Positions 1 through 64,000 of a stretch of DNA of 64,000 nt are shown here, piece by piece. The translations under genes and the position numbers were made by a program. The notes beneath the pieces were generated by a model that was not told the origin of the DNA, searched no databases, and worked only from the letters and a program-made list of their open reading frames with translations. The stretch is from the NCBI GenBank assembly GCA_051294905.1, contig CM119372.1, positions 6,202,001-6,266,000 on the forward strand. The letters run 5' to 3'. The first letter of the stretch is position 1. Every line of letters begins with the position of its first letter. Origin of the DNA: Botryllus schlosseri (lineage: Eukaryota).

Positions 1-913
1 TTGACTCGAGTCAAGTCAAGTCAATCGATTTTCGAAGGTGACTCGAGTCAAGTCGAGTCACTCGATTTTTGGAGGTGACTCGAGTCAAGTCGAGTCAAGT
101 CAAGTCAAGTCACGAGTCAAGTCACAATTCAAGTCAAAAGTCGCCTTTTCGAAGTATGAGGCATGGTTACGTCATTGCATTTTGCATGCTGTCTAAAATA
201 CAGATTGAGTGGTCATTGATTTTGAACCGATGAACGAATACAGAGTTAAATATACACGCAAGAAGCCGCTATATCGCTCACACATGCGTAGAACTGCTAA
301 ACTACGTAATTGCATAGCCTCAGTTTATAGTCACCAGCCAAAATAGAGAATAGAGAATCGAATTGATAAGATGTAATACATTACCCATTTACAAATTGAT
401 ATGATACAATTCGAGCCTGCGCCAATGGCCGAGGACTATATAGACTATATTCGAATTCAATTTCAATAAAACAAGAGGTTTGGTTAGGTAAGAACAGAGA
501 ACAGAAATAGACATTTTGCTATTAAATTACTGTATTAACCTAGTTTACGACAACGTAAGCTGTAAGCGTCGATCAATTCGTTTGTGGTCAATTTATTTGT
601 GAGAGAACAATGGAGGCTCAGTAAAACGCACGATCATTGAATGATTGGTCGCTCTCACGGGTTACACCAGCGTTTTGCGAACAATCCGAATGTATGCTAG
701 ATACAATGATTTTTATCGACACCGATTACTTGATGACTTGAAATTGACTCGTGAATTTTGCTCCGAGTCACGAGTCAATCCTCATTTTTGATACGCCGAG
801 TCAAGTCAAGTCAAGTCATTTTAGCAAAGTGACTCGAGTCAAGTCAAGTCATACGAAAAAGGTGACTCGAGTCTGAATCGAGTCAAGTCATGACTCGAGT
901 CATCCCAACACTG
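1..913. mobile_element. hAT-type MITE with GACTCGAGTC/(AAGTC)n subterminal arrays (left end outside window)
   Basis: Ends in ATCCCAACACTG; colinear with the full copies at 27545-28548 and 41696-42694. Confidence 0.9.
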
Positions 914-1551
914 GTCTCGGGCCACTTTTAAAATTTCATGGCGGCCGCGGGCCGCATTTATTCAATATCGATATCAAATAGCCCATACAGCTAATCAACG
1001 ACGTTTTAAACCCTAAAGTGATTACAACGCTATGTTATCTAACATAGGCGATGGGCAACGGGCATAGCTACCACAAAAGCAGTAATATTTTATCAAAGCA
1101 ATAAAAATACAACAAAAATCTCGATTAATAATTTCCTTTTATTCTGAACAATGAGCTGTGCACGATACATGACGACGTTTTTCAGCGACTAGGGAATCGA
1201 TATTGAGGCTAGCGAGAGGAGTAAAAAGACTGTCTCCATGCACGTAAAGCTTGATTTTATGGCGAGGCCATAAGCACATTGTCTAAGCGCCCATCGGTCT
1301 TGGCAGTGTTTGGGCCATTGCACGTCAAGGCAATATGCCCATGCCCATTGCCCAATGCCCATTCATATCAGCTGTTCTCCTTCGACGGAATGCTGTTGTC
1401 ATCGCCGTTTTAGTTAGTGAGGAATAGTGATGTTGGACAAATGAGAATGCTTTTCGTAGCATTCTTCCGAAATCTCAAATCAAGTCGCGGGCCGCAAAAT
1501 ATGACCTCGCGGGCCGCATGCGGCGCTCGAACGCCGTGTTGGTGACCCCTG
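914..1551. mobile_element. hAT-type MITE, reverse copy of the family at 62911-63596
   Basis: Ends GTTGGTGACCCCTG; GCGGCCCGC subterminal motifs; internal similarity to 62911-63596 and about 37830-38037. Confidence 0.7.
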
Positions 1552-4500
1552 CGTTAAGCAATAGTTATGCGGCCCTCCACACATGATGCACCTCATAAAG
1601 AAATACCCAGTCGGAATCGTATGCGTCTCACGAATGAAGGTTTTTCGGCTACGTTTGGGAAATTCCAATATATATTTAGAATATGCCTATACAATCCTGA
1701 TGGGTCGTAAAAAATAACAGCATGCAACAAAGTGATTAATAAAATCGAAAGATGCATCATCAATAAGTTTTTGCCAAAACTTTTCGAAGACAACCCCTCC
1801 ATCAACTCTACCAGTTAATCTGCCACGTGGGCTAAGAACGGATAAATCTTTGACAGTAATATACGAAACAACCAATAGTATCGACGAAATTATTTTCACG
1901 GTAGAAAAGTAGTCCAGATAACATTTCCTAGCATTTATACTCGCGATTTTGGTGCATAAATATAGTAAGCCTCCGGCACAGAAAAACTTTTATACGCATG
2001 GTATATCTCAAGAAATCGGTGATGTCACAGAACCCCACAAGGGCTATCCGCCGTGCCAAGTTTCCAGAAGCCAATTTATCGTGAGTATATGACGTCGAGA
2101 TGCGCCATAACGATTCTCCGCCGGAATGCGGTTGTATACGTATGCTTTATATCTAATCGAAATACGGCCCTGAATAGCGAAAATGTTGAACAGGGAACAC
2201 CCGTGTAATGTGGTCAGGGGTGCACGAGTTTCGAGTATACATTAAACGGGTGCACCAAGACGAAAGAGGTTAAAGAGCACTGGTCTGTAGGCTAATATTG
2301 TTGATTCCATGTATTACTATTCATTTTTTTATCCTCTCTCAGTCCCATCGTCCGATATACTAGTCAGGCTGGAGGATGTGGTGTCTTAGAAAATTTCGGG
2401 CACGCAATTCATAATTATAACATCTTCGAACCGGCCCAATTCGTGACCTTCCGTTTGCTATATAGTCAAGAGATATTGGGGTCGACCAAACGTATCAGAC
2501 TATAAGAAAACTGAAGCAAATCTTTTGTGAGACGGACACACAAATTGTCATTTCTTCACGGGCGCATTTTCCTCCGTGGGTGCCCTGGGTGGCATTTGTA
2601 TTGTGGTGCTCAGGTTGGGAGGACAGGATTATTCATCGCGCCCATCCAGCGCGGTCATTGAAAATGGATACGTACACAAAGTAATGGCCGGCACCGAAAT
2701 GCCCATTTTTATGAATTATGCTGAGTTTTTCTTGAAGAGGAGAGGTATGCATTTCGAAATCAAGAAATTTGGCGACATTAAATCGCAAAGAAAATTTTCA
2801 ACTCAAATAAATCTCTCAAAAATAGTCTCTAATTTATGTTGATTTACGAAATAACTTTTTGTACCTTCGAGTTTGCTCACCACTGTGTTGGGAGGCTTGG
2901 TTACGGCCCTTGCAAGAATGCAAATAGTTGGGTGCAAGAAATCGTCACCTATAAAGTTGAGCAATGCGTATATTCTGACGTAAACAGCAAATGACGTCAC
3001 GCGTCTCATTTATGCGTGCTAAAAAGAGACTCCGACTCTATTAGGCGAAAAATTGCCAAACTCCGACTCCGACTCCACAGCCCTGGTTTAGGGACAAGCA
3101 AATTTCAAGTTATGTTCAAGAGTTTCTTGGCGGTACAGAACTTCAGTATACAATTGAATGGTATATTCATATTGAAATGAACCCGAATAGTTTCGGCTGA
3201 CACTCGTCAGGGGTAATCGTCAGCGACTAGTAGAGAATTGGAAAGAGCATCGTATATCAACAATCGTATCACAAAATATGACGTCACCAGCATGAAACTT
3301 CGAATGAGAGAGCGTATGACGATTACCCTTGACGAGTGTCAGCCGAAAATATTCGAGTAATAAGTACGTTGAATGGACATTGATGGACACGTGACACGGC
3401 ATGCGACTTGTTTTCTGAACCGAACGCCCGAACGAGGGCGAAATTATCGAATGGAAACATGGAATGGAAACGACCGACATTTTGCCTTCGCTCTGCTTCG
3501 CTGAGGCTGGATTCGCGATCATGTCGTGGCAGCGACTGTGTGATTTCTGGCCATCCCATAGCTGGCGTCTGGAGAGCAGAATTTAATAAGACTGGTCTTG
3601 ATCGAAAGGTAGTGTCGCACTGATTCCGAAAATACAAATTAAAATATGATTAAGCTATGTCTTATAGAAGCCTAGAAGTGGGCCGTGCTGCTGGTACGGT
3701 ATAAAAATGAAGAATATCGATATTCAGTATAAATTGTTTGTATTTCGAAATGAATGTGGACAGGACATGCTCTATTACTGTCGGATAGCCAGCGAAATAT
3801 TGTTCCAAAAATTGTGTCCAGCATATTTGATGGAGCGACGATCATTTTTGTCTACCATATGGTAGTTCAGGAGCGGGCAACATACGGCCCGCGGGCCGGA
3901 TCCGGCCCGCAAAATGGTTTTGTGCGGCCCGTGGACTGTTTTCCGTCTTCCATGATAATGTGGCCCGCGGCACCAGTCTGCCGAGATCCCCCATTACTTG
4001 CTTACTAGATCCAATTTTAGTGACTGTATGTTATTATATACGTGTATGCGCAGCGTGCGAGAGTGGAGCTTACGCGTAAGTTCGTCCCAGCCAGAAGACT
4101 TGCATTATCGGCATTTACCATGTACTCAACTATAATGTCGTTTGTGGTAGTCATGGTGTTTGTCGACTACAATGGTCATTTACACAAGGCTGATATTTCT
4201 TATTTTTGCTTCCGCAACTGCCGACATATAGCACGGCACACTTCTAGGCTTGTAAGCAATGTTTCCTCTATGCTCCGCACGTGCGCAAATGCGCAGTGCT
4301 GTCACGGTCTTTGCGCTCAGAAAATATTCTGCTTTTTGCTACCGAAAGGAGTTATTAGTTCAGGTAGGGTTGATTTTGAGTTTTTTTGAAGCCGTCGTCG
4401 TCGCCGTGGGTAGAGGCAATCCCACCAATGACGCCTAGACGGGGGAGAGATCTATCGTAATGCATTGGGATTCTTACCAAAGCATATTACGTTTTGATAT

Positions 4501-4919
4501 ATTGGGCCACAAGAATTCCAAATGAATCCACAACATAAATGATATAGGGTGCCTTAAAATGGTAATTTTATTGTCTGATTCGCTGCCTTCGGCAGCTCAA
4601 CACGGTGGCAACATTTTGACCGCCTTCGGCGCGCGTAACTTATGTAGGTGATAAACGAGCACAGCATACAACCTCGGAAGGGTACGTGGGTGGGAAAAGG
4701 TTAGGGACCACTGCGTTAGTTGACTAAAGCTCTCTGAAAATGACTGTTGAACCTCTTGTCATCTACAATATTAGGATAGGAGGCCTTCCACATCAGATTT
4801 GATCCATAAGATCTCAGAATACAGAGTAAATGCCAGATAAATGCCCTAATGAACGTACCCTCAATATCTTGCAATTCTTGTTGGATACATTACACTCACC
4901 GCATAATTGCCAATCACAG

Positions 4920-5036
4920 ACATCGACGAATGCGCTTCGGATCCGTGCGGCACCAACGCCAACTGCACCAACTCAAAAGGAAGCTTCACCTGCACATGCA
5001 ATACCGGATATTCAGGAGACGGATTCACTTGCGAAC
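4920..5036 (+). CDS. Gene A exon: calcium-binding EGF domain (phase 1-1)
   Basis: cag|AC ATC GAC GAA TGC...TGC GAA C|gtgcgt, 117 nt; xIDECASDPCGTNANCTNSKGSFTCTCNTGYSGDGFTCE has 6 Cys and the C-x-N-x4-F-x-C-x-C consensus. Confidence 0.9.
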
Positions 5037-5634
5037 GTGCGTCCAGTTACACTTTTTACTCTGTAATCCGGGGGTCGGCAACCCCCGGCACGCGTATCAT
5101 TTGTGGCACCCGGGATGATTTTGCATGACACGCCAAAGGCTTTGACGCACACAACATCTTATTACCGTGTTTGTTGCAAAACGTTTAACGTAAGTTTTCA
5201 AAATGGAAAAAGCTCGTAAACGACTCAAAATTATTTTGTAAACCAACATAAAATAGAGTTGTTGGGCCGCTAAATTATATTCACTTTGAACATTTTTTTT
5301 GCGCTTCGCGCGATTTACTTGGACCTATTTTCTTGACTGTCATGTGGGAAACCTTATATCGTATGAAACCCTATCGATGCTTTAGTCCAGTACTTCCCAA
5401 CCGGTGGGTTGCAAAGTTATTTCGGGTGGGTCACGAATAATTTTAAAATTTTACAGTTTCCTAAACAATATTCCAGGTAACTTAACTTCTGCCTATTACA
5501 AGTTCTTATCCTCTAAAATAAGTTATTTTCGCGCCCAGGCGCCGCGTTCTCGTGCTAACAATATAATTCGTGAGTCAGATTTTCGTGGCATGTCATCTTG
5601 ATTGTAGCGCAAAATTGGACAGTTTGTTATGGTG

Positions 5635-6579
5635 TAGGGATGGTGTGAACGTGAGGTTCACGTTCGTGTTCTGTGTGTGAACCTCGGAAAATTTGAGGTT
5701 CGCGTTCACAACAGAACCTTGGTAGGTTCTGCACTGTGAACCTTTTTCATATATTGCAATTTTCACTTCATTATAACATCTTTGGTTCAAATTTATTGAC
5801 TTTCAACTGCGGGCCACTATATGCATGGGGCTGGCAGCGCAACACTAAACGTGCATGCCCCTGGCAATCTCAAAAATTTACTTGTATTGTTACAAAAGTT
5901 TGCCCGAAATATCCAGCCTTCCGTTTGTGCATATTTAGTGTCTCTGTGCTGTGAGCTTGACCCGCAATCACATGGCATCAAGAGCGAAATACACTGTATT
6001 TTGTCAGCAAATGATCCTTATCCAACCAATCAATGAGATTGATATAGTCTTCTGATGTAAAAATCTAGCAGGCGTACGGGGTCAATCTCGACTACATATG
6101 TATACTGTATCATAAAAACCAAATTCGTGCGACTGGGGTGTTGGCTATACTGCTGTATAACTTGTTAATCGGTAGCAAGTAGGCTATAGAAACCCATTTT
6201 ACACTCTGCTCAATATCCATGGGGCAATACTCAGACGCCGAATACATTGTCCGATCAGGTCGCAATTGTTGGCAAAGCGACGCAAGATACTGATTTTATG
6301 GGAATAATATATCATTTGATTGCCCCTGTTGATACATTTGGCGACGTTTCAAACGTTAATATGTACTTAAGTACTGAGCTATTATGTGGCCCCGAGTCGT
6401 CGCTCGGTATCGTGTACAGTAGATTAATATAGGCAATCACCCAATTAAAATATGGGGTTTAAATTAGCAACATGACGCCACGTGACGTCATGAGGTTCAC
6501 GTTCGTGTTCACACAGAACGTTTCAAAAAGGTTCACGTTCACACGAACCTGAACCTTTCAGAGGTTCACACCATCCCTA
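5635..6579. mobile_element. hAT-type MITE
   Basis: TIRs TAGGGATGGTGTGAAC...GTTCACACCATCCCTA with perfect TSD TTATGGTG; a partial relative lies at about 40741-41490. Confidence 0.9.
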
Positions 6580-7722
6580 TTATGGTGTAATGTTAAGCCT
6601 GAGAATTGGAATTAATTGCTTTTTCCTCCAAAGGCTTTGCGTACGTTGATCGGGAAATGCAGCAATCCAGCTCGATTTGCTGTTATAATGAGCAAACAAT
6701 TGCCACGACGCAAGCTACTCAGAACCCGATTGCGTTCAACGTAAAATATACGCGCTTTCTCGTTTGTAATAATCTGTTACGTGTAATAATTCTTGTCTGC
6801 TTCATACACTAGTATTCCTGAATTTTCTCCCTACTCGGTATCCAGTTTAACTCGTTACTCTACGACGCATTGTGCGTGGAGAGATAGCGTTGTGATTCGC
6901 AGCTGCAACACCAATTGGTTGCGGATTCGAGTAAGGCCGAGGCTGACTCCATTACCCATCCCAAGTGTTGGATGTTTATCTGTAGGCTGCTACTCGCCAT
7001 CTCATCAGCGTAAACGTTGTCGTAAAAAGATGCGAGTGCTACAAGTCGGCAGCTGCGGAATCAAAATATAGAATACGAGCCTGGTGTAAATGGCTATCGC
7101 AGTCGAAAAACACCACGAATACCACAAACAACAACGGCGCATTGTGCGATGATTCACGATTTCATCCGTTTTGTCATATCTCATGGTGGGTCGCAAAATG
7201 AAATGTGGATGAAAAATGGGTCGCGAACTGAAAAATATTTGGAAGCACTACTTCAGTCTATAGGAGTGGGTACTGTGAAGCACGTGGGAGCGCGACTATT
7301 TTATGAAGTGGAATGTCAGCGCTATTGTATCGTGTATATCCGTGCATGTCCACGCCAACTACTATACATTCATGCCTACATTTCTCAGAGGCGGAATATA
7401 CATAGAGTTTTAGTACTTTTACAAATAGATTAATTCGATACTCCGCATTTAGGCTTATCTTTATTCTAAATTGCTTGCTACGATGTCCCACGCTGGCTAC
7501 ATAAATGCAAATGTACTCGGTATTACATGTGGATCTGCGGTGGCAGAATAACAGTATGACAGTATCTGTCTTCGGCGACAAATTAAATCATTTTTGAAGT
7601 TTTGCATTTGAATCCTTGAAATTTATGTCGCAGCAATATCAAATCCATATATTGCCATGACATATCACTGGCCCAGTTGACCAAGTACGACTATTGATAT
7701 ACAAAATTCAATTTCATTGCAG

Positions 7723-7901
7723 ACACGCCAACGCAAGATATCGCTCCACCGATTATTGGGGCCGTGCTGGCATTCGTCATCATCGTTCTATTAGCCCTTC
7801 TCGTCTGTGTGCTGGTCAGAAAGCGCAGAACGTCAAAGGATAAGCACGACTCGTCCCACGTCTACATGGACGCTATTGGAGTCCAACCACCAGCGCATTA
7901 A
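7723..7901 (+). CDS. Gene A terminal exon: TM helix and short cytoplasmic tail
   Basis: tttcattgcag|AC; (H)TPTQDIAPPIIGAVLAFVIIVLLALLVCVLVRKRRTSKDKHDSSHVYMDAIGVQPPAH*; in frame with 4920-5036; paralogous to 57622-57794. Not in the ORF track. Confidence 0.88.
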
Positions 7902-9814
7902 ACCGATTTTCGATTCCAAATGTTTAGGACTCAAGTCAAATTCCTTAGCTAATCATTTCCAATAGAGAACACAGTGACGATGAGATGGAAAACTGTCAGT
8001 ACGCGCTGAACTGTTTGAGTCATTTGACCCGAATCGGATTGATCTGAAAAACTACCGCACGGACACCTCATTTATTTCTTGATTAATAACTTCCGTTATG
8101 CAATAGTTGGCGTACTGCCGCAGCAAAAATGTATTGTGCTTTACACCCGTATAATTTATTCCGCCGTGCCATAAAGTATTCCTCTAAATTAGAAACGATG
8201 TAGCTAGCTAATCGGCACAGTCTTGAGTCCGCAACCGTAATGAAGATGAACAACCATGCCCGCGCATGTGAATGACTACTGAAATTACGGCGGTGCATAT
8301 TTTCAATATGATATGCACTCGCTTTGTAAGAATTCTTATCTGCCGAAATACCTTCCGTAGAAATATATTTATCGGCATGTTTTATTCAATGTTCCGTTTT
8401 TTCTAAATTCGCAGTTCGGATATAGTGGGCGGAAGCCCCAGAAAGCTGTATCACAGGATTTTGCGGGAGCAAGATGTCACATATCTGATAGACCACATAC
8501 AGATCAAGGTCAGGACGAGTACTTTGCGGTCGGATTAAATCCAGGGCAGACTGGGCACTTCGAAAACTTGATTGATTCGATACTGAATCGACTATGGGCT
8601 TTGGCTCAAGTGGAGTATTGACGACGTCAGAGCAGTATACTATATGATTTGAAGGGCTCTTCAAATATACCTATGAATCATCATAGCCTGCGACCACATG
8701 GAACACGATGCCAGTTAGCCTATATCACATTAAGATATTTGAGTGTTTTGCGGTTTTGTGTAAATGTGGATCACTACTTCAGAGAAAAGACGTTTCCGTC
8801 GACGTATGTACCTTTATGCTACATATTTTGGATGCTCTGATAAAAATAACCCTGGTTTCAGAGCTTCTAAGGCGGGAAGAAAGTATCGATACTGCGACTC
8901 TCATTAATGGGCATTTCGGTGTCGGCCATTACCGCGTCACGACGCACCAAGACGAATGAAGTTTTAGGCCATGTAAAAGATGCGACTCCGATAAGTGTGC
9001 CAGAACCATCGACAGTGGCGCCGAGTGTTCCTGTCCCCGCAAGACACACACTCTTAGCGAAAAGAGTGGGTATACTCACCCCAAAAGGTGGTACACGAAA
9101 ACAGAACTTACGTAACCCTGCGGGTGTATATGACCAGAATCCACCCCATTCCTTGCGGTGTATATCGCATATCTCACCCTAGCCATTAGAATTGATAGGG
9201 GCGGAATTTGAATATATCCACCCTACTTGAAATCCTGTATCTTCTGCCAAATGACACACTATTGCATATAAACATTCTTGATTGCAATGCATATATTCGA
9301 TATCAATTGAACCATATTAACATAAAATGGAAACATAGTTCGTGAAATAACAAAAACAGAGATCCCAGCGACGGAGAAAAAAATTCACTGAAAATACTGC
9401 TCGAAGAATATTGCCCCTGTAATATTGGGAAGCCGCCTCCTCCAGGTTTCCGCAAAACACTCTTTGTACAGCGAAGGTTGAGTCACTATCTTCAGCAAGA
9501 ACTTGTGGCATCATCCTTAAATCAAAATGCATACTCACAACCCAATTAACAGGCACATACGCTATGATAACTTAACGAAGTCCACAAAAATAGAAGCCGT
9601 TACCAAGTATATATATTTTCACAGAGTACTTACAAAAAATCAGATGTTTCACTCGATAAGGCATTGCAGTACAGACTGTGGCCCGATACGGTGAACTTAC
9701 CGCTATAGGAAACATATTCACACACGATCACTGATGTGTGGGCAATTAGGCATCGACAAGATGGAAATTTATGGATAAACCGCATGTACCAGGCAGACTT
9801 GGACATTGGGTGGA

Positions 9815-10278
9815 GACGATGCACACCAAATTTGACTCAATTCCAACCAGTAAAGGCCGTGCAATCTCGAATTGAAATTTTTAATTTATTAGGAAAAAAA
9901 TGAAAAAAATTTCAAATTTTCCTGTCAACCTCATGAAATTGTTGGGTTGTCTTCAAAGACGATGCAAAACAAATTTGACTATATTCTAACTAGTAGAAGC
10001 AGAACTATCTGAGTTTTTCGTTGATAATTCCCATTGAATTGAGGATTATCAACGAAAAACTCAAATAGCTCTGCTTCTTCTAGTTGGAATCCCCATTGGA
10101 TTGGGGATTATCAATGAAAAACTCAAATAGCTCTGCTTCTACTTTCAATTCAAGATTGCACTGCCTTTACTGGTCGGAATTGAGTCAAATTTGATGTGCA
10201 ACGTTTTCTTAGACAACCTGATAATTTAGTCACTAAGCGAGTGAGATTTGGAAAAAAGTTTTTTCTTGAACAACCCTA
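9815..10278. mobile_element. Truncated foldback element related to 34470-35086
   Basis: Internal hairpin at about 9993-10080; ends GAACAACCCTA. Confidence 0.7.
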
Positions 10279-10286
10279 CTGTAGAA

Positions 10287-10914
10287 TAGGTGTGTTCAAA
10301 AATTACTTTTTCAAATTCTACCGGCTACATGATAAAATTGTTAGGTTACCTAATTGACGCCTGCACACCATATTTGGTTCGATTCCAACCAGTAGCCGCA
10401 TTGCTACAGAAGAAAGTTTTTTGTTTATTATATGAAAATGAATAAAAAAAGACTTGAAATTTTCTGTTCACCCCATTAAATTGTTAGGTTGTCCATAGAA
10501 ACAATGCTCAACCGATTTGGCTCAATTCCAACCAGTGGAAGCGGTTGGATTTGAATAAAATAGCATTTACGGGGACCGATTCTTTAATCATTTATTACAA
10601 TTGTGGCCACCGTAAATACCATTTTATTAAATTCCAAATTTTTCGACATCAATAACTCCGCTTCGGCTGGTTTGAATTGAACCAAATTTGGTGGGCATCG
10701 TTTCTATAGACAACCTAACAATTTCCTGGGTAAACAGAAAATTTTGAATTTTTTTCACTCATTTTTAAATGATAAATAAAAAACTTCCTTCTGCAGTAAT
10801 GCGGCTTCTGGTTGGAATTGAACCATATTTGGTGTGTAGCCTTCGATTCGCTAATCTAATAATTTTATCAAGTAGCCAGTAGAATTTGAGAATAAAATCA
10901 TTTTAACACCCTTA
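10287..10914. mobile_element. Foldback (long inverted repeat) hAT-like element
   Basis: About 300-bp imperfect inverted arms, TAGGTGTGTTCAAAAA...TTTTAACACCCT; paralogue of 12008-12672. Confidence 0.8.
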
Positions 10915-11269
10915 TTGTACAGCGAGCTTGGCTGTTTCGCACTATACAGTTCTGCTGTAGCATTTCCAGGAAAACCAGACATTAAATTAGAAATGAAACT
11001 AGGCTATAGAAAGATTTCATACATTCGATTAGAATTGGAATTAGAGCTTAGAAACATTTCACAAATTAGAATAGCTTCATTTAGTATAATTAGACAACTA
11101 GAATATCTATAGTTGTCCAAGTTCGGCAACACCGCTTGCATCAGAAATAACTGAATATATTTTGAAGATTCTTTCTGTTAGTAGTGTCATATGCCATTAG
11201 TAATTTTATATTAGTCGCAAAGATTCACATCGTAATTTTCAAAGTAGAAACCTCCGAAAAACTGCTTAC

Positions 11270-11591
11270 CATACTTGTCTATTTTTCCGACATTTCGTAT
11301 TCTACTTCTACTTGACGTAGCTTTGACTTGTACTGGGGACTGTTGCATCTACATAAATTGACGACGGTATTTCTACATCGACTTGAGTAGCAGCGTTGGT
11401 AACTTTGACCATCTCTGCTTTGGTTTACCTCATATATGCGACTACGAAAGTTGACATCAGGTGTCGCTAACAAAGTTGTCATACCTGCTGGCTTGATAAC
11501 GAGTCTTTCAGTTTTCGCATCATACTCTCAAACTCCGTTAGTTCCTGTGATAGAATCTTGCTCTTGCAGCATGCAGTCTTTAAGCAGCATC
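11270..11591 (-). CDS. Putative orphan exon pair, copy 1 (11591-11485, 11348-11270)
   Basis: Canonical AG/GT borders; open frame GCCLKTACCKSKILSQELTEFESMMRKLKDSLSSQQ|MQQSPVQVKATSSRSRIRNVGKIDKY; the same frame is open in copy 2. Confidence 0.4.
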
Positions 11592-12007
11592 CTAAATTTT
11601 GAAGAAAATCAGAGAAATACATGCATGGACTTGAGTTAAATCTGACTACTTGGTATTAATACAAAACACGAAACGTTTCCTGGTTGGGCAATATTAACTT
11701 TCAGAGTGGATTCAAAGCGACCACAGATACTAGTCTGATTATAGAAACCTTGACTTGCCTTATATATGGAAATTAGCAAATTAGCTGGAAGCTAATGATT
11801 ACCTTGCAATATGTGCTGTTTGATGAAGGTCCATCACTGTTTCGAAGCATACGGTTTTACGGTTCAATGCGACGTCGACTTGGTTGATATCCCCTGACAT
11901 GATCGTGTATCATAACATCCTAAAATTGAAAAATAACCACGAAGTATAAACGTTTAGTTGGCAATTTGGATTGGATTCTAAACTCCCAAGTCATCTGATA
12001 TGTGCAA

Positions 12008-12672
12008 TAGGGGTCTTCAAAAATGACTTTTTCTCTCAAATCGTACTGGCTACTTGATAAAATTGTTAGGTTACCTAATTGAAGCCTGCACACCAAATTT
12101 GGTTCGATTCCAACCAGTAGCCGCATTGCTACAGGAGAACAAAGTTTTTACTTATCAGGCCTATATGAAAATGAGTAAAAAAAAATTAAAATTTTCTGTT
12201 CACCCATTATATTGTTAGGTTTTCTATAGAAAGAATGCTCAACCGATTTGGCTCAATTTCAACCAGTGGAAGCGGAGTTATTGGCGTCGAAAAATTTTGG
12301 ATTTCAGTAAAATAGTATTTACGGTGACCGATTTTTAAATCATTTATTACAGTTGCGCCCACCGTAAATACTATTTTATTCAAATCCAAAGTTTTCGACA
12401 TCGATAACTCCGCTTCGGATGGTTTGAATAGAGGCAAATTTGGTGGGCATTGTTTATAGACAACCTAACGGTTGCATGGGTGCACAGAAAATTTTGAATT
12501 ATTTTTACTCATTTTTATATAATAAATAAATAAACTTTCGTCTCCCGTAGCAATGCGGCTGCTGGTTGGAACCGAACCAAATTTAGTGTGCAAGCTTCAA
12601 TTAGGTAACCTAACAATTTCATCAAGTAGCCACAAGAATTTGAGAATAAAAAGTCATTTTTGAACACCCCTG
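12008..12672. mobile_element. Foldback hAT-like element (paralogue of 10287-10914)
   Basis: TAGGGGTCTTCAAAA...TTTTGAACACCCCTG with long inverted arms. Confidence 0.8.
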
Positions 12673-12850
12673 CTGTACAGCAAGCTTGGCACGTTTCGCA
12701 CTATATAGTACTACTGTAGCATTATCAGGAAAATCAGACATTGGATTATAATTGAATTTAGACCATAGAAAGATTTCATAAATTCGATTAGAATTAGAAT
12801 TAGAGCATAGAAACATTTCACAAATTACAATGGCCTCGATTAGTATATTT

Positions 12851-13108
12851 AGAGAGAGAGACATGGTATTCTTTTTCGCCTGCACCATCGAGATGCTTTT
12901 TGACAACGGACATGCGATACGGCCTTTATAGTAAGGTCATCTAATCTGCACCCCCGTTTTTTTCTCCTCCATGCTATCCGTGATTGCTGAGCGCCTAGCG
13001 GGATAGCCGCGAATACCAGTTTTTGAGTCTTTGGTCTGACCCGGCCGGGGATTGAACACGCGACGTACCGATCGAGAAGCCGGACGCACAACCATTACAC
13101 TATCTCGC
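12851..13108 (-). mobile_element. tRNA-derived SINE (core reminiscent of MetaSINE)
   Basis: Minus strand: A box TAGTGTAATGG, B box GTTCAATCCC, then GGGTCAGACCAAAGACTCAAAAACTGGTA...GGCGCTCAGCA and a (CT)n tail; absent from the paralogous site near 11095. Superfamily assignment is from memory only. Confidence 0.8.
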
Positions 13109-13277
13109 TAGAATATCTAGTTGTCCAAGTCTGGCAACACCGCCTATATCAGGATAACTGAATATATTTTTGAAGATTCTGTCTGTTAGTAGTGTCATAT
13201 GCTATTAGTAACTTTACAATAATCGCGAACATTCATATCGCAATTTTCAAAACAGAAACTTCCGAAAAACTGCTTAC

Positions 13278-13599
13278 CATACTTAACTATTCTTCCGACA
13301 TTTTGTATTCTGATTCCACTTGACGTAGTTTTGACTTGTATTGGGAAATGTTGTATCTACTTGTAATCGAGTATAAATTGACGGCAGCATTTCTACATCG
13401 ACTTGAGTAGCAACGCTAGTAACTTTGACAATCTCTGCTCTGGTTTACTTCATATATGCGACTACGAAAGTTGACATCAGGTGTCGTTAACAAAGTTGTA
13501 ATACCTGCTGTCTTGATAACAATTCTTTCAGTTTTCGCAGCATAGTCCCAAGATTGGTTAATTCCTCTAATGTAATCTTGCTCTTGCTGCGTGCGGTCT
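13278..13599 (-). CDS. Putative orphan exon pair, copy 2 (13599-13505, 13356-13278)
   Basis: Canonical borders; xTARSKSKITLEELTNLGTMLRKLKELLSRQQ|IQHFPIQVKTTSSGIRIQNVGRIVKY. Confidence 0.4.
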
Positions 13600-13725
13600 C
13601 TAAAATTTAGAGAAAATCAGATATAGAAAAATTGATATGAATTTAATATTGATTCAAAACACGTTTGAAACGTTTCCTCCTCAGGCAATATTGACTTTCA
13701 GAATGGATTCAAAGGGACCACAGAT

Positions 13726-14251
13726 CAGGATTGTACTGATTCGAGTCATGAATTGACTCGAGTCAGGATTTTCTGATGACTCGACTTAACTCGAGTCATT
13801 TGCTCAAAATATGGAAATGACTCGACTCGAGTCAATCAGTGTATTGACTCGACTTGGACTTGAGTCATTGCGCATGACTCGAACCTAGTCATATGACTCA
13901 AGATTCAGACGGCGAAGACCTACATTTCTTTGAAATTTCGGAGAATAGTAAAGTAACCTCACTATTTAGATTACGCCTATTGGTACTGGTACTTAAAATT
14001 TCGACCAGTGAGGGAAATTAGTATATTTATGAATGCGAACCATTCGATATCACCAAACAGAGTTATAAAAAGTGGATTGAACAAGATTTCAACTGGAAGC
14101 TGATCAGTCAACACAATGACTTGGACTCGGATTCGAGTCATAATACCATGACTCAGTGGTCAAAGAAAAATGACTCGACCTGACTCGAGTCAAAACTATA
14201 TTAGTGAGATTGACTTCTGACTCTGAGCCTCGTGACTTGGTTACAACCCCG
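13726..14251. mobile_element. hAT-type MITE with GACTCGAGTC motifs (second family)
   Basis: Perfect TSD CCACAGAT; empty site CCACAGAT at 11721-11728 in the paralogous segment. Confidence 0.88.
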
Positions 14252-17200
14252 CCACAGATACATGTCCAACTGTGTCTTGATTTGAAAACGTTGACTTAAG
14301 TCTTATACTTCGAAATTAGCAAATTATCTGGATGATAATGATTACCTTGTAATATAAGCTGTTTGATAACGATCCTTTACTGTTTCGCATCATACGCTTC
14401 TACCGTTAAATGCGACGTCGATTTGGTTAAAATTCCCCGATATTTTGCTTGTATAGCAGCATCCTAAAATTGAAAAAATAACCATGAGGCATACGGTAAA
14501 CATTCAGTTGATAATTTGGGTTGGATTCGAAACGCCCAAGACATCCAAAATGTGTACTGATGTTGTAGCCTTGACTTGCTTTAATGCTTGTTAATAAGCA
14601 AGTTAAAATACAATTTTGCAACTCTCCTACGCATAGTATATTACTCACCAATAACATATTTGATTTCACATTCACAGAGTAAGAGTCTGCTACTAATAGC
14701 AATCAGTCCTTGAATCTAACAAAAAGCAGATTTGTGCATGTCATGTCATTTGTGTATGTCATATCATGAGTCAAGAAGTGCATATATTATGATTTGTTTA
14801 TATTGATCAAAAGGACAGTTTGATCAACTTTGGCAAGGCTATGTTTGCCTCTTCATATTGGTCAAAACATTGAAGACCCAGCTAATCCGTGCATTGTTGC
14901 ACACCCAGTTGACCGCAGTAGTGCGCATTGCTACTCAAGCAATAGATGTAAATTTCTACTCAATGACAAGCATATAGAAGTGACTATGTCAAATCCATGT
15001 CAAGCTGCTTTAAATTAAAATAAATATATGAACAGAACTCAGAGAAGTAGTTTCAAAAGAAGTAGTCTAGTTGATGGGTCACATACTCTTAGCAGATAGT
15101 CTGAGGGGGGCACTGCAAAATATGTTCAATACTACTGGCAAGCCTGCTCCTAGTCAAGTCTCTCATATTCATAGTGATAGCAATATAGCATTGTCATATT
15201 TTCACCCATGTCATAATATCATTAACATTTACTGGCCCCAATTTACGGGGATCGAAAGCTTTCATCATCAAATGTCCATTGCTCACCTCAGATACCATTG
15301 CTTCATATTCTTCAGCCCTTTGCTGTTTGTATGTTACACTTGTTTTCTCATGAGCAGAAATCGATAATTTCATTCTTCAAGAGCCCCAAATTTGCGATCT
15401 ATGCCCATGCAAGTCTGAAGTAGAATAGATAATATGTTTACCTTCCTGCCATAACATAACATATAATGTGTATATAGCTTAGTGATAATAACAGGGTGAT
15501 AGGCTGATAACATAACCCTGCATAGTCAGTGGTAGGCTACCTTTACACTTAAACAGGTCGTGATGTGCTTTGGTAATCATAATACTTACCTATATAACGA
15601 CAATCGATTTTTTTTCAATGCACTTACAAACGATGTTGATCGAGCCCAAATTACCGTAGTTTATAATCATAGCTGATGCTGCACCTGTCAACAGTATCTC
15701 CATTAGAGCCATTGAGCTACTGTGTCTTGGATATTGGTATCGGTACTGGTGATACAACAATGTATGTGAATTCAATGTATCGTCACTACCGGTACGTTTA
15801 AAATTCCAGCTTGCTACATATAATTCTGTTCAGTACAGCTGCAACACTGAGTAACAGGAATCGGATCTGTACCGGAAACGCAACGGAACAAATGTTCTCT
15901 ACTACTATAGTACCGATACGAAATGTAACTCACCATTCAGATATTTTCAATCTCGAATGAGACTTTCTTCACAGATTCACGACAACTAATACGGTCAGTC
16001 GATAGCCAGTCTGGTCTCGTAAGCGCGGAAATACGGCATATAACGAAACATTTTACATAGCTGTAGCGAAACATAGCAGCAGCTGTTCTGGTGACAACGG
16101 TTTGTTTGTTCCATTATGATGTCACAATTGACTAACTGATGCAATAACTATATTGCAGTTAAGGATCTTCGGAATATTTGTATGTATACTATAATTGATT
16201 TATCAGAAAGGTGGATTTGATAGCTGTGAAGCTGCAGATTACATCATAATAAGCTTAAAAAAGTCTTGCAGTACTAGATTCATCTTCATAGATCGAACCA
16301 TTGATACGATGCGAAAGCTGTATGCGAATTGTCGTTGTCGGTTAGGCCCCAGAATAAAGGTAAACTACCCCCGGGTTTAAAACCATCATCTTTGATTATA
16401 AAGCATCCCAACGGCCTGCCCTAAACCGACTATATGAATATACCGTTATCTTGTAATTGCGATTACAATTAGACTTCTTTTTGTAGATGAAGGTTATTTA
16501 TTATTTATTTTTGATCGCAGTTTTTACGAGGGTGGTAGTCCCCATATTAATACCAGTATATATGACACTAAATCGCGCGCAGCGCGAAGAAAAATTTCAT
16601 GTAGCATAATTCTGCCCAAAAATAATCTTGTTTATATTGATTTACGAAAAAATTATGAAGCCTTCGAAATTCCGGACATTTAGGCATATTTTAGAAATTC
16701 CTCCCGGACGCATTTTTTGCAGTGAAATTCCGGACATGTCGGGAAATTCCGGACGTATGGTAACCCTAGCTTAGTGTGCAATTCAAAAAGCTACCAAATA
16801 GTGAATAACATAACAATATAGATATGAAAATAACCAGGAAACTTTTCCCCAATTTAGTCCCTCCTTCGCCCACTTCAATGATTGTTCCGTGACGTAACCT
16901 TGTGTCCCATTTTAATTTGAATTCTTGCTACGCCCATATTGCGTACTGCTCACGTAAGTTTGTGGCTAAAATTTGACTCCTTCTTGTATTCCCAGCTTTA
17001 AATACCCGTAACCTGCATTATACTGTGGTTATACACTAATGCCGTGCGGCATAGGCCCGATATATTTTGTACATAGATATAGCCTACGTACATTCGTACA
17101 ACTGTGCATTTGACGTGGCATGAAAGAAATTATAAACCAATATCGTGGTATTTTTGCCACACACTTGAGATACATCGGTCACACTATAGTAGCCAGGGTG

Positions 17201-18199
17201 AAACTTCAGCCAAAGTACGAGTACCGCAGTGCACGATAAATGTGAATTACAATATGATATTGTGGACTTGACTATTATTCATTCATGTCGATGTAGCACA
17301 ACACGAACTGATACAACGAATGCTTATTTGTCACTGAAGCTGAAGCTATATGCGTAAGCGAATTTACTTGATCGAACCGGGTTAAATCCATAAAAACTGA
17401 ACAATGCAACATTGCCTAAGCCTACCCAAGAAGCCTTAAAGACACGGACAACAATAAAGTGGGTGAAAACACGCATTTTCGGTGGATAATTAAAACCCAA
17501 AGAGAATATGTCCTACACGACCTACAGTTAGACACAACAGGCTTAACCAGGCTTCTGACCGACACAGACTTGAAACTTCAACAGTTTTGTGGAAGCTTGA
17601 GGAAGCGGTTAGCGCGGATTGAATCCCAAACTTCATATTTGTCTGACAAAAGGTGTGATCTCTAACAATTCACCCCAAATGCCAATGCTTCGGGTGTATA
17701 TTTTATGGTATGTGTGTATAGGGGTGTATTTGGCTTATTTCCACCAATAGTTTAGGTGTAAATGACAAATTTAGTACCCAATAAGTGTGATGACTCAAAA
17801 CACACCCTACGCTAGGGTGTGAATTGCGAAAACACACCATTTTCGTTTACAGTGCATATGCTATTCCACAGAGAAAAATTATCCTTCAATGAAGAAATAC
17901 CAACGGTGTTTTATATTTTATTTTTATTTTTATTTTGGGAGGGGGGTCTGATGCAGTTCTGTTTCGGCCCTGATTGTACCAAGTCACAGCGTTGCCAGTC
18001 CCAAGTCCTTCTCTGATTTTAACGTGTAACCTGACTCAAATCTAGTTATTTTATTTGAAAACCAGTTAGTTAGGCAGCACGATAAAGATCAAGCGTGATG
18101 CAATGAATGAAGGTAAGGAACGGGAACTAGTATATACCCCAGACAGTAATGTAATGAGAAAGATATACGATTCGGCGGATAGTGTACTCTGGCACACTC

Positions 18200-18821
18200 G
18201 TGAGCGCATATCGTGTGGTGATTGTGCGCTGATTCCAGTGATTAGTTTACTTCGCTCTGTTCATTTCGTTCGTACCTCAGTTTCTTATATCTGAGATGTG
18301 AAGTGCATGCCTTAGTTCCGTGTATAGTTGACTGTGGTCGAATTTAAGTTAATAAAAATAGGAAGCTGTCAAGCGGGGGAGATAGCGTAGTGGTAACGCT
18401 AAGCGCCCACCAATCTGATGGATCCGGTTCGATTCCCGTCGGAGGTTTATCTGAGGTCCTCTTCCCCTGCCGCTGCCGTTCTTACGGCGACAAAAAGGCC
18501 CAGAAAAAGACCCGACGAAAAAAGGCAATCACAAGGAATGGAAATAACTAGTAAAAAGAGCCGCGGCTTCAAAAAGATCAAGATCGTAAAAGAACTGTGA
18601 TATCGAGCACTCTAGGCCGAGGTGGATTTTAAAGTAAAGAATCGCTACTGATGCGTGTCGTTCGACATCCTCCTATCTGTTCATGACATAGCATTTGTGT
18701 CTTATCGCATGGTACATTGTGTGTGTCTTGTTCAGATGAAAAATATAACCCAACGATGTTATTATTATTAAGCAGTTTCGTTTTCCTGCACCCACGCTTT
18801 CCTCGAAAGGTTATTGATACA
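18200..18821 (+). repeat. LTR-like repeat (5' LTR or solo LTR), interrupted by a SINE
   Basis: About 18227-18374 plus 18770-18821 align with about 25058-25249; the left boundary is approximate. Confidence 0.65.
18375..18769 (+). mobile_element. tRNA-derived SINE
   Basis: GGGGGAGATAGCGTAGTGG (A box), GGTTCGATTCC (B box), (ATT)n tail, flanked by AAGC on both sides; splits the LTR. Confidence 0.82.
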
Positions 18822-20535
18822 ATCGACTCCGGAAGGGCTTTCTCTCAGGAGAAGTATATCCGCGTGTCGGTTCTAGAATTATTACCGAGCTCTCTAGACT
18901 CTTTGAAGGTATTCAACCACTGGTGCAAAATGTTGACAAGCTGCATATCGGCTGTATAGTCTTATTTGTAATCTACCAACAATACGGACACTGGACAGTG
19001 GATAACAATCTAAAAGTGACCGCAGAGGCGTTGTTGTCGATAAATTAGCTATTTTTACTGATTACATATCGCCAAGCGTGTATACCAGCGATCAGGAATC
19101 TATAGCTCGCGAGCCATATATGGATCTTTTGGGTATAAGATATTGCTCTTTGAAATTCGCAAATTCGACATATACCCACCATCACACGCCTCGAAATCCT
19201 GGATTTCACGATACCTTGATTGATCAAAGAGAATAGCAGATATGGCGATGCTTGTAGGACAATGCAGTTTTCAAATACACATACGCCATAGCTATCAATT
19301 TTTCGACTGCATAGTAGGTTCTGGCACCGCGATAAAATGTAGGTATGTAACGCAACGTTACGTTAAGTTGAATACTTAGGAAGTCGATCAATATTTAGAT
19401 TTTTGGAATGAGCTCGACAATTATATTTGATCAATATCAGTGATTATAAATTCCAAGCTATTTACGATGAGTTACGCTATCACAGGGGAGGCTTGGCCCG
19501 TCTCTGCCTCATCTTTGCTTTATCTCTTCTCTCGCACTTTATTTTCGAACAATAAATATGAAAATTCCGTGATTTGGGGAATAAAATGGTTCAAAATATG
19601 GTTATTCATAAACATCGATAGAAAATACTAATAATCATTGAACGTTTCACAATGCTAGTTCACTCATCCCTGGCGACATCTGAGGCAATGCCTCACTTGC
19701 CTTCCCTAACCCCACGTCACTGACTTATCACACCCTGTAGTGGGTATTAGGGCGGAGCATGAGCCGAAGTCGGATTAGATGTCCGGCCGGACTTTCTCAT
19801 TTTTGTGCGGAGCCGGAGCCGGACTTTTTCCGATAAGGCTGTAGTCGGATCGGAGCCGGATCAGTACTTTTTACTAAGGATAAGACAGCCTTACCCGCTT
19901 TTACCCTCGAATCAATAGTTAAAGCGAAACGGTCATGGAAATAAACAACATGCTAAGTATAAGTTGGCATGATTACTGCAGATAAGGGTTGGGTTTGATC
20001 TTTGAGTTTTCAATTTCCTATTTGCATTGTTCAATCGATATTCAATACCATCCTGTGAGTAGGTAATTATTATCGGAGTTTAACGGACAGAATCATGGTC
20101 ATTTCTAGAATCCGGCATTGGAGTCGGACCAGAGTCGGACCAAAGCTTCAAAAAATATGATTGGAGTAGGACCAGAGAATTTGTCGATCCTCACCGCACC
20201 GCTGCAGTGACCATGTTTGGCTCAACCTACGCATGTGGGCAGAAAAAATATGGCACACTCTACGAATCCCATATAAGAATAGTGCTACCAATACGTCACG
20301 GATTTTCAATTGTGACGTAACATGTATGACTTTTTGGCATTTACAATTGAAAATAATGGACCAATAGGGCTCTTCGGTCGGAGAAGTTTCCCGACCCCTG
20401 GTGTATTATACGCTTTGATCGAAAATCATGGCACGTTCGAATCCGCCGTTGAACATCTAACCAAGTTATATCGAAAGAAAATGAATATCATGTATGCTAG
20501 ACATTTACTAGCAGCTGGTAAGCAAGACTCTAGTG

Positions 20536-21065
20536 CAGTGGTTCCCAACCTGTGGTACGCGAAGGTCTTCCAGGTGGTACGCGAGTAGATTCTGTTTTTT
20601 TTTTCGATCGAAGGAAGTTATTACTTCAGTTGGGGTTGATTTTGAGTTTTTTGAAGCCGTCGTGGTCGTCGTGGTGGTAAGGTACGTCGTAGAAACGAAA
20701 CAGACTTGTTGCGCCCATGCATGACTTTCGATGCGCTGTGAGCATAGTGTCCTATACTATGAGCAAACGTATGCCAAGCACCGACCAGCTAGTGGGAAAT
20801 AAACAAATGCAGTCATCGCCAAATTGACTTTTGCTGTTTGTTTTTATTTCATTATGTTGTTCTACTTGTGACTGGTGGCGAAAAAACAATTCCATGCATC
20901 CGATCAACCCAGGCTTATAATGCCTAGTTTGATAGAATTTGTTATTCCACCTCGCACAGGTCAAGTACGTGATCATGACGTCATAAATGGTGGATGTAGG
21001 TGATACGCGAGCACTGCCTAAAACCTCGAAATGGTACGTGGGTGGGAAAAGGTTGGGAACCACTG
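20536..21065. mobile_element. hAT MITE inserted in gag
   Basis: TIR CAGTGGTTCCCAACCT, perfect TSD CTCTAGTG; removing it rejoins GKQDS/SETGDEF. Confidence 0.92.
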
Positions 21066-22150
21066 CTCTAGTGAGACTGGCGATGAGTTCTCACAAAAGT
21101 TGATAACTGTATTTCGCGATTGCAATTTCGAAGCTGTTGGTGCAGACATGCATAAGATGGAGGCAGTCCGAAATGATCTAATTACTGACTTGAGCTCATC
21201 TGGTATTAGATTGAGTCTTCTCGAACATGATGAGCTAACTCTCGAAAAAGTCATGCAGATAGCCGACTCTCTTGAACGGGCCCAATAATTTTCCTCGTCC
21301 TATGAAATATCGCCTCCTGTCGCCAACATGGTTTCAGGAAATCAGGGAATGCAGAAGACTTCTCATCAATCTGATCAATCACCTGTATTGTCTTGCGGCT
21401 CTGAATTGACTGCATTGCAGGATAAGTCTCCCGGAAAGAAAAAGTGCGTATTTTTTAGAGGTTTTCATATACTATGCTTCGCAATTTCCGTTCAGCCCCA
21501 AACAGTGAATGCTCGACATGTGGCCGACGGGGTTTTGCAAATTCAAGTTGGCGTTGCTAGCCGGTGTACCCTGCTTTTTGAAGAGTTCAGCGTTGGAAAG
21601 GCACCATAGCTTACTTGGAAAATGTCACTATACACGAAAGGAATCGGACGGAGCACGATGAGAGGCTCTCTTCGTTCATCTCAGCCGCTGATTCAACAAG
21701 TCTGACGCTAAATAAAAATAAATGTGCGTTTGGGGTTTCAAAACTCTCTTTGATCGGCCACTTGATACCCCACACTGATATCCGACCCGATCCGGATCGT
21801 TTGCGACCGTTAGCGCAAATGCTGGTTCCGAGCGATCCTCGCAGTCTGAAGCGCTGTTTCAGCATGTTTTCGTACTATTCAAAACGCATTCCCTACTATT
21901 ACGACAAAGAGAGACCCCTCTGTGAAAATGTCCTGTTCCCCATGCTTGATAAGCAGAGAAATGCGTATGAAACGTTAAAACAAAATCTACTCCGCGTCTG
22001 TTTGAGCTGCATCCATGATGACGAACCGTTTCAAGTTGAATTCGATGCTTCCGAAGTTGCGATAACCTCTATTCTAAGCCAAAAGGGCAGGCCCGTTGCG
22101 TTCATGTCTCGAACGCTATCAAAATGCGAAATGAAATACATCGCTGTAGA

Positions 22151-22685
22151 TAGGGTTGCATTTAAAACAGACGCTGTTTAGAAACATGTTTTAAACAGTG
22201 TTTAAACAAATGCCCATTACATTTTTTTCAAACGTTATGCCACAATTGTGTAAATACGTCCGAAAAACCATGTAGTATGAGCCTACGGACGATTTGCACC
22301 CAAAATAGTCAACGTACACTACATGGGATTTCTGGAACCCTCGAGATCGTCGTCGGTTCAACAGATTTTGCACGTAAGTACAGATCATTGGTACGGAATG
22401 GGTGTTCTGGTGATGATGACCGCCGAACGTTAAAATGCTGCATAACGATGTAGTCCTGGTTAAAGATATTTTTGGTCTGAATATGACAGTGATCGGAAGC
22501 ATTTTTGTCGAAGGAGGCATGGTTACCCTACATTTTCAATTGTCAAAGCCAATCCCCTGTGACGTCACAATTGAATATTCGTGACGTCATGGCTAAAAAA
22601 AAAACATTAAAAAACATCTTTTAAACAAGGGCTTTGTTTTGAGGATGTCTGTTTTAAATTGAGTTTTGTTTTAAATGAAACCCTA
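22151..22685. mobile_element. hAT MITE inserted in RNase H
   Basis: TIR TAGGGTTKCATTTAAAAC, perfect TSD GCTGTAGA; removing it restores YIAVEKEALA. Confidence 0.92.
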
Positions 22686-24187
22686 GCTGTAGAAAAGGAA
22701 GCTTTGGCCATGGTCTAGTCTCTACGAAAATGAGATTACCTCTTGAACTGAAATGAATTTCAATTGATAACGGACCAAGAGGCGCTATCTTTCATATTTC
22801 ACAAAGACCATCCGAGTAAGATTAAAAATGCCAAGATCACTCTGTGGAAACTCTAGTTAAGTCCGTTAAATTATCAAATCATTCAACGACCTGGAACCGA
22901 GAATATCAGACCTGATACTCTGTCTCGATGAAGTTGTTCGTTCCCTGGCCAGCAACGCATGAGCTTTCAAGAGATACATGAAGCGCTGAGCCACCCTGCA
23001 ATTCGACAATTTGGTCACTTTGTCCGTTCCAAGAATCTACCCTTTTCTAAGGAGGACGTTAAAAGGACTTTTTCTGAATTGTCAAATATGTGCAAAATTG
23101 AAGCCTCGGTTTCTCAGGTCTAATCAAACGAGCAAGTTGATAAAAGCTACTTACTCGACCATGGGAACGTATATTAGAGTTGATTTCAAAGGTTCCGTTG
23201 AAGGACCCAGAAATTTCGTACTTGTTGTTATTGACAAATGTAGTCGCTTCCCATTTGCTTATCCTTGTCGAACCATGACGTCGTCAACGGTCGTCAATTG
23301 TCTTTCATGCCTGTTCTTTCATGTAGATGTACCGGGATACGTTCACAGTGACAGGGGTGCCTCGCTTCTATCCAAGGAAGTCACTGATTTCCTGACACGT
23401 AAGCGTATTGTCACCAGCCAGTCGACTCCTTATCCCCCCACACGCAATTTGCAATGTAAGAGGCTCAATCTCATTTCGTGGAAATCTATCAAGTTGCTTT
23501 TGGAAAGCCAGACATTGCCGGAGAAACATTGGGAATCGGTTTTAGCGGATGCTCTGCATTCCGTCCGGTCTCTCATATGTACGGCCACTGATTGTTCTCC
23601 TCATGACAAGTTCTTGAAATTTGAGAGAAGATCGTTGCTGGGCGACTCGATTCCCGACGGGCTTTTTCAAGGCGGCACCGTACTTCCACGAAATTTTGAA
23701 ATTTGAGAGAAGATCGTTGCTGGGCGACTCGATTCCCGACGGCCTTTTTCAAGGCGGCACCGTACTTCTACGAAATTTTGTGCGGAACTAAATGGAGTAG
23801 AACTACTGTATGCCAATCCTAAATACGCTTTAGTACGTTACAGAAACGGCGTAGAATCGACGGTTTCAGATATAAAGATCTCGCACCGTACCCCGTTTGT
23901 GAAAAGTCACCTGAGGCTCGTAAAAGGACGAAAAAATAGTTTTATTCGACCGACGATACACCGAAGCGGTCATTCGATGAACTTACCATGTCTCCAAGCA
24001 GCGTAAAAGATGGCGCTGCGTGTAAATTATTTTCTCCGTGTCACGAAGAAGTAGCGAGTTCCAGTACCAGCCGCTTGATGTTGAGCAACCTCTGCAACGC
24101 CGATCCACTCGCATAGGGCACACTCCCGATCGTTTCGGGCACCGGACCTATTAGAAGCTAGTCTCTATTTATCTTTGGGGGGGGGGG

Positions 24188-25249
24188 TATTTCATATTTG
24201 TTATGATTTTCCAAGCCAGGGTTTCTCAAAGGGTGGGTCATGGGTGACCCACTGGTGGGCCGCAGGAGTAATTTGAGGTGGGCTACAGAGCTAATTGGAA
24301 AATTGCAGAATTGGTGAAAGTTTAGTTATATTTGTTATTTTGTTATTATCGAATTATACGTGGGCAACATAAAGCTTTTCATTCAAATCGGATGAGATAT
24401 AGTGGCAAGTATGGAGTCACAATGTACAGGTAGAAAAGGGGGGGGGGAACGATGGCTTTTGTCCCCCGGCTATGACAACCTACGGCCTACAGCAAAGAAA
24501 ACAATTTTTATTATATAATACCTGGAAAATTGACGCTGAAGTATCCAAATATTCCGGCAGTGTCATATACGTCATATGCCATTGAAAAGGGTGTGCATGA
24601 AACTCGGAATGAAGTGAATTTGATGAAGATTTAGGGTGCTTCAACAGCTCGTATTATTGTAGTATAAAAACAGTCACAATTGCAATTTATTATCATTTAT
24701 CAACTTCCTGTGGAAGGAAGTATACGGCACCACTTCAACGAATCGTAATGGATTGAGGATTTAGACCAGCACATTAATCTTTTGGAGTGGGTCATATCCG
24801 AAGGGGCCCAAAAGTATTTTGTTGGTTGTTTGCTGGAGGATATTTATTCGCGGGATTTCATGTCTCTGCAGGCCTTCGTTTAAATATGATTGGTAAGAGA
24901 AAAATGTGCATATTTTTTGAGAAATAGGCCTATTGGTGGCAGCGATAACCACACATTGAACAGGACCACGACTTTAGGATAAGTGGTGGGTCACAGAACT
25001 TTTTCAGACCCGAAAATGGGCCATGACGAAAAGCAGGTTGAGAACCCCTGGTCTAAACGCTGATTACTGTAGTTAATTTACTTCGCTCTGTTCATTTCGT
25101 TCGTACCTCAGTTGCTTATATCTTTGTTGTAAAGTGCATGTCTTAGTTACGTGTAGTTGACTGTACCTAACTTTAGTTGATAAAAACCTAGAAAGCTGTC
25201 AAGCAGTTTCGTCTTCCACTACCTACGATTTCCACGAAAGGTCACTTCA
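24188..25249 (+). repeat. Gypsy 3' LTR interrupted by a hAT MITE (24217-25050)
   Basis: Follows the PPT and ends in CA; MITE TIRs CAGGGTTTCTCAA/TTGAGAACCCCTG with a degenerate TSD. Confidence 0.65.
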
Positions 25250-25689
25250 TATCGCACTTTCAAATCGAAGCTGATTACTTCCATAGCCGTTATTATGTTC
25301 CATATATATATTGAATTGACTTTGATGTTGTATCGCTATGAGGTCTCATTTCCCGGATCTCGTACATGACTTCTAGAGTCGCTGGCATTTGTGTGCAGTG
25401 CCATGGCAACATATTGCAGAAAATAGCATAATAAGACATCAAGATACATGATTACATAGTTCGTATTATCTACCAATTTCAAAACATTTTTCAACAGTCT
25501 CTGTTGGCCATATTACTATCAAATGGGAGGGATCGAATTGATATTGGCTATCCCTTCCGAATTAATGCCCCTATTCACACAAGTAATAATGAAAAATTGC
25601 ACCCTTCTTTTTCTTTTTTACGAACTGATAAAGATAAACGCACCTCCACCCTCTTCACAAGACTCAAGCAGCGTCGAACGACTGATAAA

Positions 25690-25696
25690 TATATAA
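25690..25696 (+). promoter_or_regulatory. Candidate TATA box of gene B
   Basis: TATATAA about 55 nt upstream of the ATG at 25749. Confidence 0.35.
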
Positions 25697-25748
25697 CTGG
25701 GCCCTAAGAACATTACAAAGATCGACGTGTGATATACGAATACGAAAC

Positions 25749-25851
25749 ATGAAGTTGCTGATTTTGATATCGATTACTTCCGGCTATTTCGTGGTGCCTT
25801 CAACTTCGCAAGTAACGTGCACCACATGCGGCTGGGGGATGGTTGGGTTGG
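25749..25851 (+). CDS. Gene B exon 1: signal peptide
   Basis: aaacATG; MKLLILISITSGYFVVPSTSQVTCTTCGWGMVGL then G|gtaagt (103 nt, phase 1); joins 30269 in frame. Confidence 0.78.
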
Positions 25852-27544
25852 GTAAGTTTTATTTCGATTTACATTTTATTTTCTCAATGTGCTTAGCAAT
25901 GAAAAGCTATTGAAATACACGAGAATTTATCGCCAATGCTACAGTTATATGTGCGCTCAATATCTCTTGTAAGATGCCGTGTCTAAATCTGAAATCTGAT
26001 TCCCGCGTGAATCTTTCCAATTATTTCGCTGAACTCCAGACAGACGCAATAATGTTTATTTTAACCATAACTATAATCTCGTAGAAGTCGCGCATATATT
26101 GTGATGGGTCATGGACTAATAATGGCATAGTCATATTGACGACAGTTTTAAAACGTATCGTCATGTCAGTATTTGTTAGTTTTGTGTTGCGAAATGTACT
26201 ATCTTTATTTTAATACATTTTCATTACGAGAACAAGCAAGGATGAAAAATTAAATTTGAAAGAGTAATTGCTAGTATTCAGTGTCGATGAAAAGCTCGTG
26301 TTTGTTAACCATTAATAATGCTAATGTCGGCGACAGGATTTTAAAATTATTGGTCACGCGGTTTTCATCAATCTGCAGTATTGGTGATGAGAGGATTTTG
26401 CTAGCGTTGCAGTTGAATTGTTACGTGAAAAGGAAAACGTTTTGTGGTATACGGCCGTAAACCAAACTTTACGCTGATTGGTCGAGAGACAATGGTCATG
26501 GATACGGCGCAACAACGGAGGACGTTGCATTTACGTAAGCCTAGTTGACAGTTGACACTACAATGTATTCCTGTGGCCATGTAGACTGTATAGAAACGAC
26601 AAGATTACAGTTGAATGTTTATTTCATCATAAATAACAGAATTATTAGGAGAGTAAATAAAATATTTAGTAACATATACTCAAATATAATACCGAAATAC
26701 TGCTGTTCATATATGCAGTGCCACCAATGGCAACGACCTGGGGAAGAACAAATCTTTCCACTCATTACCTTCCAACGCAAAGGACAGGACGGATTGGGAA
26801 TGCAGAGTAAGAAGGCAGGACTATTTGTGGCATAGATTTGGGCCTGAATTTGATGGAAATAATAGTGATTTACGTGTAATTATCCAGCAGCAGTCAAATA
26901 AACACTTCTTTTCTGTGATTTCTACCCCAGTTCAAATTTCATGAACTCATCGACGATGTTGTTAATAGTTACGATATTTACAGGGGCACCTTACTTCAAG
27001 CACACCAACTGCAGATGAGGTCTGTTCAGCTAGAATCACCCTAGCAGGTGAAGTAGGCCTAGCTAGATATCCACATGAAAAAAAAGACTAATCTTTGCTA
27101 CATTCACATGATTGATGCTTAGTAGTCTTGTATAGCCCTTTCTTCGTGCATTAACCCCTACAATATTGAATCCCTGTTTATACTGTACTGTCCTTAAAGT
27201 GATTTGAAACGAGATGGTGGATATGGAGTACCTGCAGACTTGTTCCCCTCTAAGCAGTCCAAAACCCTACCAAAATTGCTACTTGTGAGTCGAAGAGCCC
27301 TATGTATATACCCCATTCTGCACATTCTCTCTGTTCTGATGTCCTGTGGGCAAAGTAGCTAATCTGCATATGACTAACTTTGTTGGCTTCTAACCCTAAG
27401 ATTCATGTGATGGCGTTGAAGATTCAATTTCAAGGCTACACGATGGGGATTTTAGATCAGGATCACCAGATGACAATGTAGGAGTTGCATGTGCAGCATC
27501 CACAACATTGGAGGAAGACAGTTAACACGGCATGGAGTTCAGAG

Positions 27545-28548
27545 CAGTGTTGGGATCAAGTCAATACCTTCGCGACACGAGTCATTTCGAGTCATTGCAC
27601 ATTTTGACTCGAGTCAAGTCAAGTCAATCGATTTTCGAACGTGACTCGAGTCAAGTCAAGTCACTCGATTTTTGGAGATGACTCGAGTCAAGTCGAGTCA
27701 AGTCAAATCAAGTCAAGTCAAGTCAAGTCAAGTCACGAGACAGGTCACAATTCAAGTCAAGTTACCTTTTCCAAGTATGAAGCATGATTACGTCATTGCA
27801 TTTTGGTAGCTGTCTGAAGTACAGGTTGAGTGGTCATTGATTTCGAACCGATGGACGAATATAGAGTTAAATATACACGCAAGAAGGCGCTGTATCGCTC
27901 ACATAAGGCTACGTAGAACTGCTAAACTACGTAAGTAATTGCATAGCCTCAGTTCATAGTTACCATCCAAAATAGAGAATAGAGAAACGAATTGATAGGA
28001 TGCAATGCATTAACCATTTACAAATTGATATGCTACAATTTGAGCCTGCGCTAATTGGTGAGGACTATATGTAAACTATATTCGGATTTAATTTCAATAA
28101 AACAAGAGGTTCGGTTTAGGTAAGAACAGAGAAGAGAAATATACATTTTGCTATTAAATTACTTTATAATGCTAGTTTACTCCAAAGTAAGCTGTAAGCT
28201 TCGACTTAGTTTGCGGTCAATATATTTGTTAGAGTGAGAGAACAATGGAGGCTCAGTAAAACGCACGATCATTGAATGATTGGTCGCTCTCGCGAGTTAC
28301 AGCAGCGTTTCGTGAACAATCCGAACATACGCAAGATACAGTGATTTTTATCGACACCGATTACTTGATGACTTGAAATTGACTCGTGAATTTTGCTCCG
28401 AGTCACGAGTCAATCCACATTTTTGATACGCCGAGTCACGTCAAGTCAAGTCATTTTAGCAAAGTGACTCGAGTCAAGTCAAGTCATACGAAAAAAGGGA
28501 ATCGAGTCTGACTCGAGTCAAGTCATGACTCGAGTCATCCCAACACTG
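27545..28548. mobile_element. hAT-type GACTCGAGTC MITE (full length)
   Basis: TIR CAGTGTTGGGAT; flanks GTTCAGAG/GTAAAGAG (6 of 8 match). Confidence 0.9.
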
Positions 28549-28918
28549 GTAAAGAGTCAGCCTTTTTGGAATGCGCGTATCTTCTGCTGCACCACGGAGA
28601 TTGTAACTGCGAATCGCACCTGTTCAGGCGTGATTTTATAAACTGTATTGGTATATCTATAATGCACTAGCAGCAAAATCTTCCTTGCAAAAGTGGACGA
28701 AGCAAATTAATACTATCATTATCATTGTACACAACAGTGGTGCTTTTAGCCCGTAAGGCTTGGTGCCCCACGACATGACAGACAGTATTTGAACCGATCA
28801 ATGCATTTCTTCTTGTCTTTGACATTTTTTCCACTCTCTCATGCACTCGCTCCTGATTCATCGGGTCTTTTGCTGCCGACTTGTAGCTCGGCTCATTGTG
28901 ATTTCTGGGCTTTTTAAG

Positions 28919-29122
28919 TCATTGCAAGTGCAGTGATTTCGGCGATGAGGAGCAAATGAAGCTTGTGGAAGTGGACTGGAAGTCCTGCCTTCTTACCCTG
29001 CATTCCCCAGCCTTCCTGTCCTTTGTCTTGGAAGGAAATGAATGGAAAGATCTGTTCTTCCACAGTTCATTGCCATTGGTGTTGGTGGCACTGCATTTAT
29101 AAACACAGCAGTATTTCGGCAT
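28919..29122 (-). pseudogene. THAP zinc-finger remnant
   Basis: CxxxxC, FHxFP and ICS motifs are present; the conserved Trp and His are lost. Confidence 0.7.
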
Positions 29123-30268
29123 TATATTTTAGTATAATGTTACGGAATATTGTATTTCCTTTCCTAATAATAATGTTATTGATGCAAAAATAAACATTTA
29201 ACTGTAATCTTGTTGTTTTATACAGTCTACACAGCTATAGGAATATAATGTATTGGCAACTAGGCTTAGCTAAATGCAGCGTCCTCCGTTGCTGCGCCGT
29301 ATCCAAGGCCATTGTCTCTCGACCAATCAGCGTAAAGTTTGGTTTACGGCCGTCTACCTTCCGACCACGAATGCACGAATTTGAAGTATAAATCCTTTTA
29401 AACCAGTTGATGTCCGGTACACAGTATCCCATGGATTCAGTCAATATGTGGTATCATTGCTAGAACGATATTTTCATCCTTTATTTTACTATGTTGCAGA
29501 TGGTGGATCCCAAGTTTTGAAACGTTTCGCAGACGATGAAGCCAGTGCCAACGTCACATGGGATAATATGATTGCTTTTGGTTTAGCCAGTAAGTGCCGT
29601 GATTGGCTATAGATTTCTGTTCTTCTGTAACAAACATTATATCTACCCTCTACTGCTAGAAATCGGTAGTCTTGAACCATATCTCAAATGGCGTAGTACT
29701 TCTAGGATAACTGGAGAATATTCAAAATCAGGTTGATAACAAGCATGTGAACAGAGCCAACTGATATTATGTAGTGACGATAACCAGTGTTTGTACATGA
29801 ATAGATGCAAGAACTGGCCAAAAGGTATTTGTAACATCAGACTGTAAGCGTACATAGGACATCAATTTTTCATAATAATGACGTGTCGTCAAGAAAATTA
29901 ACATTGTGAAGTATCGAAATATTTGAAAAATTTGGACGGGTATTGATGCTTTTACCCTTAGGAGTCCTCGATGTAGTTTTAGGGGGTCCGCGTAAGGGCA
30001 ATACGTCGTCAAGAAACTACAAAACCAGATTATCCTTTGAGAATGACGTCGTGAGTGAAACCTTGACCTTTTTGTCTAACCATCAACTGTCTTATATTAA
30101 TCATGGAATAGCCTTGATAGAGTGACGCTTGATGTGATAACCTTCCAGTCACCGGTACGCGCAACCGCCTACAAAACTTAAAGGGCTCCGCGATCAAATA
30201 CGTTTAAGAGCCCATGCAGTGTGGTGTTATGTTAAAACACTTTGTTAATCAGCAATTGTTTACATCAG

Positions 30269-30412
30269 GCGTAACCGCGGACGAAGCTTGCAATACGTTC
30301 AACGCGTGCGGGAACAAATCAACTTGCACAAGTCGCACGACAATCTTTTTCCTTTGCGAATGCGATCAAAATTTCTCCCCAAACAGAACGACCGTGAACT
30401 TCAATTGTGCAG
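30269..30412 (+). CDS. Gene B exon 2: EGF-like domain (phase 1-1)
   Basis: catcag|GC...GCA G|gtaaac, 144 nt; GVTADEACNTFNACGNKSTCTSRTTIFFLCECDQNFSPNRTTVNFNCA, 6 Cys with C4-x-C5. Confidence 0.82.
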
Positions 30413-33400
30413 GTAAACTCAAGTCATTGTGGAAATGAGCAAAGGTGGTCGAAGCTGTCAGCGTTGCTACCAAAGTAGGCGTAGAAGTAACGTCGTAAAT
30501 CTGTACTCAAGTACAAGTAGAAGTAATGATTTCCAAGATATTTAAGCACCTTTTATGTGGAATTAGAAAATGGTGGTATGACGAGTATTCAGGTAAGTGG
30601 TTTCAAAACACAGAGTTGGTCGTGGGCTTTTAAAATTGCAGGGCTTATCTTGGCGGTTAACGCAATGTCATTAATGGGACTATACAAGCAGCTGCAATTT
30701 TCGACAATATATTCCGTCATCGTGGGGCCATTGAGGCCCACTTGCTATGACAATTTTACTATGACAGGTGACGCAAACTACTCCAAAACTATTTTATACT
30801 TTACAAAATAAGTATAGGTGGAAGTAATCTAAACTTTCAACCAATCGAGTAAGTAGTACGAGTAGTAGCTTACTTATTATAAAAATAGAAGTATTTCGTT
30901 TCTGACCACTTCGGAAAATATGCTTGCAAATTCTTAGACTACAGTGCAAATAGTCGTGCTAGATAAATTCACTTAATTACATTCAATATCGGTAACTAAG
31001 CTCGCAGATAATATAATGTGACAGCCCACCCATTAGGTTTGTATTTGTATTACCTAGTATATGTCATTGAGGTAGTATTTTTATTGCTATGGCGACCAAG
31101 TGTCCGGTAATAAGTACGTTGAATGAACATTGATGGACACGTGACAAAGCATGCGACTTGCTTTCTGAACTGAGCTCCCGAATGGGGGTGAAATTATCGG
31201 ATGTAAACATGGAATGGCAACGACCGATTTTTTTCCTTCGTTCCGCTTCGCTGAGGCTGGGTTCGCGATCACGTTGCTGCAGCGACTATAGGATTTCTGT
31301 ACATCCAATAGCTGGCGTCTGGAGAGAATAATTTATATAGACTGATCTTGATCGAAAGCTAGTGTCGCACTCATTCCGAAAATACAAATTAAAATTCGAT
31401 CAAGGCAGTGTCTTATAGAAGCCTAGAAGTGGGCCGTGTTGCAAGTCGGCAGCTACGGAATTAAAATGAAGAATATCGACCTGGTGTAAATGACCATAGT
31501 ATACCAATATAGTAGACAAACACCATATATACAACAAAAATAAACAAGGCACTAAATGACTTGAGAATCACACAAAATCGCCTTCAGCATCTAAAATCTG
31601 CACAGTTCAGGACAATCATATGGGGCGAAACAATGACCATAACAATGATCGGCGCTCCGATTATCCGGATATTGCCAGTATTTCAGAGTTTGCGGGCAAA
31701 TTCGGTGTGGTTCCGTTCCAGTGCCCTGATCAGATTTTTATTTATATGTCCGGAATCAGTGCGATGGTAAAGTTTCTGTGCTCTGGATTCCAGTTATAAG
31801 ATTGCCAGAAACCCCATATTCGCTCTTCGGTGCCATGAGGCAATCCAGCTTTAGCGAAATTGAACGAAACCAAAAACATGGTCGTTGCCATTCCATGTTC
31901 ACATCCGATAGTGAAGTGGTTCCAAACCGTATGTACGCGTACCACTAGTAGTACGCTCACGAGGCTCACGAGACGATTTTGTTAGCTCTGCGACAGCCTC
32001 TCGACGAAATTGCTACTAAGCAGGAAAACGTCAAGCCGAATTCAGCACAAGGCCGCTAGTGAAATTGTTTAACTTTTTAAGCCAACATATGAGCTTACGT
32101 GAAAAACAAATCGTACCAAATTCAATGATTCAACTCAAGTCCATAGCAAGCGGACTTGGTGATTTATTATTCGTCAGCGGCTACCCGAACGGTCAAAAAC
32201 AGGTCAAATTTGACTGTACTTTACCAAAGTTTAGTGCGCATTCGCCATAGTTCGGACATATCTGAATATGTTTGGCCATTAATTGCTCAGTCAACAAATG
32301 GTTGCACGTTAAAAAGCACATTTTTTTAGTCACAGGCAACTTTTTCATAGGGGGGGGATTTTAGCTCTAATATCGGCCAAGGGGGGCACGAGACGAAAAA
32401 GGTTGGGAACTGCTGCACTACAGAAATCATATGCTGCGCCTTTAAATGGGCAGTTCATTTTCTGTCTCGCTGCCTTCGGCAGCTCAACACGGTGGGGACA
32501 TTTTTGACCGCCTTCATCGCGCGTAACATATGTAAGTGGTACGCGAGCACTGCATAAAACCTCGAAATGGTACGTGGGTGGAAGAAGGTTGGGAACCACT
32601 GCGATAGTGGAATAAAGCTCTCTGAAAATGGTTTGTTGTATCTCTAGTCGTCTACAATATTATGAAGCCTTCCACAACAGATTTCATCAATACGATCTCA
32701 TAATACAGTGTAAATGCTAGATAAATGCACTGACGATCGCTCCCTCGATATCTTTCAATTCACGTAGGACAGTGCTTGTCAACCTTTTTGAGCTCCATTC
32801 ACACTTTTTTTGGGGAAAATAAATTTCATTCGCAAAAGCCAACCGAAAGTTATTATACAAAAAGAAGATACAGATACTTGAGAACAATTTGTTCTGGTGT
32901 GCAACAAATTGGCTGCTAGCTTAGGCCCGCAAGTGTCTCATCAAAAAGTCAACTCTTTATCTCGTTTTGATTTCAACTATTTCACGAAAACCCCCTCTCG
33001 CGTCAAAATTTATAAACGTCAAAATAATTTTTTTTTTTGCCTTTGGTGAGACGGACGGGTTGGTGAGGGCTAACGTAAAAGTTGGGTTTAGGGCAGGGGT
33101 GGGCAATTATTTTTCTCCGCGGGCCAAATGAGAAGCAGAAATATGTTGGTGGGCCGAGTAAGAAATTTTGGAATATCCAGCGTATTGATTTTATTTCTAA
33201 ATTGAAGCAGTGAACTGCACGAATTGGTGCTCCGTGACTGCACGAATTGGTGCTCCGTGGATGTGTTGATGTTGGGAATGACAAAGGGACGGCCGGGGCC
33301 TACGATACTTAACTATCGTAGGCCCCGTGACGGCTAATTACCCATCATATTTTTATTTGCCGTCATATTTTGAAACAATGTTAAACATGATACGTTTTGA

Positions 33401-34469
33401 ACTCTCTTTAAACCCGTATCCGCGCTTTTCTATCAATAAATTAAAATGCATTAGGAATGGCCGAAACAACCCGTCGTCATCCCCCAATCGTTGGTTGCGC
33501 CCCCCCTCCCCCATAGAGGTATAAACCAAGCTCCTGGTGGCTTCCCCCCAGACAAGCCCCCATCGAGATGAACGATACACGAGATGTCTTGTATACACTA
33601 ATTGGCAACGTTTGTACCCGAATCGCGCTAATTGCGGCATTTTTTCATGATTCATGATCCAATCGGTCAATAATATAGGTAAATGCAAATATATTGCTAT
33701 ATTTTTTAACCTCTCTCGGCCCACGTAGTGGCCTACTCAGTTTTACCGCTGGAGCTGAGTGAGGTACTGTCTTGGAAATATTCGGAAGGGCCCGTTGGTA
33801 TAATTACTTCGTTACATGTTGTTATTTCGTGACTTCCCGTCTGCTATGTGATGACATATTGAAATCGCCAAAGCGTACCAAACTAAAAAGATGCACCCGA
33901 TTCCCGATTAGTATTTCTTCACTGGCAAATATTGCCTATGGACAATTGGACTTCGTGGTTTTCAGTCAACATAAGGGCAGTCCTTTTCGGCCAAGGTTTT
34001 CTCGCTCACAACCGTATCATACGTTGCTTCAACTTAATTTCAGTTTTTTTTTCGCTTTCCCATTTTCTGTCCCGCGAATAAATAAGAAGACCCAAGAAAG
34101 TCACGACACCGTGTATTCGGCTCTTTAGCTTAATCCAAATTAAAAGTTCATAACAGTTCGAAAACCTTCAATAACCAGCTTCCTATAGACCACGACAAGT
34201 CACCCCGAATCGCGCCACACGTGAGTAAAATGTTCAAGATTGTAATCATTCAAAGATTTAGGAACCAATTCGCTAATTCAAATTGAATATTGACGGTCGC
34301 AAACACACGCTAATTTATTATGTGTTGAGCGCCTCATAATTATTGTTTAACTGCTGCACGCAACGTCTGCAGGTTGGCCACGTCTGGCCTGTTAAAATAA
34401 GGATGAATTGGCTGCAGCGTATTTGTAATGCTAAATACTATCCAGGACTTGAGATTACCGGACCACCAT

Positions 34470-35086
34470 TAGGGCTGTTCAAAAATAACTTTTTCTTCCC
34501 GATTCAAGCCGTTCACCTCTTAAATCGTCAGGTTGCAGTAGAAAACCTTGCTCACCAAATTTCACTCGATTCCAATCAGTAAAGGCATCCGCAGATCCAA
34601 TTAAAATTTTTAATTTATTATGGAAAATAAAAAAATAAAATTTCCAAATTTTTCTGCCAACCCCATGAAATTGTTGAGCTGTCTTCAAAGACGTTGCAAA
34701 ACAAATTTGAGTCAATTCCGACCAGTAGAAGCAGAGTTATGTGAGTTTTTCGATGATAATCCTCGGATTATCCTTGATTGGTGAATAATCCGCGATTTAT
34801 CAACGAAAAACTCACATAACTCCGCTTCTACTGGTCGGAATTGACTCAAATTTGTTTTGCAACGTCTTTGAAGACGGCTCAACAATTTCATGGGGTTGGC
34901 AGAAAAATTTGGAATTTTTTTTTTTTAATTTTCCATAATAAATTAAAAATTTTAATTGGATCTGCGGATGCCTTTACTGATTGGAATCGAGTGAAATTCG
35001 GTGAGCAAGGTTTTCTACTGCAACCTGACGATTTAAGAGGTGAACGGCTTGAATCGGGAAGAAAAAGTTATTTTTGAACAGCCCTA
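34470..35086. mobile_element. Young foldback hAT-type MITE
   Basis: About 290-bp near-perfect inverted arms starting TAGGGCTGTTCAAAAA; perfect TSD ACCACCAT; explains the mirror ORFs 34479-34715 and 34841-35077. Confidence 0.95.
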
Positions 35087-38000
35087 ACCACCATCTATCA
35101 CAATGCTTCTCAAACTCTACGCCGCCGAGACACCCTGCCAAGCCCCTGCAATTATGTACACAGTGTTATTTATAAGTATCTCGCAGAAGTAGTAATTTAT
35201 TATTTCTGGGCTCTCGCGGCGGTTTCCTCGAGAATCATTATAGACAGATATCGCAAGCTGAACATATGTCAACTCCATCATGTTCTACTCCAAAAGGAAT
35301 CAATAAATCCATTACTAACGTTGAAATGATGAGTTAAAGCATTTGCTTATGGCATCACAAAAGGAATGTTACTTACAGCTGATATGAAGATTGTACGATG
35401 TTGCACACCCGGTCAATGTTCTGAAACATAAACTTGCCCGTTTATTGTTAGAGCTAGTCATTGATATATTTATTGCGGATCTGGTACACCCCAGTATACG
35501 TCATCTGAGTGGTACACCCTTTCACAATTATGGTACACCCCAGGGTATACGAAACACCCGGTTGAAGAGCCCTGGTCTACTCAGATTGCAAGAACGGGAC
35601 TATTCGGTGCCAACTGTCGGCAACGGAGCATATCCATATCCAGCAACAGTGATTTTTGGCCAAGGTTTTGTCGCCGTTGATGTTTTTGGCGCAGCATTTT
35701 ATCAGCGTTATGTTGACCTCAAAATGAATGTGTCTCATAGACCTAAAATTGCTCGCTATACACCCCTACACTAGTTCATCCCAACGGTCTTCAACCCTAT
35801 TTTCCGGAAAAACCAGTCGGACAAATCTTACAATGAATTCAAACGAAAGTTCGGCAGATTCTCATGATCAAGCCATATTTTATGTGTGTCTTGCTTATTG
35901 GCTACATATAGTATCAAACGCAGTGACCTTGGATACGTGAAAACTATCGCAGGATTTTTTGCAATAATTCAAGAAATACTACATACATATTAACAAATTG
36001 CTCTGGCACCGTGTCGACCCAAAATTATACCCTTTGCGGCCCATACTTTAATAACCCTTGAAAATGTAAAAATTGGCGTGACAGTAACTTGCAAATGAGA
36101 GTCTTTAATGATGGTATTTACTACTATTCTCGTGCATCGCGCTAATCGAACTGTTATTACGAACATATGATGAATCTTCAGCAAAATAAAGCAGAAAGTC
36201 AATTTGACGTCATTTTCTTCAGTCTGTCCCGGCTACGACGGGCTGATGTACTGTATGTCTCCCCCTACACCGGCTTTCAAACCAGGCTTTTTGGTTACGA
36301 AACAATTGTAGTACGAAAATATTAATTCACTATACGGCTTGTTAGAGACAAAGTTATTTTCAAAGCTACGAATTGCGGTGCGTCGTAATTCATACAAGTA
36401 TTTATAATTGCGTCGCAACTACAGAAGTTAGGGAGACACTGCCTTGAATTTCTTATTAGGTTCATTTGAATTAATCCACGTCGGAAAAATTACCAATTAT
36501 TTACGGTTTTCATCCGCACTCATCCGGATATTCTTTCGCACCACCTTCGCCATTCTCACTGCGAATTTTTCATTCGCACAAGTGCGTACCATCCCACAGG
36601 TTGAAAAGCACTGGAGTAGACAAGACTATAAGGCCAATCATATTATCACATTTATTTGGTAACACAGGTTACCAAGTGTACCATATTTTCCACTCAAATG
36701 ATATATAACACGTGAACAAATAAAATATAGTTCGACTGGATTTGGGCATAAGCTCTCTTGACCTATATCAGCACCAAGGCATCAAGCTAGTGATGTTCTA
36801 GTGCAGAACTGCATCTCAGCTCATCTGTACAAATGATACTCTGTTAGTCCGCTACAACGTTTTTCGAAACGTTTTTTTGGATTCTTTGACTAGATTTTCC
36901 GATATAGTCGGATAGTTGGGGGATATTCTTGTGCATGATGTTCTCCGAAACATATACACGACTGGGTAAAGTGCGGTTACAAAAAGATCGCTGATTGGCT
37001 AAAACCTTCGATAGTGATATGTCGGGCCGTCGACAAGGTCGGCACCCAATATTCCCATCGTTGCAATCTGAGCCCCGCAGTGCTAATGCGACCCACAGAG
37101 AAAATAATGCACCCAAATTTGTGATCGTGTGCATCACACGGCATGTTTCATAGAATTGCGTTGCCAGCAACTGATGGGTTGTCTGTGCGTCTTCTATGTC
37201 ATATATGACATGAAGACGAAGCATACTGACATAAAAAATGCATCCCATTTGACTTGTGAAGCTTGCATCGCGAGATCCAACTATAAAACTCTAATTTGGG
37301 TAGCGGTATATAGTCGGATAGTTGGGTGATATTCTTCCGATTCGGACGGATTATTTCACAGACACTCAACCTGTCGGACGGATTTGAATTCTCAAAAATC
37401 AAGATCCACTCATCGCTGCGCACAATACGTCGCATGAGTTATGAGTTAAACTGGATGCCGACAAGTTGCGTGATAATTCAGGAATACGGGCGCTCCAAGC
37501 TAAATGACTGTCACGGAGAACTGGCTCACGAATTGCTGTGAGCACGAGAACGTGGCGCTTAACAAACAACTCATTTTAGACGATGAGAACGTGTATTTGC
37601 TCGTCTAATCGTGAGAAGACAAGGTAGCAACCATATTGTTACAAAACTGTAACATTCAGAAATCCTACACAACTCATCTGAAATAGCGTCGCGACTCACC
37701 GGTTGGGAAACACTGATTTAGGACACTATAAAGGTGATAATAATCATTCAGTTAGTAGGCTACCGTGTCTCGCTAGCCTCGATCGCTTAAGTTCATGAAA
37801 GGCGTCGTCAGGTATCCGCACGTATCGTGCGCAGCTCATAGTTCAAAATGCAATTGACCATGATACTTTCGTTGCATTTGTATTTCTTTGCTGAAATATT
37901 ATTACTTTTGTGGTAACTATGCCCGTCTCCCATGTTAGAAAGCACAGCGTTGTGCTGACGTGGTTGCTGTACGGGCCCGCGGCCTCTGCCAAATTTGAAC

Positions 38001-38160
38001 AAGTGGCTTGCGAACCGTTTTGAGTTGGCGACCCCTGATTTATATTGACATCTAGAAACCTAGGTATGTTGATGTTTAATAATCATTACTTCATTAGCGT
38101 GAAACGACAAATTTGCATGGAGCTCGGACTAATTGGAAAATATCCTTACTCTATTTATAG

Positions 38161-38367
38161 TTACAAAATGTGGTAAACCGCCGAATTTTCAAAATGGCAA
38201 GTTTGGCGATGGATGCTCCTCTGATAGTGCGGTAAATACAACATGCATCATAACCTGTAACGATGGATATCATCGGAATGGAGATAACACGGCAACATGT
38301 ATTGATTCCGACTTGGCGAGTAATAGCAATGCAACTGGAGAATGGAACTATGACATTACATGTACTC
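38161..38367 (+). CDS. Gene B exon 3: six-Cys sushi/CCP domain (phase 1-1)
   Basis: tttatag|TT ACA AAA TGT...ACT C|gtaagt, 207 nt; CGKPPNFQNG...C...C..TCNDGY...C...GEWNYDITC. Confidence 0.9.
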
Positions 38368-38712
38368 GTAAGTTGCCTGTATACAGACTATATTACGACT
38401 AAAGTTCAGATGTTGCAAGAATGATTGCATTTTTTATTTGCTACACTTATATTCATGTCATTGAAATTGGGTCAATATACTAATCAAATTTTATGAAAAG
38501 TCGCATTGTTTGTTTACTTTCCACACAGCAAACCTCTGTCACATCTGTCTCAATTAGCCTCCGTTTCTTCTTGACGTTTCTCCTCGAGAACAGCACATCT
38601 GTGTTCTAAGCTGTGTCAAATACACCAATGAATCAGAAAATCAAGTCAGACTGGAAAAGTAGCATATCTACAACTTTCAAATTTTAATCTTATACTGAAA
38701 TGTTTTTCATAG

Positions 38713-38922
38713 CCATTACTTGCAAGACATCTCCAAATGTGCCGAACGGGTTTATAGCAGATGGATGTGGCAGTGGAAGCGAATACAGTGACACATGTGA
38801 AATAACCTGTTATGAGGGTTACTATAATAGCGGGGAGGAAAAGATCACATGTGTCGATGAGCCTGGGCCAGATGACACAAACAAAGAAGGCGAATGGAAT
38901 TACGGGGACACAAACTGTACAG
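38713..38922 (+). CDS. Gene B exon 4: six-Cys sushi/CCP domain (phase 1-1)
   Basis: tttcatag|CC ATT ACT TGC...ACA G|gtatta, 210 nt; CKTSPNVPNG...CEITCYEGY...C...GEWNYGDTNC. Confidence 0.9.
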
Positions 38923-39006
38923 GTATTAACTACGCATACAAGGGTCTGTAATCTCATGTTCACACATCTCATACACTCTGCCCAATACACCCTCATTGCT
39001 ACATAG

Positions 39007-40491
39007 CAGAGTTGCATCAGTTGTAATTTGTAATTGAGCTAAATGTAATTAATTACATTTTTTCATGCATTTGTATTTGTAATTGTAATTGTAATTGAAG
39101 CATTTCTGTTTTGTGTAATTGTAATTGTAATTGTAATTTGATAAAAATTTTGCTCAATTACAGTTTCAATTAAATTGTTATGGAAACCTGACAATCACAA
39201 CATAAAATAGTCAATCAATCATTTATTCGTCACACCAGTGAAAATGCGGTACGGACCAGGATGACGACGAGGGGCCGCAACCCGCAAGGCCTTAAGGCCT
39301 TAGTACACAGTCGCCACCTGTAATAGTATGCCTATTTGCATCGGTGTTCTGTTTCCATACTTCAGTGGCAACAGAAAACTTTGTGAATTATAATATAGGC
39401 TAAACCAGTGGTTCTCAAACTGGGGGGCGTGCCCTCCATGGGCGGCGTGAAAGCATCTGAAGGGGGGCGCGAAGCTCCGGTAAACTGAAATTTTTTCCGC
39501 GCTTAGCGCGATTGACCTCCATTTCATAGTTATTGCTCTGTGTATAGTCCGAATTTCATATTGGAGAATTCTCTCATCAACAGTCATAACCTTCCATACC
39601 ATCAAACCATCTGTAAGGATTGCTAACATTCTGGTTTCATTGTGTGATATGACGATAAGGGGGGCACGAACTATTTCACTGTCATAAAGAGGGGCGTGTC
39701 TGAAAAAGTTAAAGACCCAGTGGGCTAAACTAAATCTTAATATTTCAAAAAAGGATGATCAGCAAATAAACTCTTCTGAAACCTGTGCTGAACCATTTCC
39801 TACGCCACAGTCAAGAGTTTTTTTTTAAATCTCTGACCAGTACCGAGGCTTGCTGCAACAATTGCAAAAAGAAATTTAAGTTTCCAACCAAGGCTTTATC
39901 AAATTTGATCACGCATCTGTAGATATGTTACCCCAATCTAAACTTTTCGCACCCTAATGTTCATCAAATGCAATCTAACAGTTTCTGAGCAAGTGAAAAC
40001 GTAAATGCGAACCAAAATGTTGTAATTTGTAGTTATCAGGAGGTTCTTTCCTTTTGCATTTATTTTAATTTTACACACCTTATCGGTATCATCTTTATCG
40101 CTGACGCCTTACCAATTACATTTCATTATCCTCATTCAGCTAGCCTAATCGTTTGATTGCATTTCATTGACTGTGCTGTAGCCTATTCGCTGTTAGTCGC
40201 TCAAACTTTTGGTTGTTATCAGTCGCTTCAAATTTTCAAGTTGAAACATTTTTCTGTGTTTGTAGTTTTCAGTACTCATGATTAGGAATAGTTCGAATAC
40301 GTTCGAGTTTTTTTTTTAATTAAAGGGTATTCTACGTATCATGATTGAAACATGAATAGCTTGAGATTGTTGCTAATTACGTCGCTACGGTTGTTGAAGA
40401 ACACCACCTCTCTACCGAGTCAATTACATGTTTACAGTTATTGTAATTGCAATTGTAATTGAACTGAATTATTGTAATTGATCCAACTCTG
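39007..40491. mobile_element. hAT-type element with (TGTAAT)n subterminal repeats and a nested MITE (39406-39722)
   Basis: TIRs CAGAGTTG...CAACTCTG, TSD CTACATAG/CTACCTAG; the nested element has perfect TSD GGCTAAAC. Confidence 0.85.
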
Positions 40492-41596
40492 CTACCTAGC
40501 ACTACCTATCCTATGTATAATATACATGAAAGGTGACTGACCATACTAAACTTGAATATGACTTTTTGAGCTACATTCATAGCGGTTTACAATTACTAAC
40601 GCATTTTAAAACAAACTTGTTCAAAACATGGCCCTTGTTTAAAACATATTTTTCTGTTATATTTTCATCATGACGTCGCAAATCTTTAATTGTGTCGTCA
40701 CAATGCATTGACATTGACAATTGAAAATATAGGGAAATATTACGGATGGTGTAAACGTGAGGTTCACGGTCGCGTTCGGTGTGTCAACCTCAGAAAACTA
40801 GAGGTTCGCGATCGGAAACGAACCTTGGTAGATTCTACACTGTGAACCCTTTTCATATAATAAATTTTCACGTCATTATAACATCTTGGCTTGAAATAAT
40901 TTCACACTCTGCATAGTGCTGGCAGATTGAAAGGAATTTCGGCTCTAAACGGACAGTCGAACATGCATCTTATTTCCCTTTTCAAAAATTATATTTGCTC
41001 CATTAGAAAAGTTGGCCCGAAATATTCAGGTTTCCGTTTCTGAACATTTAGTGACAATCTGCTGTGAACTTGGCCCACAATGAATGTTATATCAATTCAT
41101 TGACATCAGCAAAATTTACACAAAGAATTCATCGTTGTCTAATATAAAAAGTATTGCTGATGCACGGGATCTATCTTTATTTGGTATGCTTATTGCATAA
41201 TAAAACCCAAATCTTCTCCGGGTTTTGGCTACTGTAAAACGTAATTTTGTGGTAACATCTGCAAGTCTTGCAAGTCCTCGTGGAAATTGTTGGCAAATTT
41301 TATGGATTTTAAGGAATTGTGATAACATTGATTGTTCCGTTTGATACGTTTCGTGATGCTCAAAAATTCAGCTTTTTTCAGCATTGTGGCATAATGTGGC
41401 CTGTACATTCGCCAGGTATCATGTACGTACACCAATATATTACTTCGCGTAAATGTAGGGTTAGAGTTGGCAATATGACGTCACGTCACATGACACATGT
41501 ATTCACGTCTATTGTATATTGATATTTCATTGCCATGAAATATCTAATTAGCATGGTGCTCGGACTAATTGGAAAATGTCCTTACTGTGTTTATAG

Positions 41597-42720
41597 CTAT
41601 GAAATGTGGTGAACTTCCGAAGTTTCAAAACGGGGAGTTTGGGGATACATGCTCCTGTGAAAGTGCAGTCAATACAACGTAACAATACCTGTAACCAGTG
41701 TTGGGATGACTCGAGTCATGACTTGACTCGAGTCAGACTCGAGTCAACTTTTTCGTATGACTTGACTTGACTCGAGTCACTTTGGAAAAATGACTTGACT
41801 TGACTTGACTCGAAGCTTCAAAAATGTGCATTGACTCGTGACTCGGAGCAAAATTTACGAGTCAAATTCAAGTCATCAAGTAAACGGTGTCGAATAAATC
41901 ACTGTATTTTGTGTATGTTCAGATTGTTCGAGATACGCCGGTGTCATTTGTGAGACTGTCTGAGCAACGATTCATTCACCAATTTACCGTTTCACTGAAC
42001 CTCGATTGTTAGATCACAAATAAATGGACCGCAAACTGAACAAGAACAGCTTACGTTGTCGTAGTAGTAGTAGTAGAAGAAGATTTAACTAAATAGCAAT
42101 GTGTCTCTGTTTCTTAGGCGGCCCAATGCTTACGTTTCGCAGCGCTCACCTTTACCAAACTTCTTGTATGATTTAAATCGAACAAATATAGTTTGTGCGT
42201 TGATATTCTAACGGGTGTGTAGATGGGTATTGTAGGCTATCGTACCATATCAATTTGTTTATTAGGTCCTATATTTTGGCTGATAATAAGTGACTATAGC
42301 ATGTAGCTGTAAAGTTACTCACGTATTTTATTAGCAGTTCTACGTGTGCGCGGGGGATACAACGTCGTTTTGCATGTATATTTAACTAGATATTCGTTAT
42401 TTGATTCAAGAAAAATGATCAATTAATCTGTCTTTCACCCGGCCAGCAAAATGTAATGACTTTGAATCATCACTCATACTTCGAAGATCCAATTTGACTT
42501 GAATTGTGACTTGACTCGTGACTTGACTTGACTTGACTTGACTCGACTTGACTCGAGTCACCTCCAAAAAACGAGTGACTTGACTTGACTCGAGTCACCT
42601 TAGAAAATCGATTGACTTGACTTGACTCGAGTCAAAATCTGCAATGACTCGAGATGACTCGTGACTGGAAGGTAGTGACTTGATCCCAACACTGCTGTAA
42701 CGATGGGTATTACCGGAAGG
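41597..42720 (+). pseudogene. Dead sushi pseudo-exon (copy of 38161-38367) split by a MITE
   Basis: The upstream intron and acceptor match 38115-38160; MKCGELPKFQNGEFGDTCSCESAVNTT* then the MITE, then DGYYR; 3' part lost. Confidence 0.85.
41696..42694. mobile_element. hAT-type GACTCGAGTC MITE (reverse orientation)
   Basis: TIR CAGTGTTGGGAT; CTGTAAC duplicated on both sides. Confidence 0.92.
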
Positions 42721-44033
42721 GGTTTTTAGGTGGTATTTATTGTATTCAAGCCGTTTGTCGACTACTATGGTCATTGGTCATTTACACCTGGCCAGTTCTT
42801 TACATTTTTATTTCGTAACTGTCGACTTGTAGATACTTCTATAGGCTTTTATAAGACACCGCTTGCACGGATGAGATGGCGAGGAGGAGCCTAGATAACC
42901 CTCGAACACATAAGTAGGATTCCTGGAGTCGACTCGGCGGTTTTAAGTAGTAGTAGTAAGTCCAAAATGTTCTGTAGCTGAAGCCACTGTAAATAGACGA
43001 TGTAAAAATAACGTCACCTGTGGTGCAATTTCACATTCGTATTATCGCGATGCATAAAATTCACAACTATAGGAAAACAAACCAACTGTTAAAATTGGTT
43101 AACTAGGATACCAAATAAAACAGACTAATTGATCAGTATATAGCAGTGCTTTTCAACTTTTTTGAGCACCATTCGCACTTTTTTCACGAAAAAGAATTCA
43201 TTCAAATCAACCAAAAATTGTTATACAAAAAAATGAAGATACTTATCAAAATTTTTTTCGGATGTTCAACAAGTAGGCTATACTGGTTTAGGCCATGAAG
43301 TGTCTCTTTTAAAACACATTTTATTTCCTCCTTTCTGGTTTAACTACAGTGTACTAAAATCCTTTTCTGTCAAATAGTTGTTGGGTTTTGAACAAGAACT
43401 CCTAGCGCTTGGATGGCCAGGTCTTCATAACAACCACCTAACACTCCCATCCAAAATACACCATATTTTCCACGAGTGGCAAACGCGTTCTGACAGAAGC
43501 AAATGTTTTAGTGGCATATCGCGACCCAAGCCTCACACTTCAAAAAGAATGCATTGTTAACATTAATATGCTACGATTTTACGGACATGTCAAATTGTAC
43601 GGGTCGCGGTATAAAAAGTATAATAACCACTGCCTTAAGAGCCCTTAAAGGAAAAAACAATATTTACAGTAACATGCCAATGTGAGTCTATAATGATGAT
43701 ATTTACTGCTATCTTCGCGCCTCGCAGCAATCAATCCGTTATTGAAAAATAAGATAATTGTTCAGAGAAAGGGAGCTGAGTGTCGCAGGCTCAGACGAGC
43801 TGATGCACTGTATAGGCCGAGCCTACCGACCACTAATCCCGCTTTTGAACCTGTTTCCTATTAGGCTTATTTAAGCCTTTCCACGTCAAAAAGGGACAAT
43901 TATTTACGATTTTCATCCGCGCACTCATCCGGATTCCCATTCGCCTCATCCGCACCACGTTCGTCACTCGCACTGCAAATATTTTCATGCGCACGAGTGC
44001 ACACCACCCCACAGGTTGAAAAGCACTGATGTA

Positions 44034-44994
44034 GGGGAGATGTGGTACCGATGGATCACTGGGACCGAAAATACTAGAAAAATTCTCCATTATAATTCCA
44101 TGATTACACTCCGTGAATTTGTCTACAATTACCTACTGACAGAATCTTTCCTCACATGCAAAAAAATTCGACCTGCGTGAGTTATGGGGTCTGTGACGAA
44201 TGATTTACGTTTTAATGGGTGTAAAGTAAATTTGGATCGACATTTGCATTTTTCTTTATCACCTTTCAGACTAACAAACCCGCCATAATTTTTGATGTGA
44301 AGTATAGGGCTTGTATCAGGGTTTATAATGGCACATATTTTTTTAAATCAATACCATCCTCGAGTGGACTATTTTCAAGTCAATTACAATATTTATGGGG
44401 TGGGGGACCTATGATACCATAGCCAAATCAAGCAAAATAGATGGACCAACTAATCACTTAACAACAGAGACTCGACTACATACATATAAGCTGTAAATCA
44501 TAGTTACCTGTGGTGTTTTATCGCTATTACGAGGTATTTGAATGTAAAAATGTCGATTTGCGGGTAATATGTACGTGGCATTATTTTGTAAGTTTAGGCG
44601 TAAATCAGAACATGATTTTATGCCAATATTTGAGTTGAGATAATCTACTTTATTTTTGAAGGTCGCGACTAAACATTCTTCATTGGCTTGCTGTAGCTTA
44701 GCTTATAGTACACAACAAAACAAGTTAACAAATTTGAGTTTTTGAGCGTATGTCTCATAGGTCTCATGGTTGTGTGCCTTTGGACCCACCGGGTGGGGAC
44801 CGATGACACGTTCGAGCAACAAATTTTAAACGTTTATAATATTTTTTGAAAAGGCGGATATTCATGTAAATGTCCGCGATAGATAGACCTTGTATGGAAG
44901 TGTTGAGACAGCAAAAGATCTACTATTTTCGGCTGAAGATTTGAGGACCAGAGATCATTTTGCAATTTTTGATCCATCGGTACCACATCTCCCC
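44034..44994. mobile_element. Non-autonomous DNA transposon with TA TSD (Tc1/mariner-pogo-like)
   Basis: Perfect 25-bp TIR GGGGAGATGTGGTACCGATGGATCA flanked by TA; absent at the paralogous site near 54725. Confidence 0.85.
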
Positions 44995-45033
44995 TACGAT
45001 ATATCATACTCACCGTATAATTGCCAATCACAG

Positions 45034-45150
45034 ATATCGACGAATGCGCCTCGAGTCCGTGCGACACCAACGCCAACTGCACCAACTCAAAAGGAAGCTT
45101 CACTTGCACATGCAATACCGGATATTCCGGAGACGGATTCACTTGCAAAC
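45034..45150 (+). CDS. Gene B exon 5: calcium-binding EGF (phase 1-1)
   Basis: cag|AT...AAA C|gtgcgt, 117 nt; DIDECASSPCDTNANCTNSKGSFTCTCNTGYSGDGFTCK. Confidence 0.9.
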
Positions 45151-45511
45151 GTGCGTCGAGTTACACTTTTTACTGTGTAATCCGGTGGTCGGCAATCCCC
45201 GGCACGCGTACTATTTGTGACACGCGATATGATTTGTCATGGCACGCCAAATGCTTTGACGCACACGACATATTACTGGTGAAAGACGGGAATTTTTGAC
45301 GTTATATATTTTGGGTAATTATAAATAACACATTAAATAAAATCGGTATCGCGAGATACACAGGAAATGAAACATATGTATCGGTAATTATGTTTTGGGT
45401 ATAATATAGATTGAATGAAGTCTGTGCACTATCTCGATGTTGGACAGGAAATGTGGTATGACATGATTTGTGTAAAATGCGAAATATTGAGAGGTAGTAA
45501 TTCGTATTTAT

Positions 45512-47840
45512 CAGTGGCGGCTCGTCCTATAGGGCAACTGGGGCATTGCCCCACCTAAAATTCTGTTCAATAACAATTCTTTACCATTTAAGACGCACAA
45601 CAATCTATATATACCGAAATCACAGCGAAAATCGTATTCTTCTTGTCCTTTCGCTTGTAAATGCCCATATATAGCGAAGTCTCTGCGAAAATCGAATTCT
45701 ATCTGTGTTTTCGCTCTGCGAATGCCTAGCCGGGGCATGCCCCGGTAGCGCTCATAACAAGCTTTCACTGTCTATTCTCTCAAAGCCGCGCACAATAAAG
45801 AAACGGTGACTTACTCTCTCCTATTCATAAAATTACCGAGCAACCGGGGCTCAATAGGTCTGTGCCCCTAAGGTGTGATGTAACAATCGTATCTATAGCT
45901 GAACTCGGTTACCGTCATATGCGTTTAATCGACCTTTGCTGGTATAGGTCGATTTTGATGGTGTTTCACACCATGAAAACTCTTGAAACTTGGTATGTCA
46001 TGTCGTGATGGTGGTATTTAACATTGCTCCAAGTTTCAGGGTTTCTACTTAAAGTTTAGGGTAGTAATTCCGTTTCCGAAGTTGAGTGTGTGCTGATCCG
46101 TCATGTATCGCAAACAGATTTTACTCGAAAGCCGGTATTGGTATCCATTGATTTTGACGATGTTCCATACTGAGATCGGTAATGACGTTTGGCACGGTAA
46201 GTCTTAATGTTGGTATCGAAAGCTGTACCAATTTTTAAGTTTGTCACTGAACTATGTTAGTGGTAATTTCGTTTCCTAAGTCGAGTGAGAGCTGACTCGT
46301 CATTTATCGCTAACAGATTTTACGCAAAGCCGGTATTGGTCTCTATTGATTTTAACGATGCTCCTTGCCTAGATCTGTCATGAGCTTTTGCACGGTGTGT
46401 TTTGATTTTAGTATCGAACGCTGTGCCAAGTCTCAAGGTTGACACTCAATGATTAGGGCAGTAATTTCGTTATCAAGGTCGAATATGGTAGATATGTGCT
46501 CTGATCTGACACTTTAGCCTACAACGCATTGCGGATTTCATGCAAAAGCCGGTGTATCTGTGGTAACGTTAACTGTGTTCCATACTGAGATAGGTGACGA
46601 GATGATGATATCATTCTCATTTGCATTCAAATATTTACTTTGATATTATATTCTACAATGTCAATTTCACCGTGAAATTGTGGCCTTCAAGCCATTTGCT
46701 TACAACCCCCTGTCAAGCGCGATAGCTATTTCGTTTTCGATGTCGGCTAACAGCTGATCACTTGATCAGCCTATTCCTCAGTAAATTTTACGCAAAGTTC
46801 GGTCTGTTCGCATTAATTTTGACAGTGTACCATACCGAAAAGGGCCATGAGGCTACTTCTCGATGATGTCGCGTAACAGTGTACTAAGTTTACGGCTTTC
46901 ATCCACGTATATATTCGGTAATATATTTTCCAAAGGCGATTTCGCAGCAGACCTATAGACAGTAATAAAACCATATGTGTCGTGTTACAGTCTCCAGTTT
47001 CAAGGCCAAAATCTCCTATGCTGTACCGAGACCGAGTTTCCGAGACTGCTATTCTCTTCGGAATGATGACAGGCCCAATGTATGAGATAACAATTTGGTA
47101 TGGGTATGTGTCCGAACTCGTTGACCTTTCCAATTAGGCTTACGCAATCTCTCGAGTTATAGTCATTTCCATTTCTGCAGATAATTAGTCAGGTCTAGTG
47201 CGAACATGAACCGCGTTGAATCTTTGTTCCGTACGCCGTTTACGCAGTTACCACACTTCAAGTCACAGCTCACTGGCAGACCTCTCGTGGCACATACGTT
47301 AAAACCACTGTTGTCGGGAAATTCATGTTACCGTAACATCATTAAGTTACTTGTTTACGTTGGAAAACGCCATTGTGACGTCATCTTGATAAAAAGTCGC
47401 TTGCAGCCCTTGCCCCACCACCCAATATTGTCACGAGCCGCCACTGAGTCAAGGTGTCATGCGAATGCTCTTTGTAGGTAGTTGGTCTGTGTATTTTTGG
47501 TATAGTCTTACTCGGCGCTTGCGTAATCTCTACCACGAAATCATAACGCATGCTACTAAGGATAACCTGATGATTGATTCGTGGCATGGGAACGATTCTT
47601 AGTTCGCGTACATTTTGTAAAATAATCATTTGAATAAAAAACAATGAATAAAACATTTGTTACCGCACTTCAAGTCACGCCACCGGCAAACCTCTCGCGG
47701 CACCTACGTTAAAAATCATTGTTTACGGGAAATTCATGTGGCCATCATGAACGTTGAAAAACGCTACTGTGACGTCATATTGATAACAAGTCGCTTGCGG
47801 CCCTTGCCCCACCACCCGATATTGTCACGAGCCGCCACTG
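45512..47840. mobile_element. hAT-type non-autonomous element with a duplicated right end
   Basis: TIRs CAGTGGCGGCTCGT/ACGAGCCGCCACTG, perfect TSD GTATTTAT; a second right TIR ends at 47446; internal degenerate repeats of about 200 bp. Confidence 0.9.
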
Positions 47841-50060
47841 GTATTTATATATGTATGTCATACACGTAAATATTAATTCATCAAGTCATTCAATTCGGTT
47901 ATATCCAATTCGACATCTTTACTTTGGCACGGTTTCCTCAATAAATAATTACAAGTGAGAAAGAAAGAAAGAAAGAAACAATAAAGTTGTCCTTATGAAT
48001 TTTCTATACGTGTGTACCAGACAGACTCTGTGGTACGTGAGTCGAAGTCCTTCACTGTCGTGGACGCCTATCCGTCGAAAGGAAGATATACGCAGCGAAT
48101 CTACAAGTAACCTTCTAAAGTCAGATTACACAAATATAACATCTCAAAGACTTTCGCCCTGCGGTAGGCTATATGAGACAATTTTATTTCCTCATTTTTA
48201 TTTCAACTACAGTGCACTAAAATCTTTTTCGGTCAAATAGTTGCTGGGATTTGAACAAGAACTCCTAGCACCTGGATGGATATGTCTTTATAAAAACCAT
48301 CCAACACTCCCATCCAAAATGCACCATATTTTACGCGAGTGGTAAATGCTTTTTGACAGATGCAAAGGCTTTAGTGGCATATCGCGACCCAAGCCTCACA
48401 CTTCAAAAAGAACGCAATTTTAAAATTAATATGCTACGATTTTACGGGCATGTAAAGTTGTACGGGTTGCGGTGTAAAAAGTTTAATAACCACTGCCTTA
48501 ACCCAGCAAACATTTGATGGTCCACATATAGCCCTCGGACGTACGATCAAAAGTCCCTGACCTATCCCCTACACTGTTCACTCGGACTGGAGGTGTTGAA
48601 TCCCCCCGACGTTCACTCACTGGTCAGTGACCGTCTGGTAAATCATTCCCGGGCCAGTGGAGGGAGAAAGTTGGAACGAATTTATCTGGCACTGGCAAGA
48701 CATACCTGGGCAGTGCGCTTCTGCCTCAGCTACCCCTACCATCACCAGGATCTAACTAGACGCACCAACTTACAAGATTGATTTTTCGTTTCCGAAACTT
48801 ATATTAGCATAAAAATATCAACATAAAAAAAAAACTGAAAACAGCAGAAAGCTAACTGTAACACCACACAGTCATTGACAATATCATTAATCAATCAAAA
48901 TAAAGAAAGTTGGTCGATGAGAGTGAAAACGAGGCAATACCCGCTGCACACTACACATATGCACACTTGCAGACAACAATTCCTCTCGCTGGTAACATCT
49001 TCAACTTCATACAGGTAGACGAGTCGGATTGATGATGATGAACGCCTTTACCAAGTATCTTTGCCATCTCGAGTGCAACGTTGAGACAAGATATTCAGTT
49101 TCTTTGCATTTTCTTTCTGAAATATTTACCGAGAAATTAATTCCAGCAAACATGAAATAATCCTTCAAAATGCTAGCATATTCGGAATACCTTGATGCAA
49201 ACATTACAGATTACTTAATATGACATGATGTGCATATGGCAAAGACCATGAATATAACAGAATTTGTGACTTTGTTAGAACTGTGGATAGAAATCACTCA
49301 ATACAAAGCATTCAAGACACGAAAAGTGTCACAACTAGAAGCGAATGAGTTGTAATAAACTACTTGCCGGTCTTTCTACTGCAGCGGGAGAACCCTAGGG
49401 AAGGGTCTCATTGCAAACACTCGAACAGCAAACGGCTGCATACCAGGGAATAGCTGCCAACTACTTTACTTGACTAGCATTAAAATAAAAACGACAATTA
49501 TAGTTACACCATATTGTCCAAATCTGATTCGCAAACGGAATTGGATTAGAATTAAAATAAGGGCACAGAAACATTTCCAAAGTTAGATTAGAATTAGATC
49601 AGCCGCATTTCGCTCCAATTAATCTGTAATTGGACAACTGGAATCATCTAGTTCTAGTCGGTCAAGTCTGCCTCAAGAGACTATTACATTATGCTACTTG
49701 ACTAGCAGGTGCGTATCCCGGCGGTTCGAAGGTTCAGCCCCCCCCATCATTATTTCAAGTGTTGTCAATGGTGGCAATCGACTGTGCACAACGGCAGGTG
49801 CAGCAAGCAGGCAGAGACTCGACACTTTGATTGTGGCCTTATTGCTGATGGGATGTTCAAGCCTGTGGTGACGTCGTGTGCAAATTTATCAATGACCAGA
49901 TTTCACATTCAAATGAATAACAGTATCAGTGGGAGGTCTCGTGCCGCTGCGCAGTCGATTCTCACGAATTGGCAGCACGCAACACTTGAAATGGGGGGGG
50001 GTTTCGTTTCTACCCCCCTAATAAGGACAAAATTTTAGCAAAATGGTGGTTCCGGTAATC

Positions 50061-50787
50061 CAGGGCTGGCCAACCTTTTCAGCCAAAGGGCCACATTCGA
50101 TTGACGAACTTTTGCGCGGGCCACTATCCGCGCGAAGCGCGAAAATTTTTGGAAGTTCATAGGTCAATAATATTGTCACTTGACTATATTGCGGGCCTGC
50201 TGTGTATCCCTGAGCTAAGTTTGCGAGGACTGGGCTATTCAGCGCATGGACATATCGATATCGAAAGCTGCGACCAACATGCGTCAATCATTTCGTGCCT
50301 AGGTCTAGTGGACGGTCTTACTGCGAGCGCAAACGCAAGGTCGCATATGTTGAACGACACTTTGTCTCATGATCGCTAATATAGTTCGACTCAATCTGAT
50401 ACTTGGTCATTGGGTGTTCTTCAATTTTCACAAAAATGCAACAATATTAAGAACAAGAAATCGAGTGACAACATATTGCGCTAAGCTTGTAGAAAATTTT
50501 TACCTTTGATAAATCTATCGCAAATTATTCTGCTTTATTGTAGTGTACGAAGATATACCAATATATGAATGGTTGATGGATCTGTCAATGAGTCGAAACT
50601 GATAGTTTAGTCATCACATCTCAAGTGTTGCGGCCTGACTAATCAGATATTTGGTTGGCCTTGCAAGTTCACAATCTGTGCAATCCGTTTTTGATGATAT
50701 TAGAAATTTCGGAAATTACCTCGCGGGCCACTCAAAACCTTCTCGCGGGCCACATGTGGCCCGCGGGCCACGGGTTGGCCGGCCCTG
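50061..50787. mobile_element. hAT MITE nested in the CMC element
   Basis: TIR CAGGGCYGGCCAACC, perfect TSD CGGTAATC. Confidence 0.92.
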
Positions 50788-50821
50788 CGGTAATCTAATC
50801 CTCACCTAATTAAGGGGAAGT

Positions 50822-50962
50822 GTTTATGCTCTTATTATAAAAGTTGGGAAAATTGTGTAGCTATAATTGTGTATTAAAGTTGGGAAAATTGTGTAGCTGT
50901 AATTGTGTAGCTATAGTTTATGCTCTTATTATAAAAGTTGGGAAAATTGTGTAGCTATAATT
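50822..50962. repeat. Short tandem duplication array
   Basis: AAAGTTGGGAAAATTGTGTAGCT three times and GTTTATGCTCTTATTATAA twice. Confidence 0.85.
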
Positions 50963-50979
50963 CTAATGCTTATCAACTG

Positions 50980-52880
50980 GAGTAGTATTCCGCATTGGCG
51001 GCATTGACAAAATAGATACACCAAGAACCAGTGCATCATAGCAAGGTTCCACACTACCCATCATCTCAGCCCACCAATGAATATTACAGCAAGCCCCTAA
51101 ATTAGAGATTGTGTTGAACAATTTAGAGACAGCTTGACATATTCACATGTTCAACTTACGATGATTTGGTATAGACTCAGTTTACACAGAGCTCTTTTCT
51201 TTTCCTTTCTGGCTTTCGGAGAGTATTCGCTCCAAACTCAATCAGTTGCAACTCTTCGGTACAATTTTCCTTGTGAATGCGACAACAACGGGAGTCATTG
51301 GTTTTGCCTGGAAAGATATGACAAGTTTTAACATTACGACAATGTCATAAAACCCATGTGGAAAGGCTTAGGGCCTACTGTATCAGAAAAAACCAAGCGT
51401 ATTGTAGCGCAGCAAGCACTTGCAAAATTATTACTGAGACAAACAGAGAGATGATGAACACCGAACGATCACAAGATACCCTATTCCATGTGTAGTATTA
51501 CGTAAGACAATTCTTTATTATATACTATTCATTTACTCAGGCGTGTAGCCTGGGGGGTCAGGGGTCGAAACCAATGTGTGCACAATGTAACGCGACGTCA
51601 TAACACCCCGCAATTCGTCGCCTCTGGCTGTACTGTACAGTACAATATACATCATTCAATAGAACACCGGCATCTCAATTCGCATGAAACGACGACACAT
51701 GTTTTCTAGATGTTCGGCCACAATAATTTTTTCAAATGTGCGAATCGAATTAGAACTACCCAATTTAAAAAAATCCTTAATGGGTAGTTTGTACAGTCTG
51801 AATTATGGTGATATACTTTATGAATAAACTACTTTTCACACTAAAATTAACGACCACGAAAACGAAATAAACCAACACACAGGTAAAACACGGGTAAATA
51901 TATGAGTATGGTTACGCAATATAACCATTATCCTCTATGCGTATGCATCAGACAATTAATATTGCATCTACCTTGGTCTGTCGATTTTTGTTTTTACATG
52001 TGCATGGCGCAACACAGATGCAATGTCGTAGCCCTTTTCCGAAACAGTTGTATGAATATTGCAACAAGCACCTAAATAGAAAGATAGCATTAAACAAAAC
52101 ATAATAGACAACAAACTAGTTCAACCTACAATATATGATCATGTATAAACTCAGTGCACAGCTCTCTTCCCAGTTCAGCCCTTCAATGAGAATTCGCACC
52201 AAACTTTATCGGTTGAAACTCCATAGGCTAGAGCATTCTTCTTACATAGTCATTCATGGTGGACGCCCTGAGGGGATTCATTGCTGATACCTGAAAAATA
52301 ATTAAAAGTTGACACATCTTCATGAATGTGCCATAAAACTCTATAGGCTATAACGACGTTTACCTACATCAGAATACCAAGGATATTTTTTTATGAAAAG
52401 CAAGTTATAAGAAATTATTACTGGGACGATCAAGGAAACGATAAATAGCAAACGCCCACAAGATATTTATTCTACTTATATCACACAAGACAGAAGTCTG
52501 AATTATATCCTAATCATTTTCCATACCTCTCGAACGAAGCTTTCCAGTTCTACAACACCCTCAAATGGTTGCGGAATGATACCGTATCTTCAATAAGCAT
52601 TACTCCAGTTCTGTTCCGTGGTTTTCATTGGATATTTGGGGCTGGTTGGCAGACTGTATAGTTTCTGCATCAGCAACTTTACGTTCCTCTTACAATCGTT
52701 TTTCATGTCTTTTATTGCGATATACAGCGAGTGGTGATGGATCCGATATTCAACCAGGAACAGCAATCTTGGCCGAAATGCTCCCGCCATTATCCACTCT
52801 TGCTTTAGCTAGAGATCATTTTCTCTTCACCCAATCTACTTGATATATTTTTTACGTGAATTTCTCTTGTAGATATAACT
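50980..52880 (-). pseudogene. Two tandem decayed spliced genes with DUF4806-like motifs inside the CMC element
   Basis: Exon 52290-52130 (YVRRML..VSTDKVWCEFSLKG*TGKRA) and exon 51307-51160 (LYRRVATD*VWSEYSPKARKEKKRALCKLSLYQII), each followed by an exon starting ACCNIH. Confidence 0.55.
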
Positions 52881-54766
52881 GTAATAGGGCTGGCTAGAAT
52901 TGAATATCAGTACTTTAATAATACAATTCCGAATCCATGCATTAATATCTGCAATATTAGCGAGCACGATTATGAGTACATTGAGTAGGTATGTTCAACT
53001 CGATCAAATCCTGTCAAAATGCTACCATCATATCCATTCCTAGTTCTAAACCACAGAACAGTAGCTCTTACCTCATGTTGATCGAGAAATCAAGTTTGAT
53101 AGCAATAATAGGACGTACTATATATAACAGTATGAAATGAACTCTAAACAACACCGAACATGCGTCATTGCTATAATATAAGGATTCAATAACCAACCAA
53201 GCGCATTCTCGCTGTGGGCATAAGCCACTTCTGACTAGATAGATAGATAATTATATTTGTGTGTAGCGCTTTACGCTATATACACAGTACGACTATAACA
53301 CTAACCGTATCATTGACTCACTACGCTAACTAGAGCCAGTAGTTATAAGCAACCAACGAGGTAAGTGACGCAAAGCAGATTCCCTAATGCTTCTCTCGCC
53401 GCTGACAGCAAGTTCGAACTTGCCAGACGAAAATTTGAGTCACGTGACTGTGTGCACTGAGACAATGCGCATGTAGGGAAAAACGCTAATGATCTCATCC
53501 ACGAAGGCCACAACGAGACGATCGTTAACAATGTTCAGTGATGTTCAACGCAGGAACTTCGGTAAAACACCTTATATGACGGTACAGTACGGTATAGTTT
53601 ATGACATGCTCGAAATAAAAGTTCGAAAGAACCATCAACTCCTCAATACCAGCATATAATTCCGATCAAGCCTAATATATAATCCCGATCAAGTCATAAA
53701 CGAAATACAGATTCATTGTGCGCAGACGCCATTTCTGCCGACCGGTTGAGCCCATTTTAGCGAAAAACGCTATAAACGTATCTGACGACGTGAAGCACGC
53801 GAAAGGTTCGTCACATATCTTTCGGAATTGCGAATGTTCACCGCAGGAACAAACAGTAACGCGACAGCTGAAAAGGCATAGAAATCGTAACGCCTAAAAG
53901 CTTGAAATGAAGGCCCGACATGGAATATATTGACCATTCAATGCCAACATGCATAATGCGGTTATACGCCACCACGTCGCTGAAGAATCAAGTCAAGTGA
54001 CGATTTTCTTTCAAACTATATTCTTGAAATATTTTGAAAGGATGAAATATGTGCACTTATCAGCACAGGAACTTGAGATGTTGGCTTTTTAGCTGAAACA
54101 ACGTGTAAATATCCGCACACTGTCAGAATGTAATATCCATCGGACATTCGACTTGGAATTTCAGTGGACTCTCCTAAATGTTGGTTCGGAGGTATGTTCT
54201 TGGATATCCGAGAAGGACAGTACCAAATCTGGATAGCCTAGTATATGCCCCCGCATGTCCAAGCGGACACTCAGACACTCGGACACTTCTCGGACCCAAC
54301 TCGGATGGCCCACGACAATTGGGTGTTTGCTGGGAAGAGCCCATGAAGTGAAAAAAATAGTATTCACAGTAACTTGCCAATGTGAGATTTACTGCTATCT
54401 TCGTGCCTCGCAACAATCAATCCGTCATTAGAAAATAAGATGATTGTTCAGAGTAAGAAAGTTGAACGCGCGTGTCACAGGCTCAGACGACCTGATGCAT
54501 TATATAGGCCTATAGTCTACCGGACACTGCATCCCGCTTTCGAACCTATTTCCTATTAGGTTTATTTGAGCTTTTCCACGTCAAAAAAGTAACAATTATT
54601 TACGATTTTCGTCGGCACTCATCCGTATTCTCATTCGCCTCATTCGCACCAAGTTTGTCACTCGCACCGCAGTTTTTTTCATTCGCACAAGTGCGTACCA
54701 TCCCACAGGTTGAAAAGCTCTGATGCAGGTTATATCATATACTCACCGTACAACTGCCAATCACAG

Positions 54767-54883
54767 CTATCGACGAATGCGCTTCGAGTCCGTGTGACAC
54801 CAACGCCAACTGCACCAACTCAGAAGGAAGCTTCACTTGCACATGCAATACCGGATATTCCGGAGACGGATTCACTTGCGAAC
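54767..54883 (+). CDS. Gene B exon 6: calcium-binding EGF (phase 1-1)
   Basis: cag|CT...GAA C|gtgcgt, 117 nt; xIDECASSPCDTNANCTNSEGSFTCTCNTGYSGDGFTCE. Confidence 0.88.
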
Positions 54884-55378
54884 GTGCGTCGAGTTACGCT
54901 TTTTACTCTGTAGTCCGGCACGCGTATCATTTGTGGCACCCGAGATGATTTTTCATGACACGCTAAATACTTTGACGTACACGACATAAACCATGTTTGT
55001 TGCAAAACGTGCAACATTAGTTTTCAAAATGGAAAAGGCTCGTACGTTTTTCGAACGTTGATCGGGAAATGCAGCAATCCAGCTCGATTTGCTGTTATAA
55101 TGGGCAAACTACTCAGGACTCCATTGCGTTCAACGTCAAAAATACGCGCTTTCTCGTTTGTAACAATCTGTTACGTGTAACATTTCTTGTCTGCTTCATA
55201 CACTAGTATTCCTGAATTTTCTCGCATCTCGGTATCCGGTAAACTCATTACTCATACGACGCATTTTGCGTCCCGAGATAACGTTGTGATTCGCACCTGC
55301 AACACCAAGGTTGCGGATTTGAGTCCGGCCGCAGTTGACTCCATAACCACACCCCAAGTGTTGGATGTTTATCTAGAG

Positions 55379-56879
55379 CAGAGGTCTCAAACACGCGGCC
55401 CGCCAGAGCATTTTGTGCGGTCCGCGACGGCATTTTGGAATTTCAAGTATTCAACAATATATCCAAGTGCTATAAAACTTTTTTAGATATTAGAACTTAT
55501 AGTTCACCCCAAAACTACTATAAAAATCACTGAAATCTCAACAAACTTCACTATCACATCACTTTCAAAAGCTACCATACGGCAGAAGATCAACTATTAC
55601 GTCACATTTCTAGTTAAAGATGATAAAACATGAACCGTTGATAATTCGTGACTGAAAATTGTGATTTGGTTTGGTGCGATCTTCTCGTGAAATTGCTCGA
55701 TTTCAGATTGACTGGGGGATTAAATAAAAATGACTCGAGTTAAGTCGGGTCAAACGTTAAAATCAGAGAAGGACTTGCGACTCGCAACGATGACTTGGTA
55801 ATCCTACGGACGCAACAATCTATGAAACTGCCATGCGGAATAGTAATATATCAAAAGGTCGTAGCTTGTGTTGCGTTGAGTATATAGCTGTCTGATCAGG
55901 TCAGCATAGCAAGCATTGGCATTCTGTGAACCCCGTGACGTATAGTTGGTTACGTACTGGGTGTTGTTTGTTCTCTTTATTCATGTTATTATCGGTGGCG
56001 AGCAAGGTAGTAGTACGCTCTACAGCTGTCGCACCAATGAATTCATCGCCGATTGGACATTTCTATTCCAGGGGTGCTTAACCAGGTTACGTATACCCCA
56101 CCTGGGTACGAAGCACCCAGCAGGGTGTACGAGATGCATTGTGGAATTTGGCCAATATGCTGTGGAATATTTCCTGGCGCATTTGCTCAACTGGAAAATA
56201 ATTTTCGCGCTACGTGCGATTTTATGTGAATGGACTTTCTGATTTTAATATAGGTACCATCAGAAGTTGTGTTGAAAATGGACAGGGGCTACGAGAAATC
56301 TCATTGGAGGTACAATGGGTACGATCGCTAAAAAGGTTAAGAAGCAATGCTATTAATAGGCTTAATAATGAATATATTCAAGTTCATTGATATATTCCGA
56401 TAATAATCGAAGGCAAAATATGACGCAGTTTTAATTTGACTTTGGCAATGACAGTAACAGTATCACGACTATATCAAAACCAGGATTAGGCTATACCGCT
56501 CAAATGATCTGATATCAGATCAATCTTCAGTGGATTTAAAAATATTCTACATAAAATTGTGGCACGTCAAAGGTCCACCGACAGTTTTACGATGTCATGA
56601 TGCATCCTCTCGCCTGATGTCTTTAACTCATTAATTAAAAAATTATGCCCGGCACAAACACAATTTTATTCAAATACATGAATATGTGATTTTTTCCGTT
56701 TCAGGCGTGAATAATACAATAATAAATTACATTTACACGATGTTTGTGGAATGCCTGTCCCGTCAAATAAGGCTACTTGGAAATATACATTGAATATCCC
56801 TATTATTGAAGCTGCGGCCCGCGTCGTCATCAAAAATTAGGAAATTGGCCCGCGAGCACATTTGAGTTTGAGACCTCTG
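55379..56879. mobile_element. hAT (Charlie-like) element with a nested MITE
   Basis: TIR CAGAGGTCTCAAAC, perfect TSD ATCTAGAG; absent at the paralogous site near 6980. Confidence 0.92.
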
Positions 56880-57621
56880 ATCTAGAGGCTCCTATACTCG
56901 CCATCTCGTCGGTATAAGCGTTGTCTTGAAAAGATGCAAGTGCTACAAGTCGGCAGCTACGGAATCAAAATAAAGAATACGGGCCTGGTGTAAATGGCCA
57001 TCGCATTCGAAAAGCACCACGAACACCACAAACAACAACGGTGTATTGTGCGCTGATTTACGATTTCATTCGATTTGTCATATCTCATGGTGGGTCGCAC
57101 AATAGAAGTTGGATGAAAAGTGGGTCGCGGACTGAAAAAGGTTTGAAAGCACTGATTTAGTCTGTGGGAGTGTTTACTGTGCAGTCGGTGCGAGCGCGAA
57201 TATTTTATGAAGTGGAATGTCAGCGCTATTATATCGTGTATGTCCGTGCATGTCCACGCCAACTACTTTACATTAAGGCCTACATTTCTCAGAGGCGACA
57301 TATACATAGAGTTTTAGCTGCTTTACTTACAGATTAATTCTGTACTCCGCTTTTAGGCTTATCTTTATTCTAAATTACTTGGTACGATGTCCCACCCTGG
57401 CTGCATAGAGGCAAAGTTACTCGGGATTATACATGTGGATTTTCGGTGGCAAAATAACAGTATGACAGTTTCTGTCTTCGGCGACAAATTGAACCATTTC
57501 TGATGTTTTTAAACTGAATCCTTATAACTTATGTAGCAGCAATATCAAATCCATAAATTGCCATGAAATATCACTGGCGCAGCTGGCCAAGTACGACTAT
57601 TGAAATTCAATTTCATTGCAG

Positions 57622-57794
57622 ACACGTCAACGCAAGATATCGCTCTACCAATTATGGGGGCCGTGCTGGCATTCATCCTCATCATTCTACTAGCCCTTCT
57701 CGTCTTTGTGCGGGTCAGAAAGCGCAGGTCGTCAAAGCACGACTTGTCCCACGTCAACATGCATGCTATTGGAGTCCAACCGCCCGCGCATTAA
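57622..57794 (+). CDS. Gene B terminal exon: TM helix and short tail
   Basis: tttcattgcag|AC; (H)TSTQDIALPIMGAVLAFILIILLALLVFVRVRKRRSSKHDLSHVNMHAIGVQPPAH*. Confidence 0.9.
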
Positions 57795-60427
57795 ACCGAT
57801 TTTCGATTCCAAGCCGTCATAGAAATATTCAGGACTCAAGTCAAATTCGATTTTCTTATATAATCATTCCGAATAGAGAACACAGTAACGATGAGACGGA
57901 AAAGTGTCAGTACGTGCTGAACTGTTTGAGTCATTTGACCTGAATCAGATTGATCTGAAAAGCTACCTCATGGACACTTCCTTTATATCTTGATTATTAA
58001 CTTCCGTTATGCACTAGCTGGCGTACAGCCGCCGCAACAACAATGTATTGTACTTTACACCTGCATAATTTATTCCGCCGTACCAAAACGTATTCCCCTA
58101 AATTCGAAACGATGTAGCAAGTTATTCGGCCCAATCTTGAGTCCGCAACCGTAATGAAGATGAGCAATTGAGCATTGAACAATAAAAAACCATGCCCGCG
58201 CATGTGAATGACTACTGAAATTACGACGATGCATACGCACTCGCTTTGTGAGAATCCTTATCGGCTGAAATATATCCTTCCGTAGAAATATATTGATCGG
58301 CATGTTTTATTCAATGTTCCGTTTTTTTCAACTCGCAGTTATGATATATAGTCGACAGACACCCAAGAAAGCCGTATCACATGATTTTGCAGCAGTAAGA
58401 TGTCACATCTCAAATGGACCAGGTACAGATCAAGATATTGTCAAGGCGAGTACATTGCGGTCGGATTGAATCAAGATCTGACTCTGGGCAAAATCGAATA
58501 CTTGATTGATGCGATTCTGAATCGAGTCGAGTATTGACGACGTCACAACGGTATATTTGGACAGTTCAAATATGTGCCTATGATGCGATCACATCGAACG
58601 CGATGCCAGTTAGATAGCGCTACTATATTTTTAGATCAGAAAAGAGGACACTTTTCGAAAATTCTGAAAGCTCCATTGTCGGGAAAGAAAACTGATGATT
58701 TAGGATAAATTTCGACCAGTAGTACTGCGATGATCAAAAAAAGGTCATCTTTCCGACTCGACTGCCCAATATCCGCTTTACTCCATTTCAGCCGTGTTGA
58801 CTAAAAATGGAAGGTCATCACTTTGACTATGGACTTCCACATTGACCACTTTTACGACACTTCTGTGGTGTTGACTAGAAAAAAAGGTGATCTTATCCAT
58901 ATCTACTCCCAAAATACCCGCCGCGCCGTATTTTTCGTTCATTGTCTTGCCAACACCGGCGTTCGCTGACTCGTAGTTCACTTTTTGATCTCATTTTACC
59001 ACTTTTTCTGTAAAATGATGACAAATTTCAAAAAATAGGACATTTAGGAGTCATGCCATGACACTTTCAACTGGTTAAAAAATACGACAATTCCTCTTTA
59101 AAGAGGACATATCGTAACCCTACACTCCAGTTATATCACATCAAGATGTTTGGCTATTTTGCGATCATATAGTTCTTTCCTCTCACTACTTCAGAGAAGG
59201 GGCGTTTCCTTCGCCGTGTGTAGCTTTACATGCGTTGGATGCCCTGATAAAAACAATCCTGCTTTCAAAGCTTTGAAGGTGGGAAGAAAGTATCGAAACT
59301 GCAATTCTCAGTTATAAAATTCACGGTGAGAAGGGGCGTATAATGTCAGTACTCACATTCGAGTACTCAAATTGTTGTGCACAGTCCCCAGCACAGCTAA
59401 CATCATATAATATCTTTATCCACGAGATATTGCGATACTTATGTCTTATGTGTTCACAGCATGCAGTGTTACATTACAAACGACGATCTATGCATTAACA
59501 AATATGAATATTTTATTATAGATGATTAAAAATTATTTTAGTCTTAATCCTGACGAATTATGTTTGAAATTAGAACACCCCGACAGTACAAACGTTGGAA
59601 GTGGACTTCATTTTGTTACGTGTTATAAGAGTGAAGTATGAAATAACGGATTATTACTTGTATTTGAAACAAAAGAATTTTAGGTCAAAAGCAATATTTA
59701 CACAATATGCAACTTAAAACAGATGAAAACATTTGAAAAGTTTGGAACTCATAGTGTGTAACGAAGAACATAAATCATAAGATATGTCATGGCTTACATA
59801 TATAAACGAGAAAAGTTTTACGTAAAGGATATCAAACTAATTAGAAGCATCAATACAGAACCCGGATTGTAAAAGCACTATAATCTGGTGTACTATATTC
59901 GATGACTATAGGGAAAATAGATTTGCTCTATATGGAGTCGAAATTTCGGCACCTCCTTCTCAGTACATAATGAATTATACATAGATTTGTTCGGGAAACT
60001 TTTTTGCTCGAATGTTCATAGCATAGTGCGATGTTGGTTGAACGCATTTCGATGAACTCCTTCCATCTGTGCACTGGTAAAATTTGCCACAACAAGTATT
60101 TCATGTCTAATCAGTGTTGGGATAAAGTCGCTGTAAGGTGCTTATATCCATGGATGAGTAAATTGACAGTCACAAGTCCTTATTTGGAGACTACTGTAGC
60201 GATCAATTAGCATCACTGTCTTGTTTTTCGTTATTCAATGTTAGTACGAGTCCGAGATGTGTCTTTGTGTGCAATATTTTGAGGTGCGAGTCTTCCTCGA
60301 ATTGGCTTAAAGATGACAAATTGACATTTCATCTGGTGCATAAAGATCACCTCGGCACGCGTCGCTTCGTGATGGCTAACGCAGACACCTATCTGCTTTT
60401 TTGACATAGTTCCGATAAATTAGTAAG

Positions 60428-61026
60428 CTACGTTTTATTGCCCTCGCCCTTATCTAAGACGTTTCCCTTAGATTTAGCACCGGCGGTGCTATCTTCGGGA
60501 ATCTCGTCATTATGTTTGAACAGTCGCCTTCGTTTCATACCGAAGTATAGTCCGCATAAAATAAGTCCTACCACAATTTGCGTCGCTAGAGAAATTAAGA
60601 CCACGTGATACCACTGAAGGTAGGGACCAGCGGATTTACACACTACCGGGCTCCCGGTATGTTGCTTCATCCACATAGTCCGCAAGCGTTGGAGTTTTTC
60701 GTGCTGTCGTTCCATGCTTTTTACGTCGATCTCGGCTTCGACTAAGGGCTCGACCTCTTCACTTTTGTCGTTAACTGACGACGCCTTTGACTTGTTTTCT
60801 TCTCTGCCAGCTACAGGGCCATTGGTTTCTGTTCCGTAATGCACGGGAAGGCGTGTAATTGTACGGAACGGTGATTCCGTACTCATCAAGCGTTCTGTGT
60901 GTTCCACAATCGCATTTGATGTAGGACCTCTTGTCGTGGACTTATCAGTCGCAGGCGGCCTTTTCGAGACTTGCGTTGGTTGACTTGTCGATGATGCCAT
61001 CACGTTGACTTTACTGTCCGTATTAT
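60428..61026 (-). CDS. Gene C terminal exon: Ser/Thr-rich stalk, TM helix, cytoplasmic tail
   Basis: cttcag|AT AAT (phase 1); long open frame with TM WYHVVLISLATQIVVGLILCGLYFGM followed by KRRR. Confidence 0.88.
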
Positions 61027-62339
61027 CTGAAGCATAATAGAGTCTTCGATTATTACCTCGTAGTGGCACATGGTAGATGTTCGCGTTGAATGTACTACAC
61101 GTGCTAAATCGAACGGTACCAATTGACACAAAGTACATACAATCATCTGGAAATGAGAGGATTGGTAATATAGTTCAAAATGTGGGCATTGAGCAACCAG
61201 TTCACTAAGCATTATAAATTTGCATCTCAAATGAGGGATATGATTACTATGTATATGGTATACCAGGAGTTCGCAACGTAGCTGATATCGCCCACAGTGG
61301 GCGAAAATAGCAAAGGGGGCCATAGGGAGCGAAAATGATAGAAATGCCAGTGAGATATATTTATTTAACACGGTCAAAATATGCACGTGAAGACGGCTCA
61401 TTCTGTACATGACGCGAAAAAAGGCCAACTCAAAGGAAAGTAGACGCGGAAACCGGGTTTCCGAGCACCTACCGGGAAAAGTGACCCAGATTCTTTTAGT
61501 CAATTCAACAGCGATCAGAGTTAAGTGAATAATTTTCCCATTTATTTGTCCTCTTATTCGGAACCGTAAATTTGGGGGTTGAAAATTTGTGTCGAGCTTG
61601 ATAAGGGGGCGATGAGTCGAAAAGGGTTGGATACCACTGTGGTATACGAATATCGTATCATATCTACAACGAAATATGCGTAGCTGAAGCTATATAGGTG
61701 AATAAACCAAGTTCACTTGACCTATAGGCACGGCAATGTCACAGCTGGCTCAACATCATTTCATTATTCACTTTCAGAGTCTAGTGTTGCAATTCATATG
61801 GTGAGTGGACCATATGCGGTGTATGCGGTACACGTGGAGTCCTATATTTACCACGGAAATCCTATTGTACGATAATTCAGAGTATTCTCATCGTAGAGAA
61901 TTATATCAGAAAGACTCGTAGAATTTCAGGATCTTTTTGCAGCTATATCGTTGAAATATTATATAAGTACTGAAAGAAGTAATCATCGTTGGCACTCGAG
62001 AATAAGTGGAAGAAACGATGTAAACTTCTAAATGCAAGTATCGCTCTAAAAACTAAAGTAAATATTATAAGCTTAGTTTTGCACAAAAACTAAAAACTGT
62101 GAGGAACAAGTTTAATTAGTTTAGCATCAGAATAATTTCTTTACTAACCACCTCTGCATGATTATGCGGAATGTATTCGCCGTAAAGTAAAGGTTCAATA
62201 CCCAGGCTACAAACGAGACCCGCTGGTTTTAATCTCCCCTACGAGATGTGAATTCAATATAGCATCAAAGAGTATCACAGCAACAACGGACATAAATACT
62301 TCACTGAAGCAGGTCTTCGTCGTTCCAAGCCTAGATTAC

Positions 62340-62556
62340 CTGTAGGGGCCACCGTGGACGCGAGATCAGCATAGGTGACCGATTTGGGCGTGGCGTCGTC
62401 GCGATGTACAACGCGGCGCCGTTCTTTCGCTGGCGGTTTGTGGCGTTTGCTCTCGAGACCAATATGGCGAAGTCCCTGCCTTTCCGTAACCGCGACCTCG
62501 TCTATCCCTTCGGTGGATATTTCCTCGACATCAGCTTCTGAATCCACGCGAGGAGC
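62340..62556 (-). CDS. Gene C exon: charged low-complexity linker
   Basis: attcag|GCT...ACA G|gtaatc, 217 nt, phase 0 to 1; joins 61026 in frame. Confidence 0.85.
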
Positions 62557-62910
62557 CTGAATATATTTTAACACGTGAACCATCGCTTCTTCAAAACGTA
62601 CCGTCTTAGCGAGAAGAGCGTGTTTTCACACCTAAAAGGTGGTCCACGAACACATAACCTAATTCAGAATTCGGAAACTGCAGAATTCAGACAAGTCTAT
62701 CGAATATTTCACCTAACTTGTTAGCGACTGATGAACAGCTTCCGTTTTTTGGTTGTTTCAATTTAATGATTGCATGGTTTGAGCCAATCATCATTGTCAA
62801 TCGGCGTTTGTCTTTAATTACAGGTATATATTTCAACCACTACCTTATAGTTATTTCGGTTACCTTGCAAAAGAGACGGTTCCGATTGGTTCAAGGTGTA
62901 AACTGTAAAG

Positions 62911-63596
62911 CAGGGGTCACCGATGCGGCCCGCGAGGTCATATATTGTGGCCCGCACTCCCATTTGAGATTTCGGAAGAACGACAAGTAAAGTATTTAGA
63001 AATGCTGAAATGTTGATGTTGTAAAATAAGCTATATTCGCCTGTGTCCAACATCACCATTCCTCACAGGCTGAAACGACTTCAACGCTGCCAACAGCATT
63101 CCATCGAGGGAGAATTAGCTGATATGAATGGGCAATGGGTATATTGCCTCGAAATTCAATGACCCAGACACTTCCAAGACCAAAACGCTTGCAAAACGGC
63201 TTAGGGCTTTCCCACAGGATCAGGTTTTAGGGGGAGACAGTGTTTCAGCTACAGCAACGTGTCTCGCCAGCCCCAATATTGATTCCTTAGTGCCTAGTCG
63301 ATGAAAAGGTTGACCGGGTATCGTGAGCAGCTCATAGTTAAAAATCAAACGAAAGTGATTATCATGATATTTCTTGTTGTATTTGTACAACTTATACAAA
63401 GTATTGCGTCTTTTGTGGTAACTATTTTGACAGTCGCCAACGTTAGGTAGCACAGCGTTGTACTGGTGTCAAAGTTTTAATAACCGTGGTTGCGTAACTC
63501 CGTGGCATTCTGGTCTCAATATTGCATTCTTGCGGCATGACGCCGCTACGAAATTTGAAAAGTGGCCCGCGACACGTTTTAAGTTGGCGACCCCTG
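62911..63596. mobile_element. hAT MITE in a gene C intron
   Basis: TIR CAGGGGTCRCC, perfect TSD CTGTAAAG. Confidence 0.9.
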
Positions 63597-63797
63597 CTGT
63601 AAAGCATTGTTATAAATCCTACGAACCATCGTGCATCCCACGTGTCTGCGATCATTCGTACTTATTCTAACTTGTCAACTGTCATAGTGTTTGCTTTATC
63701 CCGCAGTATAATTCCGAGGTGCTGTTTTAATGTACCACCTTTTAGCTGTGAATGCACACTAGTCACGCTAATAGCGTACCACTCCGTCTTTAATTAC

Positions 63798-63851
63798 CTC
63801 TTTCTGCTCGTTGGGAAGCTTCATCGGACACGGTTCGTTCACGTGCATGAT
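63798..63851 (-). CDS. Gene C exon: end of Kazal domain
   Basis: cctag|ATC...GAG|gtaatt; IMHVNEPCPMKLPNEQKE; an alternative in-frame donor lies at 63780. Confidence 0.75.
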
Positions 63852-63912
63852 CTAGGCGTAAAATATCAATCAGTGAACATGGATACTCTTAGTCTCAGCG
63901 TTCTGTCCATAC

Positions 63913-64000
63913 GCGGATTTCCGTTTGCGTTAAGCAGCCGTGGATTCTCATCTCGCAAAGGTTTCTGTAAGTCTTGCCGTCCGACCCGCAGAGAGTGACG
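63913..64000 (-). CDS. Gene C exon (partial): Kazal/follistatin-type domain
   Basis: VTLCGSDGKTYRNLCEMRIHGCLTQTEIR|gtatgg, matching the CGSDGxTYxNxC signature; continues beyond the window. Confidence 0.9.

Follow-up and report, generated by a model that had tools for sequence, protein, structure and literature searches.

A sushi exon block with hAT-like transposon ends, probably inserted into one of two tandem membrane protein paralogs of Botryllus schlosseri

Genes A and B lie on the same strand of the window, the 64,000-nt stretch of Botryllus schlosseri DNA analyzed here (Table 1). Both end with one transmembrane (TM) segment followed by a stop. Neither TM contains a charged residue and neither tail a YxxI/L/V motif; the tail of A has one tyrosine, outside any ITIM or ITAM pattern. 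The frame stays open because all modules are of phase 1-1, as all internal exons are, and the exon model of B codes for 386 residues with no internal stop, 64 of which, signal peptide included, precede the EGF-like exon. Most of B was absent from the initial annotation, namely the signal-peptide, linker, and EGF-like exons (25749-30412), the two sushi exons along with a third that is dead, and another calcium-binding EGF (cbEGF) exon.

Table 1. Features of genes A and B and of the elements around them (positions within the window)
Feature	Position	Strand	Remarks
Gene A, intron 5' of cbEGF	4529..4885	+	homologous to B 32416-32769; old MITE end in common, plus non-MITE flank
Gene A, empty target site	4878..4885	.	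one copy of the 8-mer found doubled around B's block
Gene A, cbEGF exon, phase 1-1	4920..5036	+	Pfam EGF_CA 37.8 bits (cut-off 27); AG/GT ends
A-specific TIR element	5635..6579	.	perfect 8-bp TSD
Gene A, last coding exon	7723..7901	+	short linker, single TM, basic stop-transfer, ~26-aa tail, stop
Gene A, downstream sequence common to B, possible 3' UTR	7902..8903	+	self-blastn, identity profile
Gene B, first coding exon	25749..25851	+	ATG, predicted signal peptide (hydropathy only), CxxC; strong donor
Gene B, exon 2, 30 aa	29500..29589	+	X6 joints on both sides; Lys-Arg pair
Gene B, EGF-like exon, 6 Cys, phase 1-1	30269..30412	+	X6 joint; Atlas match
Gene B, intron segment homologous to A 4529-4885	32416..32769	+	final 8 bases = left target-site copy
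Inserted block, 11,259 bp, carrying the sushi exons	32770..44028	.	outer edges: copy 1 by its left end, copy 2 by its right end
hAT-like element copy 1	32770..36613	+	both 14-bp TIRs; ~3 kb of nested insertions
Sushi exon 1, phase 1-1	38161..38367	+	Pfam Sushi 28.2 bits (cut-off 20.7); X6 record 14 alignment
Sushi exon 2, phase 1-1	38713..38922	+	Pfam Sushi 23.8 bits; AG/GT ends; X6 depth 57.6 at 38792
Dead copy of sushi exon 1	41597..42745	+	frameshift, stops, MITE at 41696-42694, 3' end decayed
hAT-like element copy 2, 885 bp	43144..44028	+	perfect 14-bp TIRs
TA-flanked TIR element	44034..44994	.	interrupts the right-hand target-site copy
Gene B, cbEGF exon 1	45034..45150	+	Pfam EGF_CA 37.3 bits; X6 loose ends at both edges; absent from the initial annotation
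Tandem duplicate of 43318-45272	48181..54988	+	5'-truncated element copy 3 and cbEGF exon 2
5.8-kb TIR element inside the tandem duplicate	48502-54334		AA duplication
Gene B, cbEGF exon 2	54767..54883	+	Pfam EGF_CA 36 bits; first acidic residue of calcium motif gone
B-specific hAT-like element	55379..56879	.	perfect 8-bp TSD
Gene B, last coding exon	57622..57794	+	linker, TM, ~24-aa tail without Tyr, stop
Gene B, downstream sequence common to A	57795..59310	+	broken by an insertion, ~58614-59131
A/B block 1	A 4891-5218 / B 54738-55044	same strand	84% (self-blastn)
A/B block 2	A 6636-6981 / B 55048-55374	same strand	84% (self-blastn)
A/B block 3	A 6978-8718 / B 56880-58613	same strand	81% (self-blastn)
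A/B block 4	A 8721-8903 / B 59132-59310	same strand	76% (self-blastn)

All three cbEGF exons score above the Pfam EGF_CA cut-off; the pattern that we take to be the calcium motif is fitted by two of them (A and B1), and B2 fails it. The EGF-like exon of B has no Pfam EGF match and just a sub-cut-off hit to S_locus_glycop; its top Atlas match is "EGF-like domain" (0.92, 181/256 features). Exon 2 has no Pfam match. Three other candidates were discarded: an SRCR-like remnant (27130-27540) has no Pfam match, apparent exons at 29660-29844 are bypassed by an X6 joint, and an alternative tail exon past the stop (open frame near 7962/57884), judged by eye, lacks a tyrosine motif and any donor common to both genes. 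The introns may hold further small exons. Atlas leads for a TM gene on the minus strand are all below 0.9. The pN/pS values are 0.044/0.125 for the EGF exon and 0.097/0.136 for the TM exon, the latter indicating weak constraint. By a post hoc estimate, the chance of the frames and all six cysteines surviving neutral drift is ~0.004.

Four data sets were compared with the locus: X6, RNA-type contigs (library type not on record); X5, a second sample; X7, contigs; and X23, a raw RNA run of which 6% was read. X6 joins the signal-peptide exon to exon 2 (25847 to 29520, depth 936), with 24 letters in between, as many as in B's own splice, and exon 2 to the EGF-like exon (29585 to 30270, depth 1349). 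This high-depth transcript is that of a variant gene, not of B itself. X6 contigs also contain a 5'-exon variant, a post-EGF exon start that differs from A and B alike, and a third family member. The 5' exons of B have next to no depth in X23 and X7, and expression differs strongly between runs. At 96-99.6% identity, single X5 contigs cover the signal-peptide exon, exon 2, flanking intron, and sushi 1, which shows that the B sequence also occurs outside this assembly.

The sushi exons are probably included in the mRNA of B itself. X6 record 14, a 645-nt contig aligned over 38159-38367, is cut at the splice sites of sushi 1 and has 6 differences in 209 bases. The joints 30412 to 38161, 38367 to 38713, and 38922 to 45034, and any joint to the TM exon, are not among the joints listed, for a stretch that leaves out the TM exon. 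Alternatively, the sushi exons might be intronic passengers, expressed from a donor or sister gene while B skips them or is dying, and the pair would then be ordinary birth-and-death debris. With its six differences, the sushi-bearing contig could derive from another locus, and related copies are suggested by X5, whose depth at 38792, 41622, and 43484 sums to near 130 from 2-3 contigs; the dead third sushi exon and the calcium ligand missing from cbEGF 2 are also in keeping with a decaying gene. This alternative is nevertheless unlikely: in contrast to the decayed third copy, both sushi 1 and sushi 2 have retained an open frame, all cysteines, and canonical splice sites, and the unaligned arms of record 14 (318 and 118 nt), together with a 2-base overhang, would fit a transcript made of the 5' exons, sushi 1, and sushi 2.

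Self-blastn of the window yields four same-strand colinear A/B blocks, which amount to 2,598 bases of A with E-values down to 0. As had been proposed, they run from the cbEGF exon through the intron and the TM exon to about 1 kb downstream. Homology is also found upstream, where 4529-4885 matches 32416-32769 at 81% (blastn) and stops exactly at 4885/32769; overall, the homologous stretch of A is 4529-8903, with A-only sequence additionally at 5219-5634 (self-blastn). With gap columns excluded, identity is 87-90% in the introns, 89.5% in the TM exon, and, downstream, 88% in the first 820 bases and 79% in the last 180. The downstream homology had been taken for a 3' UTR, but its identity is flat and equal to that of the introns, and therefore reflects the age of the duplication. 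The nearest match of A's EGF region is cbEGF exon 1 of B (89.9%, self-blastn). Homology ends on both sides, with only shuffle-level scores across 1560-4530 and past 8900/59310, and the 5' exons of B have no match in 1-4900 of the window. The 5' part of A, placed left of the window in the initial annotation, may lie there or be lacking. Matches between dispersed repeats, 1-915/27604-28550 and 3357-3720/31107-31479, do not enter the colinearity count; the region is repeat-rich, 36% of it being self-matching.

The duplication is confirmed. A and B are tandem paralogs of a multigene family and not uncollapsed alleles, because their non-coding divergence is 12.2% versus a mean of 1.9% between B and X5 (0.4-3.6%, eight listed contigs, B region only). 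Heterozygosity in B. schlosseri, 3.63% in the accessible part of PMC12448946, and FF1 alleles that are 88% identical at their most distant, in the accessible part of PMC12582321, would leave some room for alleles or an assembly artefact. That either explains the pair is highly improbable, however, given this difference in divergence, the ends of homology on both sides, the old copy-specific insertions, and the two EGF units of B, which differ from each other as much as from A. Features of birth and death, as first suggested, are seen in the tandem exon duplicate and the dead sushi exon, and the variant X6 contigs also speak for a multigene family. The two copies had been thought to differ mainly by copy-specific transposons, but B additionally has a pair of sushi domains and an extra cbEGF, both of them gains. 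As to the transposons themselves, those at 5635-6579 and 55379-56879 are confirmed by their TSDs, and the third lies at ~58614-59131, instead of ending at 59080.

The outer ends of the sushi block come from two separate element copies in direct orientation, each with both TIRs, and the DNA between the copies (~6.5 kb) holds whole exons and introns. From their short TIRs starting with CAG and the 8-bp duplication, we take these elements to be hAT-like. On the left arm, A and B align ungapped up to 32769 (30/40, against 8-14 in 12 shifted controls). On the right arm, A fits B past 44028 only after 8 bases are skipped (35/40, with 15 other offsets giving 5-15), and a MAFFT alignment at the closed block leaves an 8-column gap. 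B closed at the block edges has exactly 8 bases more than A; these mark a target-site duplication, and A has the empty site. The duplication is degenerate, the outer flanks matching at 6/8 (B1) and 5/8 (B2), and part of the match is target preference because all these sites share a central TA. Flanks of each element copy taken by itself match at 4/8 and 3/8 only, neither copy having its own duplication. No X5 contig spans the block edges, and neither a transposase nor a donor locus for the block was found in the window. X5/X6 joints 32912 to 43402 and 36216 to 43781, considered as a block-less haplotype, are expected from intact copies of the same element elsewhere.

The block was rather more probably moved by a transposase than by recombination. 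In the latter scheme, which is improbable, the 8-bp duplication would stem from the earlier landing of a single element, into which a circle or conversion tract would later have recombined, itself cut out of a sushi gene between two copies of that element. Such a route predicts identical flanks, with a matching outer pair and an unrelated inner pair, and the abundance of repeats and a tandem duplicate that starts inside the same hAT-like element would suit it. It requires two steps, however, and both outer TIRs are intact; moreover, copies 1 and 2 would already have been poor recombination substrates, because they are only 70-77% alike (over three pieces) while the event dates to ~12% divergence. 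As for the tandem duplicate, the two EGF units of B are 87-88% alike in non-coding DNA. The EGF exons differ at 5/117 positions between B1 and B2 and at 8-9/117 between A and B, distances that fit the order of events proposed below.

The favored history, to which we give a probability of about two in three, is that A and B are tandem paralogs, that a sushi block bounded by hAT ends was inserted into B after their duplication, and that the cbEGF exon was then doubled. The family would consist of single-pass type I membrane glycoproteins with an ancestral plan of signal peptide, short unique head, EGF-like module, cbEGF, TM, and short tail (~208 aa). After the A/B duplication (~12% divergence), an 11.3-kb phase 1-1 sushi block would have entered B at a point 34 bp upstream of its cbEGF exon. 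The most likely agent would be a hAT transposase that took the outer ends of two neighboring non-autonomous copies at a donor sushi gene. Both copies would have moved with the intervening DNA, in a composite or macro-transposition, and tandem duplication of the cbEGF exon would have come next. The resulting B would be a 386-residue EGF-sushi-sushi-cbEGF-cbEGF-TM protein, whose stalk would hold the N-terminal head off the membrane, the insertion adding three modules of length as well as sushi surfaces.

In maize, Ac/Ds macrotransposons move as units 10-28 kb segments lying between termini of separate hAT elements, with an 8-bp TSD, and their excision leaves a modified TSD footprint, according to the accessible part of PMC9910405. 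The block of B resembles them by its termini from two hAT-like copies, its single 8-bp TSD, and the empty site in A, which, unlike the excision sites described there, has no modified footprint. In contrast to the plant enhancer or gene DNA of Ac/Ds in that text, the cargo is two in-frame domain exons in an animal intron, and the event is read from a paralog's empty site alone, whereas Ac/Ds mobility was followed genetically. Animal Pack-TIRs, as presented in the accessible part of Tan et al. 2021 (PMC8277862), are TIR elements, mostly hAT, that carry host sequence inside one element (median 224 bp), often with chimeric transcripts. The block differs from that description, its two copies and four TIRs flanking 6.5 kb with whole exons and introns.

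The named relatives of the sushi exons (4/7 looked up, the other three being without name) are Styela clava proteins. Three automatically named "E-/P-selectin-like" tandem-sushi proteins (XP_039266283.1, XP_077966642.1, XP_077975763.1) have the same long-loop sushi module, and the S. clava modules are 31-43% identical to sushi 1, in several architectures. XP_039258803.1, a sushi-EGF-GPS-7TM protein whose name is likewise automatic, also has sushi followed by cbEGF. Unlike B, these proteins can have as many as 55 matched repeats, and one of them has a 7TM part; no match to the head, EGF-like exon, or TM exon of B was found in them. A word-index protein search, which is weak evidence, gave no longer protein with the TM exon, sushi 1, or EGF-like exon, and metagenome scans gave no matches. 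Vertebrate selectins carry an N-terminal C-type lectin domain, then EGF, sushi repeats, TM, and a short tail. With its sushi exons spliced in, B would share the order EGF, sushi, TM, short tail, but it has no C-type lectin head and places cbEGF modules between sushi and TM.

For the family, the odds are about even that it serves non-signaling surface adhesion or recognition, and the immune role once suggested is doubtful, given ~24-26-aa tails without YxxI/L/V, TMs without charged residues, and an architecture that is neither FF nor FcoR. Neither the ITIM tail nor the charged TM residue, for an adaptor, of paired activating/inhibitory immune receptor clusters is present. It is rather unlikely that the locus belongs to a polymorphic cluster of receptors for innate immunity or allorecognition of the Botryllus FF/FcoR kind. 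Tandem paralogs, module turnover, sushi domains, and run-dependent expression would speak for it, as would the splicing by which FF/FcoR genes vary the head-membrane distance (accessible part of PMC12065747), and the fester family and FcoR, too, are type I membrane proteins that have a sushi domain, lie in clusters, and turn over fast. FF, however, is Ig-sushi-3TM and FcoR is Ig-sushi-Ig-Ig-TM with tyrosine motifs (accessible part of PMC12582321), whereas B has EGF modules, one TM, no Ig among its spliced 5' exons or other identified ones, and no ITIM, hemITAM, or core YxxI/L/V. FF/FcoR or fuhc identity is rejected on architecture. FcoR genes pair head-to-head with an FF gene, and a partial scan upstream of B recognized no FF-like exon. 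The differences in sushi 1 (3.6% in X5, 2.9% in X6) are at allele level and not exceptional, and five short motifs of these exons are absent from one supplement of PMC12582321.

Many extracellular proteins of animals were built from phase-1 modules, EGF and sushi among them, but the moves themselves mostly lie too far back to be read. Tandem duplication alone would be ordinary. With a filled site in B and an empty one in its neighbor A, where the pre-insertion state of B would survive, the step from EGF-cbEGF-TM to EGF-sushi-sushi-cbEGF-cbEGF-TM may be ordered and dated. The literature searched, which included few subscription papers, contains no description of this gene family, of ascidian exon shuffling involving transposons and sushi modules, or of a composite transposon with in-frame exons in animal introns. 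As a tentative generalization, pairs of non-autonomous hATs may repeatedly carry phase-symmetric sushi exon blocks into introns of neighboring surface genes in the ascidian lineage, making expressed ectodomains; if true, domain shuffling in a receptor region of a chordate would follow a recurring route driven by transposase. Should the sushi exons prove to be part of B's mRNA and the donor come to light, the locus would offer an example, open to direct test, of exon shuffling by a DNA transposon in a chordate and, under the same conditions, a mechanism for the rapid turnover of tunicate surface receptors.

The cbEGF-TM part of gene A recurs in the neighbouring surface-protein gene B as four colinear blocks (4891-8903 against 54738-59310, covering 2,598 bases of A) in a self-comparison of the window, which is animal DNA with a GC content of 40.7% and a self-repetitive share of 36%. 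The duplicated cassette proposed in the initial annotation is thereby borne out; it is real and ordinary. The copy-specific transposon insertions named there are also present, with perfect 8-bp duplications at two of them. Without gaps, the TM exons of A and B are 89.5% identical and their introns 87-90%; 3' of the stop, identity stays flat at 88%. This downstream match, previously read as a shared 3' UTR, is no better than that of the introns, and the match alone is therefore no evidence of a UTR.

Pooled non-coding divergence between A and B amounts to 12.2% (243 of 1,984 columns), six times the difference between B and the contigs of a second sample (run X5; 0.4-3.6% in the eight listed, mean 1.9%). 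Furthermore, the homology stops on both sides, beyond which scores are at shuffle level, and the non-coding distance between B's two EGF units (cbEGF exons with their flanks) is as great as that of either from A. Neither the divergence nor the bounded homology fits uncollapsed alleles, the initial annotation's own counter-case, and A and B are, judged by their sequences, paralogs. Both retain open frames and all six Cys (P ~0.004 under neutral drift at the intron rate, calculated post hoc). The pN/pS values (0.044/0.125 for the EGF, 0.097/0.136 for the TM exon) indicate clear constraint on the former and weak constraint on the latter. Within the window, A comprises its cbEGF and TM exons only, and B's 5' exons find no match in positions 1-4900.

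Gene B extends well beyond the cassette first described. Its exons all have canonical ends, every internal exon is in phase 1-1, and the model yields an open frame of 386 aa. All three cbEGF exons, A's one and B's two, pass the Pfam cut-off. B's second was generated by a tandem duplication of 43318-45272, visible in the self-comparison, and has lost its first calcium ligand. A third sushi exon, located at 41597, duplicates sushi exon 1 and is dead. Within it sits one of three copies (1-912, 27545-28548 and 41696-42694) of a 1-kb MITE with short internal repeats, which is covered very deeply in all four aligned runs.

Exon model of gene B
Feature	Coordinates	Domain match
ATG/signal exon	25749-25851	
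Exon 2	29500-29589	
EGF-like exon	30269-30412	No Pfam EGF match; Atlas top match "EGF-like domain", 0.92
Sushi exon 1	38161-38367	Pfam Sushi, above cut-off
Sushi exon 2	38713-38922	Pfam Sushi, above cut-off
cbEGF exon 1	45034-45150	Pfam, above cut-off
cbEGF exon 2	54767-54883	Pfam, above cut-off
TM/tail exon	57622-57794	

The A intron 5' of the cbEGF exon (4529-4885) has its counterpart in B at 32416-32769, a position 5' of the sushi exons and 12 kb ahead of the first B cbEGF exon. A 14-bp terminal inverted repeat (TIR) starts at 32770. Further ends of this element family lie at 43144 (left) and at 36613, 44028 and 54722 (right). These positions resolve 32770-44028 into one element copy (copy 1), 6.5 kb carrying the sushi exons, and a second element copy (copy 2). 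Closed at the outer ends of this block, and with a later TA-flanked element (44034-44994) left out, B corresponds to A plus exactly 8 extra bases: an offset of 8 scores 35/40, the remaining 15 offsets 5-15. The left arm matches at 30/40 positions, against 8-14 in 12 shifted controls. When the second EGF unit is used instead, 10 is the ungapped offset that scores highest (31/40), due to an additional 2-base insertion, and MAFFT places the identical 8-column gap. The outer flanks of the block agree at 6/8 and 5/8 positions, the own flanks of each copy at only 4/8 and 3/8. In A, the site is present once and bears no footprint, which argues that the block was gained by B, not lost from A; macrotransposon excision leaves a modified 8-bp target-site duplication (PMC9910405). 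The right end of the element is present with both B EGF units, which are 5/117 positions apart and 8-9/117 away from A; this orders the events as A/B duplication, insertion and EGF tandem duplication. Together, the filled site in B and the empty one in A show the gain of two sushi exons in a block bounded by transposon ends, with the frame preserved.

The pattern would be explained in one step if a hAT-type transposase had acted on the outermost ends of the two element copies. We take the element to be a hAT from its short TIR starting CAG and its 8-bp duplication. The same flanks would result if a circle bounded by the element had recombined into a copy already resident there, but copies 1 and 2 share only 70-77% identity, making this the less probable route. 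Transposition by two elements has an animal precedent in the composite foldback elements of Drosophila. Macrotransposons are known in maize (PMC9910405), hAT-Charlie elements account for 2.96% of the genome of B. schlosseri (PMC12448946), and animal Pack-TIRs hold their cargo inside a single element, with a median of 224 bp (PMC8277862). The literature searched, of incomplete coverage, yielded no case of a two-element block that had carried domain exons, in frame, into a gene of an animal.

Four of 24 sequencing runs were aligned, over 25400-45300 only, a range that leaves A and both TM exons outside. Run X6, of RNA-type contigs whose library type is not on record, joins 25847 to 29520 and 29585 to 30270 (depth 936 and 1349, respectively). 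The intervening letters number 24 and 5, the lengths expected from B's own splices. Transcripts of a variant gene with high expression therefore use these splice sites. A 645-nt X6 contig matches only at 38159-38367, with 6 differences, and is thus cut at the splice sites of sushi exon 1; sushi exon 2 has a depth of 57.6 in X6. No joint from the sushi exons to neighbouring exons occurs among those listed, a listing that leaves out 1,119 joints. At the cbEGF edges, the X6 loose ends show an upstream exon ending in Cys-Glu and a downstream linker different from those of A and B, pointing to one or more additional members of the family, or else to a highly divergent allele. B's 5' exons have almost no depth in runs X7 and X23 (raw RNA, about 6% read).

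Other features accompany the two genes. Near A, two open frames, 2531-2842 (+) and 8870-9178 (-), have a short motif in common and no Pfam match, and are probably repeat. Long palindromic foldback elements lie at 10279-10922, 12001-12679 and 34469-35087 (arm identity 75%, 81% and 95%), and an old tandem duplicate comprises 10271-12004 and 12001-14554. At 14600-15950 (-), there are several signals resembling donors and acceptors and, near 15625-15712, a short hydrophobic frame; the adjoining segment has stops in all frames. This may represent a non-coding or decayed transcript. A decayed LTR retrotransposon (18227-25204) lies between A and B, with direct repeats at 18227-18374 and 25058-25204 (84%) and, at 21582-23703, fragments of RT/RNase H and integrase. 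A faint likeness by eye to an SRCR domain end at 27130-27540 was rejected, as stops are present and Pfam gives no match. Inside element copy 3, a 5.8-kb element (48502-54334), presumably CACTA/EnSpm-like, has 11-bp TIRs, a 2-bp AA duplication and exon-like (-) strand stretches (~51300-53130) with no long frame. Tail-to-tail with B, 60428-61147 (-) holds the last exon of another single-TM gene, with a Ser/Thr-rich stalk, a TM and a tail of ~30 aa (Pfam match below cut-off, Atlas leads <0.9), of which the open frame at 62275-62625 (-) may form part.

HMMER with sushi exon 1 retrieves 250 proteins (E ≤0.001); the seven examined by name comprise four Styela clava proteins and three unnamed ones. 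The closest, P0014, shows 68% identity. XP_039258803.1 (P0001) of S. clava, of 4,777 aa, harbors cbEGF, GPS and 7tm_2 alongside ~55 sushi repeats of the long-loop type, and is an adhesion-type GPCR constructed from the same sushi module as B's. B's gene family is not described in the literature searched, whose coverage is incomplete. In Botrylloides, blood cell clusters have sushi and sushi-EGF proteins as markers (PMC12212465); these proteins are large and different from B's product.

The single TM of both A and B has no charged residue; a basic stop-transfer follows, and the tail, of about 24-26 aa, is devoid of YxxI/L/V. These traits argue against autonomous signalling or adaptor coupling. 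By their respective membership criteria, B belongs neither to the Botryllus fester family (FF), nor to the fester co-receptors (FcoR), nor to the selectins. The immune-receptor reading of the initial annotation consequently finds no support in the tails, the TM or the FF/FcoR tests. The worthwhile result is the filled/empty-site pair, and not the cassette duplication itself. The protein most likely serves in adhesion or recognition at the cell surface, with a short and unique head carried on an EGF stalk; the head has a CxxC and a Lys-Arg pair, a possible cleavage site. B's added modules would extend this stalk from two to five modules, a lengthening comparable, by analogy only, to the change of head-to-membrane distance through splicing reported for FF/FcoR genes (PMC12065747).

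Follow-up and report, generated by a model that had tools for sequence, protein, structure and literature searches.

A block of sushi exons, probably copied from a nearby cluster, in the fourth gene of a tandem EGF-repeat family of Botryllus schlosseri

The window, a stretch of 64,000 nucleotides of Botryllus schlosseri DNA, contains an intact gene model for a type I membrane protein of 356 residues, encoded by seven exons (Table 1). The splice-site and frame check confirmed the coordinates and the uninterrupted phase-1 frame put forward in the original prediction: all six introns are bounded by GT..AG and lie in phase 1, each of the five internal exons is phase 1-1, and the joined coding sequence of 1071 nt translates into 356 amino acids plus a stop with no internal stops. 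The modules follow the order signal peptide, EGF-like, two sushi, two calcium-binding EGF (cbEGF), membrane span and tail. Exon 7 provides a single hydrophobic span of 22 residues (308-329) and a short, basic tail of 27 residues that contains no tyrosine. The predicted protein has 32 cysteines and eight NxS/T sites. The model goes beyond chance because exons 1, 2 and 7 recur in the same order in three sister genes. Contigs from runs X1, X2 and X3 (three studies), whose kind is unstated and which are treated as DNA because the contigs cross exon-intron borders, also carry exon 3, and those of X3 carry exon 4 as well; the sushi block is therefore no product of misassembly. Beside exon 5, an X1 contig ends in 30 loose letters that match nothing in the genome.

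Table 1 Features of the EGF-sushi gene, its inserted DNA and its sister genes (window positions unless prefixed by C2).
Feature	Position	Strand	Description
Exon 1	25749..25851	+	103 nt; ATG, signal peptide, 2 Cys; ends in phase 1
Exon 2	30269..30412	+	144 nt; six-Cys EGF-like module, family marker; phase 1-1
Exon 3	38161..38367	+	207 nt; sushi/CCP module 1, six Cys; phase 1-1
Exon 4	38713..38922	+	210 nt; sushi/CCP module 2, six Cys; phase 1-1
Exon 5	45034..45150	+	117 nt; calcium-binding EGF; phase 1-1
Exon 6	54767..54883	+	117 nt; calcium-binding EGF; duplicate of exon 5
Exon 7	57622..57794	+	173 nt including stop; stalk, membrane span, 27-aa tail, TAA
12.2-kb extra stretch	32770..44997	.	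sushi block and transposon debris; absent from the sister gene 3 intron
Sushi block	38087..41695	+	exons and introns collinear with C2:5956811-5962660, 71-91% nt
Dead third sushi exon, 5' half	41597..41693	+	73% aa to exon 3 over 26 residues; 81% nt to an exon of the upstream cluster
Non-coding transposon, ~1 kb	41694..42695	-	splits the third sushi exon; CTGTAAC on both sides
Third sushi exon remnant past the transposon	42696..42722	+	short; remainder lost
Sister gene 1	C2:6094150-6114248		14 EGF exons, no sushi exon
Sister gene 2	C2:6153828-6181746		5 EGF exons, no sushi exon
Sister gene 3	C2:6192601-6209898		3 EGF exons, no sushi exon
Last cbEGF exon of sister gene 3	4920..5036	+	92% aa to exons 5 and 6
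Membrane/tail exon of sister gene 3	7723..7901	+	76% aa to exon 7

One domain had been assigned to each exon; this holds by Pfam for exons 3 to 6 and by the membrane span for exon 7, and for exon 2 the EGF assignment stands on cysteine spacing only. Sushi/CCP modules were identified by a profile score exceeding the curated cut-off, together with a conserved tryptophan and four core cysteines. Exons 3 and 4 match Sushi (PF00084, cut-off 20.7 bits) with 29.2 bits (E = 1.2e-6) and 24.7 bits (E = 3.1e-5), and each contains a GEW motif and six cysteines, which places both in the family. The nearest solved structures in the PDB are CCP modules of complement receptor 2 and factor H for exon 3, and CCPs of beta-2-glycoprotein I and factor H for exon 4; an AlphaFold model of exon 4 alone (pLDDT 42.5) was too poor for a fold search. 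Calcium-binding EGF modules are recognised by a D/N-x-D/N-E/Q start, six cysteines, and an Asn and an aromatic residue between Cys 3 and Cys 4. Exons 5 and 6 belong to this class, scoring 46.3 bits (E = 5e-12) and 46.8 bits with EGF_3 (cut-off 28.5) and 37.8 bits (E = 2.3e-9) and 37.4 bits with EGF_CA (PF07645, cut-off 27). Spliced exon 5 begins D-I-D-E-C and exon 6 P-I-D-E-C, so that the first acidic position is gone in exon 6.

The exon 2 module is named EGF-like solely for its cysteine spacing, C-x5-C-x5-C-x9-C-x-C-x14-C. Its one Pfam match, S_locus_glycop, is below threshold (19.9 bits; cut-off 24), its profile has no PDB match at E < 1, and an AlphaFold model computed from the four family sequences was unusable (pLDDT 48.6). 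A search of 1.84 billion representative proteins with an exon 2 profile built from the four genes yielded no credible relative, which, together with the youth of the chimeric gene discussed below, bears out the original prediction of a lineage-specific protein. The sole profile match, P0001 (E = 1.3e-6), a GDSL-lipase-type protein of 2943 residues with short Cys-rich repeats, was discarded as only 20 columns were aligned at 25% probability. The predicted lack of lectin, Ig and ZP domains was likewise upheld: none occurs in the exons or in the 126 frames with at least two cysteines that were scanned among 242 plus-strand open frames of at least 38 aa at 24,000-59,000, the other 116 being left out. 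Besides exons 2-6, only a BED zinc finger and, below threshold, a primase finger scored. Queries of a protein word index with exon 3, exon 7 and the exon-4 open frame gave no match, a weak result since the index needs shared 5-residue words.

The gene had been presented as an unrecognised receptor. It does not stand isolated: it is the fourth of four tandem EGF-repeat sister genes that lie on the same strand at C2 6.09-6.26 Mb. All four share the signal-peptide exon, the six-Cys first module and the membrane/tail exon (exons 1, 2 and 7) in the same order, with 74-89% aa identity. Exon 1 is 74-82% identical in amino acids to the sister first exons at C2:6094150, 6153828 and 6192601, 28 of the 47 columns of exon 2 are invariant across the four genes, and the membrane exon of gene 3 plus its flanks aligns with the exon 7 region at a mean column identity of 89% over 1 kb. 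Throughout the 495.5-Mb genome, exon 7 has four matches, all at C2 6.11-6.26 Mb, and exon 2 has six (four full, two partial), all at C2 6.09-6.26 Mb. The internal exons of the sisters are likewise all phase 1-1. The fourth gene differs in what follows exon 2: the sisters hold cbEGF exons there, two of which are missing from the fourth gene, and it holds two sushi exons instead, the only ones in the family. Over the 300 nt 3' of exon 2, genes 1-3 are 83-92% alike and the fourth gene is 51-55% identical to them. Exon 6 copies exon 5 together with ~280 nt of flank (36 of 38 aa, 86% nt).

Sushi exons occur elsewhere in the genome in large numbers. Of 92 matches, 90 lie outside the EGF-sushi gene, at C2 5.74-5.98 Mb, C4 1.18-2.26 Mb and C5 4.41-4.43 Mb, and none lies inside the three sister genes. 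A source-like cluster is located ~280 kb upstream, and the sushi block is homologous to it through introns as well as exons. Exon 3 is 82% identical in nucleotides to C2:5962453 and exon 4 is 78% identical in amino acids to C2:5981235; decay has also reached the nearest upstream copy, in which a 2.9-kb insert interrupts the exon-4-like exon. The intron of gene 3 is continuous where the fourth gene has 12.2 kb extra, and both edges of this stretch map to one point in the sister intron, ~36 nt before the cbEGF exon. The right edge is the end of a younger high-copy repeat, with loose read ends at 44997. The transposon family that splits the third sushi exon, at whose edge loose read ends occur at 41696, is also found at 27544-28550 and in a sister gene.

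Taken together, the fourth gene probably gained its sushi exons as a block copied from the upstream cluster. By this route, sushi exons would have been copied as a block together with their introns and inserted into the phase-1 intron that precedes the last EGF exon. A gain in the fourth gene would be more parsimonious than losses in three sisters, and the 12.2-kb stretch may represent a single insertion event. One possible mechanism is carriage of the exon block by a transposon (macrotransposition), which would be expected to leave matching transposon ends on either side and a single shared target-site duplication. No convincing target-site duplication or terminal inverted repeats bound this stretch: its edges read ..GGACA / GATA.., at most 5-6 of 8-9 bases match, and neither end is an inverted copy of the other.

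The process is class 1-1 exon shuffling, which is known, and its product is an intact young chimera, an ordinary mosaic of common extracellular modules. In Patthy's scheme, as set out in PMC3927616, phase-1 introns on both sides are the general rule for shuffled extracellular modules, and symmetric one-module exons are inserted into a pre-existing phase-1 intron; the EGF-sushi gene fits this description. Both the insertion in a pre-existing phase-1 intron and an identifiable source of the exons are found here. Since phase 1 is the general rule for such modules, it lends no weight to the combinatorial isoforms that had been deduced from it. Within 300 kb one can still read the source block, the recipient intron, the unaltered sisters and the later decay, namely the transposon-split third sushi exon and the duplicated EGF exon. 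Textbook cases of exon shuffling, in contrast, are mostly ancient and deduced from protein architecture alone; here source and recipient are both visible, with intron homology kept. Domain shuffling in animal surface proteins can seldom be followed in this way, and the locus has its value as a worked example. If the gene is expressed, it would show how immune-type surface-gene clusters create new architectures in Botryllus schlosseri; if silent, it shows how many such trials fail.

That the young chimera is silent or becoming a pseudogene, its exons open only through recent duplication, is a tentative but serious alternative. A transposon has already disrupted one of the three sushi exons, two EGF exons are missing after exon 2, the introns are heavily loaded with repeats, which have swollen the gene to 32 kb, and the coding sequence is not clearly better kept than its surroundings (87-94% identity for exon 7 vs 87-93% for its 3' flank). 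Against this, neither the frame nor any of the 32 cysteines or 12 splice sites has been lost, despite ~19% of other residues differing. Relative to the closest paralogous exons, 0 of 32 Cys codons and 61 of 316 other codons have changed (P ~0.001, or ~0.04 if half of the changes fell on the lineage of the EGF-sushi gene), and dN/dS is below 1 (0.25-0.57, small samples). RNA data favour silence, although the sampling is shallow and from unstated tissues. The original prediction expected spliced reads joining the exons; none linking two model exons was found among the joints listed for bulk RNA-seq runs X9, X12, X13 and X14 (two studies), which counts weakly against it as 6-13% of each run was read. 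In the bins containing exons 1, 2, 3, 6 and 7, depth was 0-0.14. Reads of these runs do fall on transposons and on a spliced transcript of the minus strand within intron 5. A search for sequencing runs that carry the sequence listed no RNA run, and single-cell run X16, which had no aligned reads, carries no weight either way.

It is improbable that the mRNA skips the sushi exons and encodes signal peptide, EGF-like module, one or two cbEGF modules and membrane span as in sister gene 3, leaving the sushi exons as passengers of an intron. The frame would survive such skipping as all internal exons are phase 1-1, the sushi block sits in inserted DNA, and gene 3 has this plain architecture. However, exons 3 and 4 have good splice sites at both ends, none of their 12 cysteines has been lost, and the four partly read RNA-seq runs provide transcript support for neither form.

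If the chimera gained by block copying is expressed, its domain content predicts a glycosylated, disulphide-rich stalk at the plasma membrane, whose sushi/EGF ectodomain would bind a partner. The molecule would be of the adhesion or ligand type rather than a signalling receptor because its tail is short, basic and tyrosine-free. We consider it quite unlikely that the insertion of three sushi exons from the rapidly duplicating neighbouring cluster minted a new EGF-sushi-EGF protein that is kept by selection, varies in presence or form between individuals and functions in recognition between cells or of self and non-self. A polymorphic self/non-self recognition receptor with combinatorial isoforms made by exon skipping is highly improbable: the chromosome arm is rich in fast-duplicating sushi and EGF surface-protein genes, Botryllus fester genes skip ectodomain exons (PMC12582321), and contigs from other individuals differ from the window by 0.3-3.6% in the region around the gene, but the protein has no Ig domain, three-span membrane anchor or tyrosine motif, modules of this kind normally have symmetric phase-1 exons, and spliced reads are absent from the four partly read runs.

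The Botryllus schlosseri fester family and FcoR share with the EGF-sushi protein a sushi-bearing type I surface architecture. As described in PMC12582321 and PMC12065747, these proteins have Ig-like domains and one sushi domain and no EGF, with three membrane spans in the fester family and long tails with ITIM/hemITAM motifs in FcoR; their genes are clustered, evolve by duplication and recombination, and are known for ectodomain exon skipping. Our Ig check used Pfam profiles; the published work used structure-based detection. Unlike these proteins, the EGF-sushi protein gave no Ig-family Pfam match and has one span and a tyrosine-free tail of 27 residues; membership was rejected, and the receptor role originally proposed finds no support in the tail or the domain content.

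Other mosaics offer looser parallels. Vertebrate SUSD1 and SVEP1-type mosaics are secreted or membrane proteins that combine calcium-binding EGF and sushi modules; they differ from the EGF-sushi protein in module order and number and have further domains. Selectins consist of a C-type lectin domain, EGF, CCP repeats with six cysteines each, a membrane span and a short tail. Like them, the EGF-sushi protein is a type I, single-span protein with an EGF-type module next to CCPs and a short tail, but it lacks the C-type lectin domain (in the exons and the 126 of 242 plus-strand frames scanned) and has EGF modules also between the CCPs and the membrane. Membership in the selectins was rejected, exon 1 joining the EGF-like exon directly, as in the three sisters, with no lectin. 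E-selectin is a marginal sequence match (E = 0.29), and CCPs of complement regulators score better.

The exon arithmetic of the original prediction for gene 4, the EGF-sushi membrane-protein model in this window, proved correct, with exons, lengths, frame and phase-1 introns all recovered from the 495.5 Mb assembly of the animal. A script seeking AG..GT-bounded pieces of the predicted lengths located each internal exon. The seven joined exons comprise 1071 nt (356 codons and a stop), and the introns are phase 1 with GT..AG splice sites throughout. Pfam assigns Sushi domains to exons 3 and 4 and EGF_3/EGF_CA domains to exons 5 and 6, all exceeding the curated cut-offs. The EGF label of exon 2 derives from cysteine spacing alone, its Pfam match being sub-threshold; a profile of this exon matched none of the solved structures, and its AlphaFold model was unusable. 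Exon 7 encodes a single 22-residue hydrophobic span; the tail behind it measures 27 residues and lacks tyrosine. The ectodomain contains 32 cysteines and eight NxS/T sites. The predicted lack of lectin, Ig or ZP domains agrees with a Pfam scan of 126 of the 242 plus-strand open frames of at least 38 residues between 24,000 and 59,000, namely those with at least two cysteines, where the known exons scored and, beyond them, just a BED finger plus a primase finger below threshold.

Coordinates of gene 4, its relatives and neighboring features (W, window position; C2, contig CM119372.1)
Feature	Coordinates	Strand	Details
Gene 4 exons 1-7	W 25749-25851, 30269-30412, 38161-38367, 38713-38922, 45034-45150, 54767-54883, 57622-57794	+	
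Third sushi exon	W 41597-41693, 42696-42722		
Gene 1	C2:6094150-6114248	+	signal peptide, first module, 14 cbEGF exons, membrane exon
Gene 2	C2:6153828-6181746	+	5 cbEGF exons
Repeated unit in gene 2	C2:6161460-6168825		at 6164121, 6164652, 6168489, beside cbEGF exons
Gene 3	C2:6192601-6209898	+	3 cbEGF exons, the last at W 4920-5036; membrane exon W 7723-7901
Collinear sushi segment	W 38087-41695; C2:5956811-5962660		
Gene 3 intron pieces in gene 4	W 31107-31479, 32416-32769		
Stretch missing from gene 3	W 32770-44997		homology again from 44998 into exon 5
High-copy repeat end	W 44900-44998		
Inverted repeat, intron 2	W 34469-35087		303 nt, 97% complementary, 13-nt spacer
BED zinc-finger open frame	W 39770-39919	+	21.1 bits (cut-off 20.6)
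~1-kb transposon family	W 41694-42695, 27544-28550; C2:6201941-6202915		
Duplicated sushi exons	C2:5973995-5981879		5973995/5978311, 5976270/5980570, 5976725/5981208
Possible membrane exon	C2:5983379-5983537		after the duplicated sushi exons
Intron 5 spliced transcript	W 48600-54000	-	joints 49116>51160, 51307>51972, 52071>52130, 52290>52527
LTR-retrotransposon pol remnants	W 21582-23706	+	between genes 3 and 4
248-aa open frame	W 60428-61174	-	

Gene 4 belongs to a tandem family of four. Genome-wide there are four copies of its exon 7 and, of its exon 2, four full copies plus two partial ones, each on the plus strand of C2 at 6.09-6.26 Mb. The sister genes 1-3 were mapped in the window and the 112 kb upstream of it by tblastn and a phase-1-1 exon scan. 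Within this family only gene 4 carries sushi exons: a genome search with exon 4 gave 92 matches, distributed over C2 5.74-5.98 Mb, C4 1.18-2.26 Mb, C5 4.41-4.43 Mb and gene 4's own two exons, with none inside genes 1-3. In gene 2, a unit of a partial first module and a cbEGF (calcium-binding EGF) exon is repeated several times, which shows that internal tandem duplication is still under way in this family. Neither word-index searches nor a full HMMER search with a profile against 1.84 billion representatives, libraries possibly poor in proteins of related animals, returned credible relatives of the family-specific exons, as would fit a young, lineage-restricted family.

The homology between genes 4 and 3 ends directly past the exon 2 donor site. 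Over the 300 nt 3' of exon 2, genes 1-3 are mutually 83-92% alike, whereas they are 51-55% alike to gene 4. Pieces of the gene 3 intron recur in gene 4 ahead of a 12.2-kb stretch that is missing from gene 3 and both edges of which correspond to one point of the gene 3 intron, ~36 nt before the gene 3 cbEGF exon. A segment of this stretch, which takes in exon 3, a 345-nt intron, exon 4, the next intron and then a third sushi exon's 5' half, is collinear, introns included, with part of a sushi-exon cluster ~280 kb upstream of gene 4 at 71-91% nucleotide identity. This makes it a DNA-level rather than a processed copy. The upstream counterpart is also decaying, its exon-4-like exon being interrupted by 2.9 kb. 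Such an extra exon set in a phase-1 intron is the pattern reported for class 1-1 module shuffling, in which exon sets enter phase-1 introns that already existed (PMC3927616). Neither a clean target-site duplication nor matching terminal repeats were established at the edges of the stretch; a younger high-copy repeat terminates at the right edge, with loose read ends at 44997.

That repeat end, which meets the intron at a point 36 nt ahead of exon 5, gave 1826 first-look candidates, and nearly all of the 40 scored, from many contigs, are 93-97% identical over ~98 nt. Intron 2 also contains a long inverted repeat. The BED frame is probably the relic of a hAT-type transposase within a ~1.5-kb stretch missing from the upstream sushi copy. 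Elsewhere on C2, three sushi exons have undergone a ~4.3-kb tandem duplication.

Gene 4 has since changed further. A non-coding transposon of 1 kb, with CTGTAAC on either side, interrupts the third sushi exon, the 3' part of which is lost. Exons 5 and 6 are duplicates of the last cbEGF exon of gene 3 together with ~280 nt of flanking sequence (36 of 38 residues, 86% of nucleotides) and now lie 9.6 kb apart; exon 6 after splicing starts P-I-D-E-C, versus D-I-D-E-C. Members of the ~1-kb non-coding transposon family carry numerous sub-terminal repeats of the TGACTTGACTCGAGTCA type, together with what looks like an 8-bp duplication, and in the RNA run X12 the family's repeats reach depths of 16-20 with odd joints that go back at 42519-42553.

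The architecture, originally described as unrecognized, is indeed unusual, yet it is explained by recent chimera formation within the four-gene family. The best matches of the sushi modules are complement-regulator CCPs (CR2, factor H, beta-2-glycoprotein I), and E-selectin scores marginally (E = 0.29). In its EGF-CCP-CCP order, type I topology and short tail, gene 4 recalls selectins, but it lacks their defining lectin domain. The Botryllus fester/FcoR receptors have no EGF and combine Ig and one sushi module with either three membrane spans or tails carrying tyrosine motifs (PMC12582321, PMC12065747); in contrast, the gene 4 protein has EGF, and neither Ig, three spans nor a tail tyrosine. 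Nothing in the analysis supports the proposed receptor or allorecognition role. Likewise, the phase-1 symmetry from which combinatorial isoforms had been deduced is what module shuffling is expected to leave, and not evidence of such isoforms.

We favor, with moderate confidence, the reading that gene 4, intact and exon-shuffled, belongs to a tandem family of EGF-repeat membrane-protein genes, and that its product, if expressed, would serve in binding or adhesion at the surface. Its main rival, a silent chimera drifting to a pseudogene, is less likely. In favor of a working gene, the frame and all 12 splice sites are intact and, relative to the nearest paralogous exons, 32 of 32 cysteines are kept despite changes at 61 of the 316 other aligned residues (P ~0.001, or ~0.04 if just half of the changes fall on the gene 4 lineage). 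The dN/dS of 0.25-0.57, from small samples, also argues against silence. In addition, DNA contigs from three further runs contain the sushi exons. Silence would nevertheless agree with the coding sequence being no visibly better conserved than its flanks, and with the raw reads of four bulk RNA-seq runs from two studies (X9, X12, X13, X14; 6-13% of each read). The junction mapping proposed with the original prediction found, among the joints listed for these reads, none linking two gene 4 exons, and depth was 0-0.14 on the bins holding exons 1, 2, 3, 6 and 7. Transposons and a spliced minus-strand transcript in intron 5 are covered by these runs, which therefore do contain RNA of the animal; since a cell-type-restricted gene would escape such runs from unspecified tissues, the result is an absence of support and not proof of silence.

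All joints of the intron 5 transcript read CT..AC on the plus strand, corresponding to GT..AG on the opposite one, and 49116>51160 has 23 read starts in X14 and four in X13. The joined transcript has no open frame longer than 73 aa and thus looks like an antisense non-coding RNA. A contig from X1, another sequencing run, fits the window from 45032, 2 nt before exon 5, while its preceding 255 letters are unlike the window; the last 30 of these resemble the terminal part of an EGF module attached with no intervening intron, and this 30-mer is missing from the assembly at up to three mismatches. The contig could derive from a transcript or a retrocopy, or represent a different haplotype. Between genes 3 and 4, the pol remnants include RT RNase H (1.3e-13) and integrase core (3.9e-12) domains. 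Finally, the 248-aa open frame, which encodes a hydrophobic span and then a basic stretch and has no Pfam match, may be an exon of a neighboring membrane-protein gene on the opposite strand.
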